From Leucoraja ocellata (taxonomy: Eukaryota): a DNA stretch of 64,000 nt. Below the pieces are notes generated by a model. It did not search any database. It worked only from the letters and a program-made list of their open reading frames with translations, and was not told the DNA's origin. The DNA is taken from contig JAWMAR010000023.1 of assembly GCA_036785375.1 (NCBI GenBank), positions 1,116,001-1,180,000 on the forward strand. Reading direction: 5' to 3'. Of the stretch, positions 1-64,000 are shown piece after piece; the stretch's first letter is position 1, and each line of letters begins with the position of its first letter. The translations under genes and the position numbers were made by a program.

Positions 1-199
1 GCAGTTATCAGACAGTTGAACGGACCTCCCATTAGCTAAAGATGTAGTCCCAATAATGCCACCGATCTGGTTGTGGACCTTGCACTTTCTTTATCTGCAC
101 TTTCTCTGTAACTCTAACACTATAATTGTGCACTCTGTTTCAAGAGTCAAATGGTTTATTGGCATATGTTCTGAAATGGAACAATGATTTTTGCCCTTT

Positions 200-590
200 T
201 AGACCAGCTGCAAACCTCAGACCTCAGTAATGTGAGATTGAAGATGTCGGCAAAAACTCCAGTCATTTGGTCCACACGGGTTTTGTGAATGTGACCAGTA
301 AACTATCAGGTCCAGACGCTTTCCGAGGGTTCACTCTCCTGAAGGATCTTCTGACGTTGGCATCCTTGACTGAGATTGTAATACCATCGGGGGGCTATGG
401 GAGCGCAGGAAGGCACATCAGTGTTCTCCCTAGCAAAGCGTGCATAGAATGCAACGAGCTCTTCTGGTAGTGATGCCTCCCTGTCACTTGCACCTTGTAG
501 GAAGTGATGGTGTGTAAGCTCTGGTACAGGTGCCGAACTTCTGCCCGATCCTCTAGTTCACAGGCAAAAGTCTCCAGTGCCCTGCCATTC
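200..590 (-). mobile_element. Rex1/Babar-type LINE ORF2 fragment (a + strand Rex1-like 3' end also lies at about 1-140)
   Basis: The minus strand reads ...FYARFARENT...RRSFRRVNPRKASGPD, the region just upstream of RT in Rex1/Babar LINEs. Boundaries approximate. Confidence 0.6.
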
Positions 591-2448
591 ACTGAAGGCC
601 CCTGCCTTGATTTGACTTCCCAAAATGCAACACCTCTCCTCATCCCAAGAAGTTTATTTTCAAATTTGAGTCTGAGAGACTGATTTTAATTATCCAGCTT
701 ATTAAGGATAATGGAAATTAAATAAAATAGAACGTGCTGGGAATACTCACCAAATTAAACAGCACCCATGGGAGAAAGAATTGGTTAATATTTCAGATAC
801 CACTGAAGTATTAACTTTTTCTCTCTCACAGATGCTGCTTGACTTGCTGAATATTTGCCGCATTTCCAGTTTTTATTTCAGATTTCCAGAATCTGCAATA
901 CTTTGCCTTTTGATGAAAGAGACCGAGTTAGATCTTCAGTTAGGGTTACAAGTAAACACTGGCTGTGCAAATAATGTTAAATGGAAAATAAGTTGGATAT
1001 ACTCAGCAAGGCTGCCAGCAAAATAAAAGGATAAAATTAGAATTTTAAATGCAGGCCCATAACAATATTCATCTCAATTCTTGACCTGTTTTAAGATGAT
1101 AACACATTGTATATTTACAGTATTTCATGGGATTCATTGTATGTTTCTGGTTACAATTTAACCCAACATTGCATTTTATGTCTGTCTCTCTTTATAATGC
1201 AGGCGATGAAACCGTAATAGTGATAGAACAACTAACTGCTTGGTGTAGTCATGATGCATTTACTGCAAATACATATTCAGTTTACTCATTAATTTGGATC
1301 GTGTTTTGTTTTTGTGTTTGGGATTATGCATCTTAAAAGTTATCGATGGTCAAGAGTAACATAATGGCCATTAATGTAGGTTATTATCATTATGAGCAAC
1401 TAAGAATGTAATTGACTGATTAGCTAGGATGCAGTTAAGTAAAATAGGTTATCATTGTGATTGTTTGGATAATGCACTGTAAAACCAACTGTCCCTGGAG
1501 CATGCTAGTACTGACATACAAACATGATACATTTGCTTTCCCAGTTTATATTACCGAATCTCACTTATTTTAAGTAATGATACTGCTTTGGTTGGATAAT
1601 TATTTGAAAGTCGCTAAAGCGGCCCGAATGATCTAGAAATAAGTGAGAAATGGACTGTGAATGTTGTGCTTCCTTAGAATTAACACCAGAGAATTGTCTT
1701 TCATCCCTTCTCATCTGCATGTCACTAAATCCCTTCAATTGCCCTTCTCCCTTATTGAAATTAGTTTAATTTAAAATAGTTTCCTTGTACTTCTACTCTC
1801 TTTTTGTTCATCAGGTAGCTTATTTCAACAATTAGATGAACTATCCCTGTGAAAGTTTGCAGCAGGGGTAGTTCGAAACTAATGTGTTTCCATTCAGCTT
1901 AAGGGATTTTGCCACTCTAAGTTCCAGTTTTGACATTGAAATAACAATTAAGATGGGAAGATACCAACTTCATGTCCATAATATAGTTTTAACTGTTTCT
2001 GGATTCTCCGATATTTAATAAGTTACGGCGTGTCTCCATTATTTGATAATATTGAACCAAATAACGTTTGTACTTGGGATTAGATCAACAAGTAACTTCT
2101 TAGAAGGAAAATGCTGGAAAAGGATTGATGCTGACTTTCAGCAGAAATCTAATTTACTTTTTTGTTGCATCTGTGACAAAGAAACAATATCCATGTGCAG
2201 TTGGTGAAAATGTTATTTTTTTTTCTATATTCCATGTTCTCTCTGCTGAGCAAACAATCAGGCCCTGATGGGCAGGGCATGCCCTGCAGTTGAATAATCA
2301 CTTGAACAAACAGCACAGATAAACTGATTGCTCAACCTATAGGTGACTAGAAAGGATGACATTGCTGCCCCGAGGAGCAATATGTAATGACCCATGTGAG
2401 GGATTCATGTGGATTTTGTAGATCTGTAATCAGCTTGAATAAGTAACT

Positions 2449-2597
2449 TAGTCGGAAGTCTTTAGTCTGAAGAAGTGATCCAATCCGAAACCGCACCTAA
2501 TCCTTTTCTCTAGAGATGCTGCCTGACCCACTGAGTTACTCCAGTGTTTTGCGTCTATCTTTGGTATAAACCAGCATCTGCAGTTCCTTCCTACACA
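2449..2597 (+). mobile_element. Short Penelope-derived insert with decayed hammerhead motif
   Basis: CTGAAGA at 2467 ... CCGAAAC, then the family tail AGAGATGCTGCCTGACCC.CTGAGTTACTCCAG. TSD TGAATAAGT(A/T)ACT at 2436-2448 and 2598-2610. Confidence 0.75.
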
Positions 2598-3003
2598 TGA
2601 ATAAGTTACTAGACGTGAAGATAGTTATGACTTTTTAAGTTAAAGCCATTGTGATGTAGAGTAAAATATTATGTTGTTCTGGTAGATTATGTGGTGTTTA
2701 AAATATTTATTTCTGATTGCTGTGCTATAGTTTCAATTTTCCAAGGAATGGAATGCTATTAAACAGTGGTCATTGAGCATATCACTTTCAGAGGAAGCTT
2801 TTAGCAATGAGTTCTGCATTTGGATTATTTGCTAAAACTTCGGGCAATCATCCATGCTCAATCCATTCAAGCTGTTAACATTTTCTGAATGTAGCGACTG
2901 AGATCCGATTGATCGGTTTAATGTGTATTGAGGATTTTAATGTTTTATTAAATTACAGGCCTTTTCTCATTTTTAATGTAGCCATGGATTTCTTTTTATA
3001 CAG

Positions 3004-3096
3004 GCAGCCTTCCAGTCTGGCCAGAATGCAGCTCCACCTCCTCTTGTGTACTCCCAAAATCCACAGACAATGACTACGCAACCACAGGCAAGACAG
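3004..3096 (+). CDS. EIF4G3: EIF4G3 exon (93 nt, phase 0-0): AAFQSGQNAAPPPLVYSQNPQTMTTQPQARQ; internal ATG at 3070
   Basis: Pyrimidine tract + tacag acceptor; CAG|gtaagc donor. The peptide resembles the eIF4G3 segment ...SGQNA...LVY.Q.PQTMNSQPQ (recalled). Open and in frame with downstream exons. Confidence 0.88.
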
Positions 3097-3749
3097 GTAA
3101 GCTCTCCCTGGGAAATTGCCAATGCAGCATCTTGATTTCATTCACAATTATTATTCTATTGTTAAAAGGCATGCTATTAGTGTTATGCATTTTATTTTCA
3201 GTGCTTTCCACAACAGAATAATTGCCACCCAGTCATTGATAACTACAACACAAAATAAAAGCTGAAAATGCTGCAAATACTGCGCAGATCAGCTGCCTAT
3301 GTGGGAAGAGAGTGTTATCGTTTTAGGTCCAGCGTCTTTCATCAAAACTGGAAAGGAGAGAGAGAAGTTTGTAAAGCTGTAGGGAGGGTCGGGATATCGG
3401 TGGGAGGGGGAGACGTAGGGTTGTAGATGAGATGGATGTCTTTGGTAAATCTGATCACGGCCAAACTGTATCCAAGATTATTTGTCAATGAGTGCATGGA
3501 AGAAGTTATATAGTGAGAACATGGACAAAAGAACATCAACAAAATAACATGGAAGTTGCAATATGCAAAGCTGGAAGACATGCCCCCCAGGCCCAGAACA
3601 GAACAAGCAATGAGTTCCCAGGAGCTCTCTGAGACCTGAGACTCTGACCCCACAGATAAACACCAATATCAAGTCCCAGACCGTTTCTGATTTAATCGTC
3701 TGACGATCTCCCCCCATAACTTCCAATCATATCGTTCCCCAGCCCCGCA

Positions 3750-4400
3750 TTGTGTGTTTCTATATCCTCCCCAAAAGCCGCAAACAGGACTGCCCTGGCA
3801 GACCCATCGTCTCTGCAACCCCTTGACGCACTGAACTCATCTCCACAGTCCTTCCCACCTACATCCAAGACACTCACATGCCCATTCAATAACTTTCTAG
3901 ACCTAAACTTCAAATTTACCTGGACTATCACTGACCTCTCTGCCCTTTCTTGATCACTTTGTCTCCATCACAGGCGACAGACAATTGACTGACGTTTACT
4001 ACAAACCCACTAACTACCACAGTTATCTGGACAACACTTCCTCCCACCCTGCCTTTTGCAAAGACTGTGTTCCCTACTCTCAATTAATCCATCTCCGTGG
4101 CATCTTCTCCCAATATGAGGCGTTCTATGCAAGGACATTGGAGGTCCTCTTTCTTTAGTAAGTGTGGTTTCCCCCTCCATATGGCAATGGTGGATCCCTC
4201 ACCCACTTTTCCTTTTGTCCTGTAGTTCTGATCTCACTCTAACCACCCCCCCCTCTGTATCTCCTTCCCAGTTCTAACAAAATACATTTGACCTGAAAAG
4301 GTCATTCTTGTTTCTCTTCCTAAAAATACTGCTTGACTTGATCTGTGTTTCTGGCATTTTCTTTTTGGATTTAGATTTATAGCATCACCAGACATTTTGA
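3750..4400 (+). mobile_element. Decayed Penelope-like element fragment (RT C-terminal part and tail)
   Basis: LNFKFTWTI / TDVYYKPT...SYLD-like motifs, homologous to the 33360-34835 copy. Confidence 0.7.
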
Positions 4401-7274
4401 TTTATATTTATATGTTAACACAGTTTTGTTTAATAGAACTTGCTATATAATATTTGTAAGGAATATCAGCCATGATCGGTCGGTGTTGTCGACGTATCAT
4501 AACATTTTTATGAACGATATACCAATCTGTTACACAACTCAAGAATTACCATCTTGGGAGTAGTTTTTCCTGAATATTTATATTATTCACAAATTATTAT
4601 AATTCAAAATATACTTTTTAAAATTTAATTGATGCTGAAACTCTTACTTATTTGAGCAAGCTTAAACAACTTTTGGGCATTTTAATGAGCAGAATTGCCT
4701 GCAAGATTGATTTATTGCATATTGCCTAATTCACAAAGACTATCATTATTCCTTTTAATATTAGTAGTAAACATGAGAATCATTAGTTGTCATAGATTCT
4801 TCATTACCTCTTCACTTTGTAGAGTCCTGTAAAAAGTGTCTTGAAAAAAGCATTTCCTTACTTTACCCAAAGAAATCTGACTTCTTGGTGACAATTTCTT
4901 TCTGTACCAAAATGATCCAACAACACTTTTTGCCATGTACCATGCGAAAGCTGCAGCAGGAATGATCAAGTTTGTCTCACTTGGTATCTTTTTGGTCTTC
5001 CTTTGGACAGAAAGAGCAGAGAGATAGTACTCTTTTAGTCCTGTTGAAGGGTCTCTACCCAAAATGTCTATTGTCCATTTCCCTGCTCAGAGGTTGCCCG
5101 GCCCTCTGGGTTCCTTCAGCAGCTCTATTTCATTGGATTCCAACACCTGCAGTCTCTTGTGCTTCAATATCCCTTTTAACTGACTCCCTCTTGTGGAGCT
5201 ATAATGATATTTATATCTGTGTATAACACCCACTTAAGTTTGATACTTATTTTGCTAAGTCTCTTCCTAAAAGACTCTTGAGATGTTTTGCTCACTTGTG
5301 AGAGATTTATTTTCCCTTTTTAATGAACTGTGCCAATTGTGCTCAACAAAGAATTATTGGAATTCATCTGTGTGTAGTATTGAGATCTTGCTTGTTGACT
5401 ACCTCCATCGATTACAGAATATTTTCAATATGTTTTCCTGTCTCCCTGTCAACTCTTTGCTTATTGCTGATAACCCAGGATTGCTGATAATAGTATTTTT
5501 ATGGCATAATCCTCGTGGACGGCAGCCACTCTTTCTCCATCTATTCCTTTCTCAGCTGCCCCATCAAAAGTAATCATCCCTTTTGCTGAAATAATCTTTT
5601 TTACTCCATCATTTACCTTTTTTCTTAAGCTTGAAAAACGTAAACATCTTGAATTAAAATAAAAAAAAATTGCAATAAGCTTCAAGTACAGAGAAAATGG
5701 TGAATAGGTTCAGCAGAAAGTGAATGAAGTCACGGCATGTTTTCCTTGTAGTCCATGCCTTAATGGAATTGGTTGCTGTTTCTTTTCCTTTGGTTCTTAT
5801 TTTCAGACCTCATTCTTGATCACTCCTTTCATATCTTACCAAACTAAACTTACCACTTGCAATTTACCTTTTTTTCTATCTGGTCATCAAGACTAGGCTT
5901 TGAAATGATCTCTCATGTGAGTGCTTTAGAGCATTCAAAATGTGCATATCTGAGTTAATTTGACATCTATCTCTATTTTGTAAAGTACAATTCTATTGGA
6001 CTGACGACTTGTTAGCAAGTCCGAACTGCTGTTCTTATCCAATACACACAACTACTGCCATGGCTATTGTTCACTTGGTCATTCCTCTGCAGTCATTTGG
6101 TATTGAGATGCAGGTTATTTTCTACTAATATCCTTGGCCTATACATGCCATATTTCTGCCGTGTTTCACCAATGTATTAGCAAAAAACATCTTAGACCTG
6201 GACTGTTGCGTCTTGGGATTTTGCTAAGTCAGTACAAGCAGTTGAAATAACATACCGTTTCTAATTTAACTAAATTAAATTAAACAATGTCTACTGTATG
6301 TTTCTCAATGAACTAAGTAAATCAGTTTGTGCATTATTATCAGAACTAGCATTAATGAAGATGGGTAATTTATCCAAAGTTTTAGACTTTCAGCATTTCA
6401 ATGTTAGTTGAGGTGACTCCTCTAAGATATTACCTTACAGATAGCTGGTTGACGAGATGTATGCCATTATTGCCATTTCAAAGTGATTACAAGGATGTGG
6501 GCAAGAATGTTTTTGCCTTGTGCTTTATTTGAGACATGCATTCAGAAACATTGTTAAAATAAGCCAGTGATTTATATTTAAAAATGACACTTTGATTGTG
6601 ATCTTATTGTATGTTTTAATCTCAGGCCCCTTTATCCCTCTGTAATTGCTACGTTTTTGATCCTGTCATTGCCCTAAATTGATATTGTCCAGCTGGGTTG
6701 GACATTCCATGTCTGAATTCTGTCCTGCCCTATCTAATTGTAGCACAGTGCATCTTTGGTAGTGCTTCCTCCTCTGCAATTTGAAGAATCTGTCTTTGTT
6801 ATCCTTTTTCTCATGTACGTGTGCCTGTAATATCAATGTAGCTTACTCATCTCAAATGGGTTTGTTATCATTTATTGCCTCAATGTTCAACAGTTTTTCC
6901 TCTTTAAAAGTAGTTTGCATAAATGTTGGTTTTTAATTGATATTATTCATTTTGATTCTTTGAAAATTGCAATTACACCAAGCATTGTCCTTAAGCACAA
7001 GGTAAATATTTCCTTTTTAAGGCGTCAAGATCGTGATCTCATTTAATTTCAGTTTAGCAGAAAAATTAATTTGTGTATGATGGAATGCTGCCTTGTAATT
7101 CTGATTTGTGGAAAGCTTTAATTTTCTTTTAAACCTAATGTGTGTTTAGTGACATCAAGTGCTGGTATATTAGAACTGTGGTTTAATGCTTGTGCTTTTG
7201 AGTTTTCTAGTCTGTCCTTGCGTTCTTGCTGACTCTGTGTGCCTTTCCCTTGTGTATTTCTTACTTCTCTTCAG

Positions 7275-7307
7275 TTCGCAGCAGGGCCCCGGGCTGCCCA
7301 CCACCAG
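7275..7307 (+). CDS. EIF4G3: EIF4G3 33-nt cassette exon: FAAGPRAAHHQ
   Basis: Long pyrimidine tract ending ttctcttcag, donor CAG|gtattt. Frame-preserving GC-rich island in an AT-rich intron. Resembles the eIF4G3 alternative peptide FAAGPRPPHHQ. Confidence 0.85.
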
Positions 7308-8589
7308 GTATTTACCCCATTCACTTCATACATCTCAATTTTTGCCAAATTAAATATTAGCCTTAATGAGTAGTTCTCACTTTACTGATCGAACAATGCA
7401 CTTTATTAAATGGGGAAAGATCAAATTGCATTCAGTCTCCCAAAAATTGTCGACATTTGGCTTGAGCAACTGACCTTAAACGTAAAAAAAATTAATATGT
7501 TCAAAATGGTCTTCAAGCAAAACTCCTTTTGGCCACTAATAACTGTTTGGCCTGTTGGCTGCTAATGATTGAAAATGTTTAACTTCCTAATTTTCACCAT
7601 TTCTATTGCAATGAATTGCTGGGTGAGGAGTGGATCTGATTTTCTTTAATCATGTTTGATTAAAAACTAAGTGGTTGAGACTAAGTGGTCAAACTATCAA
7701 TAGTTTAAATGCTTGATAATATGAACACATCCTCTGGTTTTAGATTGTTAATGGAGGTTAGTAAGAAAATTGTTATGGCTTTATCTACAATCTTACAAAC
7801 ATCCATAGATTCAGGATTGGTGCCTGAAAACTAGAAATTCTAAGCATTACCACACCATTGTACAGAAATGAATGAAGCCAGTAACTGGACAAGTCAATTT
7901 GACTTCAGTAGTGGGGAAATTTCTAGATGTGATTAGTGATAGAATTGGTGGTCACTTGGACAAGTATAGCTTGATCAGAGAAAGCTTCTTTGGCTCTGCT
8001 AAAGAAATCATGTCGAACTAATTTGACATTTTTTTGTGAGGTATTGGAGTGGAATTTCTCTCATCATGTGTATCAACTATCTTAAATTGGTTGCTCGTAG
8101 TCATTTCTCTACTCAGTAAAATCCAATTCCATCATTCATCCAAAGCTTTCAGTATTAGATCTCAGTTAAATCTGTCATTGGCTTTTTTTTGTAGATCTCA
8201 TTTGTGCCCTCTTGGGTGCTACTAATTTCCAACAAGGTAGTAACCAGAACTGCTGTAACCAGTACTCCAGCTGGCAGGTATAGCTTGCAGAACTCAAGTT
8301 TTTCCTTGGGCACTCTCCTTTCAATACACGCTATCATAAGCCACCAATAGTAATCTTCTAATTACTACTTTTGTTTGCCTGCATTGTAATCTCCTTCCTA
8401 TCTTCCTGAATAGTAATTGCAGGACCACATGGAAATGTTATTTCCCGTATTATTAATGTTTTGTGTTTTCTTACTTGCATTTCTCTTTACATCATTAACC
8501 TTAATATCGATCACGATTGCTGAGATTTCATCATCCCGAGCAGAATATTCTATAGCCATTGCTGATGATTTTCACTCTAGCACTCGAGT

Positions 8590-9040
8590 CTAACTGCAAC
8601 CATCACACAAACGAATCGCCCTTCCATTGACACTTCAAGCTGCCTCGGCAAGGCCACCGACATAATCAAGGACGAGCCTCAGCCCAGTCACTTCCTCTTC
8701 TCCTCTCTCCCATCAGGCAAGAGGTACAGAAGTGTGACAACTTGTGTCTCCAAATTCAGGGACTGTTTCTTCCCAGCTGTTATCAGGCAACTGAACCGTC
8801 CTATCGACAACTAGAGAGTGGTCCTGAGCTACTACTTACCTCATTAGAGCCCCGCGGATTATCTTTAATGGGACCTATACTGGACTTTATCTTGCACTAA
8901 ATGTTATTCCCCTTATCATGTATGTCACTGTGGTCGTCTCAATTGTAATCATGTATAGTCTTCCCGCTAACTGGTTAGCACGCTACAAAAAGATTTTCAC
9001 TGTATGTCGATACATGTGACGGTAAACAAAACTAAACCAA
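8590..9040 (+). mobile_element. Rex1/Babar-type LINE 3' end
   Basis: LPSID...CLGKA..IIKD...LFSSLPSGKRYRS...RDCFFP-like coding remnant, followed by a 3' UTR ending in a CTAAA-type tail. Confidence 0.65.
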
Positions 9041-9680
9041 AGTTTCCAAAATCAAAACAAAATACTTTTTAGATTCCATTCCATTCTTTTCCCGAAGAGA
9101 TCTGCTGTTTATTTTCTTGCTGTTAGACGGAGCTTGTCCTCAAAGCCCCCCAACCTTTCACTTAATCCCTTTTTGAACTGCTAACCATCCAAATTTCTCC
9201 CCTCATCCCAATGCTGACCATGACTAATTTATCTCAATCCTTTAACGTTACTACTCCCTTGCTGAAAAAATGTTCCGCTCTTTCAAGTGTCCACTCCGTA
9301 AATGGACCGAGGACAAAAGCCTGAGAAAAAGTTAAAGCATGGTGGAAGATGTACATTTATCTCCATGTTATGACTGAAAAATATTGTGACTATGCAGAAG
9401 ACACATCAGTGGGTCAACAGAGTGCAGTTGTGATGTAAATAAATGGTCCAGGTTTTTGACAAGTAGATTAGTTTTTGACAGACTCATTTTTAAAAAATTT
9501 GTTTCAAAAAATGTTTTGAAGAAGTAACTGGGTTTAAGGAGCTTCACAAAAGCTGATACCGAAGGGAAATATAGAAGGAAGATCCAGAGCTTAGCGTCTT
9601 GGCAATTGAAAGCATAGCTGTTGATTATGAAGTGATTAAATTCAGTGATGATCAGAAGGCTGGAATTATCTAATGTGCCG

Positions 9681-9776
9681 AAAGATAAACACAAAAAGCT
9701 GGACTAACTCAGCGGGTCAGACAGCATCTCTGGAGAAAAGGAATAGGTGACATTTCAGATCGAGATCCTTCTCCAG
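9681..9776 (-). mobile_element. Short Penelope-derived hammerhead-family insert (decayed core)
   Basis: The reverse complement gives CTGGAGAAGGATCTCGATCTGAAATGTCACC plus the family tail. Confidence 0.7.
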
Positions 9777-10439
9777 AAAAATATATCTTGGTAGTAATGG
9801 GGCAGGAACAGATGAGAGAAAAAAGGAGGGACAAGATGGATGGATTGATCTGCAAACAAAGATGAACATTTTAAAATCAACATGTCATTTGAAGATGAAC
9901 AAATGTAGAGCTGATGATGAACAATACTTAAAGTTAAGACAAGGCCTTTCAGATCACAACATCGCAAGTATACAGAGAGTAAACGAGGAAAATCTGAAAT
10001 GAATGCATCATAATAGACAATGCTGGGTGTTACAAAGGCATAACTAAGGGTTTCAGAAGCAGCGGAAGCAACAGTGGAGACAGGTAACGCTATGAAGGTG
10101 GTAATAATGATTTTGAAAAGTGATAGTGATGTGGCCCACAACCCATCTCGAGCAGTCTGGTTCAGTTTCAGATAGGGAAATGGATAGTGTTTGTGTCAAG
10201 ACTTTGTTTTGGGAATTAAAGTTGACAGCTATTCTTAATATTTAGCTGAAACATATACTCAAAAGTTAATGGACAAATGTTTAGACAGTTTAAAGATAAT
10301 AAAAGAGGTAAATGCATGCATGGACATGGTAATTGAGGAAATGGACTCTTATCATATTCAAAAGTACCCACCATTAATACTTTAAAAATAAATTGAGGCC
10401 AATGAGGAGCCAAAAAATATGACTGACAGACTAGATTAA

Positions 10440-10790
10440 GGAAAATCCCAAAGCGCGTTGAGTATATTAAAGGAGTGGAATATTTCAGTTATGAGGAGAG
10501 ACTGATCGACTGGTTATGTTTTTCTTGGAATGGAGGATGCTGAGCGTGGACCCGATCAGGTACATAATATTATGAGGGGCGCAGGTAATTTCTTCCTCCA
10601 TAGCAGAAGCATCTAAGACTAGAGGGCATAGATTTAGGGTACTGTCTGAATAGGTGGGGCAGATACTCTTGCAAGATTTAATTATCTAGACATGTGCTTA
10701 ATAAATGCATAGAATGTATGGACCTGGTGCTGGTAAATGGGATTAATATGGTCAGCATGGATGCGCTGCATGCCCCAATGGCAACAATAT
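10440..10790 (+). mobile_element. Old CR1 LINE 3' fragment
   Basis: SYEERL.RL..FFLEWRML...-like remnant and CR1 3' UTR features. Confidence 0.55.
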
Positions 10791-11499
10791 GCCTTTTTAT
10801 ATTGCTGCCAAAATGGTCAATTTCATATTTTTTCACATATTCTATTTTCCAGATTTTGACCCACTCATAAGTCTTTGTCTCTTTGTAGACTCTGTCCCCT
10901 TTACAACTTTCTTCCCTAGCAGTCTTTGTATCTTCTGCAGATCTAGCTATCATACCTTCTGTCTTCATCCTTGAAGGTACCAAAGGTATTGATGTTAAAT
11001 GTATATAAATTGTAAAAAGGTAAAGCTCCAGCACTGATTCATGAGGTAGACCATTTGTTGCATTTGTCAACCAGAAAAAATCCCATTTAATCTCATTGTA
11101 TTCCTGGGTGCCAGCCAATGTCTATCCATGTGAATATGTTGGTTCCCAAACTGTGAGCTGCTTTTTGTCTACAGTAGCATTTGATGCGGGCCTTTTGAAA
11201 TGCTGTCCTGAAATCTAAGTATAGTGCATCCATTGCTCCCTTTATTCACGATACGTTACCTTTCACGGTGCTCTTTTCACAAAAACTTGTTGGCATTGCC
11301 TGAAAAAAACAAAACAAATGCAGCTTACCTGGTTGATTGACAATGGTGAGCAGGTGGAAGATGATACAATTCAGTATGAAAAATAGTACAATCTTTGTGA
11401 AAGACAAGGAGGAAGGATTGTTTACCTTTGCCATATTTGCCTTGGATGTCATAAGAAACTTTGTGTACAATTTTCGGTTCAAAGTCTTCAAATCCTTGG

Positions 11500-12120
11500 A
11501 GAAGTTTGCATGAGGTCTGGGTAAGCCATCCATATGCTGAAGAAGTTTAGAGGAAAGAAAAATGGAAGATTGGGTAGTGATTTGGAAGAATGGAGAAACA
11601 TGGATTTTTCAGTAGGTTGATGATCGCTGATTTGAAGGCATGGGGGGGGGGGGGGGGGGAGACAATGCCTGAAGATGAAGAAATGTTGTGGTGCCAGGGT
11701 ACATGTTGGGTGGTCCAAGGAGGACGAAGGCCTTGTTAAAAGAATAACTTCATAGAGTGAGGATATGTGATTGCATGGCAGGCAGCAGCTGGAAAGGTGG
11801 AAGAGAAGCTTAAATGCTATTCTGGGGATAAGGTTTGTGGAGGGAGGTGATGGGAAGAGAAAGTAGTTGCAGGCAATTAAAAAAAATGGCTCAGTGGTGT
11901 GTAAGATTATCTGAGCCAGTGTATACAGAATAGTGAACAAGGTCAATGGATGTAAAGGTTGACATTTCCAGCGATGATAAGTTCTTCAGTGCAGAGGCTA
12001 AAGGAAGCAGTGAAAATAGCTTTAAGGATTTTGTTTGTGGTGCACTTGAAAGGTAGATTGTAGACAATCAATGGAACATTTCCCTGGAGTGTAGGTTGGC
12101 TGGAGAGTAGGTTTAGGAAA
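11500..12120 (-). mobile_element. Old LINE (L2-like) fragment
   Basis: Purine-rich on the + strand; the minus translation includes TRPSSSLDHPT, resembling the L2 'KPT.C.LDP.PT' region. Very decayed. Confidence 0.35.
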
Positions 12121-12409
12121 AAAACAAGGTGCATGAGGAACTCAATGCTTCAAGCCGCATCTGTGGAGGAAATAGACAGATGACGTTTCAGGTAGGACCC
12201 TTCCTAATCCAAATCGATCTAAAGATCACCTGTCCACTTCCTCCACAAATTCTGCTGCACCCACTAAGCACTCATTGTGTCTCCATAGCTCAGTAGGAGT
12301 TACTTCTTTTACCAAAACGCATCGAAAGATTACAAAGGAGGAGCTGTGGATTGATGTATCAAGTCATTGAGCCATGTGCACGAGTGAAAAATGCACATTA
12401 AGCCCGTTT

Positions 12410-12570
12410 TATGCATTTCACCCATTTTGTGTGCTTCTGAGATGGAGACTACCCACCACAGCACTGGAAAAATGCATCAAACTTGTCTCTGCAATATCCT
12501 CCAGATCCCGTAGCAGGATAATTCGGCATCATCTCCAAGGCCGTCACCTCTAAAACAGAGGTTCTCCGTG
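12410..12570 (+). mobile_element. RTE-type LINE fragment
   Basis: Frameshifted LEK.HQTCLCNILQI..QD...TEVL, similar to the RTE post-RT motif. Confidence 0.45.
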
Positions 12571-14439
12571 CAGGTGACCAGCACTAATGGAGGGGCCGAG
12601 TCATTCTCCATCCCAAAGTTAGAATCCTGGTGCAGACACTCCACTCTGACCTCAATCACAGCAGGAGTGTTTTCTTAAACCTTCCTCAGGAATAATGTAA
12701 CATCCTTACTAATTGTGAACATTTCTGCATTGGAGTTGCTTAAGTTAATGAATCAGCCAGAAGCATTTGAGAAACTCGTGTCTCTTTATTGGAGTGCACC
12801 ATAGACAAGTTAAAACAGAAAGAATATTCCACCTCCCTCACCCACCACCTTTACCTGTGGTAAAGTTTGTAGACCTTATTTTGATTGTATCAGCTGTCTC
12901 AGCATCCACAGAACTGCAACAGAAGCAACTCCTCAATTGCTTTCTCTTTGAATTTCTACTTTAAACGTTTATAAAATGTACTTTTATTGGATGTGCAATA
13001 TGTATGTATTATTTTTGCTTTTCAATTGTGATTGCAGAAGTGGTGACATTTCTTCTTTGACCATTTCTTTACTTAAAAAGCAACAAGATATTTGAGATTG
13101 AGCTTCTGTTTTCCCGTTAAGTTGGTATCAATTGCAATATTACAGTTGTACCTTTGTAATTTTCAACTTCAATCTATGAATTTGAAAATTTAATATCTCC
13201 TATTCAAACAGCATTACTGTAAATGAACTGGGAGATTATTACAAAATATGAATGTTCAGGCAAATTAGCTTTTTAGCAGAAAAAATGACCAGTTAACACC
13301 GGAAATACTCAGCAGGCCGGGCAGCATCCTTTCAGCACTTGAGGAACTTCACTTTACAGTACAATGGTCTTCGACGCAATTTTCAAGCAGTTTTGATAGT
13401 TGTCAAACATGACACCATAGAAAGTCGCTGAGCAAGGTTTTCGTTTGAGATACTGTTTAATATTCAAATCTATCAGCAACAACAGGAAAACATTCTTGGC
13501 ATAATGAAATCGGGCAGATTTAGTTTTAATTTGATTCAACGATGGTGTCTACCATGTTTTCTGATTCCTTCAGTAAAATGGTCAGTGATATTTTTAGATT
13601 TCATGTCATTGGTTCAAGATTCCTGTGATCATTGCAAATTTCTCAAAGCAGTACTTGGCTTAATTAGATTGCTGCCATTCTCAAATGTAGAGTTACTATT
13701 TTGAGGCAAGTATGTTCATCTGTTTGATCGGTGTTTGGAACTACATTTTAAGGCTAATAAAAAGCAATGGTGATCTTCTGTGGGTTTACCTTTTTCAACT
13801 GTCAGATTTTTTTGCCATCTTCAATTGTGTAATGTAAATCCTATTTTAAATTGTGTCGGGCACTTGGGATTCATTGTGTGATCAAGGGATCCATCATTTT
13901 CTCTGAATCGTCACACAAATAAAAATAAAATTTAGAGGCGTTTTTGAAAATTGTCTAGGATAAATAAAAAATATGGACAACAGCTACAATAAATATCTCC
14001 ATTAATAAGATACCTGTCAAAGTTGTGCCTTGATCCCAATCATGTTCTGTTTTCTTGTGGTTTGGCTGAGTAGGCAGTATGTGTGCAGGGGTGTTAATAA
14101 ATTGTAAAATAAGTGACAGGCAAAACTTTAAACATGCTATGAAAACCATTAACAAGAAGTTTTATCAAAGGATTTGTTTTTTTTGCATAATAATTTATAT
14201 CAATCTGGTAATATTGGAAATACCAGTATTACTTTATATCCTTTGATCTCCCTTCTTAACTGAAAAATATTTTCACCAATGACATTTTAAGAAATACTTG
14301 TTTTGGAACATAGATTAACAGTTGCTGACGTACTTGATATGAAACAACATAACTAACCCACAGAAGCCAGGAGGTTCGAAGATTACAGCAATGTTATATA
14401 TTGGGAGAATTCAGCACAATCTACCAGTCTGAAAAAACA

Positions 14440-15050
14440 CAATTCTACCATCACCCTCTGCTTCCTGCTATGCCAGTTCATCATCATATTAATGAGACTC
14501 TCCCACATGCAAAACTCTGTTAATTATCCCTAATGAACCCCTGTCTTTTCCAAATGCATGTGTCTTATGTCCCTCAGAATCCTTTCCAGTAGCTTCCCTA
14601 CCACTGCTGTTATGCTTGCTGGTCTATAGTTCCCAGGTTTTTTATTTCCAGCCCTTAAATTGAGGCAAAATCTTAGCCAATCTTTTGGCACCACACCCGT
14701 GTCTGATGCGGATTCATACAGTTCAGCCAGGGCTCCTGTTGTTTCTTCTCGAGCTTCCGATTGACTCTTTGGATAAATTTGATCAGGTCCCGGAGATTTA
14801 TCTACCTTCATATGCCCTAGTTATCCCTTTTTCCTTGATATACATAGTCTTCTTGGATTGTCCTTAATATGTTTATGCCACAGCTTTCTGATGCTCCCTT
14901 CTTAGTCTCCTGATCTCTTCCTTAACTATTATCCTCATTTCATTACACACAAGGACACACTAGATCCCCATTGCCTACACTTGACCTATGCCACTTCCTT
15001 TGCCTGAATAGAACCTCACTTTTTTGCATCCTCCAGGGTACCTTCCCTCC
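14440..15050 (-). mobile_element. CR1 LINE ORF2 fragment
   Basis: ORF 14530..14811: KVDKSPGPDQIYP...PGNYRP.S.T.VVGKLLERILRD. Confidence 0.8.
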
Positions 15051-15570
15051 ATATATTGCTTGAGCACACTTGACTAATTCCACCCATCAAAGCCCTTGGC
15101 ACTCTGGCTTGAGAAATGAATTTATATTTGTCTATGGTTTGTGGTTTGCCTGATTTTGTTTGAGGCTTCCAGCATGTGCTGTAGCTTACCTTCAGCATTG
15201 GTGCTCAACTTTAACCTTATTCAGAAACACACATATGGAATTGATAGATAAGGATAATATTTTATATTTATGGCATAGCTATTTATAGCACAGCTTTTAA
15301 ATAGACGAACAAAGTCTGCAAGTGCTGACTTATTACAAATGAATGCCTACGTGGGCAAGGTACAGAAGATGATTCATGTACTGGGATTCCAGATATAGGA
15401 GGGGGAAAAGATTGTAATGAACCTTTTGCATGAATTCTTTTGAAATATGGCATATTGATATACATAATATTTGCCTGAATTTGATCATGGTTCCTTCACT
15501 CGTTTAATTTTTTCATTGGGTTTTGATGATGTACTTACTCTGCCATAATACATAGTTCATAACAGACATG

Positions 15571-15661
15571 TAGACACAAAATGCTGAAGTAACTCAGCGG
15601 GACAGGCAGTATCTCTGGAGGGAAGGAATGGGTGATGTTTCGGGTCAAGTCCCTTCTTCAG
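15571..15661 (-). mobile_element. Short Penelope-derived hammerhead-family insert
   Basis: Reverse complement: CTGAAGAAGGGACTTGACCCGAAACATCACCC plus tail. Confidence 0.75.
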
Positions 15662-15789
15662 TTAATAGCACAGACCCGGAGTTCAAATTCTACCTGAGTT
15701 TGATATCAACTTTATATAACCACGCATGATATTTGATGACATTACCAATGTGGCACCCCAAAATCTTTCCGCCAATTAAGAGTCACATT

Positions 15790-16520
15790 AGGAGTGTGCT
15801 TGAATCGTTTCCACTGTCTGAATGAATGCAGCTCCAACACTTGGATGACAGCATTCCTCCCCGTCCATTCCAGACCCCTGCTTCCCACCCGTTTTGGATA
15901 GCCTGCCATTTTAATTCCGTTTCCCAGACTGACCTGTTTGTCACCGGCCTTCTCCCCTGCAGTTGATGCCAAATGCAAAGTAAAGGAAGAGCACCTCGTA
16001 TTCCACCTGGTTAGTCTCCATCCCAGTGACAAGAACATTAAAATTTCGAATTTCAAGTAAACCACACCTCATATGTCCTTTTCTCTCCTCCTAACAAGGT
16101 TTGCCTCTCTTGCAAACCCTTCTTCCCACCTTAACCCCCAGATCCCTCTTACTGCATTTCTTTTCACCCCTCCTACTGGATGCCCTAACTCACTACAGCA
16201 TACACCTCCCCTCCTGTTGTTCCCCTCATGCCGGTCCATTCTTCACTTTCCTTTCTTATCAGATTTCAGCAACTGTAGCCTTTGTTATGTACATATTTCC
16301 CTCCCCCACCAGACTTTATTTGCCAATCAATCCCTCCTCACATGTATTCACCTATCATTTATCAGCTCTTGCTCCACTCCGCTCTCCAACTGTTTAAACT
16401 GGCTACTTCCCCAACTCTTTCAGTCCAGCTGGGATCCTGACCCCAAATGTCAACTGTCCATTTCCCTTCACAGATGCTGCCTCACCTTTTGAGTTCCTCC
16501 AGTAGCTCTCTTTTGCTAGA
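15790..16520 (+). mobile_element. Penelope-like element 3' fragment
   Basis: ...EEHLVFHL..L.P...NI..SNFK end of the GIY-YIG domain, pyrimidine-rich tail and CAGATGCTGCC terminus. Confidence 0.65.
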
Positions 16521-18629
16521 ATTCAAGGTAATGTAACCTTGCTTGTTTGTACCGCATCCACCATTCAATATGTTCACTCACTCTACATCCAATGAACTAC
16601 CTGCAGAATGCATCATTTACATACTGCATGCTCTTATTTAGCAGTCGCTCAAGTTTTGATCTTAACTGCAATAAACCATAAGATAGCATGCTCATGATTT
16701 TACCACCATTTCCAAGAACTCTTCCAAGTATCAGGCTTTGGAAATTGCTGTAATAACAAAACAGCAATATAAGTCCTAGGTTTCTTGCCCAACAGAACTT
16801 TTGATGTACTTTTATCAGGAAGAGAACAATAGCTTACGGCAGCTCCTTATACTACCTTTGAGAGCAGGTGGAGAAGGGCTATAAACGCAGGCTTTGTCAG
16901 TGATGTGGACATCCTGCAATTAAAAAAAAAATCTGTTATATCTACAGTGGTGGGAAGGAGAGGAAAGTAAGTATTTTAACATATCGATAGCTTGAATATT
17001 ATGCAGGGAGGTTCAAGATATCACTGTCCAAATGAGTGAAATTGGCTCAATGATTGTTGCTGTTAGGATATCACCCCAGTGTTGGATGCGTAGACCAACT
17101 TCCAGATTAAATTTCAGATGATAATGTTTTCATAGTACTGATTCTGTAGCTATCCTAGTGTACTGACATTTTTCAACAGGTACATTCGGTTTTCAAAAAT
17201 TGGCTAAGCCCAAAAGCTGCTCCACAGGAACTTAATAGACATTCATAGCACAGAACAGTTGAAAAATATATGGAAGGTCAGTATTGTCTTTTTCAAATGG
17301 AATGTTGCCCAAAGAATGGAAATAAGCATGCGTATCATTATATTTTGTTTTGAGTAAAATTTCAATTAAGAAAACAATTTGCATATTTATTGAGCAAATC
17401 TGTTTCAGCTGTCATTCTAATCTGGGTGTGAGAATGATCTAAATTTGTGAGGTGAGGTGTTGTCATTATCTCCCAGTACATGTCGTCTTGCTGGATTTTA
17501 CTGCAATGTCTGACTAGGCATTTATTAAAAGTAGGAAGAGACTATTGTCAGGCATTACAACTGTGAAACAAGAAAAACTCAGCTGTCCCATAATTTGTTT
17601 ACCTTTGCTCAAATGTGGTAACTGTTACGTTTTCAAATGTGATGCCTTTTTTCGATTTACTGCCTCACATTGGATAATGTAATATGACGAGTAAGAACTG
17701 TACAAATGTTAGCATCCAGTCTTCATGTTTCTCTTTAATATTAATCAAGTGTGGGTGTAGTGAGCTCTGAAGCTTTTGCAGTGATAATGATCACTGGCTT
17801 TTCTGGCTGTTCCTAAACCTGTTAATTCCTCACATTGCTATCTGGCTCATCTGAAAATACAAAATGGATTTAACAGTTATTGGCCCCCTTGTATTCTTAA
17901 GACATTAATGTCAGCACATTATCTGAAACTAAATCTGCGTATTTTACCTTCCCTGTGAACTTTTGCAATGGCTCAGTTGATACCACACTTTGTCAAGTCA
18001 TAAGGTTCAGCTTTCAATTTCTACTCCAGAGACTTAGGCACAAAGCCTCTGGCACTGCAGTGCTGTACTAAAATGTCAAACAATCAAATCCGCTGTCTTT
18101 CAGTTGAGATGTTGAGCTGAGTGGCTGTCAGCTTTCTCGGGTGCAAGTAAAAGGCAAGGCATTATTTAGAAAAAAAATGGCATGGTTCTTAACTACTGTT
18201 GTAACCTGGTCCACATTATGTCTTAAACCAATCTTTCTAAAACAGATTATCTAGTTATTATCACATTACTATTTGTAGGATGCAAGTTGTTAACTCCAAT
18301 AGAACGTTGAACAGTACAGCATAGGAACCAACTATTCTGCCCACGATGTGTATGTCGAACATGATGCCACGTTAAACTAATCTCATCTGCTTGCATGTGA
18401 TCCATATTCCTTGCATATACATGCACCTATTTAAAGCCTTTTAAATGCCACTATTACATCTGCCTCCACCACCACCACTCCTGATAACCTGTACCAGGCA
18501 TCCACTGCTCTCTATAAAACTCATCTATGTTTGCCCATATTGCAGGAGTGACTGCACTTCAAAGTACTATATTGGTAGTAAGATGATGAAGGACGTTCTG
18601 AAAGAAACATGAGAGATATATAAATACAA

Positions 18630-18722
18630 AGACGGATCTAGACCCGAAACGTCACCCATTCCTTCTCTCCAGAGATGCTGCCTGTCCCACTGAGTTACTC
18701 CAGCTTTTTGTGTCTATCGTTG
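18630..18722 (+). mobile_element. 5'-truncated Penelope-derived hammerhead-family insert
   Basis: GACCCGAAACGTCACCCATTCCTTCTCTCCAGAGATGCTGCCTGTCCC; the CTGA box is missing. Confidence 0.75.
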
Positions 18723-18959
18723 ATTTGACCTTTGTTCAACAAGAGATTGCAATTGAGACCTGTTCAAAATCCACATTAGCAGTTGTCAGTGGATTTATGA
18801 TGTGATATAATATACTCTACGATACATTATTATTAGGTAGCTGTGCCAATTTGTTCATTATTCTATCATAACTAGTTAACAGAAACAACAATGTGTAGGA
18901 ATAAACATCTTTTGCTGCTCACATAAACAAAACACAGTCTCGACATGTTTATTGAAACT

Positions 18960-19150
18960 TGTGGGTGGCCTGGTGGCGCAGCTTGTAGAGCTGATGTCTC
19001 ACAGATCAAGGTGACAGGTGATCTCTGATGCTGTCTGTGGAGTTTCCACTTTCTCCACGTTACTGTTTCTTCCAGGTGCTGATATGTTTCTCCCATATCC
19101 CAAAGAGATGTAGGTTAGTTGGCCAATTTAAATTGCCCCCAGTATGTAGT
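18960..19150 (+). mobile_element. Decayed tRNA-derived SINE (HE1/V-SINE-like)
   Basis: A-box-like TGGCGCAGCTTG and the V-domain-like CTGTGGAGTTT...TTCTCC...CCCATATCCCAAAGA. Confidence 0.55.
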
Positions 19151-21234
19151 TACAATTGAGTCAACCATTGTGTGTGATGGGGTTGTGAGTTATCTTTAGC
19201 CAATCTTTAGTTATCTTTTGTCTCATAGTGCTGTCAAACTATTATTAGTCGCAACTATAAAATAATGAATGGAGTAATAGAGTTGGAATGATAGTTACAA
19301 ATTCCCAACAAAGTGATCAAAAGTCATTTAAATCCAAATTCAATGCTTTAGAATAGGCTTTAAGAAATTTCATGACACTAATATTGCCTCTGAACATGTA
19401 CCATGAAGTACTCACTAATAAAATGTCATTTGGCTCGATAAGATAGTTCAAGGTGGAAAGCATTACATTTCAGTGCTTCTTTGGACTAGAATTCAAATAT
19501 TAAAATTCTACTAATAATGGTGTCAAGCTATAATCACGACCAATTCACTGAACTCTCTAAAAGCTCAACATACTGTTTCCAGTGCTGCTTATCAGAGCAG
19601 GTCAAAATCTATACTTGTTGAAAGAGGAAAAGAGTTAACTTTTCAACTTAAATTCTTCAACTTTCTCACTTGTTTTCTCATTTATAGCAGAGCGTCAATG
19701 TTAACCCTTCGTCTCACCACAGATGCTGCTTGACCTGAATGTTACTAGCATTATCTGTTCAGATTTTCCGCACCTGTCGTTTTTGAATTTCAAAATTTCC
19801 ATATTTCTTTTGCTTTTGATTCTAAATCTATATTCTGAAAAATGTACTATATTTAACATGGTTGCTCGTGTCAGATTAAAAAAAAAAATCTTTAAAGGAT
19901 TTTAAACCAGTGTTCCAACCCAACTTAAACTAGATTCACTGAACACCAATTCAAATGCCAAATGGAATGTGGTGCCATTGAAAGCATTTTCCCTTGTGGG
20001 TTTCTCCACCCAATAACCATATGAATTTGCATGATCCACACTATTCACTTCATAGCCTGACTAAGAAAGATATCAGTCTACTGAAAGTGTCAGCATGCCT
20101 TTGGAGTAAAAAAAAAAGCATTTCCTTACCAACAGAATTTAAAATTGAAGTGCCAGTGAATGTTATGAAACACACCTTCACGTTAAGGTGTGCAGTGCAT
20201 TTTAGAGATGATTACAGAACAGTAGCGCAAAGTTGTTGGAACAAAGCAGGAAAACTTTTCATATACTTCTGGTAAATATAAATACTAAGGGAAGCCAGTG
20301 AGCATTGACAAACGACAAGCTGCTATTTGCTTTATTGTTCAGTTATTGTAACCAACTTACTGATTGGATCCAAGTGTGGAGTTGTGCATTTGCACAAGGT
20401 CATGTCGCATTTCAACTGGTTTTTATTTTTTTTAAAAAGGACAATCTCCAAGCTGATTTCAATGTAAATTCATTCATGAGCTGACATTGTACATTCTGGA
20501 TCGAGAAGAAGGGATGACAGCTCCAGCTATTTTCAGTATCCTATCCTTTGGTATCTTATCCTTCTGTTGGAACATGTTTTTCTACAAAGAGACGTCTGAT
20601 TTATTTTGTCTCAACAAATGCTTATCTTAGAAATGTTTAAATCACTCCACGGTTAATATCTTGATCTATTATAAAATATTTTTACTGCCTAAAGCCACGC
20701 TCCTTATAATTCATTTGTTTCAGTAAAACCATGATACTGTTTTTTATCTCAATGTTTTGATGCTTTCTTGGACATCTAGTTCATTTAATCTCCTCGTAAG
20801 GAATATCTTGAATGTGGATTGTTAGAAGAAGTAAACATCATCTTCAGAATAATAAAAGTGTAATTCAAGCTGATGATTTTCAACCTATTATGGGAAATCA
20901 GTGCAAATCATAGAACAACATTTTTGAAAAGTGCAGTAATATTTCATAATTCCTATTGGAAAATGTTGATTATTCCAAAGCTATGAACTGATTATACAAC
21001 CAATTTGGAACAGCTACTTTATCTGCTGAATGTTCATTTCAAAGTATTCTGTATGGTTAGAAATAAATCTAATCGGTATTTGTACTGGAGGAGGAGAGAA
21101 ATTTTAAGTTCTCTTAAATGTGGAAAATCATTGGCTGTTACAATGAATGCATGTACATCATGACCTTCCTTCTGATCGATAAGTTCTATTGGCTTTCTCT
21201 CTTTTCTGCTACTTTGATTGCTTCATTGTTGAAG

Positions 21235-21255
21235 GGAGGATTCAGACCTATTCAG
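21235..21255 (+). CDS. EIF4G3: EIF4G3 21-nt neural microexon: GGFRPIQ
   Basis: gaag|GGA GGA TTC AGA CCT ATT CAG|gtaata. The peptide matches the known eIF4G3 microexon (eIF4G1 has GGFRSLQ). TGC motifs at 21207 and 21219. Confidence 0.93.
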
Positions 21256-21548
21256 GTAATATCAACTAATTAGTAACTCTCAATCGGCTTTGCTAAATGC
21301 TGAAAATTGGAAAAAGGGGTTTAAGGCAGCATTATTAGAATTGTTTTCACGTTTTATAAATATTTCAACCACCCAGCTTACAGATCAGTTTGAATTCAAA
21401 GTTTTCTTACGTATTTAAAATGGAAGTCTTTGACTTCACAGATCTACAAGCGTTGGAATATTGAAAGTTGCTTTTTATTAACTTGATGTGCTTAAAAATG
21501 TCCAGAGAAATTCATGAAAATAAAGTGAAAATTCAAATGATGAACTAT

Positions 21549-22040
21549 ATAACCATATAACAATTACAGCACGGAAACGGGCCATCTCGGCCCTTCTAGT
21601 CCGTGCCGAACAGTTACTCTCACCTGGTCCCATCTACCTGCACTCAGGCCATAACCCTCCATTCCATTCCCGTCCATATACCTATCCAATTTATTTTTAA
21701 ATGATAAAATCAAACCTGCCTCCACCACTTCCACTGGATGCTCATTCCACATAGCTACCACTGTCTGAGTAAAGAAGTTCCCCCTCATGTTACCCCTAAA
21801 CTTTTGTCCCTTAATTCTCAAATCATGTGATCTTGTTTGAATCTTCCCTACTCTCCATGGAAAAAGCTTATCCACGTCAACTCTGTCTATCCCTCTCATA
21901 ATTTTAAAGACCTCTATCAAGTCCCCTCTTAACCTTCTGTGCTCCAAAGAATAAAGACCTAACTTGTTCAACCTTTCTCTGTAACTTAGGCGCTGAAACC
22001 AAGGCAACATCCTAGTAAATCTCCTCTGTACTCTCTCTAT
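21549..22040 (-). mobile_element. Young CR1 LINE 3' fragment
   Basis: ORF 21564..22010: LSYRERLNKLGLYSLEHRRLRGDLIEVFKIM, with an (AACCATAT)-type tail. Confidence 0.88.
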
Positions 22041-22468
22041 AAACTACTTTGAATTATTGAGCAATCAATTAAATTGCAATGATTGTCCCCTAGTTCGTTT
22101 ATCTAGAGATCCTTCTAGAGGTCATGATGCACGTAGGCTAATGTCCCTCTAATGTAACTGAGAAGATGTGTGCTTCTGTAGAACATAGCAGTTGAAAGAC
22201 TGGAGTTCACTAGTGGTGAGCTTCTGCTACCAGATTACTGCTGTCCTTGAGATGGAGACCTATTACTGGGGAAAGTGGCCAGCCCAAGTGCAGTGCCCCC
22301 GGCATATATTCATCAGTTGAGTTCTTATTTTCAAAAAATTGGAGCGTAGTCTTTGAATGAATCATTTTCTGCAATTTTTTAAGGCGATTTAAAAGGATGG
22401 TGTGTATGCAATGCTTTTTATGAATTATTAGTAAGTGTATTAATTTTTTACATTTTTTGTTCCTGCAG

Positions 22469-22654
22469 TTTTTTCAAAGACCGCCAATGCAACCTACTAG
22501 ACCTAACATACAGAATAATAATCCTTCCATGCGTCCAGGGACACAGACTGCAACAGCTGCAGTCTATCCGCCCAGCCAAGGACCTATAATAATGATGAAT
22601 CCACCTGTGCCATATCCCCAAGCCCCTCAGGCTCCATATTACATTGCAAATCCG
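22469..22654 (+). CDS. EIF4G3: EIF4G3 exon (186 nt): FFQRPPMQPTRPNIQNNNPSMRPGTQ...PYYIANP
   Basis: cctgcag acceptor, CCG|gtaaga donor. Matches the eIF4G3 FFQRP...PS.RPG.QT segment (prion-like domain). Confidence 0.93.
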
Positions 22655-23159
22655 GTAAGAGAAGTAACTACTACTTTAAATATTAATCATTTGAACTAGT
22701 AGTATTATTTTTCTTTATAAATAAACCTATATACATTTGTAGTGTGAGGGTGACAAGTACTTGTAATCAGTTGTGTCTCTGCACACCTGGGGATATTGTA
22801 TTTTACAATCTGCTCAGAAATCAGTTATATTTTATTTTTTTTAAACATTTCAAAACTTTGGATAATTCAAATTGGAATTTAGATGAGACTTTATCGATGA
22901 GCTAACATTCATAAATGGAAGTGTATCAATGTTGGTTTCATGTAATTCCATCTGTGTTTAGTTTATTGTATCATGTAAATCTAGTTCAAAATGTGATATG
23001 TGAGGATGTTGAGTGAAAGACTTGCCATTTCTGCTGGAAATTTCCTATTTATGGAATTAGAATAGCTTGTTACTCAAACAATCTGCCTTGGATGAGACAT
23101 CATTGGCCTAACTACACCACTGTAGTATTTAAATCAATGAACAAATTAGGATGATTAAA

Positions 23160-23203
23160 GATAGGAGTCTGAAGAAGGGTTTCGGCCCGAAACGTTGCCT
23201 ATT
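23160..23203 (+). ncRNA. Minimal type I hammerhead ribozyme motif (PLE-type, dimer-dependent)
   Basis: CUGAAGA (23169-75), A, stem II GGGU-UUCG-GCCC, GAAA, palindromic ACGU stem III, GUU triplet, short stem I with GCCUAU. Confidence 0.7.
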
Positions 23204-23261
23204 TCCTTCGCTCCATAGATGCTGCCGCACCCGCTGAGTTTCTCCAGCACTTTTGTCTACC
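23163..23261 (+). mobile_element. 99-bp Penelope-derived insert with 17-bp TSD
   Basis: Perfect TSD TTAGGATGATTAAAGAT at 23146-23162 and 23262-23278. Confidence 0.88.
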
Positions 23262-24594
23262 TTAGGATGATTAAAGATGTGATAAGTAGAGGTGATAGTG
23301 ATTTAATCACTATCTAATCAAGTGGTTGAATGTGGGCAAAATTGTGAAGCTTTTCCTGCCAAATGGTATGACTGATTGGTAAAGATGCCAGAGGGGTTAA
23401 TAATGATTAGTACAGGCCTTGTGTGAACACAGCAAGCTCTTAATCCAAGCTATTGATTATAACTTCAAATGCTCTTCATTGGTCACAGTGGAATGGATAC
23501 CCAACCAAACAAAATAATAGTATAATCTGCCCTATTGAACCTATTTCTGTGCTCTTCAGTTCTCTCCTTCAGCATGGTGCAGATGACATGATCATGCTAT
23601 GCAAGGATTTATTTTGTTTCCTGTCCCACAGCCAGTCCTTCGTCACATTGCATCCTATACATTTTTTCAGATTTTTTTTAAATCATTATTTTTCCACTGA
23701 TTTAACCTAATTCCCTTTACTCCCTTATTTGTGGCTTCCATCCACCATAATGGTTCTCAACTACTTAAGTTTCCTACACTTTTGTTGTTACACCCTCTCC
23801 TCCAACAGAACACCCCTTGCCTATCAATCCCTCCACGTTCAACAGATCATCCTCTTTAATTTCTTCCAAATTCATTATGATGCCACACCAGACATCATTT
23901 CATCTTCCATTAGTGCAGGATTACGTCATGTTGTCCCTCATGCCGGCACTGTCATTCAGCAATGTCAAAACCAGTTTCTTGTTCAGTACCACTTTCCTGC
24001 CCTAACTGCATATCCCTTAATTTGCTTGAACTCTGCCCTGAGTATATTCAGTGAATTATGCCACCTTCACTATCCTGTCTACATATGTCACCACTTGCAG
24101 GAAACTATGTACTTGTATGTCTGGATGTCTCTGTTCTACAACACTCCCCAGGGCCCTGTCATATACTGCCTTAAGCCCTGCAGTGGTTTAACTAGCCAAA
24201 ATGCACCACTTTGCACCTGTCTGAGTTAAATTACATCTGCCATTCCTTTGCCCACTTTCCCAATTGAACTAGGCCTTGCTGTAACCTGAGACGCCTTCTC
24301 CACTGTCTGCCTCATCACTAATTTTTGTGTCATCCCCAAATATACTAAATATGTCACCAACATTCTCATTCAAATTGTTAATATATGGCAAACAACGGGG
24401 AACCCAGCACTGATCCAATTGTCACACAGCTGATCGCAGACCGCACAACATGGAAATAACTCCCCACTTCTGTACTGTGGCTCCTTCCACCAAGACAATT
24501 TTTTTTAAATCCAGTTGGTTAGCTCATCCTGCATCCCATGTGATTTCACCTTCTGGACTAGTCGGCCATGTGGGACCTTGTGAAATCCCACATG

Positions 24595-25105
24595 TATACA
24601 TGAGAGTATATTGATTGGTTGCATCATGGCCTGGTCCGCAAACGGCTTGGAGCGAAGCGCAGATAACTAAAAATCATGGACACCACCCGATCCATCATGG
24701 GTACTGACCTCCGCAATATCAAAAGGATCAATAGGAGTCATTGCCTCAGAAAGGAAATCAGCATCATTAAGGACCTTGGCCACCCTCTCATTTCACTCCT
24801 GTCCTCAGAAAGACAGTATAGGTGTCTGAAAACTGTGACCTCCAGGTTCAAGAACAGGATCTTCCCAACAGCTGTCAGGCTCTCGAAGACTACAAACACC
24901 AACTAAACTATGAACTACGAACTGTCTTGTTTGCACTAAGGACTTCGGCCAATTTTGCACTGATAGTGAGACTTTTCATTTATTGAATTTGTTTACATTA
25001 CCTATGAGTACTGTGTTTACAGACCTATTGTGCATCTGCAAATAAGAATTTCATTGTTCTGTTTTCAGTGCATATGACAATTAAACACTCTTGACTTGAC
25101 TCTTG
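24595..25105 (+). mobile_element. Rex1/Babar-type LINE 3' end nested in CR1
   Basis: ESILIGCIMAW... and ORF 24676..24906 (SIIKD..HP..SLL.S.RQYR..K..TSRFKN..FP.AVRL), ending in a (CTTGA)n tail. Confidence 0.75.
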
Positions 25106-25209
25106 TCTACTGCCATGCATTTGTCAATTCTCTTGATCAGGTCTTCACAAAAACTTAATTAAATTAATGAAATACTGTTTTCCATGCACTAAAACAAGCC
25201 TACTATGCT

Positions 25210-25285
25210 GTCTGAAGAAGGATCTCGACCCGAAACATCACCAATCCATGTTCTCCAGAGATGCACCCTGATCTGTTTAGTTATC
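25210..25285 (+). mobile_element. Short Penelope-derived hammerhead-family insert nested in CR1
   Basis: CTGAAGAAGGATCTCGACCCGAAACATCACC plus tail. Confidence 0.75.
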
Positions 25286-26466
25286 CAGCACTTTGAGTCA
25301 TTTTTGACTATCCCTAATCATTCCGTGGCTTTCGAAATGCAAATATATCCTGTCTCTCAAAATCCCCGATAATAACTTGCCTGTCATTGATAGGGTCGGT
25401 AGTTAGCCTATAGTTCCTTGGCTTGTCCTTGCAGTGATTTTTAAATCTCTTCCTGTAAGGTGGAAAGAGAAGAGATAAAAAGACAGGCTTTCATTTTCTG
25501 TGGTTGCATGTGAAGATGCTGTAATAAGAGGAGTGAATGTTGAGGAGATTGCATGTTCCGTGGAAGGCACGTTCCCTGTAGTCCTTTCGGTCCCTTCAGC
25601 ATTCTGAAGGAACCAGGCTCTTCAGGAATCCTTGGTTCAATCTTGTATCTCCAAATTAGTTCTCCTTAAAGCATCTTCCATTTTACCTTGACCTAACATC
25701 CAAGGTCCCAACCAGGTGAAGCTACAGTTCAGAACATAGCCACAAATTGGTGGAGTAACTCAGTGGACCAGACAGTAAAGAAGGAATATGTGAAGTTTCG
25801 GGTAGAGACCATTCTTCCTTTCAGTTGCATTTCTCCCAATTTAACGTGCCGCAGTTGGTGCTCACAGTGTGGTTTCCTCTGCATTGGAGAAGTCAAATGT
25901 GGGTTGGGTGAACTTTTTGCAAAACATCCTGCTTTTCGTATGCAAGAGTAACCCTGACATTCCAGTTACATGTCATTTCAATTCGCTATTGCACTCACTG
26001 ACTTTGGCTCTTACACAGATCCAAGAATGCTCAATGTAAGCTTAAGGAATAGCATCAGTTTCGGGTTGATCAGCTGTGATTAACCGAACTTCTCATCCCC
26101 ACTGTTGATGCCACCTCCACTTGTTTCATTCAATAAATCTCACAAATGTTTGTCTGTTCTCACTGCCCCACCCCATGCTACTTTAAAATGTGTTTAATTT
26201 CTAAGATTTTGTAGTTTTGTTGAAAAATCATTCACCTGAAACATTTTCTCTCTACAAATGTTATCTGATCTGAGTGTTTCCAGCATCTGTATTTTGCTAT
26301 GTTGAATCTGGGATAAGACTGCAATCCAAAAGTTATATAATGTCACTTTATTGTGATAATTATTTTCAACAAAATCAATTGAAGTTTTTTTTTAGAAGTA
26401 TTTGAAGTGTTGTTCGTAAGAAATGACATGCGCTGAAACTAATTTTGGTTTGTGCTTTTATAATAG

Positions 26467-26575
26467 TTCCGCCCCAGTGCGACTCCGTATATGGGGCCAC
26501 CACAGCAGTATCCTGTTCAGCCGCCTCCTGGTACATTCTATTCTGGACCAGGTCCTGGTGATTTCACTACTTATG
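26467..26575 (+). CDS. EIF4G3: EIF4G3 exon (109 nt, phase 0-1): FRPSATPYMGPPQQYPVQPPPGTFYSGPGPGDFTTY
   Basis: taatag acceptor, ATG|gtaagt donor. GPPQQYPVQPP...GPGPGDF is characteristic of eIF4G3. Confidence 0.93.
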
Positions 26576-29095
26576 GTAAGTAGTAAGCCACTAACAAAAT
26601 TTGAGGATTAAAAAAAAAAAAGAATAGATTGAATGGCATTTATTCTGAGCTCATGAAATTGATTGCACTTAATCGTCTTTTGGTTTCTCAGTTCATCTTA
26701 GCTGTTTTAAACAGAAGTTTGCTGTGAGCCAAGTTGGTTGTTGTTGATAATAGATACAATAGTCAACATTGGAAATAAGAAAACCTTGAGCAATACTTTC
26801 TAATGTAAAATCAATGTACTCACTGCCTATTTATTTATCGTCTGAAATTAGATATTTATGTGAGTATAATTGGATACTGGTGGAGAGACTTTTTTTCCGA
26901 CCATTCCAAGTTATGCTTATATGATGGGCTTCCATCCACATTTTTTTTTCATGCTCTCTTAAAAGGACCTTGAGGGTCAACCATGTAACTCCAATCCTGC
27001 AATGCATGTCCAGCAACAGCAGTATTCACGGGCCATTTTCCTTGTATTAGTCCACAAATTACCAGATGTATTGATTTCAGTTTCATGATGTTTTTAGGAT
27101 TGAATTTGAGTTAACCTAGATTGCTCATTTAGATAACCAGTGGCAAAAGTTTTGAGTTGTATATCTGTGGTGAAGTACTTGTGCTTGCATGCCTGGCATC
27201 AATACTCATAATAAGAGCAACTAAACCATTGCACAAGCAGCATATTGGTGTATCATCAAATCATTTTGGTTCAAGTGCAGTAGTACAGCATTTTACTGAT
27301 GGTGTACGTCTTTTAGATTATTGCCAACTAAACATAGCTTTTGGAACTAGAGTGCAAGTTCAATTAAAATTTAGTATACAGTTTATGGTATCCTGCAGAT
27401 TTTTATCTGTGGCACACTTAATAGCAAAAATGCTGATGCTGGTGTGAAGGTATGTAATCAACAAACTAGATTTGAAATTGCATATTGCCCAGCCATCTGA
27501 GATGATTTATTTAGTTTATCTAAATGTTTAAAGAATACGGCGCCACATATTATGGTTCAGTAAGTGTAATGATCCACTTGTATAATTGCTGTAAAATTTT
27601 GGTTGCCCCAAATTGTAATGCATTGCAAGGCAAATGTATGAGTCTTTGCTGTAATTGACAAGTAAATTGTTGATTGATATTTAATTTTCAGTAAATAATT
27701 GAGACAAATCTGGTAAGCCAAAAGTTCATTGTGTTAACATTTTAGAAAGTTATGAATGCCTGTGATTGGTGTCTAGGAACACGTCATTTAGAATTCCTAG
27801 AAATATGTAATTATATATATGGTGAAAATATTTATCCCAAATGTGTCCACATTGGTCAAAAAAATTGCTCCATAGATGCTGCCTCACCCGCTGAGTTTCT
27901 CCAGCAATTTTGTCTACTTTAAGCTATTCGATTAAATTACTTCAAGTTATCAGCTCATCAAGGTTCCTCCATTACTACGTTTTGTCTCCGCCTGCACTAT
28001 TTCTGTCGGTGACTTCCACTTCTCTGCAACTAATTTACTCTTTGTGTCTATTTCCAGTCCACATTTACTAAACGATGTCACCCTGATAAGATTGACTTTA
28101 CCTTAATTTATAACTTTCACTCCTAGTTATGTCTATCCTTCATTGTAAACTCAAAATGATGATTGGTGCTTTTATAATTCTCCCGCTCTGCCATCCTTCC
28201 TGTTGCCCCAAGCTCATGAATTAAAGTTGTCCAGTCCCCACCTCTCCTTGGATTTGCTGAGTATGATTTTATAAAAATGGTGTTATTATTTGTCCATTTC
28301 TCAGAAACCTTCCTGTTCGGTTCAATCCTGTTTGGAGCCTTGGGTACGATCTAAGCAATGCGATTACAACTTCTTTATTTTTCAGATTAACTTTGACTTT
28401 TCTAGTATATGATCTTTCCTCACATCTGTAGTAATTTCTAAAATGAATATTGGTATACATCGTCTCTTTCTTCTCCAGCCATGTGACCCAGGAATCTTGA
28501 GCTACTTTTTCTCCCCATCTTAAACCATGTTTTGGCAAAAGTCATATGATCATACTCTCAGACGTTTCTGTGCCTTCTGTTCACTTTTTCCGAGATTCCT
28601 TGAATTATATAATTACACACTGCCAAATTACAAGTAGACCCGTTATTTTAAGCAATCGCGATATTTCAAATGAAGATGTTTATTTTCTTCAAGATATTTT
28701 TGCAGTCTAATATTGTTGAATCTCCTTGCGTGCGCTACTGCCTGGTAGCCCAATCTGTGATTTCAAAATTGGTTGTGGCTTAATTATGTCAAAGTATTGT
28801 GATGGTCTGGTGAGAATAATTTCAAAAAACTCTGGAGGTGCCTAGTAACTTGGAGAGCAGTAATACCAGAAAAATTTAGGCGGCAGATGAAAGATTTGAA
28901 CTGATTCTCATCTGAAATCAAAATCCAGGTTTGTGTTCAACTAATTTACTTTGTTTAATTAAGAGGTAAATGCAACGGGTAGTTCATTCTCAGTTAATGT
29001 CTATGTAAATTTCAGCTGAAATGTAGAATGGAAAATGCCTTACTATTAATCAGTTCTCATAAAGTTTTAATGTAGCTTTAGTTTCTCTCTTCCCT

Positions 29096-29129
<34 letters not shown>

Positions 29130-32100
29130 TATAGATGTGGTACTTGAAGCTAATTTAAGGTGTACCCTAGCCGGTTGCAATTTTCATTAGTATTCAGAGG
29201 GAGACGCAACTTGCCCGTCATAGCAGGTAAAGTCTCTGTCTCCCTTGGCTCACTGGTGGTTCACGTACTGTGATGTCAGGAATTAAAAATAAATTCTCAA
29301 TCGAAATCCTAAATTAGTCATTGATGCAACTAACCTTATTGAATTCTGCATATGCTCAATCAGTTGGGCAGTTACCTATCCTTAGGTTACAATTCATCTG
29401 CACACACAAACGCTGACACACACAAATACGAGCATGCTCACATTGCAAGAGAGGGATTTTTTAATAATCAAAAGGCCATAACAGAAAACTAATATTGATG
29501 CATCTCTTGATGAATGGTAACATTGAAATAAACTCTGCTGAGTGTGTGCAGGTGAGGTGGTAAAGAAAATGTAGTTGGAAATTTTGATATACTCTATAAG
29601 ACTTTCTGTCTCGTCCATTTTATCAGGATTATCTTATTCACGGTAATTATACAGGTTTCATTGGGTATGTTTGCTTATTTAAGCCAAAGGTAAACGGGGC
29701 AAGCTGATCTTGTTTTGTGCAACTGGTTAAACTATTTTGGTTTATAAAATCTCCATACCAGTTAGACTTTTGAGAGCGTTTAATTTTTTTTATTCCCTGT
29801 TAAGCAGATTTCTACTGGAGATTTGGATCTTTCTTTCACTGTCTTGTATTTGCTACATTAGGAACATTGTTCAAATTAAGGGGCAATTGAAGACCAAGCT
29901 GCAGCTCATGAAGACCAGAAAAATGCAGTACTTTACTGCTGTTATTTGTGCTTCCAGTGTTTTTGGTGAAAATAGCAGGTCTATATCCAACTGTGCTATA
30001 ATTTCCACTGTTCACTTTTTGCATATGATTCCAATCTGTAGCATGTTGGGGAGATGGTTGTTGTCCATGTGCGATGAAATATATTCAGCCAGTGAACTTT
30101 CACTTAGGTGTTTGACAGCAATTCCTCCAGTGAAGTGAACGCAGTGGATATAGAGGCCCAGCAGTAAAGTTTACCATAAGTTTGACAAGTTCCTGTCAAG
30201 TGGCATAGGTGCAAACAATAATAACATCCCGTGATTTTTTTTTTTATCCGCATGTTATCATTAATCCCTAGAAAAGAGCATATTTTATCTCAAACTCAGT
30301 TGATGACAATGTCTGCCTGCATTTCACATCAAGAATAATCTTGATGTTTAAAAATTATTCCAAGAATGTGAATGACATTAATGTCTAAAATTTTAAATAG
30401 TCTTATTTGGTCTGTTATGCAAAGCAATGCAATGTCTATTAGGATCATTACAAACCCAATTATGGCAAGATCTTCTTTTAATGGGTTTATATAATATTAT
30501 TCATTTTAAAATCAAACTGGCTGTTTGATTTATTTGTTTGCTACCCATTTTTACTGTTTTTGTTAACCATCCATTCCCTGGATTCTATATTTCTGGAATG
30601 GATCCCAGAACAATGCTATTACTATGTGAAAATCTAACGAAAGAAAGCAGGAAAATAATTCTGACCATTGGATAAATTTTCAAAAACTTAACACCTTTTT
30701 AAGAGATTGACTATTTTCACCCAATAGTTGCTAGAATTGTCACTTCACTCCTGCCACATTTCCAAGGCCTGGCACTGAAATGGGATCTTTCTATGCTTAG
30801 CCTTGGATGAGCAGTGAGCAACAGTGAATATTGGGATCTGAGGCTAAACAAATTTATGTTCTGTTTCATGTCTAGCCTCAGAAACAAGGCGCAGAGGGTG
30901 GCCCCAATCAGGAGTTCAGCCACTGTGTGGTGAGTTTTAAATAGAAAAAGTTGTTTTTTTAAAACTATATCTAGGCATGTATACCTTAAGATTCACGAGG
31001 GAAAACATTACAGGCTTTTTAATATATATATATATAAATATATATTAAAAAGTTACTTTTAATAAATTATATATATAATTAACAGTTACAGTTTTTTTCT
31101 TTTCTAATTTCAATAGTAATACACAGGCAGGTGACCTGTTTCGTGCTTCTGCCAACAGTCTTTATTGCCTGCAGGAAGTGAGAAAGGATGGGCTCTGGTA
31201 AGGTGGCCAGCCAAGTCTTGGCCCAAACTTGCCATATCCTAACTGGATAGAAAGGTGGAGTTTAAGTCCCAGTACATAAGATTCTCAGGGCATGTCACTG
31301 TATACCAGTTTAAAAAAAATAAATGCTTCAATCATGTAGCAAAGTAGTCAGATAGTCAGCTATAGATATTTAGCTCATCATTTAAGTCATTGTTGTGATT
31401 TTTTTTAATAGGAATGTGCATGTTTAGATCAATATTTGTTCAGTTTTAGTTTATTTTCTCTTGGGTACTGATGTATGAAAAAACAATAAAATGAGCAAGT
31501 TGGGCTTTGCAAGATTTAAATAATTTCCAGGTATTTTAGTTTCTTTGGTAGATTCCTACATAAGAACATTTACGTAGATTTTATGTTTTCAAGAATAAAG
31601 GAAGATGTGCAGAAATAAAATGTATCTGCAGGTGTGGATCTTAAAATGTTTTTTTCCATCCTTTCAACAAATAATCACCTGGATAACTCATGGATACCAA
31701 ATAATGCTTTCTCCTTCCTGCTTCATGCTTTCTCTTTCCTGCTTCAGGTGTTTTGTCAACATTCCTTTACTCCATTTTGATTTATTTTCGTATTCCCATC
31801 ATTAATTACTTTCCTGTTATTTGTCTTGGGTCTCAGACTAATCAATGGCAAATTTCTTGCTGTGCAGAGGGGGACTAGTTCAATGCTGAAGTTATAGGCA
31901 AGCCGTTCGGCTCGTTTTATTCTTGGTCATCTTTGTAGTGACTTGATACAGCTGAGGCGCTTCTTGCTTAGCCACTCGGGATAGCAGTTAAGATTCAACC
32001 ACTTTTGTGAGACTGAATGTACTTATGGTTAGATACATAGGGACAGCATATTTCCCTCTCTGAAGCAAATGGGTTACCAAATTTGATTTTCACACAATCA

Positions 32101-32655
32101 TATAGGTTGAAATCACTCTTACTGATGTTACCTTTTTTTTCATGCAATATATTTGGAAGCTGAATTTAAATTGTTTGCCATGCCACAATTGGAATTTAAC
32201 CTGCAATCTGTGGGTGACTATCCTGTAACGTGTTATCCTATAACTATTACATTTTACATAGGAATGTGGCTTAAATTCTGTTCTGAAATATATCTTCAAC
32301 GTGCACTCATTTGTGAGAGAAGCTGTCATGGAAATGTAATGTAGTTGGCTGTTTTCATGGAATAAACCAATCTGTAAGTGAGAGGTCTCTGAACTTTAAT
32401 TAGTTAAAATTAGACTTTTCTAATATAGTGATTTAATTATTTGACTTGTCACGCAGTTCAGACGCACAAATACTTACATTTTGTAGTTAGAGAGCTGAAT
32501 ACTGTTTATAATTTTTCAAAAATAATAATTGCTGAGGTAGGAATCATGCAACATAATTATTCTCTCGCTTCCCTTACCAGTACTTATCAGCAAATTATCA
32601 ACAAAAACTATGATGTGGCATTATTTTGTTCTTGCAGAACTTAGGAATCACATAG

Positions 32656-32855
32656 GTTACACAAAAAAGCTGGAGAAACTCAGCAGGTGCAGCAGCATCT
32701 ATGGAGCGAAGGAAATAGGCAACGTTTCGGGCCGAAACCTCGGCCCGAAACGTTGCCTATTTCCTTCGCTCCATAGATGCTGCTGCACCCGCTGAGTTTC
32801 TCCAGCTTTTTTGTGTAACCTTCGATTCTCCAGCATCTGCAGTTCCTTCTTAAAC
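32656..32855. mobile_element. 200-bp Penelope-derived insert with inverted duplication and 17-bp TSD
   Basis: TSD ACTTAGGAATCACATAG at 32639-32655 and 32856-32872. Arms 32654-32735 and 32740-32821 are reverse complements with one mismatch. Confidence 0.9.
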
Positions 32856-33359
32856 ACTTAGGAATCACATAGTTGTTGATCCATTAATGTTACCTGTTGG
32901 ATGTCATGAGTAATTCCAGTTGATCTAATTTGACCATGAATAGAAATCAGCTGATGTCCAAATAAGATAATTAAACAACCACATCTAATTAGCTTGAACA
33001 GTTCATGCTAGAGGTATTATGATTGTGATTATTGAGATATTGGCATCTAAATATAGAAAATATTATAATTTACAGCAGTTTGGTGATAGTCCGACAACTG
33101 ATTATAGTTCAGGTCCTTTTCATTGAAAATTAAGCATTGAAACAATTATCTTTCAGTAGGGAGGACAATAGGGAAATTGCTGATTTTTTAATGATACTGT
33201 TTGACAATATTACTGTGCTGAATCAGTCATCTTAGTTTGAAATGGCTGTCTTGAGAAAAAATGCTAACTGATTTGAAAACTGTAGATGGAATCTCATTTT
33301 CCCCATATGCTGCTATCGAAATTTGTGTTTTAATAAATCCACAAGTGCTATCATCTCTT

Positions 33360-34835
33360 TTGTCCCAAAGTAGCTATTTCTGATAAAGGACGAAACTGTT
33401 GGTAGCCCTTCATTTTTCCTCGACTGCAGAACCAGATAATTTCCATCTGGTAACACTCTCCTCCACCCAGCAGAGCTGGTCCTTTTACCCATATCAACTT
33501 CTCCTTTGACTCCTCATACTTCCTCCAAATCCAAGGCGTAGCTATGGGCCCAGCTGGGCGTGCCTCTTTGTTGGGTACGTCGAACAATCACTGTTCCAGG
33601 CATACACTGGCCCTATCCCCAAACTCTAACTCCACAACATTGACGACTGCATCCATGCAAAACTCACTGACTTCATCAACTTCACGACTAATTTCCATCC
33701 TGCACTCAAATTCACTTGGACCGTCTCCGACATCTCTCTGCCATTTTTAGACTCACCGTCTCCATCTCAGGAGACAGACTATTGACTGACATCTATTATA
33801 AACTCACTAACACCCATAGCTATCTAGACTACACTTCTTCCCACCCTGCTTCTTGTGAAGACTATCCCCTGCTCCCAATTACTCCCTCTACACCGCATCT
33901 GCGCTCAGGATGAGATTTTCCTTACCAGGTCATCGAAGATGTCCTCGTTCTTTAGGGAACGGGGATTCCCCTCTTCCATTATAGATGAGATTCTCACTAG
34001 GATCTCCTCGCTATCCCGCAGCTTTGCTCTTGCTCCCCTTCCCCCCCCATTCATAACAAGGACAGAGTCCCCCTTGTTCTCACCTTCTACTCCATCAGCC
34101 GTCGCATACAGCATATAATCCTCCAGCATTTTCGCCACCTCCAACGGGATCTCGCTACTGGCCACATCTTCCCATCTCCACCCCTTTTGCTTTCCAAGAG
34201 TGTTCCCTCTGCAACTCGCTGGTCAAATCGTCCCTTCCCACCCAAACCACCCCCTCCCCAGGTACTTTCCCCTGCAACTACAGGAGATGCAACACCTGTT
34301 CCTTTACCTCCCTCCTTGACTTCATCCAAGGACCCCGACAGTCTTTTCAGGTGAGTCAAGGGTTCACGCACCTCCTCCAACCTCATCTACTTTATCCGCT
34401 GTTCCAGGTGTCAACTCCTGTATATCGGTGAGACCAAGTGTAGGCTCGGCGATTGTTCTACTTCAACCTACGTGATCTCCCGGTTGCTCAGCACTTTAAC
34501 TCCCCTTCCCATTCCCAATCAGACCTTTCTGTCTTGGGCCTCCTCCATTGTCAGAATGAGGCCCAGCGCAAACAGGAGGAACAGCACCTCGTATTTCGCT
34601 TGAGTAGCTTACACCCCAGCTGTATGAACATTGACTTATCTAACTTCAAATAGCCCGTGCTTTCCCTCTCTCTCCATCCCCTCCCCCTTCCCAGTTCTCC
34701 CACCAGTCTTATTGTCGTCAACTACATTCTATCTCTGTCCCGCCCACTCCCCTGATATCAGTCTGAAGAAGAGTCTTGACCCAAAACCTTACCCATTCCT
34801 TTTCTCCAGAGATGCTGCCTGTCCCGCTGAGTTTT
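33360..34835 (+). mobile_element. Penelope-like retroelement (Neptune-type) pseudogene: RT + GIY-YIG endonuclease + terminal hammerhead-bearing tail
   Basis: QIQGVAMG, .IDD, LKFTWT, TDIYYK.T..HSYLDY, and LIYFIRCSRCQLLYIGETKCRLGD (GIY-YIG-type with CxxC). CTGAAGA at 34763. Multiple frameshifts. Confidence 0.88.
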
Positions 34836-36762
34836 CCTAGTCCATTTAGCAATTCGCAGAGCCTATCGGATAATCTGATCATTCAATTTTCACAAAGCTT
34901 ATTTTTGAAAATCAATAAATTTCCTACTGTGAATTCAAAACATTATATAAGATTGAATCTTTCTAGCTATAAGTTTAGGTGCTGTACACTGAGCATGGAT
35001 GAAGGTTATATCTGGCAGAGAGAAAGTGCTGAATCAGCATGGGAAGGATTGTCCCAAGCTGTAGTGCTGTAGTTTTAAAGCAGTGCCAGATTTTCAGCTA
35101 ATAAATCTGAAAATACATTGCTGTGCATCAGTCGGTCCTGGACTTTGGGAGATGAGAAATACAAAAATAAATTGCTGATTATGGCTTGGTGCTAGTATTT
35201 AGAATTTATTTTAAGTTAATCATGGCATAGTTGTGATCAGTTATGTTTAGCCACTGATGAAGCCATTGTGCAGGTGCTGTGGAAATCACAGCATTGACTT
35301 GACATACTAATAATGTAATCCACAGCAGCTTTTGGTTTTATGTGCATTCACATCCTTGTAGGTATAGCACTTGACAAAAATATAGTATTTGTAATTTTAT
35401 ATAACATTTGACAAATAATGAATTGTAAAGGCTGACTTTCTCACTGGAGGAGAAAATATTGTGGAAAAATTGAGTGATGAGTTAAAAGATATAACTACTC
35501 GAAGTTAATGTGAGTAATTAAAAACCCATGGATCAGCCAAAAGTGGATCCTCCCTGTTGTGATTAGAATGCCTTTGCTGCAGTGTGGTTGGTGAGGATTT
35601 TTTGGTGGAATGTAATTACTGTGAAAATGTTGTTGAATCCACAGGCTAAATAACTTATTTCAAAGGAATGAAGCATGGAGATATATGCTGAGATAAGTTT
35701 CAGTGTTTCCTAGAAATGTTTGTATTAGTGTTTTTCTCCTAAAGCTATTCAGATCAAGTAGATTTATCCTGTACATTGCTGTAGATCTTTCTCAACATTG
35801 TTTTACTAAACCCATCATAAACTATTAAGCCAATAGATCCTGAACTGTTGGGACTTTAAAGAATCATTACTTCATTCATAGTTATGACCTTTGCCATAAA
35901 AATAGTTTTGTAATCTTGTATTTTGTCATTACATTCAGGGTTTCAAAAGCAATTTCTGTGATGGTCCCACTAAATTAAGCAAAGAGATATTCTACGATTC
36001 ATGAGCAAGTGGTCTGTATCGTTTTCTTTCTCAACACAAATGTCACAGTAATCATTTTTACTTAAAAAAATAAAAATAAAAATACAATTTCAGTGCCACC
36101 CATATGCAGATTTGCAGGGCTGACAATGGAGAGAACAAGAGCTGATCCAGAGAATACAATGGCCAAACCACGTGCCTGCTCACCAGGATCATTCAATATC
36201 GATAACCAGTAAATTTGCAGCCTTATAATCACAGTCAACCAAATGGACATCTCTGTCAGCGGACAGATTTTTTTTAGCTTATGGGAGAATTTTGCAATTT
36301 TATTATTTTCCTTCCTGTTGGGGAGACACTGTTTGAAGATTACTGCATACATTTGTATACGTCCCATACCGAATCCTCTCAGTTTTGAAACCACTCCATC
36401 TTTGCATCCCACCTTCCACCCACCCTGCTGCATGCACAACAAGCCTCGGGTTTGTGATTGAATACTTAAAGCAAAAACAACAATAAAGATCCAAAAACAG
36501 CAGTGCTTTCTTGCAAGAGTGAAAGGAACATTGCAGTGTGTCATTTGGGTGTTTGAATTCTAAGTTGTCTTGATAAGAACGGACTCCTGAGCTCTAGTGG
36601 GAATACTGGCTTACATTCAAGTGTTCATTACAACTAATGCCAAAATATACCATATTGTATCAACTGTGATGTGCATGAATTTCGAAAACTCCATAAAGTT
36701 ACCTATTATTGAATGTGCGGAGCATGTTTGGATAAATTGTGATGTGCATTTTCTTTCACCAG

Positions 36763-36860
36763 CACCATCCTATTACAGTCAACCTGTGTATTCGCCGACT
36801 GCACCTTTGATAGTGCCTACACAACAACAACCACCTCCAACAAAGAGGGAAAAGAAAACG
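36763..36860 (+). CDS. EIF4G3: EIF4G3 exon (98 nt, phase 1-0): (A)PSYYSQPVYSPTAPLIVPTQQQPPPTKREKKT
   Basis: caccag acceptor, ACG|gtaaag donor. SQPVY...IVPTQQQPPP.KREKKT is the first half of the PABP-binding site. Confidence 0.94.
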
Positions 36861-38237
36861 GTAAAGCGTCCATGTAGCTGGTTTCCTTTTGCTTCTGCTT
36901 GTGTGTAATTGAGTTGCGTGTAACGGAGGTGACGTTTAACTTGCAAATAGCCCTGCAGTCCTGTTATTTGATTCTATATTAGAATGGGTTTTTTTATGTG
37001 GCTTGCAGAAGTCACTGGTATTGCTGAGTCTTTCTCTAAGGTATGAATGTTAGAAAGAAGTATAATCTTCTCAAGAAGGCACCCAATTTCATGTAGCTCA
37101 TATCTGTGAAGAGCACTTTACCTGGCTACGTTTTCAAGGTGAGGTCTGTATTCTGCCGATCTACAAGGTATATCCTGCCCAGTCAAACATCTAGAATTAT
37201 ATTTTTTGAGTGACCCCACCATCTCTGTTTCAGTGCAGGTAATGCAAGGTCCTCCTTAGCCTTAAAGTAATGCCTACTTGCTGATAATATCAGCATTTAG
37301 TTTGAGTTGTACCAGATTGCTTTCTTGATGCAGTCTTAATTTAGTCATGGATGCCTAAATGCCATGAAGAAGGGAGAACATTCGTCCTTAAAATAAAGAT
37401 AGCACTGGAACCACAGAGCACCAGTAACGGTAAGCCGAACGAGAGGAAAATGTATAACTCTACAATTGTTCGTTGAAGATCAGGTGGATGTCAAAGTTGG
37501 TCATCACTTTTTCAGAGTAATTATGGAACTGCACAATTGCTGGCCTGATAGTATCATTCAAATTAAAACATCCTGTAAAAAAATTAAAAGTACTGCATGA
37601 TGCAGTGTGTGAATCCCAAGGAATTACAAATTGCATGCTTACTGCCTTAAAATGATGTTGTAATAGTTTGAGCCCATTCAGGTTGAGGATGTGTAGGATC
37701 AAAACAGAAGTTAAGTGGAAAATGGAATTTGCTCATTTAGTATTTTTACATTTACTTTAGTATGGTTAGCACGTTGTTGTATAGGCACTTATCAGGACTG
37801 TAACAGGCTTGTTGGCATTAGCTTGATTCTGAAATAATTTGCACTGTGCTGTGCTACAAGTATGGAATTCAGCCTGTCACTGATCATTTATAAATTCCCT
37901 GAATTTTTATCCTATTAATTGATGTGGATGCTGCTGAAATTGGGCTCGCGGAGGTTCACATTGGGATGACTGAAAAATGTTTCACTTCCCATGAACATGC
38001 AGGAGAAATTAAGAACGTATTAATTTAGCTGAATATTTAAGCATAGTCAGGATCGATCTCAGGATCTAATATGTTTAGCATAGTCAGCATTGAACCCAAA
38101 GCTGCAACTTTACTGCTGCACCACTGTGCTACCCTTGTCACATTTTGCATACCTAAAATTGATTAGAAACTGCATTGGAAAGGGGTAATTTAGTAATTCT
38201 GCAAGCCCTAGCTATTCATGTTTCCAGCTGTGCATTA

Positions 38238-39838
38238 CAGTGCATTCAGAAAGTATTCAGACACCTTCACTTTTTCCACATTTTGTTATGTTACAGCCTT
38301 ATTTTAAAATTGATTCAATTCATTTTTTTAATCAACAATCTACACACAATACGCCAGAATCAAGAAGCGAAAACAGGTGTTTATAAATTTTTGCAAAGTA
38401 ATTGAAAGTAAATAACTGAAATATCACATTTAGTTAAGTATTCAGACCCTTTGCTATGACACTCAATTGAGCTTAGGTTCATCCTGTTTCCATTGATTAT
38501 CCTTAATATGTTTCTACAAATTGATTGGAGTCTACCAGTGGTAAATTAAATTGATTGGACATGATTTGGAAAGGCACACATCTGTCTATATAAGGTCCCA
38601 CAGTTGACAGTGCACGTCAGAGCAAAAACCAAGCCATGAAGACGAAAGAATTGTACGTAGACCTCCGAGACACATATCTTGGGAAGGGTATAAAACAATT
38701 CCACAGCATTGCAGGTCCCGAAGAGCACAGTGGCCTCTGTCATTCTTAAATGGAAAAACGTTGGAACCACCAGGACTCTTCATAGAGCTGGCCACCCAGC
38801 CAAACTGGGCAATCGGGGAGAAAGGCCTTTGTCAGGGAGGTGACCAAGAACCCGATGGTCACTTTGACAGAGCTCCAGAGTTCCTCTGTGGAGATGGGAG
38901 AACCTTCCTGAAGGACAACTATATCTGCAGCACTCCACCAATCAGGCCTTTTAAGGTAGAGTGGGCAGACGAAAGCCACTCCTCAGTAAAAGGCACATGA
39001 CGGCCCGCTTGGAGTTTGCCAAAAGGCACCTAAAGGACTGTCAGACCATGAGAAACAAGTTTCTCTGGTCTGATGAAACCAAGATTGGACTCTTTGGCCT
39101 GAATGCCAAACGTCACGCCTGGAGGAACACTCGTCATCTGGCCAATACCATACCTACGGTGAAGCATGGTGGTGGCAGTATCATGCTGTGGGGATGTTTT
39201 TCAGCAAAAGGAACTGGGAGACTAGTCAGGATCGAGGGAAAGATGAACGGAACAAAGTACAGAGAGATCCTTGATTAAAAACCTGCTCCAGAGCATTCTG
39301 GACGTCAGACTGGGGCGGAGGTTCACCTTTCAACAGGACAACGACCCTAAGCACACAGCCAAAACAACGCAGGAGTGGCTTTGTGACAACTTTGTGAATG
39401 CCCTTGAGTGGCCCAGCCTGAGCCCGGACTTGAACCCGATCAAACATCTCTGGAGGGACCGGAAAATAGCTGTGCATCGACGCTCCTCATCCAACCTGAG
39501 AGGACCTGCAGAGAAGAATGGGAGAAATTACCCAAATACAGGTGTGCCTAGCTTGTGGAGTCATACCCAAGAAGACCTGAGGCTGTAATTGCTGCCAAAG
39601 GTGCCTCAACAAAATACTGAGTAAAAAGTATGACTACTTATATAAATGTGATATTTCAGTTATTTATTTTTAATTACTTTGCAAAAATTTCTAAACTCCT
39701 GATTTCACTTTTTTATTATGGGGTATTGTGTGTAGATTGATGATAAAACAAAAAATAATTTAATCCATTTTAGAATAAGGCTGAAACTAACAAAATGTGG
39801 AAAAAGTGAAGGTGTCAGAATACTTTCTGAATGCACTG
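38238..39838 (+). mobile_element. Full-length Tc1-family DNA transposon (IR/DR type, 1601 bp) with disrupted transposase at 38636-39620
   Basis: TA|CAGTGCATTCAGAAAGTATTCAGAC...GTCAGAATACTTTCTGAATGCACTG|TG; long TIRs with an inner direct repeat at 38436. Motifs [34 protein letters not shown](K). Confidence 0.93.
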
Positions 39839-40249
39839 TGTGTTGATTCTTTTACATTCGAAGTGATTCATCTAATGATTTTGCTGGTATATGCAGTATA
39901 TGGGTTTAGGATTATTTCAAATGATAGTTTAATGGTTGACACAGACTTGGTGGGCGAAAGGACCTGTTTCCATGTTGTATCTCTCTGATGTTCTCATGTT
40001 CATCACACTATTGACATGGGAGGTATTTGCAGTTACAAATTTTAAATAAATCGTCAGTGCAGCATATTTAAATAATAAAGTACTTTGGAAAACATGCCTA
40101 CCATGAAGCTAGGGAAACTCGCTTATTTGTACTACACCATTTGAATGACATCTGTTCATATTCCACAGCAAGGAATGCTTAGTTTAAGAACGAAAAAGTT
40201 TTAAAAACTGTTGTACGTCAAAGTATAATTATTCGATTCTCTTCTGCAG

Positions 40250-40375
40250 ATTAGAATCCGTGATCCAAATCAAGGAGGCAAAGACATCACTGAAGAAATA
40301 ATGTCGGGTGGAGGTGGAAGCAGAAACCCTACACCACCTGTTGGGAGGCCGAATACCACTCCCACTCCACCTCAG
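40250..40375 (+). CDS. EIF4G3: EIF4G3 exon (126 nt): [42 protein letters not shown] (PABP-binding motif)
   Basis: ttctgcag acceptor, CAG|gtagtt donor. Invariant eIF4G motif; the SRNPTPP.GRP tail distinguishes eIF4G3 from eIF4G1. Confidence 0.96.
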
Positions 40376-40727
40376 GTAGTTAGCAAATAGCTGACACTGA
40401 TATGGTGAAAAAGTAAATTGTTGAAAGTTAGCAATTGTATTGAAATTTTAGTTTTATCTATTTTGGGTCCTTTTGTCGTATATAAACAGGATCTTCACCA
40501 CAATGCATAAGGTTGTTATAGTAAACCCCAATCAAGGATTTGAAAAGCCTGTCTTGGAGCTCTGCTTGGCACCATTTGAACAGGTGTTTCTTTTGTGGGA
40601 TGATTAACCGTTAAGATCATTTGTCATGGAAAGTTATTACAGCTAACATATAGGCTTCTTTTAAAAAATAGTTAGATGATGTAATGACAAGGTGAGACCT
40701 TGTGTTCCTGATATGATACAGGGTCAA

Positions 40728-40862
40728 AACGTGTCGGAAAGAACTGCAGATGCCAGTTTAAATCGAAGATAGACACAAAATACTGGAGTAACTCAGTGGG
40801 GTAGGCAGCAACTCTGGTGAGAAGGAATGGATGACGTTTCGGGCCGAGACCCTTCAGACTGA
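40728..40862 (-). mobile_element. Short Penelope-derived hammerhead-family insert
   Basis: Reverse complement: AGTCTGAAGGGTCTCGGCCCGAAACGTCATCC (3 nt deleted in the core); ATACAGGGT(C/T)A occurs on both sides. Confidence 0.75.
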
Positions 40863-42012
40863 TTCTGAATACAGGGTTATATTCACACCAATTTATTTTA
40901 TCATTGACAATCTTTCTAATTGGTAAGCACAACACTGCTATTGTAGAAAATGGATTGGCAAGCTGGCACCAGAACAGGCATAAATGAATCTGTTTATTGT
41001 ATTCAAGATAATAAACAGGAATATGCCATAGGGATTAGTAACTTTTAATAACTTTGATAAAGATACTAAAGGTATGGTTGTTACATTTTTTTGATGGCAT
41101 AAGATAGGAAGAAAAATAAGTTGTGAAGAGCAAAAGACTACTGCAAAGGAATATAGATATAGGTAAATTCTTGGATAAGGATCGAAGCAAGCAGATATGG
41201 GAAATTGTAAATTTTGAAAACAAATAATTAGGAAAACGAATTATCTTATTGTTTAATTGAAAGGGGAAATGAATACAAGGGTAGGGAGCCTATGTTTCCA
41301 TTATGTAGGGCATTCGTGAGACTACCTCTGGAATATTGCGACAGTATTGGACACATTATTTACAAAATGGAATAGTATAGAAGTAACAGAAAGGAACGCA
41401 TAAGAGGAGGGAAGACACTACTGGTTAGGGAGAACATAGAGTACTTAGGATTTCCTTGAGGGATTGTTCATTGAGGTAGAAGTTAAGAAAAGAGAGGCAA
41501 TCACTTTGAAGGAGCTTCTTGGAACTGAAAATTTAAAAAAAATAATAATTCAGGAATCTCAGCCAGCTCTCATCACTCAGCTATAGCTAAATCAAACTCT
41601 TCAAATGGCACAATCGATTTCTATTCCCATTTAATTGAAATTATTCTCTACCAAATGGCAGTCACATTCCCTTCCAGCTCTGCATGCATTGCTTTTGTTG
41701 ACCAGCCAAGTGTTGATATAATAATCAGACCATTAAATTAGCTGGTAGCTCCCTCGTGCTCACAATGCCCAAGAGTCGTCTAGTGAACCCAAGGCAGCCT
41801 GCCGAATACCCGGCCATAGCTTCAGTCATGATCGTCCAGTGCAGCATGTATTCTGTTGTAGTGCTTTGTTGGTGTATTGATAAATTTGCTGAACATTACC
41901 AAATATGATTTGGCTGGTTTTCTACAGCCTGAGGTGTGTGGAGCAGCCACTGAGATACCAGCTGTCCTAGCTGATAGAATGAGTATTCTTGCCAAGCCTT
42001 TAGCCCAAGCAT

Positions 42013-42014
<2 letters not shown>

Positions 42015-42056
<42 letters not shown>
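42015..42056 (+). repeat. G42 homopolymer
   Basis: Read directly from the sequence. Confidence 0.9.
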
Positions 42057-42057
<1 letters not shown>

Positions 42058-42839
42058 AGAGAGAATCATGCAGATAATCCAACATACAAATTGCAAAGCA
42101 GGCAGTTGAGATACCACTTTATTTTAATACCATGAAAGAAATAGTGAGAATCAACAAAGGCCATTTGGTCTGTCAGGTGGGAGAGAAAGGGAGAAACACT
42201 CTATTGACCACAAAGCTATTTTGCCTATGAAGCTAATTGTTAAGCTCCTAGAACTGAATTACAACAGTTGCTTTCTGTATAATTACGACACAATGTAATC
42301 ACTGAGATTTAAACTGAAATGTGAAGATTTGCTGAAACAAAGCTTCATGAAATGTATGCGTATACATCTTGTTGAAAGTGTTTTGTGTTTCACGTTGTAT
42401 TGAACTTTAAATATTTGTTTGTCTTCAATGTTATGATGTATCGTGTTCCCACTAAATTATGATTAGAAATCCTCTTTCAAAATAAGCATATCGTTGGCAG
42501 GTGAACTTTAGTGCCATTATTTTTACTTTTTTTAGTTTTTGGTTATGTACATAAAATGTGCCCACCCAGATGGTAGTGAAGGGAATATATAAATGGGTAG
42601 ATCTCCTTATCTAACCTGCTTTAAATATCAGAAGCATGCCACATTTTCTTTTAAACCTCATGTTAATTTGCCCATAATTGCCACCAAATTTAAGCACATC
42701 ATCCCAGTCATTTGAGGATTCATTTTGTAATGGATAGGATATTTTGAGTTGCAGGATGAGCCACAATTGTTTTTCTCTTTTGGAATTAAAATTTTTTGAT
42801 TTGACTTTCTTTTTAAAACATCCAAGACACTCCAATAAC

Positions 42840-43890
42840 TTTCAATTTCTGGTCCCTTGTTGCCTCTTGGTTACTATGGACGCCCAGTCCCTTTACACCT
42901 CCAGCTCGCACCAGGAAGGTCTCAAGGCCTTTGGTTCTAACTAACAGATCCCAAACAGTGTCCTTTCACTAACAATCCTCTGGTTGGCGAACCTTGTCAT
43001 CACTCAGCAATTTCTGTCTGACATCTCACTTTCTTCAAGTTTCGGTGTCTCCAAGGGCACTCGCATGGGCCCCAGCTATGTCTACCCTTTTGTTGGTTAT
43101 GTGCAACAGCCCTTGTTCCAAATGTACACTGGCACCTTCCCGCAACTCTTTTTTCGCTATATTGTTGACTGCATTGGAGCTGCCTCCTGCACCTGTGCAG
43201 AACCCATTGATTTCATTAACTTTAATACTAACTTCCATCTTGCCCTCAAATTGACTTGCACTCTCTCTGACATCTCTCTCTGCTTTCCTGATCTCTCTGT
43301 CACCATCACAGGGGAGGGCAGATTATCAACTGACATAACTTGACTTGACTTGAATAAACTTGACTTGACTACAAACCCACCGACTCCCACAGTTATGGAC
43401 TACACCTGCTCTTGTAAAGACGCAATCCCGTCTCAAGTTCTCTGCCTCTGCTGTATCAACTCCCAAGATGAAACTTTCACTCTGAGATATCCGAGATGTC
43501 CTCTTTCTTTAGTAAACGTGGGTTTCCCCCCTGCTGTCATGGATGGATTCACCTGCATCTCTTCTGTGTCTCATAGTTCTGCACTCGCTCCCCCTCTACC
43601 CACACAAAACGAGTATAGACTTCCCCTGGTTCTTCCCTTTCACCCCCCAACCTCCGCATCCAAAACATAATTCTCCAACATTTCTGCCACCATCAACATG
43701 ATCCTATCACCAGTCACATCTTCCCATCCCGACCCAATTTTGACTTCCGCAGAAACTGCTCCCTCCATGACTCCTTGGTTCACTCAGCCCTTACCACCTC
43801 CGACCCAGGTACTTTCCCTGGCAACCAAAGGAGATGTAACACCTGTACCTATACCTCCTCTCTGGCAACTATCCAGGGATCCCAGTAGCC
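42840..43890 (+). mobile_element. Penelope-like element RT fragment
   Basis: LLVTMDAQSLYT, GTRMGPSY, FFRYIVDC, LKLTCT motifs; homologous to 33360-34835. Confidence 0.8.
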
Positions 43891-43892
43891 AT

Positions 43893-45159
43893 AGGTAACC
43901 AAAGTTGTGCCAATGAAAATCAAAGAAGCCATTATGAGACTGAGAAACAAGAATAAAACTGTTAAAGACATCAGCCACACCTTAGGCTAACCAAAATTAA
44001 CTGTTTGGAACATCATTAAGAAGAAAGAGAGCACTGGTGAGCTTATTAATCGCAAAGGGACTGGCAGGCCAAGGAAGACCTCCACAGCTGATGACAGAAG
44101 AATTCTCTCTATAATAAAGAAAAATCCCCAAACACCTGTCCGACAGATCAGAAACACTCTTCAGGTGCGGATTTGTCAATGACTACTGTCCGCAGAAGAG
44201 CCATTGAACAGAAATACAGAGGCTACACTGCAAGATGCAAACCACTGGTTAGCCACAAAAATAAGATGGCCAGGTTACAGTTTGCCAAGAAGGACTTAAA
44301 AGAGCGACGACAGTTCTGGAAAAAGGTCTTAGAGACAGATGAGGCGAAGATTAAATTGTATCAAAATGATGGCAAGAGCAAAATATGGAGGAGAGAAGGA
44401 ACTGCCCAAGATCCAAAGCATACCACCTCATCTGTAAAACATGGTGGTGGGGATGTTATGGCCTGGGCATGTATGGCTGTTGAGGGTACTGGCTCACATC
44501 GTCATTTATGATACAACTGCTAATGGTAGTTGCATAATGTATTCTGAAGTACACAGATGCATCCTATCTGCTCAAGTTCAAACAAATACCTCTGAATTCA
44601 TTGGCCAGCGGTTCATTCTACAGCAAGACAATGATCCCAAACATACTGCTAAAGCAACAAAGATGTTTTTTAAAGCTAAAAAATGGTCAATTCTTGAGCA
44701 GCCAAGTCAATTGAGCATACCTTTTATATGCTGAAGAGAAAACTGAAGGGGACTAGCCCCCAAAACAAGCAAAAGCTAAAGATGGCTGCAATACAGGCCT
44801 GGCAGAGCATCACCAGAGAAGCCACCCAGCAACTGGTGATGTCCAGGAATCGCAGACTTCAAGCAGTCATTGCATGCAAAAGATATGCAACAAAATACTA
44901 AACATGACTCATTTATATGCACTGCTGTGTCCCAAACATTATGGTGCCCTGAGATGGGGGGGGGGGGGGGACTATGTATAAACACTGCTGTACTTTCTAC
45001 ATGGTGAAACCAAAATGTATAAAAATGGCCTTTATTAAAATCTGTCACTGTACACTTTAACCACATGTGATTTTTTTCTAATACAAATCACAAATTGTGC
45101 AGTACAGAGGCAAATAAATAAATTATGGGTATTTGTCCCAAACATTATGGAGGGCACTG
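43893..45159 (+). mobile_element. 5'-truncated Tc1 transposon (second family)
   Basis: TDEAKI, KHGGGDVMAWACM, QQDNDPKHTAKAT; right TIR ending GTCCCAAACATTATGGAGGGCACTG|TA, with an inner repeat near 44925-44950. Confidence 0.88.
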
Positions 45160-45859
45160 TACCTGCACATAACCTATATCGCTTCAGTCCATGCACCTCC
45201 ACATGCCTATCCAAAAATCTTTTAAATATCACTAAAGTACCTAGTTCAACCAGGCAATCACCATCCTCTGTTTAAAAAAAACCTGCACATCTCTTACCTT
45301 AACACTGTGCCTTCGAGTATTTGATATTTCCATCCTGGGAAAAAGATTCTGACTGTCTACCCTATGCATGCCTCTCATAATTTTATGTACACCAACATCT
45401 GCAGTACCTTGTGTCTCAGAAATAGCCAAATTTATTTTCTGGTACATTGCATTATTTATATTTCATAATTTCTCACTAACCAATATATACTGGAAAGATC
45501 AGCTACACATTAATGTTGTCATAAGAGGTTAATGGATGAGAAAATAAATAAATTAGATTATTGTGTTGCAAATAATTGACCAGTCCTTAATCAAAAAGGA
45601 CTCTTGGGTGGGGGGAACACTGAGAATGTATTAGCAGTGTTCTGTCTGTTGTCTTTCCTTGCTGTTGTTAACGGTAATCCTGTTTTCTTTTTCTTCTCAT
45701 TCCTGCTTACTCCATCTCTTTTTGATTTTCTTTCTTTTGATTTATTGTGGAATTTCATGGGAAACTGTTTCACATATTTTCCTCTCTGTTCTGTGTTCCA
45801 TGTGCTAGTTTTTGTGTCCGCACCCTCATTATCCTCACCTGTTGTACCTCAAATCCCAG

Positions 45860-45947
45860 CAGCTGCCCAGTCAGGTTGCAGATCACCCTCCAGTTTTTGG
45901 AACTGTGGAAAATGCACACATGACACAAAACGTGGACTTCAAGCAAG
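45860..45947 (+). CDS. EIF4G3: EIF4G3 exon (88 nt, phase 0-1): QLPSQVADHPPVFGTVENAHMTQNVDFKQ; alternative acceptors at 45809 and 45863
   Basis: cccag|CAG CTG, donor AAG|gtttgt. Resembles eIF4G3 QLPSQV.EH.PV..GTVE.AH. Confidence 0.88.
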
Positions 45948-46385
45948 GTTTGTTCATTTCTCCTCTGCTATATTTCTTGTGATATTTTATTTGGTAATGT
46001 TGATACTGATGGGAAATGAATGACAGGGGACTATATATTGTTTTTCGTATTATTTTCCAGTCGGGTAAAATTGCCAAAAGATATTTGGGCGAATCTTCAT
46101 GTTTAGTTGATTTGTTAAAAATCTAATTTTCAGGTAGTTTAATGGGTTAATTTACTTTACCTGTGGCAGAAACTTTCTATCACTTTGAAAAATCTGCATT
46201 GACTAGTTTTCGTAATGCCAAACCCATAAATATCTATTGCCCATATGTTTATGTTGCCAGTTAGTTTATCTGCACCTGGTAACAGTTATAATTCCGAAAA
46301 ATTATCAGTAGGCATCATGCAAGGGTATTTCAGAACAATAATTGCGAGGTATTAACACTTCCTTCATTCGTTTGGCAGCTCCTAG

Positions 46386-47540
46386 TAACATAGAAACATA
46401 GAAATTAGGTGCAGGAGTAGGCTATTCGGCCCTTCGAGCCTGCACCGCCATTCAATATGATCATGGCTGATCATCCAACTCAGTATCCCGTACCTGCCTT
46501 CTCTCCATACCCTCTGATCCCCTTGGCCACAAGGGCCACATCTAACTCCCTCTTAAATGTAGCCAATGAACTGGCCTCAACTACCCTCTGTGGCAGAGAG
46601 TTCCAGAGATTCACCACTCTGTGTGAAAAAAGTTCTCCTCATCTCGGTTTTAAAGGATTTCCCCCTTATCCTTAAGCTGTGACCCTTTGTCCTGGACTTC
46701 CCCAACATCGGGAACAATCTTCCTGCATCTAGCCTGTCCAACCCCTTAAGAATTTTGTACGTTTCTATAAGATCCCCTCTCAATCTCCTAAACTCTAGAG
46801 AGTATAAACCAAGTCTATCCAGTCTTTCTTCATAAGACAGTCCTGACATCCCAGGAATCAGTCTGGTGAACCTTCTCTGCACTCCCTCTATGGCAATAAT
46901 GTCCTTCCTCAGATTTGGAGACCAAAACTGCACGCAATACTCCAGGTGTGGTCTCACCAAGACCCTGTACAACTGCAGTAGAACCTCCCTGCTCCTATAC
47001 TCAAATCCTCTTGCTATGAAAGCCAACATACCATTCGCTTTCTTTACTGCCTGCTGCACCTGCATGCCTACCTTCAATGACTGGTGTACCATGACACCCA
47101 GGTCTCGTTGCATCTCCCCCTTTCCCAATCGGCCACCATTTAGATTATAGTCTGCTTTCCCGTTTTTGCCACCAAAATGGATAACCTCACATTTATCCAC
47201 ATTATACTGCATCTGCCAAACATTTGCCCACTCACCCAGCCTATCCAAGTCACTTTGCAGTCTCCTAGCATCCTCCTCACAGCTAACACTGCCCCCCAGC
47301 TTAGTGTCATCCGAAAACGTGGAGATATTACCTTCAATTCCCTCATCCAGATCATTAATATATATTGTAAATAGCTGGGGTCCCAGCACTGAGCCTTGCG
47401 GTACCCCACTAGTCACTGCCTGCCATTGTGAAAAGGACCCGTTTGCTCCTACTCTTTGCTTTCTGTTTGCCAGCCAGTTCTCTATCCACATCAATACTGA
47501 ACCCCCAATGCCGTGTGCTTTAAGTTTGTATACTAATCTT
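46386..47540 (-). mobile_element. Young CR1 LINE 3' portion with a 305-aa RT C-terminal ORF
   Basis: ORF 46577..47494: SGVPQGSVLGPQLFTIYINDLD, FSDDTKL, RPHLEYCVQFWSP; (TAGAAACA)n tail. Confidence 0.92.
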
Positions 47541-48324
47541 TATATGTGGACTAGCATCAACTATTAGCCTTCATAATTTTCAAATGCACAGATTTAACAT
47601 AGAAGGGATTGTGTTGCCAGTAAGTTAGATCCTGTGCTCATGTTAGTTTATATGATCTTCAATGGCAGATTTTTTCAGAATATGACAATCTGCACATTTT
47701 GTCTGATTTATGAGTGCCATTTGTAGTTTTTCAGAAAGAACTGTAGAGGTAATATGATAAAACTAATCAAATTTTTATAAACTGTAACAAAAAGAACACA
47801 TAAACCGAGTGGAACCTCTGTTAAAGCATTTAAGATAATTACTGTGGTGAAATTAGAGCTGATTTGTCACAGGACAAAGCTTTCACACTGGAATGTCATG
47901 AAATTCTCCTGATCAAGAAATTAGCAGTACAGGGTTATTATTTTGTTTGGAACATGATTATTGTTCCTTTCCTATTGAAGTTTTGCATTTCACTTATTTA
48001 ACAACAATTATTTTGAGGGAATTGGTACCTCAGTGCTCCAAATCTGCCCATAATTGAAAGTATTAGAGTGAAGTGTGGTGGCTTCAGCAGGGCTGCCAAT
48101 AAAACATGAACTAAGAAGTGTTTATCTCCAGTGGCCACCAAAATTGAGCAAACCCTGAGACTGACCCCACCGAAAGTGCTTTAAATTGGCTCGAATCAAA
48201 TGATTGTATTTTGTTTATGAACAATACTGGTTTGATCTAGATTCTTGAATTTAGCTGCTTATTTTACATATTTAAAGGATTTTGTTCATTAATTTAAAAT
48301 TGTATTAGCCATTAATTTCAATTA

Positions 48325-48815
48325 TAGACAATAGGTGCAGTAGACATTCGGCCCTTCGAGTCAGCACCGCCATTCAATGTGATCATGGCTGATCATCCAC
48401 AATCAGTACCCGTTCCCGCCTTCACCTCATATCCCCTGACTCCACCATCTTTAAGAGCCCTACCTGGCTCTCTCTTGAAAGTATCCAGCGAACCGGCCTC
48501 CACCGCCCTCTGAGGCAGAGAATTCCACAGACTCACAATTCTCTGTGAAAAATTATTTACTCCGCCGTTCTAAATGGCCTACCCCTTATTCTTAAACTGT
48601 GGCTCTTGGTTCTGGACTCCCCAATATCGGGAACATGTTTCCTGCTTCTAGCGTATCCAAACACGTAATAATCTTACTTTCCATGAGATTCCCTTTCATC
48701 CTTCTAAATTCCAGAGTATACAAGCCCAGCTGCTCCATTCTCTCAGCATATGACAGTCCCGCCATCCAGGGAATTAACCTTGTGAACCTACGCTGCACTC
48801 CCTCAATAGCAAGAA
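48325..48815 (-). mobile_element. CR1 LINE 3' fragment
   Basis: QRRFTRLIP...LSYAERM..LGLY.LEFRR; AATTATAGA on both flanks (possible TSD). Confidence 0.85.
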
Positions 48816-49206
48816 TTAACCAATATAAATTATAGAACTCAAAGATAAATAAAGCATTATGATTTCAAAATAGTAAAATGAATGATGCAAGGTTTGTTGT
48901 TCATAGAGTAAGGAAACATTACACCAATTTTTTTAAAATAGCTGCTTACTACCAGGGAAAGGTAGTCTTAGATTTCTAGGAAAAAGTATGGACATTTTGA
49001 TTTGTTCTCAACAGACATACATAACAAGTAGTTTTCTTTGAAAATTTGGTGTAATTGAAGTATTTTTAATTTACTGTTTTAAATATCTACACATGCATAT
49101 GCAATGTTTTCTCAATAAGGACCAATAAACTTAAATACAAAGTAGAATTCCTATAATTACAAGTTCAGGCATGGTACATGCCATAAAATGTTTCTATTTA
49201 TTTCAG

Positions 49207-49245
49207 TGGAGCGAACTGAAGCTGCTATTACAAAACTGAAACCAG
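49207..49245 (+). CDS. EIF4G3: Putative 39-nt symmetric (phase 1-1) EIF4G3 cassette exon: (V)ERTEAAITKLKP
   Basis: ttctatttatttcag acceptor, CAG|gtatgg donor, no stop codon, phase matches both neighbours. I do not recognise the peptide from mammalian eIF4G3. Confidence 0.62.
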
Positions 49246-49756
49246 GTATGGAACTAAATTAAGAATTTACTGCAAAATAAAACAAAATAATATATTTAAC
49301 TTCTGTGCAACGTCAAGTTTGCACTTATGAAGAAGGGATATTTCCGTGATTATGTGAAGGGAAGTAGCAATTTCTTCTGCCTATTGAATAATGAAATTAG
49401 AAATATATCATCATTCATAAAATTTAGTGTTGCATTACGGAAAGCACAGGTTTGGTTTCAGCAATTATATTATGCTTTTTGGAAATGTATTCACAAGTCC
49501 TTCATACTTTCAATCCTTTGGTTTAAATTTTGCTGTGTGATACTATATTCATGGAACATAGAACAGCATACAAAACAGGATTTCAGCCTATTGTGTTTGC
49601 GCCGTCCTTCTCTACTCTCTGAATGTTTGTGCCTCTGTCTAAATGCGTTTCAGGTATTGCTAATATATCAGCTTCTACCACCTCCTCTGGTAGCTTGTTC
49701 CAGGCATCTACCACTCTACTCATTTAAAAAAAAGTGAACTTTGAAGGAATAGAATC

Positions 49757-49858
49757 TGCAGAAGATAGACACAAAAGGCTAGAGTAACTCAGCGGGTCTG
49801 GTAGCATCTCCGGAGAAAAGGAATGGGTGACTTTTCGGGTCAAGACCTTCTTCAGACT
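49757..49858 (-). mobile_element. Short Penelope-derived hammerhead-family insert
   Basis: Reverse complement: AGTCTGAAGAAGGTCTTGACCCGAAAAGTCACCC plus tail. Confidence 0.75.
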
Positions 49859-50939
49859 TCAACCTTGATCTTGACCTTCACCTAAGTAAAGCCAAAGCTT
49901 TCTGAACTCATTTTGCCTATTTCACCTCTCTTTTTAGAGCCCTGCATAAAACCTATCTGTTTCTCGGAGCTTTTTAATCACCCCACCTCATATGCCATAT
50001 TTGGATTTTGTGTCAATTTAGTTTATGACACTGCGGTACAGCACCAAAGATGATTTATTATGTGAAGAGCACCAATGACGCCAATCATTGGGTATAGTGG
50101 AGCAAGTTATACCTGTTGGATCATTAAAAAATGTTGGATATATCTAGTGTTCCTTAATGTTTACTATATAACTTAAATCATTTGCTGTGTTTCCAATTTA
50201 ATGGTTTGCAGTACCTGGTCATTTTTATAGTCACATCACATTTTACATAAATTGCATGACTTGTAAGGCAAAATCACGGTGGCTCACAGCTAGCGGGAAT
50301 ATCTGGATATATTAATAACATTTTCCAATACAATAAAAATGAAAACCACATGTTTAAAATTAGTAAATTGTGCTTTGTGTAATATTAAGATTGCCATACT
50401 TTCTCACTTCTACCTGATACTGTGCAATTAATGATTATTTTACTTGGCTTAATCCAAAGCCATTTACCTAATGCCTCATTTTATACTTTGAAGATAAATC
50501 ACGAGCCAGTTATGAAGAATTGATAATAATCTTTATTGCAACTCAAGTCTTGACTTGTCCTGTTTGCTTTCAAAAAGAATTTTGATAGATGACAGAACAA
50601 TTAATTTCCTTTTCTAACTTTTGTATTTTAAACACAAATATATGGATGTAAGTTGACATAATTAAAAATGCAGTTCAGGCTACATTAAGAATGATGTTAT
50701 TATATGACAAACTTAAAAAAAATCTAAATATTTCCTCTTACCAAATATGGTTTGATCCGGATTAACAAATGACAATTAAGTTTTAACCATGCACAGCTAT
50801 GGACAGTTAGTTTTGGCAAGAATGTTAATGGGTGACTTCTAATTGTTCTGTTTTTATTTTTTTTTTTATTGTTACAAACTTTGTGTGAAACAAAAATAGT
50901 ATGTTCACTGAAATAGAATACCTTTTTTTGATCACACAG

Positions 50940-51087
50940 AAGAAAAACCAATGCCGGAACCACCAGTGAAAAGTTCTACCCCAGATGTTAGATCGGAAAT
51001 AGTTGAAGAAAAGAAAGAAATTGATGGAGAACCACCTGATCCAGTTCCTTTACAGGTGGCAGAAGAGGAGGAGGTGGAGGTGGAGGT

Positions 51088-51118
<31 letters not shown>

Positions 51119-51731
51119 GAAGAAGAGGAGGAGGAGGAGGAGGAGGAAGTAGTAGAAGGGGAGGAGCCAGAAGAAGAGGGAGCTTTGGTGGAAAATGTTT
51201 CCAGTAATGCTATTTTCCCAACGATGGATTGTGCTGACGAATCTGAAACATCCAATTCCAATGAGGAGAAGAAACTTACATTGACTGTACATTTGCACAA
51301 AGAAGCAGAAGATGATAAACAAAAAGAGGAGGATATCGAAGATCTACCTGAAGAAACAATTGTTGCTCAATTTGATGAAACCACGGTACCTTGTACTATT
51401 ATCACGACTACAGAAGTGAATGGCATTGCCGGACAGGAAATAACACCAAGCACTCTAGAAAGTGTTTCACCAGATTTTTCATTGCCGGCTAATGTAGAGA
51501 TTGAAGATAATCTTAGGACAGAAACGGAGGCAGAGATTACACTTTCTCCCGTTGTTTTATCAACCAATCTGGAGGTTGCAGCAGAGGAAGAGGACAGTGA
51601 GGAAGCTCCTATCAATGATGACAAAGATGAAGATGTGGAAAGCAAGGAATCTGTGGAAGTTGAGGAGAAAGAGGTAGAGGAAAATGAATCACAACAACTA
51701 AACTCCCAAAAAAGCCCTGAGATTGTGCATG
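50940..51731 (+). CDS. EIF4G3: EIF4G3 large acidic exon (792 nt, phase 1-1): (E)EKPMPEPPVKS...QQLNSQKSPEIVH
   Basis: cacag acceptor, ATG|gtaggt donor. Starts like eIF4G3 EEKP.P.P..KS and ends like ..LNS..SP. It is the coding part of ORF 50951..52093. Confidence 0.9.
51061..51180 (+). repeat. Coding (GAG/GAA/GTG)n triplet repeat encoding a poly-Glu tract
   Basis: gaagaggaggaggtggaggtggaggtggaagaggaggag... read directly from the sequence. Confidence 0.9.
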
Positions 51732-53139
51732 GTAGGTTTCCATTAAATAAGACTGTCTGCATTATTTCAGTTCTCTATGTTAAAAATTGTTGTAGTATAA
51801 CGTTGCGAAAAAATCAAGTGTCTCTTGGATATGAAAATTGTTTTTGTATTTTCTTCACAATTTTCTATTTGTGCATTCCAGTTAAGAATGATTTTGAAAT
51901 CTTTACTGCTTGTATACCGTGTCACTGCTGTGGCAGATTTCAAATAGTTTTAGTTTTGCTTTCATTGCATTCAGACTCCCATTCTGTTATTGCCATGGTG
52001 ATCCAGTTACAATGTTTGTATTATTCTGTTCATTATTCCAATAGTGGTTTTGTCTCCCATTCCAACAGAAAACCAAAACTGATACAAAGATGACTATATA
52101 CTGAGTGCCAATGAAAACTGATTTTTTTTAACACCAGGCAGGGAAGGAATTGCTTTCAAAAACTTTCAACTGTAAAATCGGGTTGTCTAATAACTAAAGG
52201 GGCCATGTAGATCACAAAAGTTCCTGGTTCAGTCTTTGATCTGTTCTGATTTAACTAAATGTTCCTAAGATTTTACGATTCAAAGTTGGACTCAAATTTC
52301 GTGTCCCAGAGGGAAGGGAATTAGTAATGGTTCTTTAATGATTGCACAGTACATTTTCCCAAATATATGAGAGTAGAATCAGGCAGAGCTATGTAATTCC
52401 TTATCTGAAATAGCAGCTGATGATTTTAACTCAATTGTATATGGAAACAATGATTATAATTACTAATGGCAATTAAAGCTGAGGTACCAGTATCTTGAGA
52501 GTTGGAAGATGACAAGATATTTTAAGAGGTGTGTTTTCATTTCATATCCAGTCTTCAATCTCATGAAAGTTTTGGCTATTTTCTGAATTAACTTTGTTCA
52601 ACTTGAATTTAGAACAAATTCACAATGTAATTGGTTACAGTGCTCAGACAAGATAAATATCACCATAGTGGTTTCCAAGCTCTCGCTGTCGATCACAGTG
52701 ATTTGAGTATACATGGTTATGTGACGGTATGTGAACCATGCTGGTCTTCTCAGTGGTTTATAGTCCTGAGGTTTCACTTTAAGATGCGTAGCCTATGTGG
52801 AAGTAAAAGATTAAAGTTGTTCATAAACCCGTACTCTTGTATGAGAAGATTTTCAGTTGGATCTAAAATAATGTATTACTGGTTATATCTGACATCACGG
52901 CCATACTTGATCAAATTGCAAAAACTAGGCTAATTCTTAAATCCTTAATTAATCAGTGTTTTAAAATGTATGACAACTGATGCACGTCAGCAGGAAAAAA
53001 GATCAATAGAAAGCTGCTGGAAGATATGGAGGAAGAGAGCAGGGATAAAAATAAGTAATATCTTGCAATGGCAGATGGCAAAATAGGAAAATGGTGTTTT
53101 GGATTTTATAAGCAGCCAGAATGCAACAAATAGCAAAAA

Positions 53140-53730
53140 TAAAGAGGTGGAGTTCTGGAAGACTGGAGCATTGTTAATGTTGTACCTTTATTTAAGGTAA
53201 GAAGGACAGTGAACATTGTCTACATGGCCTTAGACAAGGCATTTGGACGGTCGGCTTGACCAAAATGTTAGATTACATGGAATCCATGGTGAGCTAGCCA
53301 ATTGGATTGAAAATTGGCATGGGGGAAGGAGTCAAAGGGTAGTTGTGGAGGGTTGCTTTTTTGAGTGGAAGCTTGTGATTAGGGGTGTACCTCAATGATT
53401 ATTGTTGAGTCCATTGCTGTTTATAATATACATTTGGATGACAAAGTAGTCATCATCATTTGTAAATTTGCAGATGACAGCACGATGGGTAGTATAGTGG
53501 ACAGTGACTAAGGATTTCTAAGTTCATAAGAAGATCTAGATCAGTTGGGAAAGTGGGCCACGGAATGGCAAATGGAATTGAACTCTGGCAAGTGTGAGGT
53601 GTTGCATTTTCATATGTCAAACCAGACTGGACTTAAAACAGTAAGTGGGATTGGACAGGGAGAGATTGGGTATGCTGGGATTTTTTTTTCTTTTTTTGTG
53701 TTGGAGGCTAAGGGGTGGCCTTATTTGGGT
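53140..53730 (+). mobile_element. Old CR1 LINE RT fragment
   Basis: GVPQ, KFADD, DLDQLGKWA.EWQME.N..KCEVLHF remnants. Confidence 0.75.
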
Positions 53731-53734
53731 TAGG

Positions 53735-54616
53735 TTTATTATTTTCCTGATTTACCAAGGGACAGTGAAACAGTTTGTTTTTCATACTATTCAAACTGAT
53801 CAGTGATACATAATACAATCAAGCCAAACTCTAGTACAATCGGTAGAGCAAAATGAAAGGTACAGAGTGCGGAATATCATTTTCAGCATTGTGGAGCATC
53901 AGTTCCATAGACAAAGTTCAATATCCGCAATGCAATTGAAGTGAATAGAACGTTACCCGAGCTTATGCAAGGGCTGTACAGAAAACTGGTAATAGAGGGG
54001 AAGAAGTTATTCCTGGGTCTGGAGATGCATGCTTTCAAGCTTCTGCATCTACTGCCTGATGAAAGAATGAGTAGGGTGGGACAAGTATTTTCTGAGGCAA
54101 TGGAAGTGTAGTTGGAGGCAATGGTGGTGAATCTGGTCTGTGTGAAGACTGGCCTTCATCCACAAGTCTTGTGGCATTGGGTAGAGTTGTTCGCAAACCA
54201 AGCTGTGATGCAACCTGACAATATTCTATCTATGGGCATCTTTAGAAGCTTGTTAAAGTCAATGGAGAATTTCGGAGTCTCCTAACGAAGCAAAGACATT
54301 GGTATGCTGCCTTGGTTATCGCTACAATGTGGTTGGTCCAGGACAGATCGGTGATAGTATTAACACCAAGGTACTTGAAGCTCTCGAACATTTCCATTTG
54401 GGCACCATTGATGCTGATTGGAACAAGGACTCCACCATGCTTCTTGAAAATAACTAGCTCTTTTGTATTGCAGACATTGTGGGAGAGGTTGTTATCCTGA
54501 CGGCATGCTAGTAATTTGTTTTTTCCTGTGTGTTTTCCATCTTGTCCTTGCTCGTGATCTGACCCACCACAATGGTGTAATCTGCAAACTTGTAGATGGA
54601 GTGAGCCACATGTCAA
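53735..54616 (-). mobile_element. Rex1/Babar-type LINE fragment
   Basis: ORF 54242..54616: DNNLS.NV..TKELVI...ESFKYLGV..TDLSW..H; + strand begins with the inverted 3' tail. Confidence 0.65.
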
Positions 54617-54998
54617 ACCATTGGAATTATTGAGGTCAAATTGTGGATTATCTGAGTTTTACTGCAGTAAATACTGAGAGATATTAGAGATTACAGTAGA
54701 TAGGATAGGAGTAAACAGATCCAGCAATCAATTAACTTAAAATGAAATATTTCTTCATGGGGATGAAAAGATAGGCATAATTGTATTTGTGTATGGTATG
54801 AGTGGTCTGGATAGCACACAAAACAGTTTTTTGTTATATCTCTCTTGTGTGTGCAACAATAAAATTTTCATTGGGATGAGATATTGTCCTTTTGCAAAAT
54901 ACTTGGAAATAAAAGAATGGGCGTGGAAGGGAAGGAGTGCATATTTCAGACATTGCTTTGCAGCCATACTCTTAATCATTCTTTGAAATAAGGTGTTT

Positions 54999-55159
54999 AA
55001 GAAGGAACTGCATATGTTGGAAAATCTAAGGTAAACAAAAGCGCTGAAGAAACTCAGCAGGTGCAGCAGCATTTATGGACGAAGGAAATAGCACCGTTTC
55101 GGGCCGAAACCCTTCTTCAGCTGCTGCACCCGTTGAGTTTCTCCAGCACTTTTGTCTAC
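54999..55159. mobile_element. Penelope-derived hammerhead-family insert with partial inverted duplication and 18-bp flanking direct repeat
   Basis: CTTTGAAATAAGGTGTTT at 54981-54998 and 55160-55177. Minus-strand core CTGAAGAAGGGTTTCGGCCCGAAAC at 55096-55120, followed by an inverted tail copy. Confidence 0.85.
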
Positions 55160-55631
55160 CTTTGAAATAAGGTGTTTCAGGGCATTCCCCAACCTGGACT
55201 TGATTGCCCAGTTAAATAAGAAGATGATGGCAAGTAAATCGGGGGAACAATTATAGAATTGGCAAAGAAAGTGGTAGAATAAAATAAGTGAATATATCTG
55301 GATATATTTTAGCCATGTATGCCACTTTAGTTTGGTTACAAATTTGTTTAACGGTGTGGTTTTCCAATTAATAATTTTATTCTTAGTTGCTGTGTCCCAA
55401 ATAGCTTAGCTGCCGAGGCAAAGTGCATGAATATTGAATTTATAACACAATGTGTTTGGTCCGATAAGGAGGTGTGATTCAAGCCTAGGAGTTAACCGAT
55501 GTTGGTGGTCAAGGTGCTCTGCATGGATAATTGAAATAGTGATTTACAAATACACTCATTTGGAGAGTTGTGAATACTGGAAGATAACCATTCAGACAAG
55601 CAATCTGTACCACAGATAAAATTTAATGCAC

Positions 55632-55867
55632 GGGGGTGGCACAATGGCACAGCGGTAGAATTGTTGCCTCACAGCGTCAGAGACCCGGGTTCGATCCTGA
55701 CTATGATTTTGTACGTTCTCCCTGTGTCTGCAAGTTTGTATATTAATTGGCCAGTACAGATTATAAATTGTCCCTCGTGTATAGTGTATGGGGTGATTAC
55801 TGGTTGGCGCAGGCTTGGTCGGCCAAAGGGCCTGTTTCTAAGCTGTATCTCAAGTCTAAAGTTCTAA
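55632..55867 (+). mobile_element. tRNA-derived SINE (elasmobranch HE1-like)
   Basis: Pol III A box TGGCACAGCGG, B box GGTTCGATCC, and a CR1-derived 3' tail (GGCCAAAGGGCCTGTTTC...CTAAA). Confidence 0.75.
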
Positions 55868-57399
55868 ATTTGGCTGAAGAGAAGCACTAAGTAGTTTATC
55901 CCAGTTGTGTTGTATTTGATTTTTGAAATTGTTTATTGTTTTCATTTCATTCCAGATGATGTATTTTTTCCTCTCAGCAGGGTCATAGTGGAATGGAATT
56001 ACCACAAGCCCAACAAAATTTATGTTTTTCTTTTGCAAGCATAATACCTTCATCGCTAAAGTTGCATGCCATTGTGCTAGTGCACTTAGCTGTTTTGTTG
56101 AAGCAAGGGAGAAAATGTTATGTACCACCTTGATGTAGTTAAAAATGGATCTATACTTCGTCATTGTTTTCTATGACACAATGGAGCTTGCAGCCAGTTT
56201 GAGCAATTGGGTAATGAATAGTTGTTTTATTTCATGTGTAAGAGATTTGTGATTTTATCTTTGATTTTATACAGATACCATATTGTCGAAATTGCATTGC
56301 AATTTTCAAATAGCTGAATGTATGTAACGACCATCAGATATCTTGAGATTTAGTTTTGTTTGATATAAGCTGCATGTGCAGGTTAGTGGATTTACTGTAT
56401 TGAATCAGTATTAAATGTTTGATTCGAGATGCATCTGCAAGTATGATGGTTGATATTATCTTATAAAAATTGAATAGGTGGCAAAATTGTATCGTAATAT
56501 ACTTAAGACATATTTGAGAAGAACTATTAATGGAGTTGTTTGTATGGATTTCATCTATTCTTTGCTCTCCAATTTCATGCATTCAATTTCTTGAGTTGAA
56601 GGTAAAATATGCTTCAAAACTGGTTGATTTAATTGCTTTTTTTGTGACTGTTGAGTACTTTTCGATTGTGAAAGTGATTTGATGCTCTCAAAGTAGCATC
56701 ATTAAAAGATGAAATACCAATGGTGTTGAATTGGATGTTTAGTTCTCGGTATGGTATTCATGTCAAAGCACTGCTGTCACGGTACCCAGTTATTTTAACC
56801 TCATTCCCTCAATTTATAGTGGTTGGTTTATCTATGTTTAGGACTTTAAAATTGGTGTAATTACTAGATTAGTATGTTGTGTCAGTTGTGGCATAGTTGG
56901 TTGCGCTTTGGCCTCGTCAGAGTTGTGGGTTCAGATTTCAGTCCAATGACATTTGGAACCAAAGTTCCGTTTTGTTTCTGGTAGCCAGAAATGATCCCAT
57001 GACACTACAGTATTTCACAGCACTTAATGTGGTCATTCCCATAACTTGATCAATATTTATTGTTTAACCAACATCACCGAGAGACAAATTATGCTTATGC
57101 TATCACATTGCATGGGGTTAAAGCTTGCCTTGCATAAATTGGCTACCATTTATTTCTATTACAGTGATTAGATTTCCTAAGTATTATCAAATAAAACACT
57201 TTGCCAGGTGTAAAAGTGGTGGAGGATTTTTAACAATTGAGACGTTTGAAACAAAATAAAGAGTTAAGTAAATTCAACATAATTGAAAATGTTAAATTAA
57301 ATCAAATAATGAAAAGAAAACAAATTTGCCTTTACTTTATATCTAGTCTCCATTGAAATGAATGTAGTTTTGTATCTTGAATCAGACAATTTCTTGACA

Positions 57400-58330
57400 C
57401 AAATGCCAGGGAGTTAGCAAGGTGCAGCTCCATTGCTGGATTCTACATGGAGACGCGAAGATTGCTGGGGTTGCAGACTGAGAAAAGCTGTCAAGGTGTA
57501 CAACAAAATTAAGATCAGCTACAGAAATGGGCGAAGTAATGACCAATGGAGTTTAATCACAGCATGTGCAAGGTGCTGCACATTGGCAGTGTAAATGTAA
57601 AGGCAAAATATACCGTTATTGACATGACCCTCAATAGCATTGACGTACAGAGGAAACTTAGGGTCCAAGTCCATATCTTCCTGAAAGTGGCAACACAGGT
57701 AGATGAGTGGTAAAGTCGGCATATGGTATGCTTGCCTTCATGAGTAGAGGCATTGAGCATGAGAATCAGGATGTCATGATGCAGCTTTTCAGGAGATTGG
57801 TTAGTCTACATTTGTAATATTGTGTGTAGTTCTGGAAGGATGTGTAGGCTTCGGATAGGGTTGCTGAGGAGTTTTACCAGAATGTTGCCTGGATTAGGGG
57901 ATATAAACTATAGGGAGAGGTTGGATAGATTTGGATTGTTTTCTCTGGAGGTTGCAGGGTGACCTGATAGAAGTATGTCAAATTATGAGAGGCACAGATA
58001 GGGTAGACGGTCCGCACCTTTTTCCCAGGAAGGAAATGTCAAATACTAGAGGGCGTGGCTTTAAGATGAGGGGGGCAAAGTTCAAAGGAGATGTGCGATG
58101 AAACCTTTTTGCACAGATATAGTGAATGCTTGGAACATGCTGCCAGGGTTGTTGGTTGAGGCAGATATAGTAGTGGCATTTAAGAGGCTTTTGGATAGAT
58201 CTCAAGATATGCAAGGAATGGAGAGATTATGGATTATGCTTGGGTGGATAAGAGATGGTCTTGGTCTCAGTTTGGCATGGGCATTATGGGCCAAAGGGCC
58301 TGTTCTTGTGCTGTGCAATTCTATGTTCTA
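57400..58330 (+). mobile_element. CR1 LINE 3' fragment
   Basis: Remnants of KCKVLH.G, LGVQVH..LKV..QV, NYRERLDRFGLFSLE, and the typical CR1 3' end. Confidence 0.8.
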
Positions 58331-58498
58331 CAAGTCTACTGGTGAAGTGAACTGACAAATTTGTCATTCTGAATATCACGGGAAATGTGCAATGTCCACA
58401 TTTGATAGCACTGGCAGAAGCCTCAGACTTCTGAGTCACTAGAATTTTGTACCAGGCCAGGAGAATAGTTTCCCAATACCATTTTTTATTTTGTGAAG

Positions 58499-58751
58499 TG
58501 AAGAGGTTCACGTGTTGCATAAACGCTCAGTTTAATATTTAAACACTCAGTTCAACAATTAGTACAAAAGGGCATGGTGTGTGTGTTAACGTATTGGCTG
58601 TGAAGTGAAGACTAGCTACATCGTCCGCTGCACCCTGCCAGCTGGCCACCCAGGTCGGCGTTGATTGTCCAGCCCAGATCTCACCAGGTCCACGCGAGTG
58701 CTCGAGCTCGACGAACGACGGTTCGAGACCAAAGTGGCTCGATCTGCCACC
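58499..58751 (-). repeat. 3' LTR of the Gypsy element
   Basis: Direct repeat of 61127-61367; preceded on the minus strand by a PPT-like GGGGTGGGTTT. Confidence 0.85.
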
Positions 58752-61111
58752 AAACCCACCCCAAAACCGGAGTTGCAGCTGGTTGAGTTGAGGGCGGGTA
58801 TGGTCCTTATGGAGGACGCCCTCTGCGGTGGGGGTGTGCCACCTGCACTGGTTGGTCAATCTCCTGGTGTGCTGGCTTAAGACAGTCCACAGAGACAGTC
58901 TCATGTCTGCCGCCAATGTCGATGAAAGCCGTGGTGTCGTTTTGCAGTACTCTGAAGGGTCCCTCGTAAGGCTTTTGCAGTGGTGTATGGTGGGAATCTC
59001 GGCGAAGGAAATTCTGGAGGCCATGTGGGACGTGCGTGGTCGTGAGACCATGTCGGGACGATGGGACTGGAGAAAGCGTGCCCACCTTCTCAGGGAGGCA
59101 TGTCAGCATGGTCATGGGCGGTTCTTGATGTCCACGTGCCACCGGGATGAAGTCCCCTGGGACCGTAATCGGGGCACCGTACACCAGCTTGGCCAAGGAA
59201 GTTGCCAGGTCCTCCTTTGGGGCAGTGCATATATCTAGCATGAACCACGGCAATTTGTCCACCCAGTCTAGGGCTGTGAGCCGTGCCTTGAGGGATGCCT
59301 TCATGTGCTGGTGAAAAAGTTCCACTTGGCCGTTTGCTTGTGGGTGGTAGGCCGTTGTGTGGTGCAGCATAGTGCCAAGCAGCCGGGCCCTTGTTGACCA
59401 CAGCTCGGAGGTGAACTGTGCACCTCTGTCGGAGGAGATGTCTGCCGGCACGCTAAAGCGGGCGAACCAGTGGGCGGTGAGATCCCTTCAGAATAGAGGT
59501 TTTGGCAAACTTGCGAATGGCCTTGACTTTGGTCGGGACCGGGACTGCGCCGTGCTGGTTGATGTGGTGGCCGAGGAAGTTGATGGAAGTGAGGCTAAAC
59601 GAACACTTGGCAAGGTTGATGGCCAGGCGCGGTGTTCCTGGCGAGAGCAGCTGGTGACGAGGATGTAGTCGAGGTAGATGAACATGGTCCAGTCTGCGGC
59701 CAATCATGTCCATGCGCCGTTGGAAGGCTAGGGTGGCGTTCTTGAGGCCGATAGGCATACGCAGGAACTCGAAGAGTCCGAACAGGGTGATGAGGGCCAT
59801 CTTGGGGATGTCGTCCTGGTGGACCGGAATCTGATGGTAGCCACCATGTACCAGGTTGATCTAGGAAAATACTTTGTCACCATCCAGGTTTACCGTGAAG
59901 TCCTGGATGTGAGGGACAAGAGTACCGGTCGACCGATGTGACGTCGTTGAGATGGCGCTAGTCCCCACAGGGTCTCCAGCGCCTAGATGCATTGAGGACC
60001 ATGTGACATGGGGATGCCCACGGGCTGAGGTCACCGAGCCCAGGTGGGGCGCAGTCAATTTGGCGTGGTGCAAGGCGATCGACTCGAACGTCTCAGAATT
60101 AACGAGATGTCGTACTTTCACGTCAACCCGGAGGAAGTCAGCGCCCAGCAGTGGGTGTGAGAAATCGGCGACGGTAAAGGTCCACTTGAAGCGACAGGAG
60201 TTGAAGTTGAACGGGATCGTGTGGACTCCGTATGTTCTGATGTTGCTGTTGGCAGCGGTCATGGGAGGCCACTTCTTTCCGGAACGAGTGTGTGTGCCTG
60301 AGGGGGGACAAAACACTGACCTCTGCTCCTGTGTCAATGAGAAAACGTCGCCCCGAATGACGATCCCAGGTGTAGAGGAGGCGATGTTTTTGGCCGGCCG
60401 CAGTTGCCACCACCGAGGCATTTCCCAGATGCGTGCAGGGTGGTTGGCATCGGCGGGCCCTGTAGCCCCACCTTTGATGGTAGTTGCACCACTTGTCCTT
60501 GCTGGCGCCGTTCGTGGCCGACGTCACTCCCGCTCCTTCCGTGGAGGCTGGGACCACCCGTATGACATGCCGAGGCACAGCCGCCACCTGCTGTTTGGCC
60601 TGCCACAGCATGTCTGCACGGGTTGCCAGCCGTCAGGGTCAGTGAAATCGTCATCCACGAGGAGCAGGCGGATGTCCTCAGGCATTTGCTCGAGGAAGAC
60701 CTGTTCGAAAAGGTGGCAGGTCTTGCGTCCATCCATCAGGGCGAACATTTAATTCATGAGCACGGTTGCCTAGGCCATCCATATGCAGGGGTTTTGCCAT
60801 CCTGTCACGGGGGCTGAGACCGAATGTGTCCTTGAGGAACACCTTGATCCCATCGTACTTGTTGTCGGCTGGTGGCTGGTGAAGGTAATCGATGAGGCGC
60901 CCGGCAGTTTCCTGGCCCAGTGCACTGACCACGGAGTAGTACTTGGTGTCGTCGGCAGTTAGCTGGCAGATGTGGAATTGGGCTTCAGCCTGTTCAAACC
61001 ACACTTGGGGCTGTGATGTCCAGAAGGTGGGCAGTTTGAGTGAAACTGCGTTCTGCTGATCTGGGTTATCTCCTCCAGGCATGATGAAATCCAAAAGAGG
61101 CCGTTTTGGAT

Positions 61112-61125
61112 CGTCTGGGTCGCCA
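61112..61125 (-). promoter_or_regulatory. tRNA primer-binding site TGGCGACCCAGACG
   Basis: Begins with TGG one base after the LTR end. Recalled tRNA 3' ends suggest Arg(CCG) or a decayed Trp site. Confidence 0.7.
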
Positions 61126-61126
61126 T

Positions 61127-61367
61127 TGAGGAGTTTCACGTGTTGTACTGTTTAATATTTGAACACTCAGTTCAACAATTAGTACAAAAAGGCATGGTGT
61201 GTGTTAATGTGTTGACTGAAGTGAAGACTAGCTCTGTCGTCCGCTGCATCCCGCCAGCTGACCAACCAGGTCGGCGTTGATTCGTTGGCCCACATCACGC
61301 CAGTTCCACGCGAGTGCTCGAGCTCGACGAACGACGGTTCGAGACCAAAGTGGCTCAGCTCGTCACA
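61127..61367 (-). repeat. 5' LTR of the Gypsy element
   Basis: TG...CA termini, direct repeat of 58499-58751, adjacent PBS. Confidence 0.85.
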
Positions 61368-62439
61368 ACAGAATATCAAACCAGTTAAGGAATACTGAAC
61401 TAAAGGGTGATGTTTTGTCACTTTCTTAACAGCTACAATATTTGATGAAGCTGTTACATGCTGCACTTTCCGATATGTGTTTGGACGCATTATCTAAATT
61501 CTGTTGCTGGAATTTTTAACGTTAATCTGCCTGCTTAGATTTCCGCTTCACCTGATGTGAGAAAGGATTAATTGTGGTTCTTTTTCCATTTTGCCAAAAA
61601 TATATTCTGAGATACCAATTCTTGCAACTCATTCCAACATATATAAGCAGAAAGGATGTAAGAAATAGAAGCAGATATCTTCAGCCCTTTGTGCATGCTC
61701 TGCGCTTTGGTGAGATTATAGATGATGGTTAACCTAAGGGCCACTTTTCCACACTAACCCCATAACCCACAATTCTGTTAATAGCTAAAAATCTATCGAT
61801 CTCTGTTTTGAATAAATTCAATAACGAACCTCCGAAGACGCCCTCCATAAATAATTGAACGCCTGCTGGGTGACAAATATTCTTAACTCCCTGATAATTG
61901 GGTGACCCCTGATTATAAGAACAAAATCCAGGTTCTAGACACCCTGTACAGGGAAACATAATTCCTGCTATCCAGCAAAATATTAAAGGCAACAGTGAAA
62001 CCTTAAATATTTTGCTATGAGGTGGCTTTGAATTACTGAAGAATGTATGGTTTAACATGCATATGAAAGTTAAGATATCTTGCTATAAAAACAGAAAAGC
62101 ATAGAAACACTCAGCTAAGGGGTTCCAAACCTGAAATGTTATGTTTCCTTCCACAGATGCTGATGGACATGCTGACTGTTTCCAGCTTATTCTGTTTTTT
62201 ATTTCAGATTTCTAATATCTGCCGTGTTTTTATTTTCACTTACTGTATTTTGCTACTTTATAGGATTTTTATTTTATGCTTTATAGGATATTTTTTATGA
62301 TGTACGAAGGTTAAAATTGGATATAAATTTAGATCCCCAATCCCTTTGTTGCAGTTTTTTTAATTTATATTTTTTCCAGAAGTGGTGCACTTGTTGACAT
62401 GCATCCTTTAACTATTTGGTGGCTGTATCACTTGTATAA

Positions 62440-62930
62440 GATCATAAGACAGGACTAGAATTAGACCATTCAGCCCATCGAGTCTACCCAATTATGGCTC
62501 ATCTTATTTTTCCCACTCAACCCCTTTATCCTGCCTTCTCCCTGTAACCTTTGACATCCTTACTAATCAAGAAGCTATCAATCCCTGCTTTAAAAATACT
62601 CAATGACAGCCTCCACAGCCGTCTGTGGCAAAGAATTTCACAGATCCACCACCATCTGGTTAAATAAATTCCTCCTCATTTGTATTCTGAAATAACATTT
62701 TATTCTGAGGCTGTGCACTCTGGTTTTAGACTCTCCCATTACTGGAAACAACCTTTCCATGTCCACTCCATCTAGGCGTTTCATTATCCGGTAGGTTTCA
62801 ATGAGATTCTCCCTCATCCATCTAAACTCCTAGAACAGGCCCAGAGCCATCAAATGTTCAACATACATTAATACAATTATCCCTGGGATCATTCTTGTAA
62901 ACTGCCCACAATACTCCAAACGTGGTGTGT
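62440..62930 (-). mobile_element. CR1 LINE 3' fragment
   Basis: (ATAAGATC)-type tail and typical CR1 3' sequence (GGCCATTCAGCCCATCGAG-like, AATACTCCAAA). Confidence 0.7.
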
Positions 62931-64000
62931 TTATTAGTGAAGCATTCAAATGCCTGGAATTAACAAGTAGCATGACATTCGAACTCAGAGGCGTTTTATG
63001 CAGTCTAAGAATCTCTAACTAGTGGATTCCACACCATAACAATTAACTTAATGTAGAAAGTGAACTATAATCTGCTTTTATTCTTTACAGAGTGTTGCAA
63101 TTTTTTCTAACTACATTTAATCAGATTGTATTATTTTAAAGAGATCGACAGTTAAATTAAATATACAACTATTTTATTGCTTGTGCTCAAACCGTTGGTT
63201 TAATTGTTGCGAATGTGACCACTTAATCCATTGAAGAAAAAATCCAGATCATTTTGATTATAACAGGGAAAGGATGTAGTAGATCATGTAATGAGCCTCT
63301 CAACCCAAGGTTAGTTCTTAGTATTTTTAAGAATCTGTATATACCAATATTAATCTGTTTTTTCACATTTTGGCCTCTTTGTGTGTCTTAAAACACCCTT
63401 CGGTTCAGCATGATTTAATTTATTTGCTGGACTGGAGGATCTGTTCATTTTTGTTTAAACAAATAAGCTGGTGTTGTGGTCTAAGTGGGACTGTTGGAGG
63501 ATATATTGTCTCGCTTTGAAAACAAAGCCCAGAGGCATTGTTACTGGACTTTATTAATTATTTCATCAAATAGTTTTTGCATTTTTGCCTGTTAGGTATA
63601 AATATCTTGTTTAATCTTAATTGTATAATTACCCATCACAGGTAACATGGTTGCTACATTCAGTATAGGGTTGCTGTGACTTTTTTATGCTAATGGCTTC
63701 AATTTCCTTTGCTTTGGTTTCACATTTCGTGTACACTTTGCCAATCATTCTTCAGATGCCCTGCAAAGTTGTGGAAAATTTTGATTTTCCTCTTAACAGT
63801 GAATAATACGCAGGCTCTGCTCATAATTTACTTTCCTTGGTACATTGGGATCAGGAAACTTATGTAAACGCATCCTATCATTCTGTTCAGACATTTCAAG
63901 CTACCCTTAGTACAATTTCAATAATGATTTCATTTATGTAAACAAATTTGATGTCATTTAGCTTGGGTCAGAAATTTGATATTAAGCATTTGTCATGTGC

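Follow-up and report, generated by a model that had tools for sequence, protein, structure and literature searches.

Genome-wide work on other animals has already described solitary minimal hammerhead ribozymes, 'probably related to truncated PLEs' (PMC4209133). The minimal hammerheads known from Penelope-like elements (PLEs) carry a CUGANGA box, an unpaired base before G10.1-C11.1 and a palindromic, dimer-requiring ACGU helix III, and they occur as thousands of solitary copies tied to truncated PLEs as well as in opposite-strand pairs. The Anolis Poseidon PLE, PAc (Frangieh et al. 2024, PMC11167929), has a hammerhead at the pLTR-ORF junction and a tail bounded by two adjacent AC-rich sites, at which internal initiation takes place in vitro. 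In this system, both strands of AT-rich targets are cut and extended, a protein dimer is predicted, and uncleaved RNA is the main substrate, cleavage being dispensable. Neptune-clade PLEs (Craig et al. 2021, PMC8557442) have a single RT-EN ORF with a CX2-5CxxC linker, a motif that also occurs in Nematis, and form partial tandems and inverted 5' copies; one end carries a tail of 30-40 bp. Animal non-LTR retrozymes (PMC7229834; bioRxiv 10.64898/2026.07.22.740005) are head-to-tail pLTR repeats with a type I hammerhead per unit. This literature names the PLE cycle, the function of its hammerhead and the question of how animal retrozymes arose as open problems (PMC11167929, PMC8557442, bioRxiv 10.64898/2026.07.22.740005).

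The 64-kb stretch of Leucoraja ocellata DNA analysed here (the window) contains a short-repeat family with the same boxes, unpaired base, palindromic helix III, solitary copies and opposite-strand pairs. The family is real: a profile search gave 21 matches in the window and 723 in 1.46 Mb of sampled genome, and none in a shuffled 1.06-Mb sample. Each of the eleven coordinates named in the initial annotation contains a member. The leader unit occupies about 4.5% of the sampled DNA, which makes it a major repeat of the skate genome. Exon-like peptides at about 22470-22650, 36800-36905 and 50912-52090 resemble a putative eIF4G. The density of about 490-500 matches per Mb stands against 4,000-9,000 intact motifs per genome in coelacanth and Xenopus, figures obtained with different detection methods. 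Two supplement files of the minimal-hammerhead survey hold no shark or skate entries, a PDB sequence search gave no match, and a search of the openly accessible literature found no description of the family in a cartilaginous fish.

The only window copy with an intact core (23169-23196) is a young solo copy of subfamily B at 23166..23260 on the plus strand, which ends at 3' site 1 and has a 17-nt TSD. No empty insertion site was seen for it, an absence that carries no weight; its 3' junction was found as well in contigs of a second organism. Solo copies of subfamily A lie at 2449..2597 (plus; with tail, site 2, a decayed stem II and a 16-nt leader partially repeating its 5' end), 9681..9777 (minus; site-1 end, decayed core), 15568..15661 (minus; starting at the CUGA box, site-1 end), 18629..18730 (plus; starting at about +6, without the CUGA box), 40731..40863 (minus; with tail, site 2, a 3-nt deletion in the core) and 49759..49858 (minus; starting at about 0, site-1 end), where +1 is the G preceding the CUGA box. 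An older solo copy at 25210..25307 (plus) starts at +1. A B-type copy truncated at about +41 and devoid of the hammerhead, missing from the initial annotation, is found at 27865..27923 (plus), an old diverged copy at 5041..5158 (plus), and further old copies at 819-904 (plus), 12120-12205 (minus), 16432-16505 (plus), 19708-19776 (plus), 25730-25817 (minus) and 62118-62223 (plus).

Two of the ten insertions first listed as single copies, 32656 and 54999, are instead head-to-head inverted pairs of subfamily B. In the pair at 32650..32856 the minus arm runs to site 1 and the plus arm to site 2, the joint lies in the stem II palindrome and both arms lack the CUGA box. In the pair at 54994..55166 the minus arm, which extends to the CUGA box, runs to site 2 and the plus arm to site 1. 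The long TSDs reported earlier were recovered for both pairs (17 and 18 nt, respectively), for the 23163 copy and, as 13 nt with one mismatch, for the 2449 copy; a weak 9-nt match was seen at 40728, and no TSDs were found for the other named copies.

One and the same 95-135 bp unit, consisting of the minimal hammerhead and a tail of 60-100 nt, serves as the 5' UTR of a 3.95-kb PLE and recurs at its 3' end. In this element, the hammerhead (+1..+33) is followed by the tail to +133, an ATG at +167, RT and GIY-YIG domains, a 3' UTR and the hammerhead again, with a tandem period of 3947 bp. The domains match PF00078 (E=1e-6) and PF01541 (E=0.007), just below or below the curated cut-off. Tandem arrays contain an unbroken frame of 1246 codons, a single ORF with the RT and with GIY-YIG at its C terminus, and neighbouring units are identical at 1578 of 1578 positions, in agreement with the recent activity proposed initially. 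A conserved frameshift before the RT was considered and rejected: its run of eight C had been selected by the query, and the unselected tandem has seven C and one open frame.

Among the PLE forms in the window, subfamily A is represented by a 5'-truncated, frameshifted PLE (33454..34847, plus), with the C-terminal half of the RT, a CX4CxxC linker, GIY-YIG, 3' UTR and a terminal hammerhead unit (34761-34847). A second, older RT fragment (42945..43885, plus) is cut on its 3' side by a Tc1-like transposon. The linker that separates RT from EN bears out the proposed Neptune-type machinery, a likeness drawn by motif, and the PLE hallmarks of partial tandems, inverted 5' copies and an optional tail of about 37 nt are all present. 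Unlike the Neptune clade, the ORF here (about 1230 aa) has a long N-terminal extension, and no microsatellite targeting is evident. The element shares with Anolis PAc the position of the hammerhead, the two AC-rich putative starts, the AT-rich targets, the probable use of both strands and a probably dispensable cleavage; it differs in its Neptune-type linker and in an ORF that begins 167 nt past the hammerhead start, not within stem II (PMC11167929).

By sequence, and as first annotated, the ribozyme belongs to the minimal type I hammerheads of PLEs and has a palindromic ACGU helix III: the CUGANGA and GAAA boxes, the unpaired base before G10.1-C11.1 and the palindromic 15.2-16.2 are present in the subfamily consensuses and the autonomous copies. 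The shared motif given for the named copies is sound as a consensus; as a strict pattern it matches one of eleven (23169), which is also the only one with an intact minimal core. The CUGA box is absent from both arms of 32656 and from the 18630 copy, and most of the remaining named copies have CpG-type or core changes. Across the family, the core is intact in 24/28 B, 13/68 A and 0/19 C copies. Two stem II types do exist (U-A versus U.G at the fourth pair), but the change is one-sided, and between subfamily consensuses we found no two-sided compensatory change, only one-sided ones at stem II pair 4 and stem I pair 1.

Helix I comprises 2 bp (U-A or U.G, then G-C) followed by a 2x2 loop and 2-3 more possible pairs; it is shorter than the 4-5 bp by which PLE minimal hammerheads are recognised and resembles a 2-bp Drosophila variant (PMC4209133). 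Helix II has 4 bp, compared with 7-8 in Schistosoma, and in the youngest family the cleavage triplet is GUU, unlike in known PLE minimal hammerheads; the triplet is GUC in subfamily A and GUU in B. A GUC at +1..+3 was ruled out as an alternative cleavage site, as inspection showed no helix I pairing. Rfam hammerhead models gave no match even at E<=10 (15 hits, none to a hammerhead family), and the inverted pairs returned only chance hairpin or miRNA matches. The active dimer fold, predicted at -7.1 and -6.1 kcal/mol, lies so far above the minimum free energies of -33.4 and -27.1 that it would need a chaperone.

The 5' ends of the short copies are strongly non-random, which speaks against ordinary randomly truncated PLE tails and confirms the reported start just upstream of the CUGA box. 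Among 126 at-risk solo copies, 64 begin within -5..+4 of the hammerhead start (0.051 per nt), about 15-fold above the upstream rate of 0.002-0.004 per nt (-26 to -398). The pile-up is about 10 nt wide. Genome-wide, exact-pattern counts for the B core decrease from 34,112 (start +8) to 23,829 (+2), 17,463 (0), 14,995 (-1, by subtraction) and 12,079 (-3), the loss climbing from 6% to 10-14% per nt toward the 5' boundary. The base before A(0) is G in 794, A in 1102 and T in 572 cases, with no clear cap-derived G. TSDs of 10-17 nt are seen. Of 22 short B copies, 15 have a TSD, and for 14 of these it lies at -7..+6 nt from the 5' end; since the TSD adjoins this end, no flank was inherited. Leaders between TSD and unit are heterogeneous and mostly 0-10 nt long.

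For the 3' ends there are two sites, at about +96 and +133 and so separated by about 37 nt; among the EN-bearing copies that were inspected by eye, most terminate in the hammerhead unit at the same sites. Of 69 head-to-head pairs, 60 combine one site 1 with one site 2 end (34.4 expected, p=1e-10), and 40 of 98 inverted arms break at the stem II palindrome (+11..+20). Only 3 of 180 copies have their 5' end at +28..+32, the cleavage site region. Because the cleavage site sets neither end, the hammerhead would be a passenger in the short copies.

We consider the short copies likely to be by-products of the Neptune-type RT, which would start inside uncleaved leader RNA and run off its 5' end near the CUGA box. 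After a staggered cut by the GIY-YIG endonuclease, cDNA synthesis would be primed from each nicked strand at one or the other AC-rich site, with a protein dimer probably holding a single RNA for both; the heterotypic pairs are no proof of one RNA molecule per pair. If a single cDNA survives, the outcome would be a solo copy; if both do, they would be joined at the hammerhead palindromes into a head-to-head pair. Longer or multimeric copies may derive from more-than-unit, circularised or end-jumped templates. As for the RNA 5' end, transcription would most likely start over a broad region in an Inr-like YYANWYY motif that immediately precedes the CUGA box. Several observations count against a run-off start at about 0, namely the broad pile-up, the lack of a clear cap-derived G and the other 5' ends suggested by array junctions (-44..-47 in 4/14, -127 in 2/14). 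An mRNA starting there also predicts full-length copies with the same start, and none of the five least-biased ORF-through copies has it (L271 at -48, L279 at -334, three beyond -458), so that multimeric or circular templates must be assumed for full-length copies. The one run of raw RNA reads, from another organism, covers both strands about equally, with no start pile-up or informative joints listed, and was given no weight as evidence.

The boundary could instead be a truncation hotspot imposed by structure or protein, with RT or cDNA 3'-end joining aborting just past the hammerhead, where a C-rich tract begins; templates would then extend upstream, and the copies would be PLE ends truncated 5' in the ordinary way, only with a bias in where they break. 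The breadth of the pile-up fits this, as does the upstream extension of about half of the young B copies (12,079/23,829), and the breakage of inverted arms in stem II implies that hammerhead structure shapes junctions. We nevertheless regard such a hotspot as unlikely. None of 10 permuted arrays spanning -5..+4 ends there (their ends lie at +14..+143) and none of 9 ORF-through passages stops there, which argues against an intrinsic stop, with the limit that tandem arrangement was part of how these loci were picked. A stall caused by a hairpin would also be expected on the 3' side of stem II, whereas the boundary lies 5' of the whole core, and the opening bases of the unit recur in several leaders, as re-priming at a physical template end predicts.

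The claim of a new SINE/retrozyme family is not supported. The unit is exactly the PLE 5' UTR, and subfamilies A and B both exist as ORF-bearing PLEs. Solo copies transcribing themselves and propagating as a non-autonomous family mobilised in trans would explain the very high copy number, defined ends and long TSDs, and in a rotifer pLTR sequences were enough for trans-mobilisation (PMC3846280). One tail variant also has no long counterpart in the sample (13 short matches versus 0/15 long; 3 versus 0/41 in a biased set), which leaves room for short source elements. Such independence is nonetheless decidedly improbable: the other tail variants are mostly common to short and long copies, all well-sampled subfamilies include long PLE-linked copies, the core decays neutrally, and copy ends lie away from the cleavage site. 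The Anolis template also needs sequence well past the start sites, to ORF nt 172 (PMC11167929), which solo copies would lack here if this is transferable. In contrast to non-LTR retrozymes, the window copies are solo or inverted, never tandem, and their hammerhead is minimal, not canonical. A boundary set by splicing, with the AG before the CUGA box as 3' splice site, is highly improbable: the upstream variants that were inspected are rich in pyrimidines with a terminal CAG, and in Drosophila Penelope the intron stops at the 5' end of helix I (PMC4209133), but no shared upstream exon is seen, leaders are mostly short and heterogeneous, and no GT-AG joint ending at this AG is among the joints listed from another organism's RNA (51 more being unlisted).

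Permuted leader fragments of 115-470 bp form 14 TSD-type insertions that resemble newborn retrozyme arrays. Ten contain the core with the native helix I strand, one the core only and three no core. Junctions, such as +244/-46 or +269/-29, differ from one array to the next; all of the arrays take in the ORF start, and each has the appearance of one TSD-flanked insertion. Like non-LTR retrozymes, these mini-arrays are head-to-tail pLTR repeats, with a period of about 200-370 bp if multi-unit and, in most cases, one type I hammerhead in every unit; the three without an intact core set them apart. They look like single insertions, whereas the preprint favours local tandem amplification (bioRxiv 10.64898/2026.07.22.740005). 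A single chondrichthyan genome is covered by its tables, where related arrays may appear.

With its intact ORF and its tens of thousands of products that are nearly identical, this very young family of Neptune type provides in vivo statistics and an in vitro substrate. It offers a fixed 5' boundary and a near-strict one-site-per-strand rule, both unreported for Anolis PAc in the accessible text (PMC11167929), together with independent permuted arrays. We tentatively suggest, as a possibility, that the whole Penelope cycle is recorded here: a dimer would prime both strands at two sites on one RNA, run-off would occur at the hammerhead, and arrays of 2-5 units would roll from leader circles or joins. 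If this is true, retrozyme-like tandem repeats would arise repeatedly as single retrotransposition events for which the ribozyme is not needed.

The short repeat that the initial annotation placed at eleven coordinates was found at all of them (11/11), and four of its long target site duplications (TSDs) were confirmed within the window, at 13-18 nt. The motif given for it describes the consensus, with a strict match in only 1/11 of the named copies. A profile derived from 24 genuine copies gave 21 matches in the window, 526 in 1.064 Mb of genome and none in a locally shuffled version of the same 1.064 Mb. Enlarging the sample to 1.464 Mb (11 blocks, chosen non-randomly, two of which adjoin long elements) gave 723 matches, corresponding to 66.4 kb or 4.5% of the sequence. 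TSDs scoring at least 10 flanked 32/193 solo copies of the genome sample versus 10/579 random controls. The feature is thus real, very abundant and of a known class; genome-wide counts are inflated by duplicates in the assembly such as G000:C825:384220-388389, which is near-identical to window 33.4-35.1 kb and probably represents the other haplotype.

The anatomy of the leader and the 3' ends of long copies identify the short element as the 5' UTR of a Penelope-like element (PLE), doubling as the 3' end of insertions. In unit coordinates, where +1 is the G preceding the CUGA box, the PLE comprises a hammerhead (+1..+33), a tail to +133 and an ATG at +167, with a period of 3947 bp. By eye, the thirty best endonuclease matches mostly lead from a stop codon across ~115 nt of pyrimidine-rich 3' UTR to this same hammerhead and tail, and walking toward the N-terminus revealed tandem elements whose tail runs on into the ORF. 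This long PLE-linked form occurs in subfamilies A and B alike. The protein combines RT (PF00078) and GIY-YIG domains with a CX4CX2C linker, a type that marks Neptune/Nematis in the cited passage of PMC8557442. Units of one tandem locus are identical at 1578/1578 bases. A 2.46-unit tandem of 9.9 kb (G000:C1:8664439-8674309), flanked by a 14-nt TSD and holding one unit whose 1246-codon frame is unbroken, is by sequence a candidate active source.

Older PLE RT/EN fragments lie at window 3720-4170, 15915-16059 and 25697-25948. Dozens of near-identical, LINE-interrupted PLE copies on small contigs (L148-L180) apparently belong to a larger segmental or satellite unit. Two transposons, which we take to be Tc1/mariner-like, occupy window 38237-39839 and ~43900-44800; one has terminal inverted repeats of 52 bp (98%) and a disrupted transposase, and the other interrupts a PLE fragment. 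The host gene, presumably EIF4G3 of a cartilaginous fish as first labelled, has a large glutamate-rich exon-like frame of 393 codons at 50912-52090.

The 3' profile ends are bimodal (~+89..+101 and +126..+132), defining sites 1 and 2. The second mode is the optional 30-40 bp PLE tail (PMC8557442; PMC3846280), which PMC11167929 explains by two internal start sites. Both arms scored at least 45 in 78 of the 138 head-to-head pairs, and 69 of those were classifiable at both ends: 60 joined site 1 to site 2 (34.4 expected, p=1e-10), six were 1+1 and three 2+2. A tail on one inverted arm was already known qualitatively; the pair counts suggest that each nicked strand is given its own site. Folding predicts two GCUG:CAGC helices of invariant bases, each ~15-20 nt ahead of a site. 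Three long head-to-head insertions on G000:C1 (L244, L245, L248; arms 0.4-1.8 kb) have one arm ending at each site, and in L245 the break points of both arms lie within 30 nt in unit position.

Like the minimal PLE hammerhead described in PMC4209133, the unit has a CUGANGA box, one additional base, a G10.1-C11.1 pair and palindromic ACGU, and its sequence fits a hammerhead, with four pairs in helix II and only two contiguous pairs in helix I. Rfam missed the family. Stem variation, first read as compatible, is one-sided between subfamilies: in both helices a U-A pair becomes U.G, and no two-sided, compensatory change was seen. Among 173 matches reaching both +3 and site 1, intact cores drop with age (B 24/28, A 13/68, C 0/19, D 0/9); 18/24 intact cores of B, the youngest, carry GUU as the triplet at the predicted cleavage site. 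The active dimer fold is predicted to lie far from the minimum. At unit ~+35..+51 (e.g. window 23200-23218), a second pyrimidine tract and AG abutting an ATG, conserved in all subfamilies, form a possible splice acceptor or upstream ORF. Several arrays of a 66-bp minisatellite of unit ~+23..+89, without the CUGA box, occur in G000:C10:2000001-2100000.

We analyzed 5' ends in 180 solo copies of the 526 matches (score at least 50, reaching +80, neither inverted nor tandem). Of the 126 reaching +4, 64 stop at -5..+4 (0.051 per nt); the upstream stop rate, from -26 to -398, is 0.002-0.004 per nt. At 88% identity or more the figure is 42/70, and only 3/180 end around the cleavage site (+28..+32). 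The ends are therefore neither random, as ordinary truncation of PLEs would leave them, nor determined by cleavage. Solo B copies (n=55) end at -5..+4 in 20 cases, upstream in 20 and downstream in 15. TSDs accompany 15/22 short B copies, lying -7..+6 nt from the 5' end in 14 of the 15. Exact genome-wide B-core counts by start (+8, 34,112; +2, 23,829; 0, 17,463; -1, 14,995; -3, 12,079) agree with the pile-up but include mutation loss. In contigs of two organisms the boundaries are the same as these.

Run-off synthesis is the simplest reading of the short copies. The enzyme would bind the leader of the uncleaved transcript, use both nicked strands as primers at the two sites, and copy until it reaches an RNA 5' terminus close to an Inr-like motif right before the CUGA box; PMC2377424 and PMC3846280 place PLE promoters, which have Inr-like elements, in the terminal repeat-like pLTRs. 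Against run-off count the breadth of the pile-up zone, the lack of a clear cap-derived G ahead of A(0) (G 794, A 1102, T 572), the lack of ORF-through copies starting there among those examined, and the lack of a transcript start there in RNA reads from another organism. A structural truncation hotspot is an unlikely source of the same pile-up. Less likely still is a self-propagating short family, and the retrozyme/SINE label proposed for solo copies is unsupported. An origin of the 5' boundary at a splice site is very improbable.

A 26-mer across tail and ORF start had 157 exact matches genome-wide, and we examined 20 of 100 listed loci (9 picked as short-period clusters, 11 others). Fourteen are permuted, retrozyme-like insertions (L261-L270, L272-L275; e.g. 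G000:C13:10639000-10640100 and G000:C68:1251850-1252950), in which the end of leader plus ORF start (+160..+291) meets a point further upstream (-180..+44) in head-to-tail orientation. Each has its own near-blunt junction (blunt in 7, 1-base overlap in 5, 3-base overlap in 1, three added bases in 1), repeated identically within multi-unit arrays. Some end points recur across loci, with +269 and +244/245 each seen three times, -44..-47 in four cases and -127 in two. The 14 start points all lie within +14..+143; ten of the insertions span -5..+4, and not one stops there. The five covered at both ends (L262, L263, L270, L273, L274) terminate at one of the two 3' sites and have a TSD by eye. Three of the 14, including a 4.5-unit array, have no intact core. 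Such a layout would be expected from a circular template or end-to-end jumping; later DNA-level expansion could also have produced it. The remaining 6/20 loci run on into the ORF; their 5' ends lie at +99, -48, -334 and, in three, beyond -458.

PMC4209133 describes single minimal hammerheads that stem from truncated PLEs, as well as pairs on opposite strands. Retrozymes derived from PLEs are described in bioRxiv 10.64898/2026.07.22.740005, one chondrichthyan genome being among those that carry them; retrozyme definitions follow PMC7229834 (see also PMC6155905). In the literature searched we found neither the family nor its fixed 5' boundary described, nor permuted arrays arising from a single event; the family may well be listed in repeat databases. 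Together, the end statistics and the arrays make the PLE mechanism testable.
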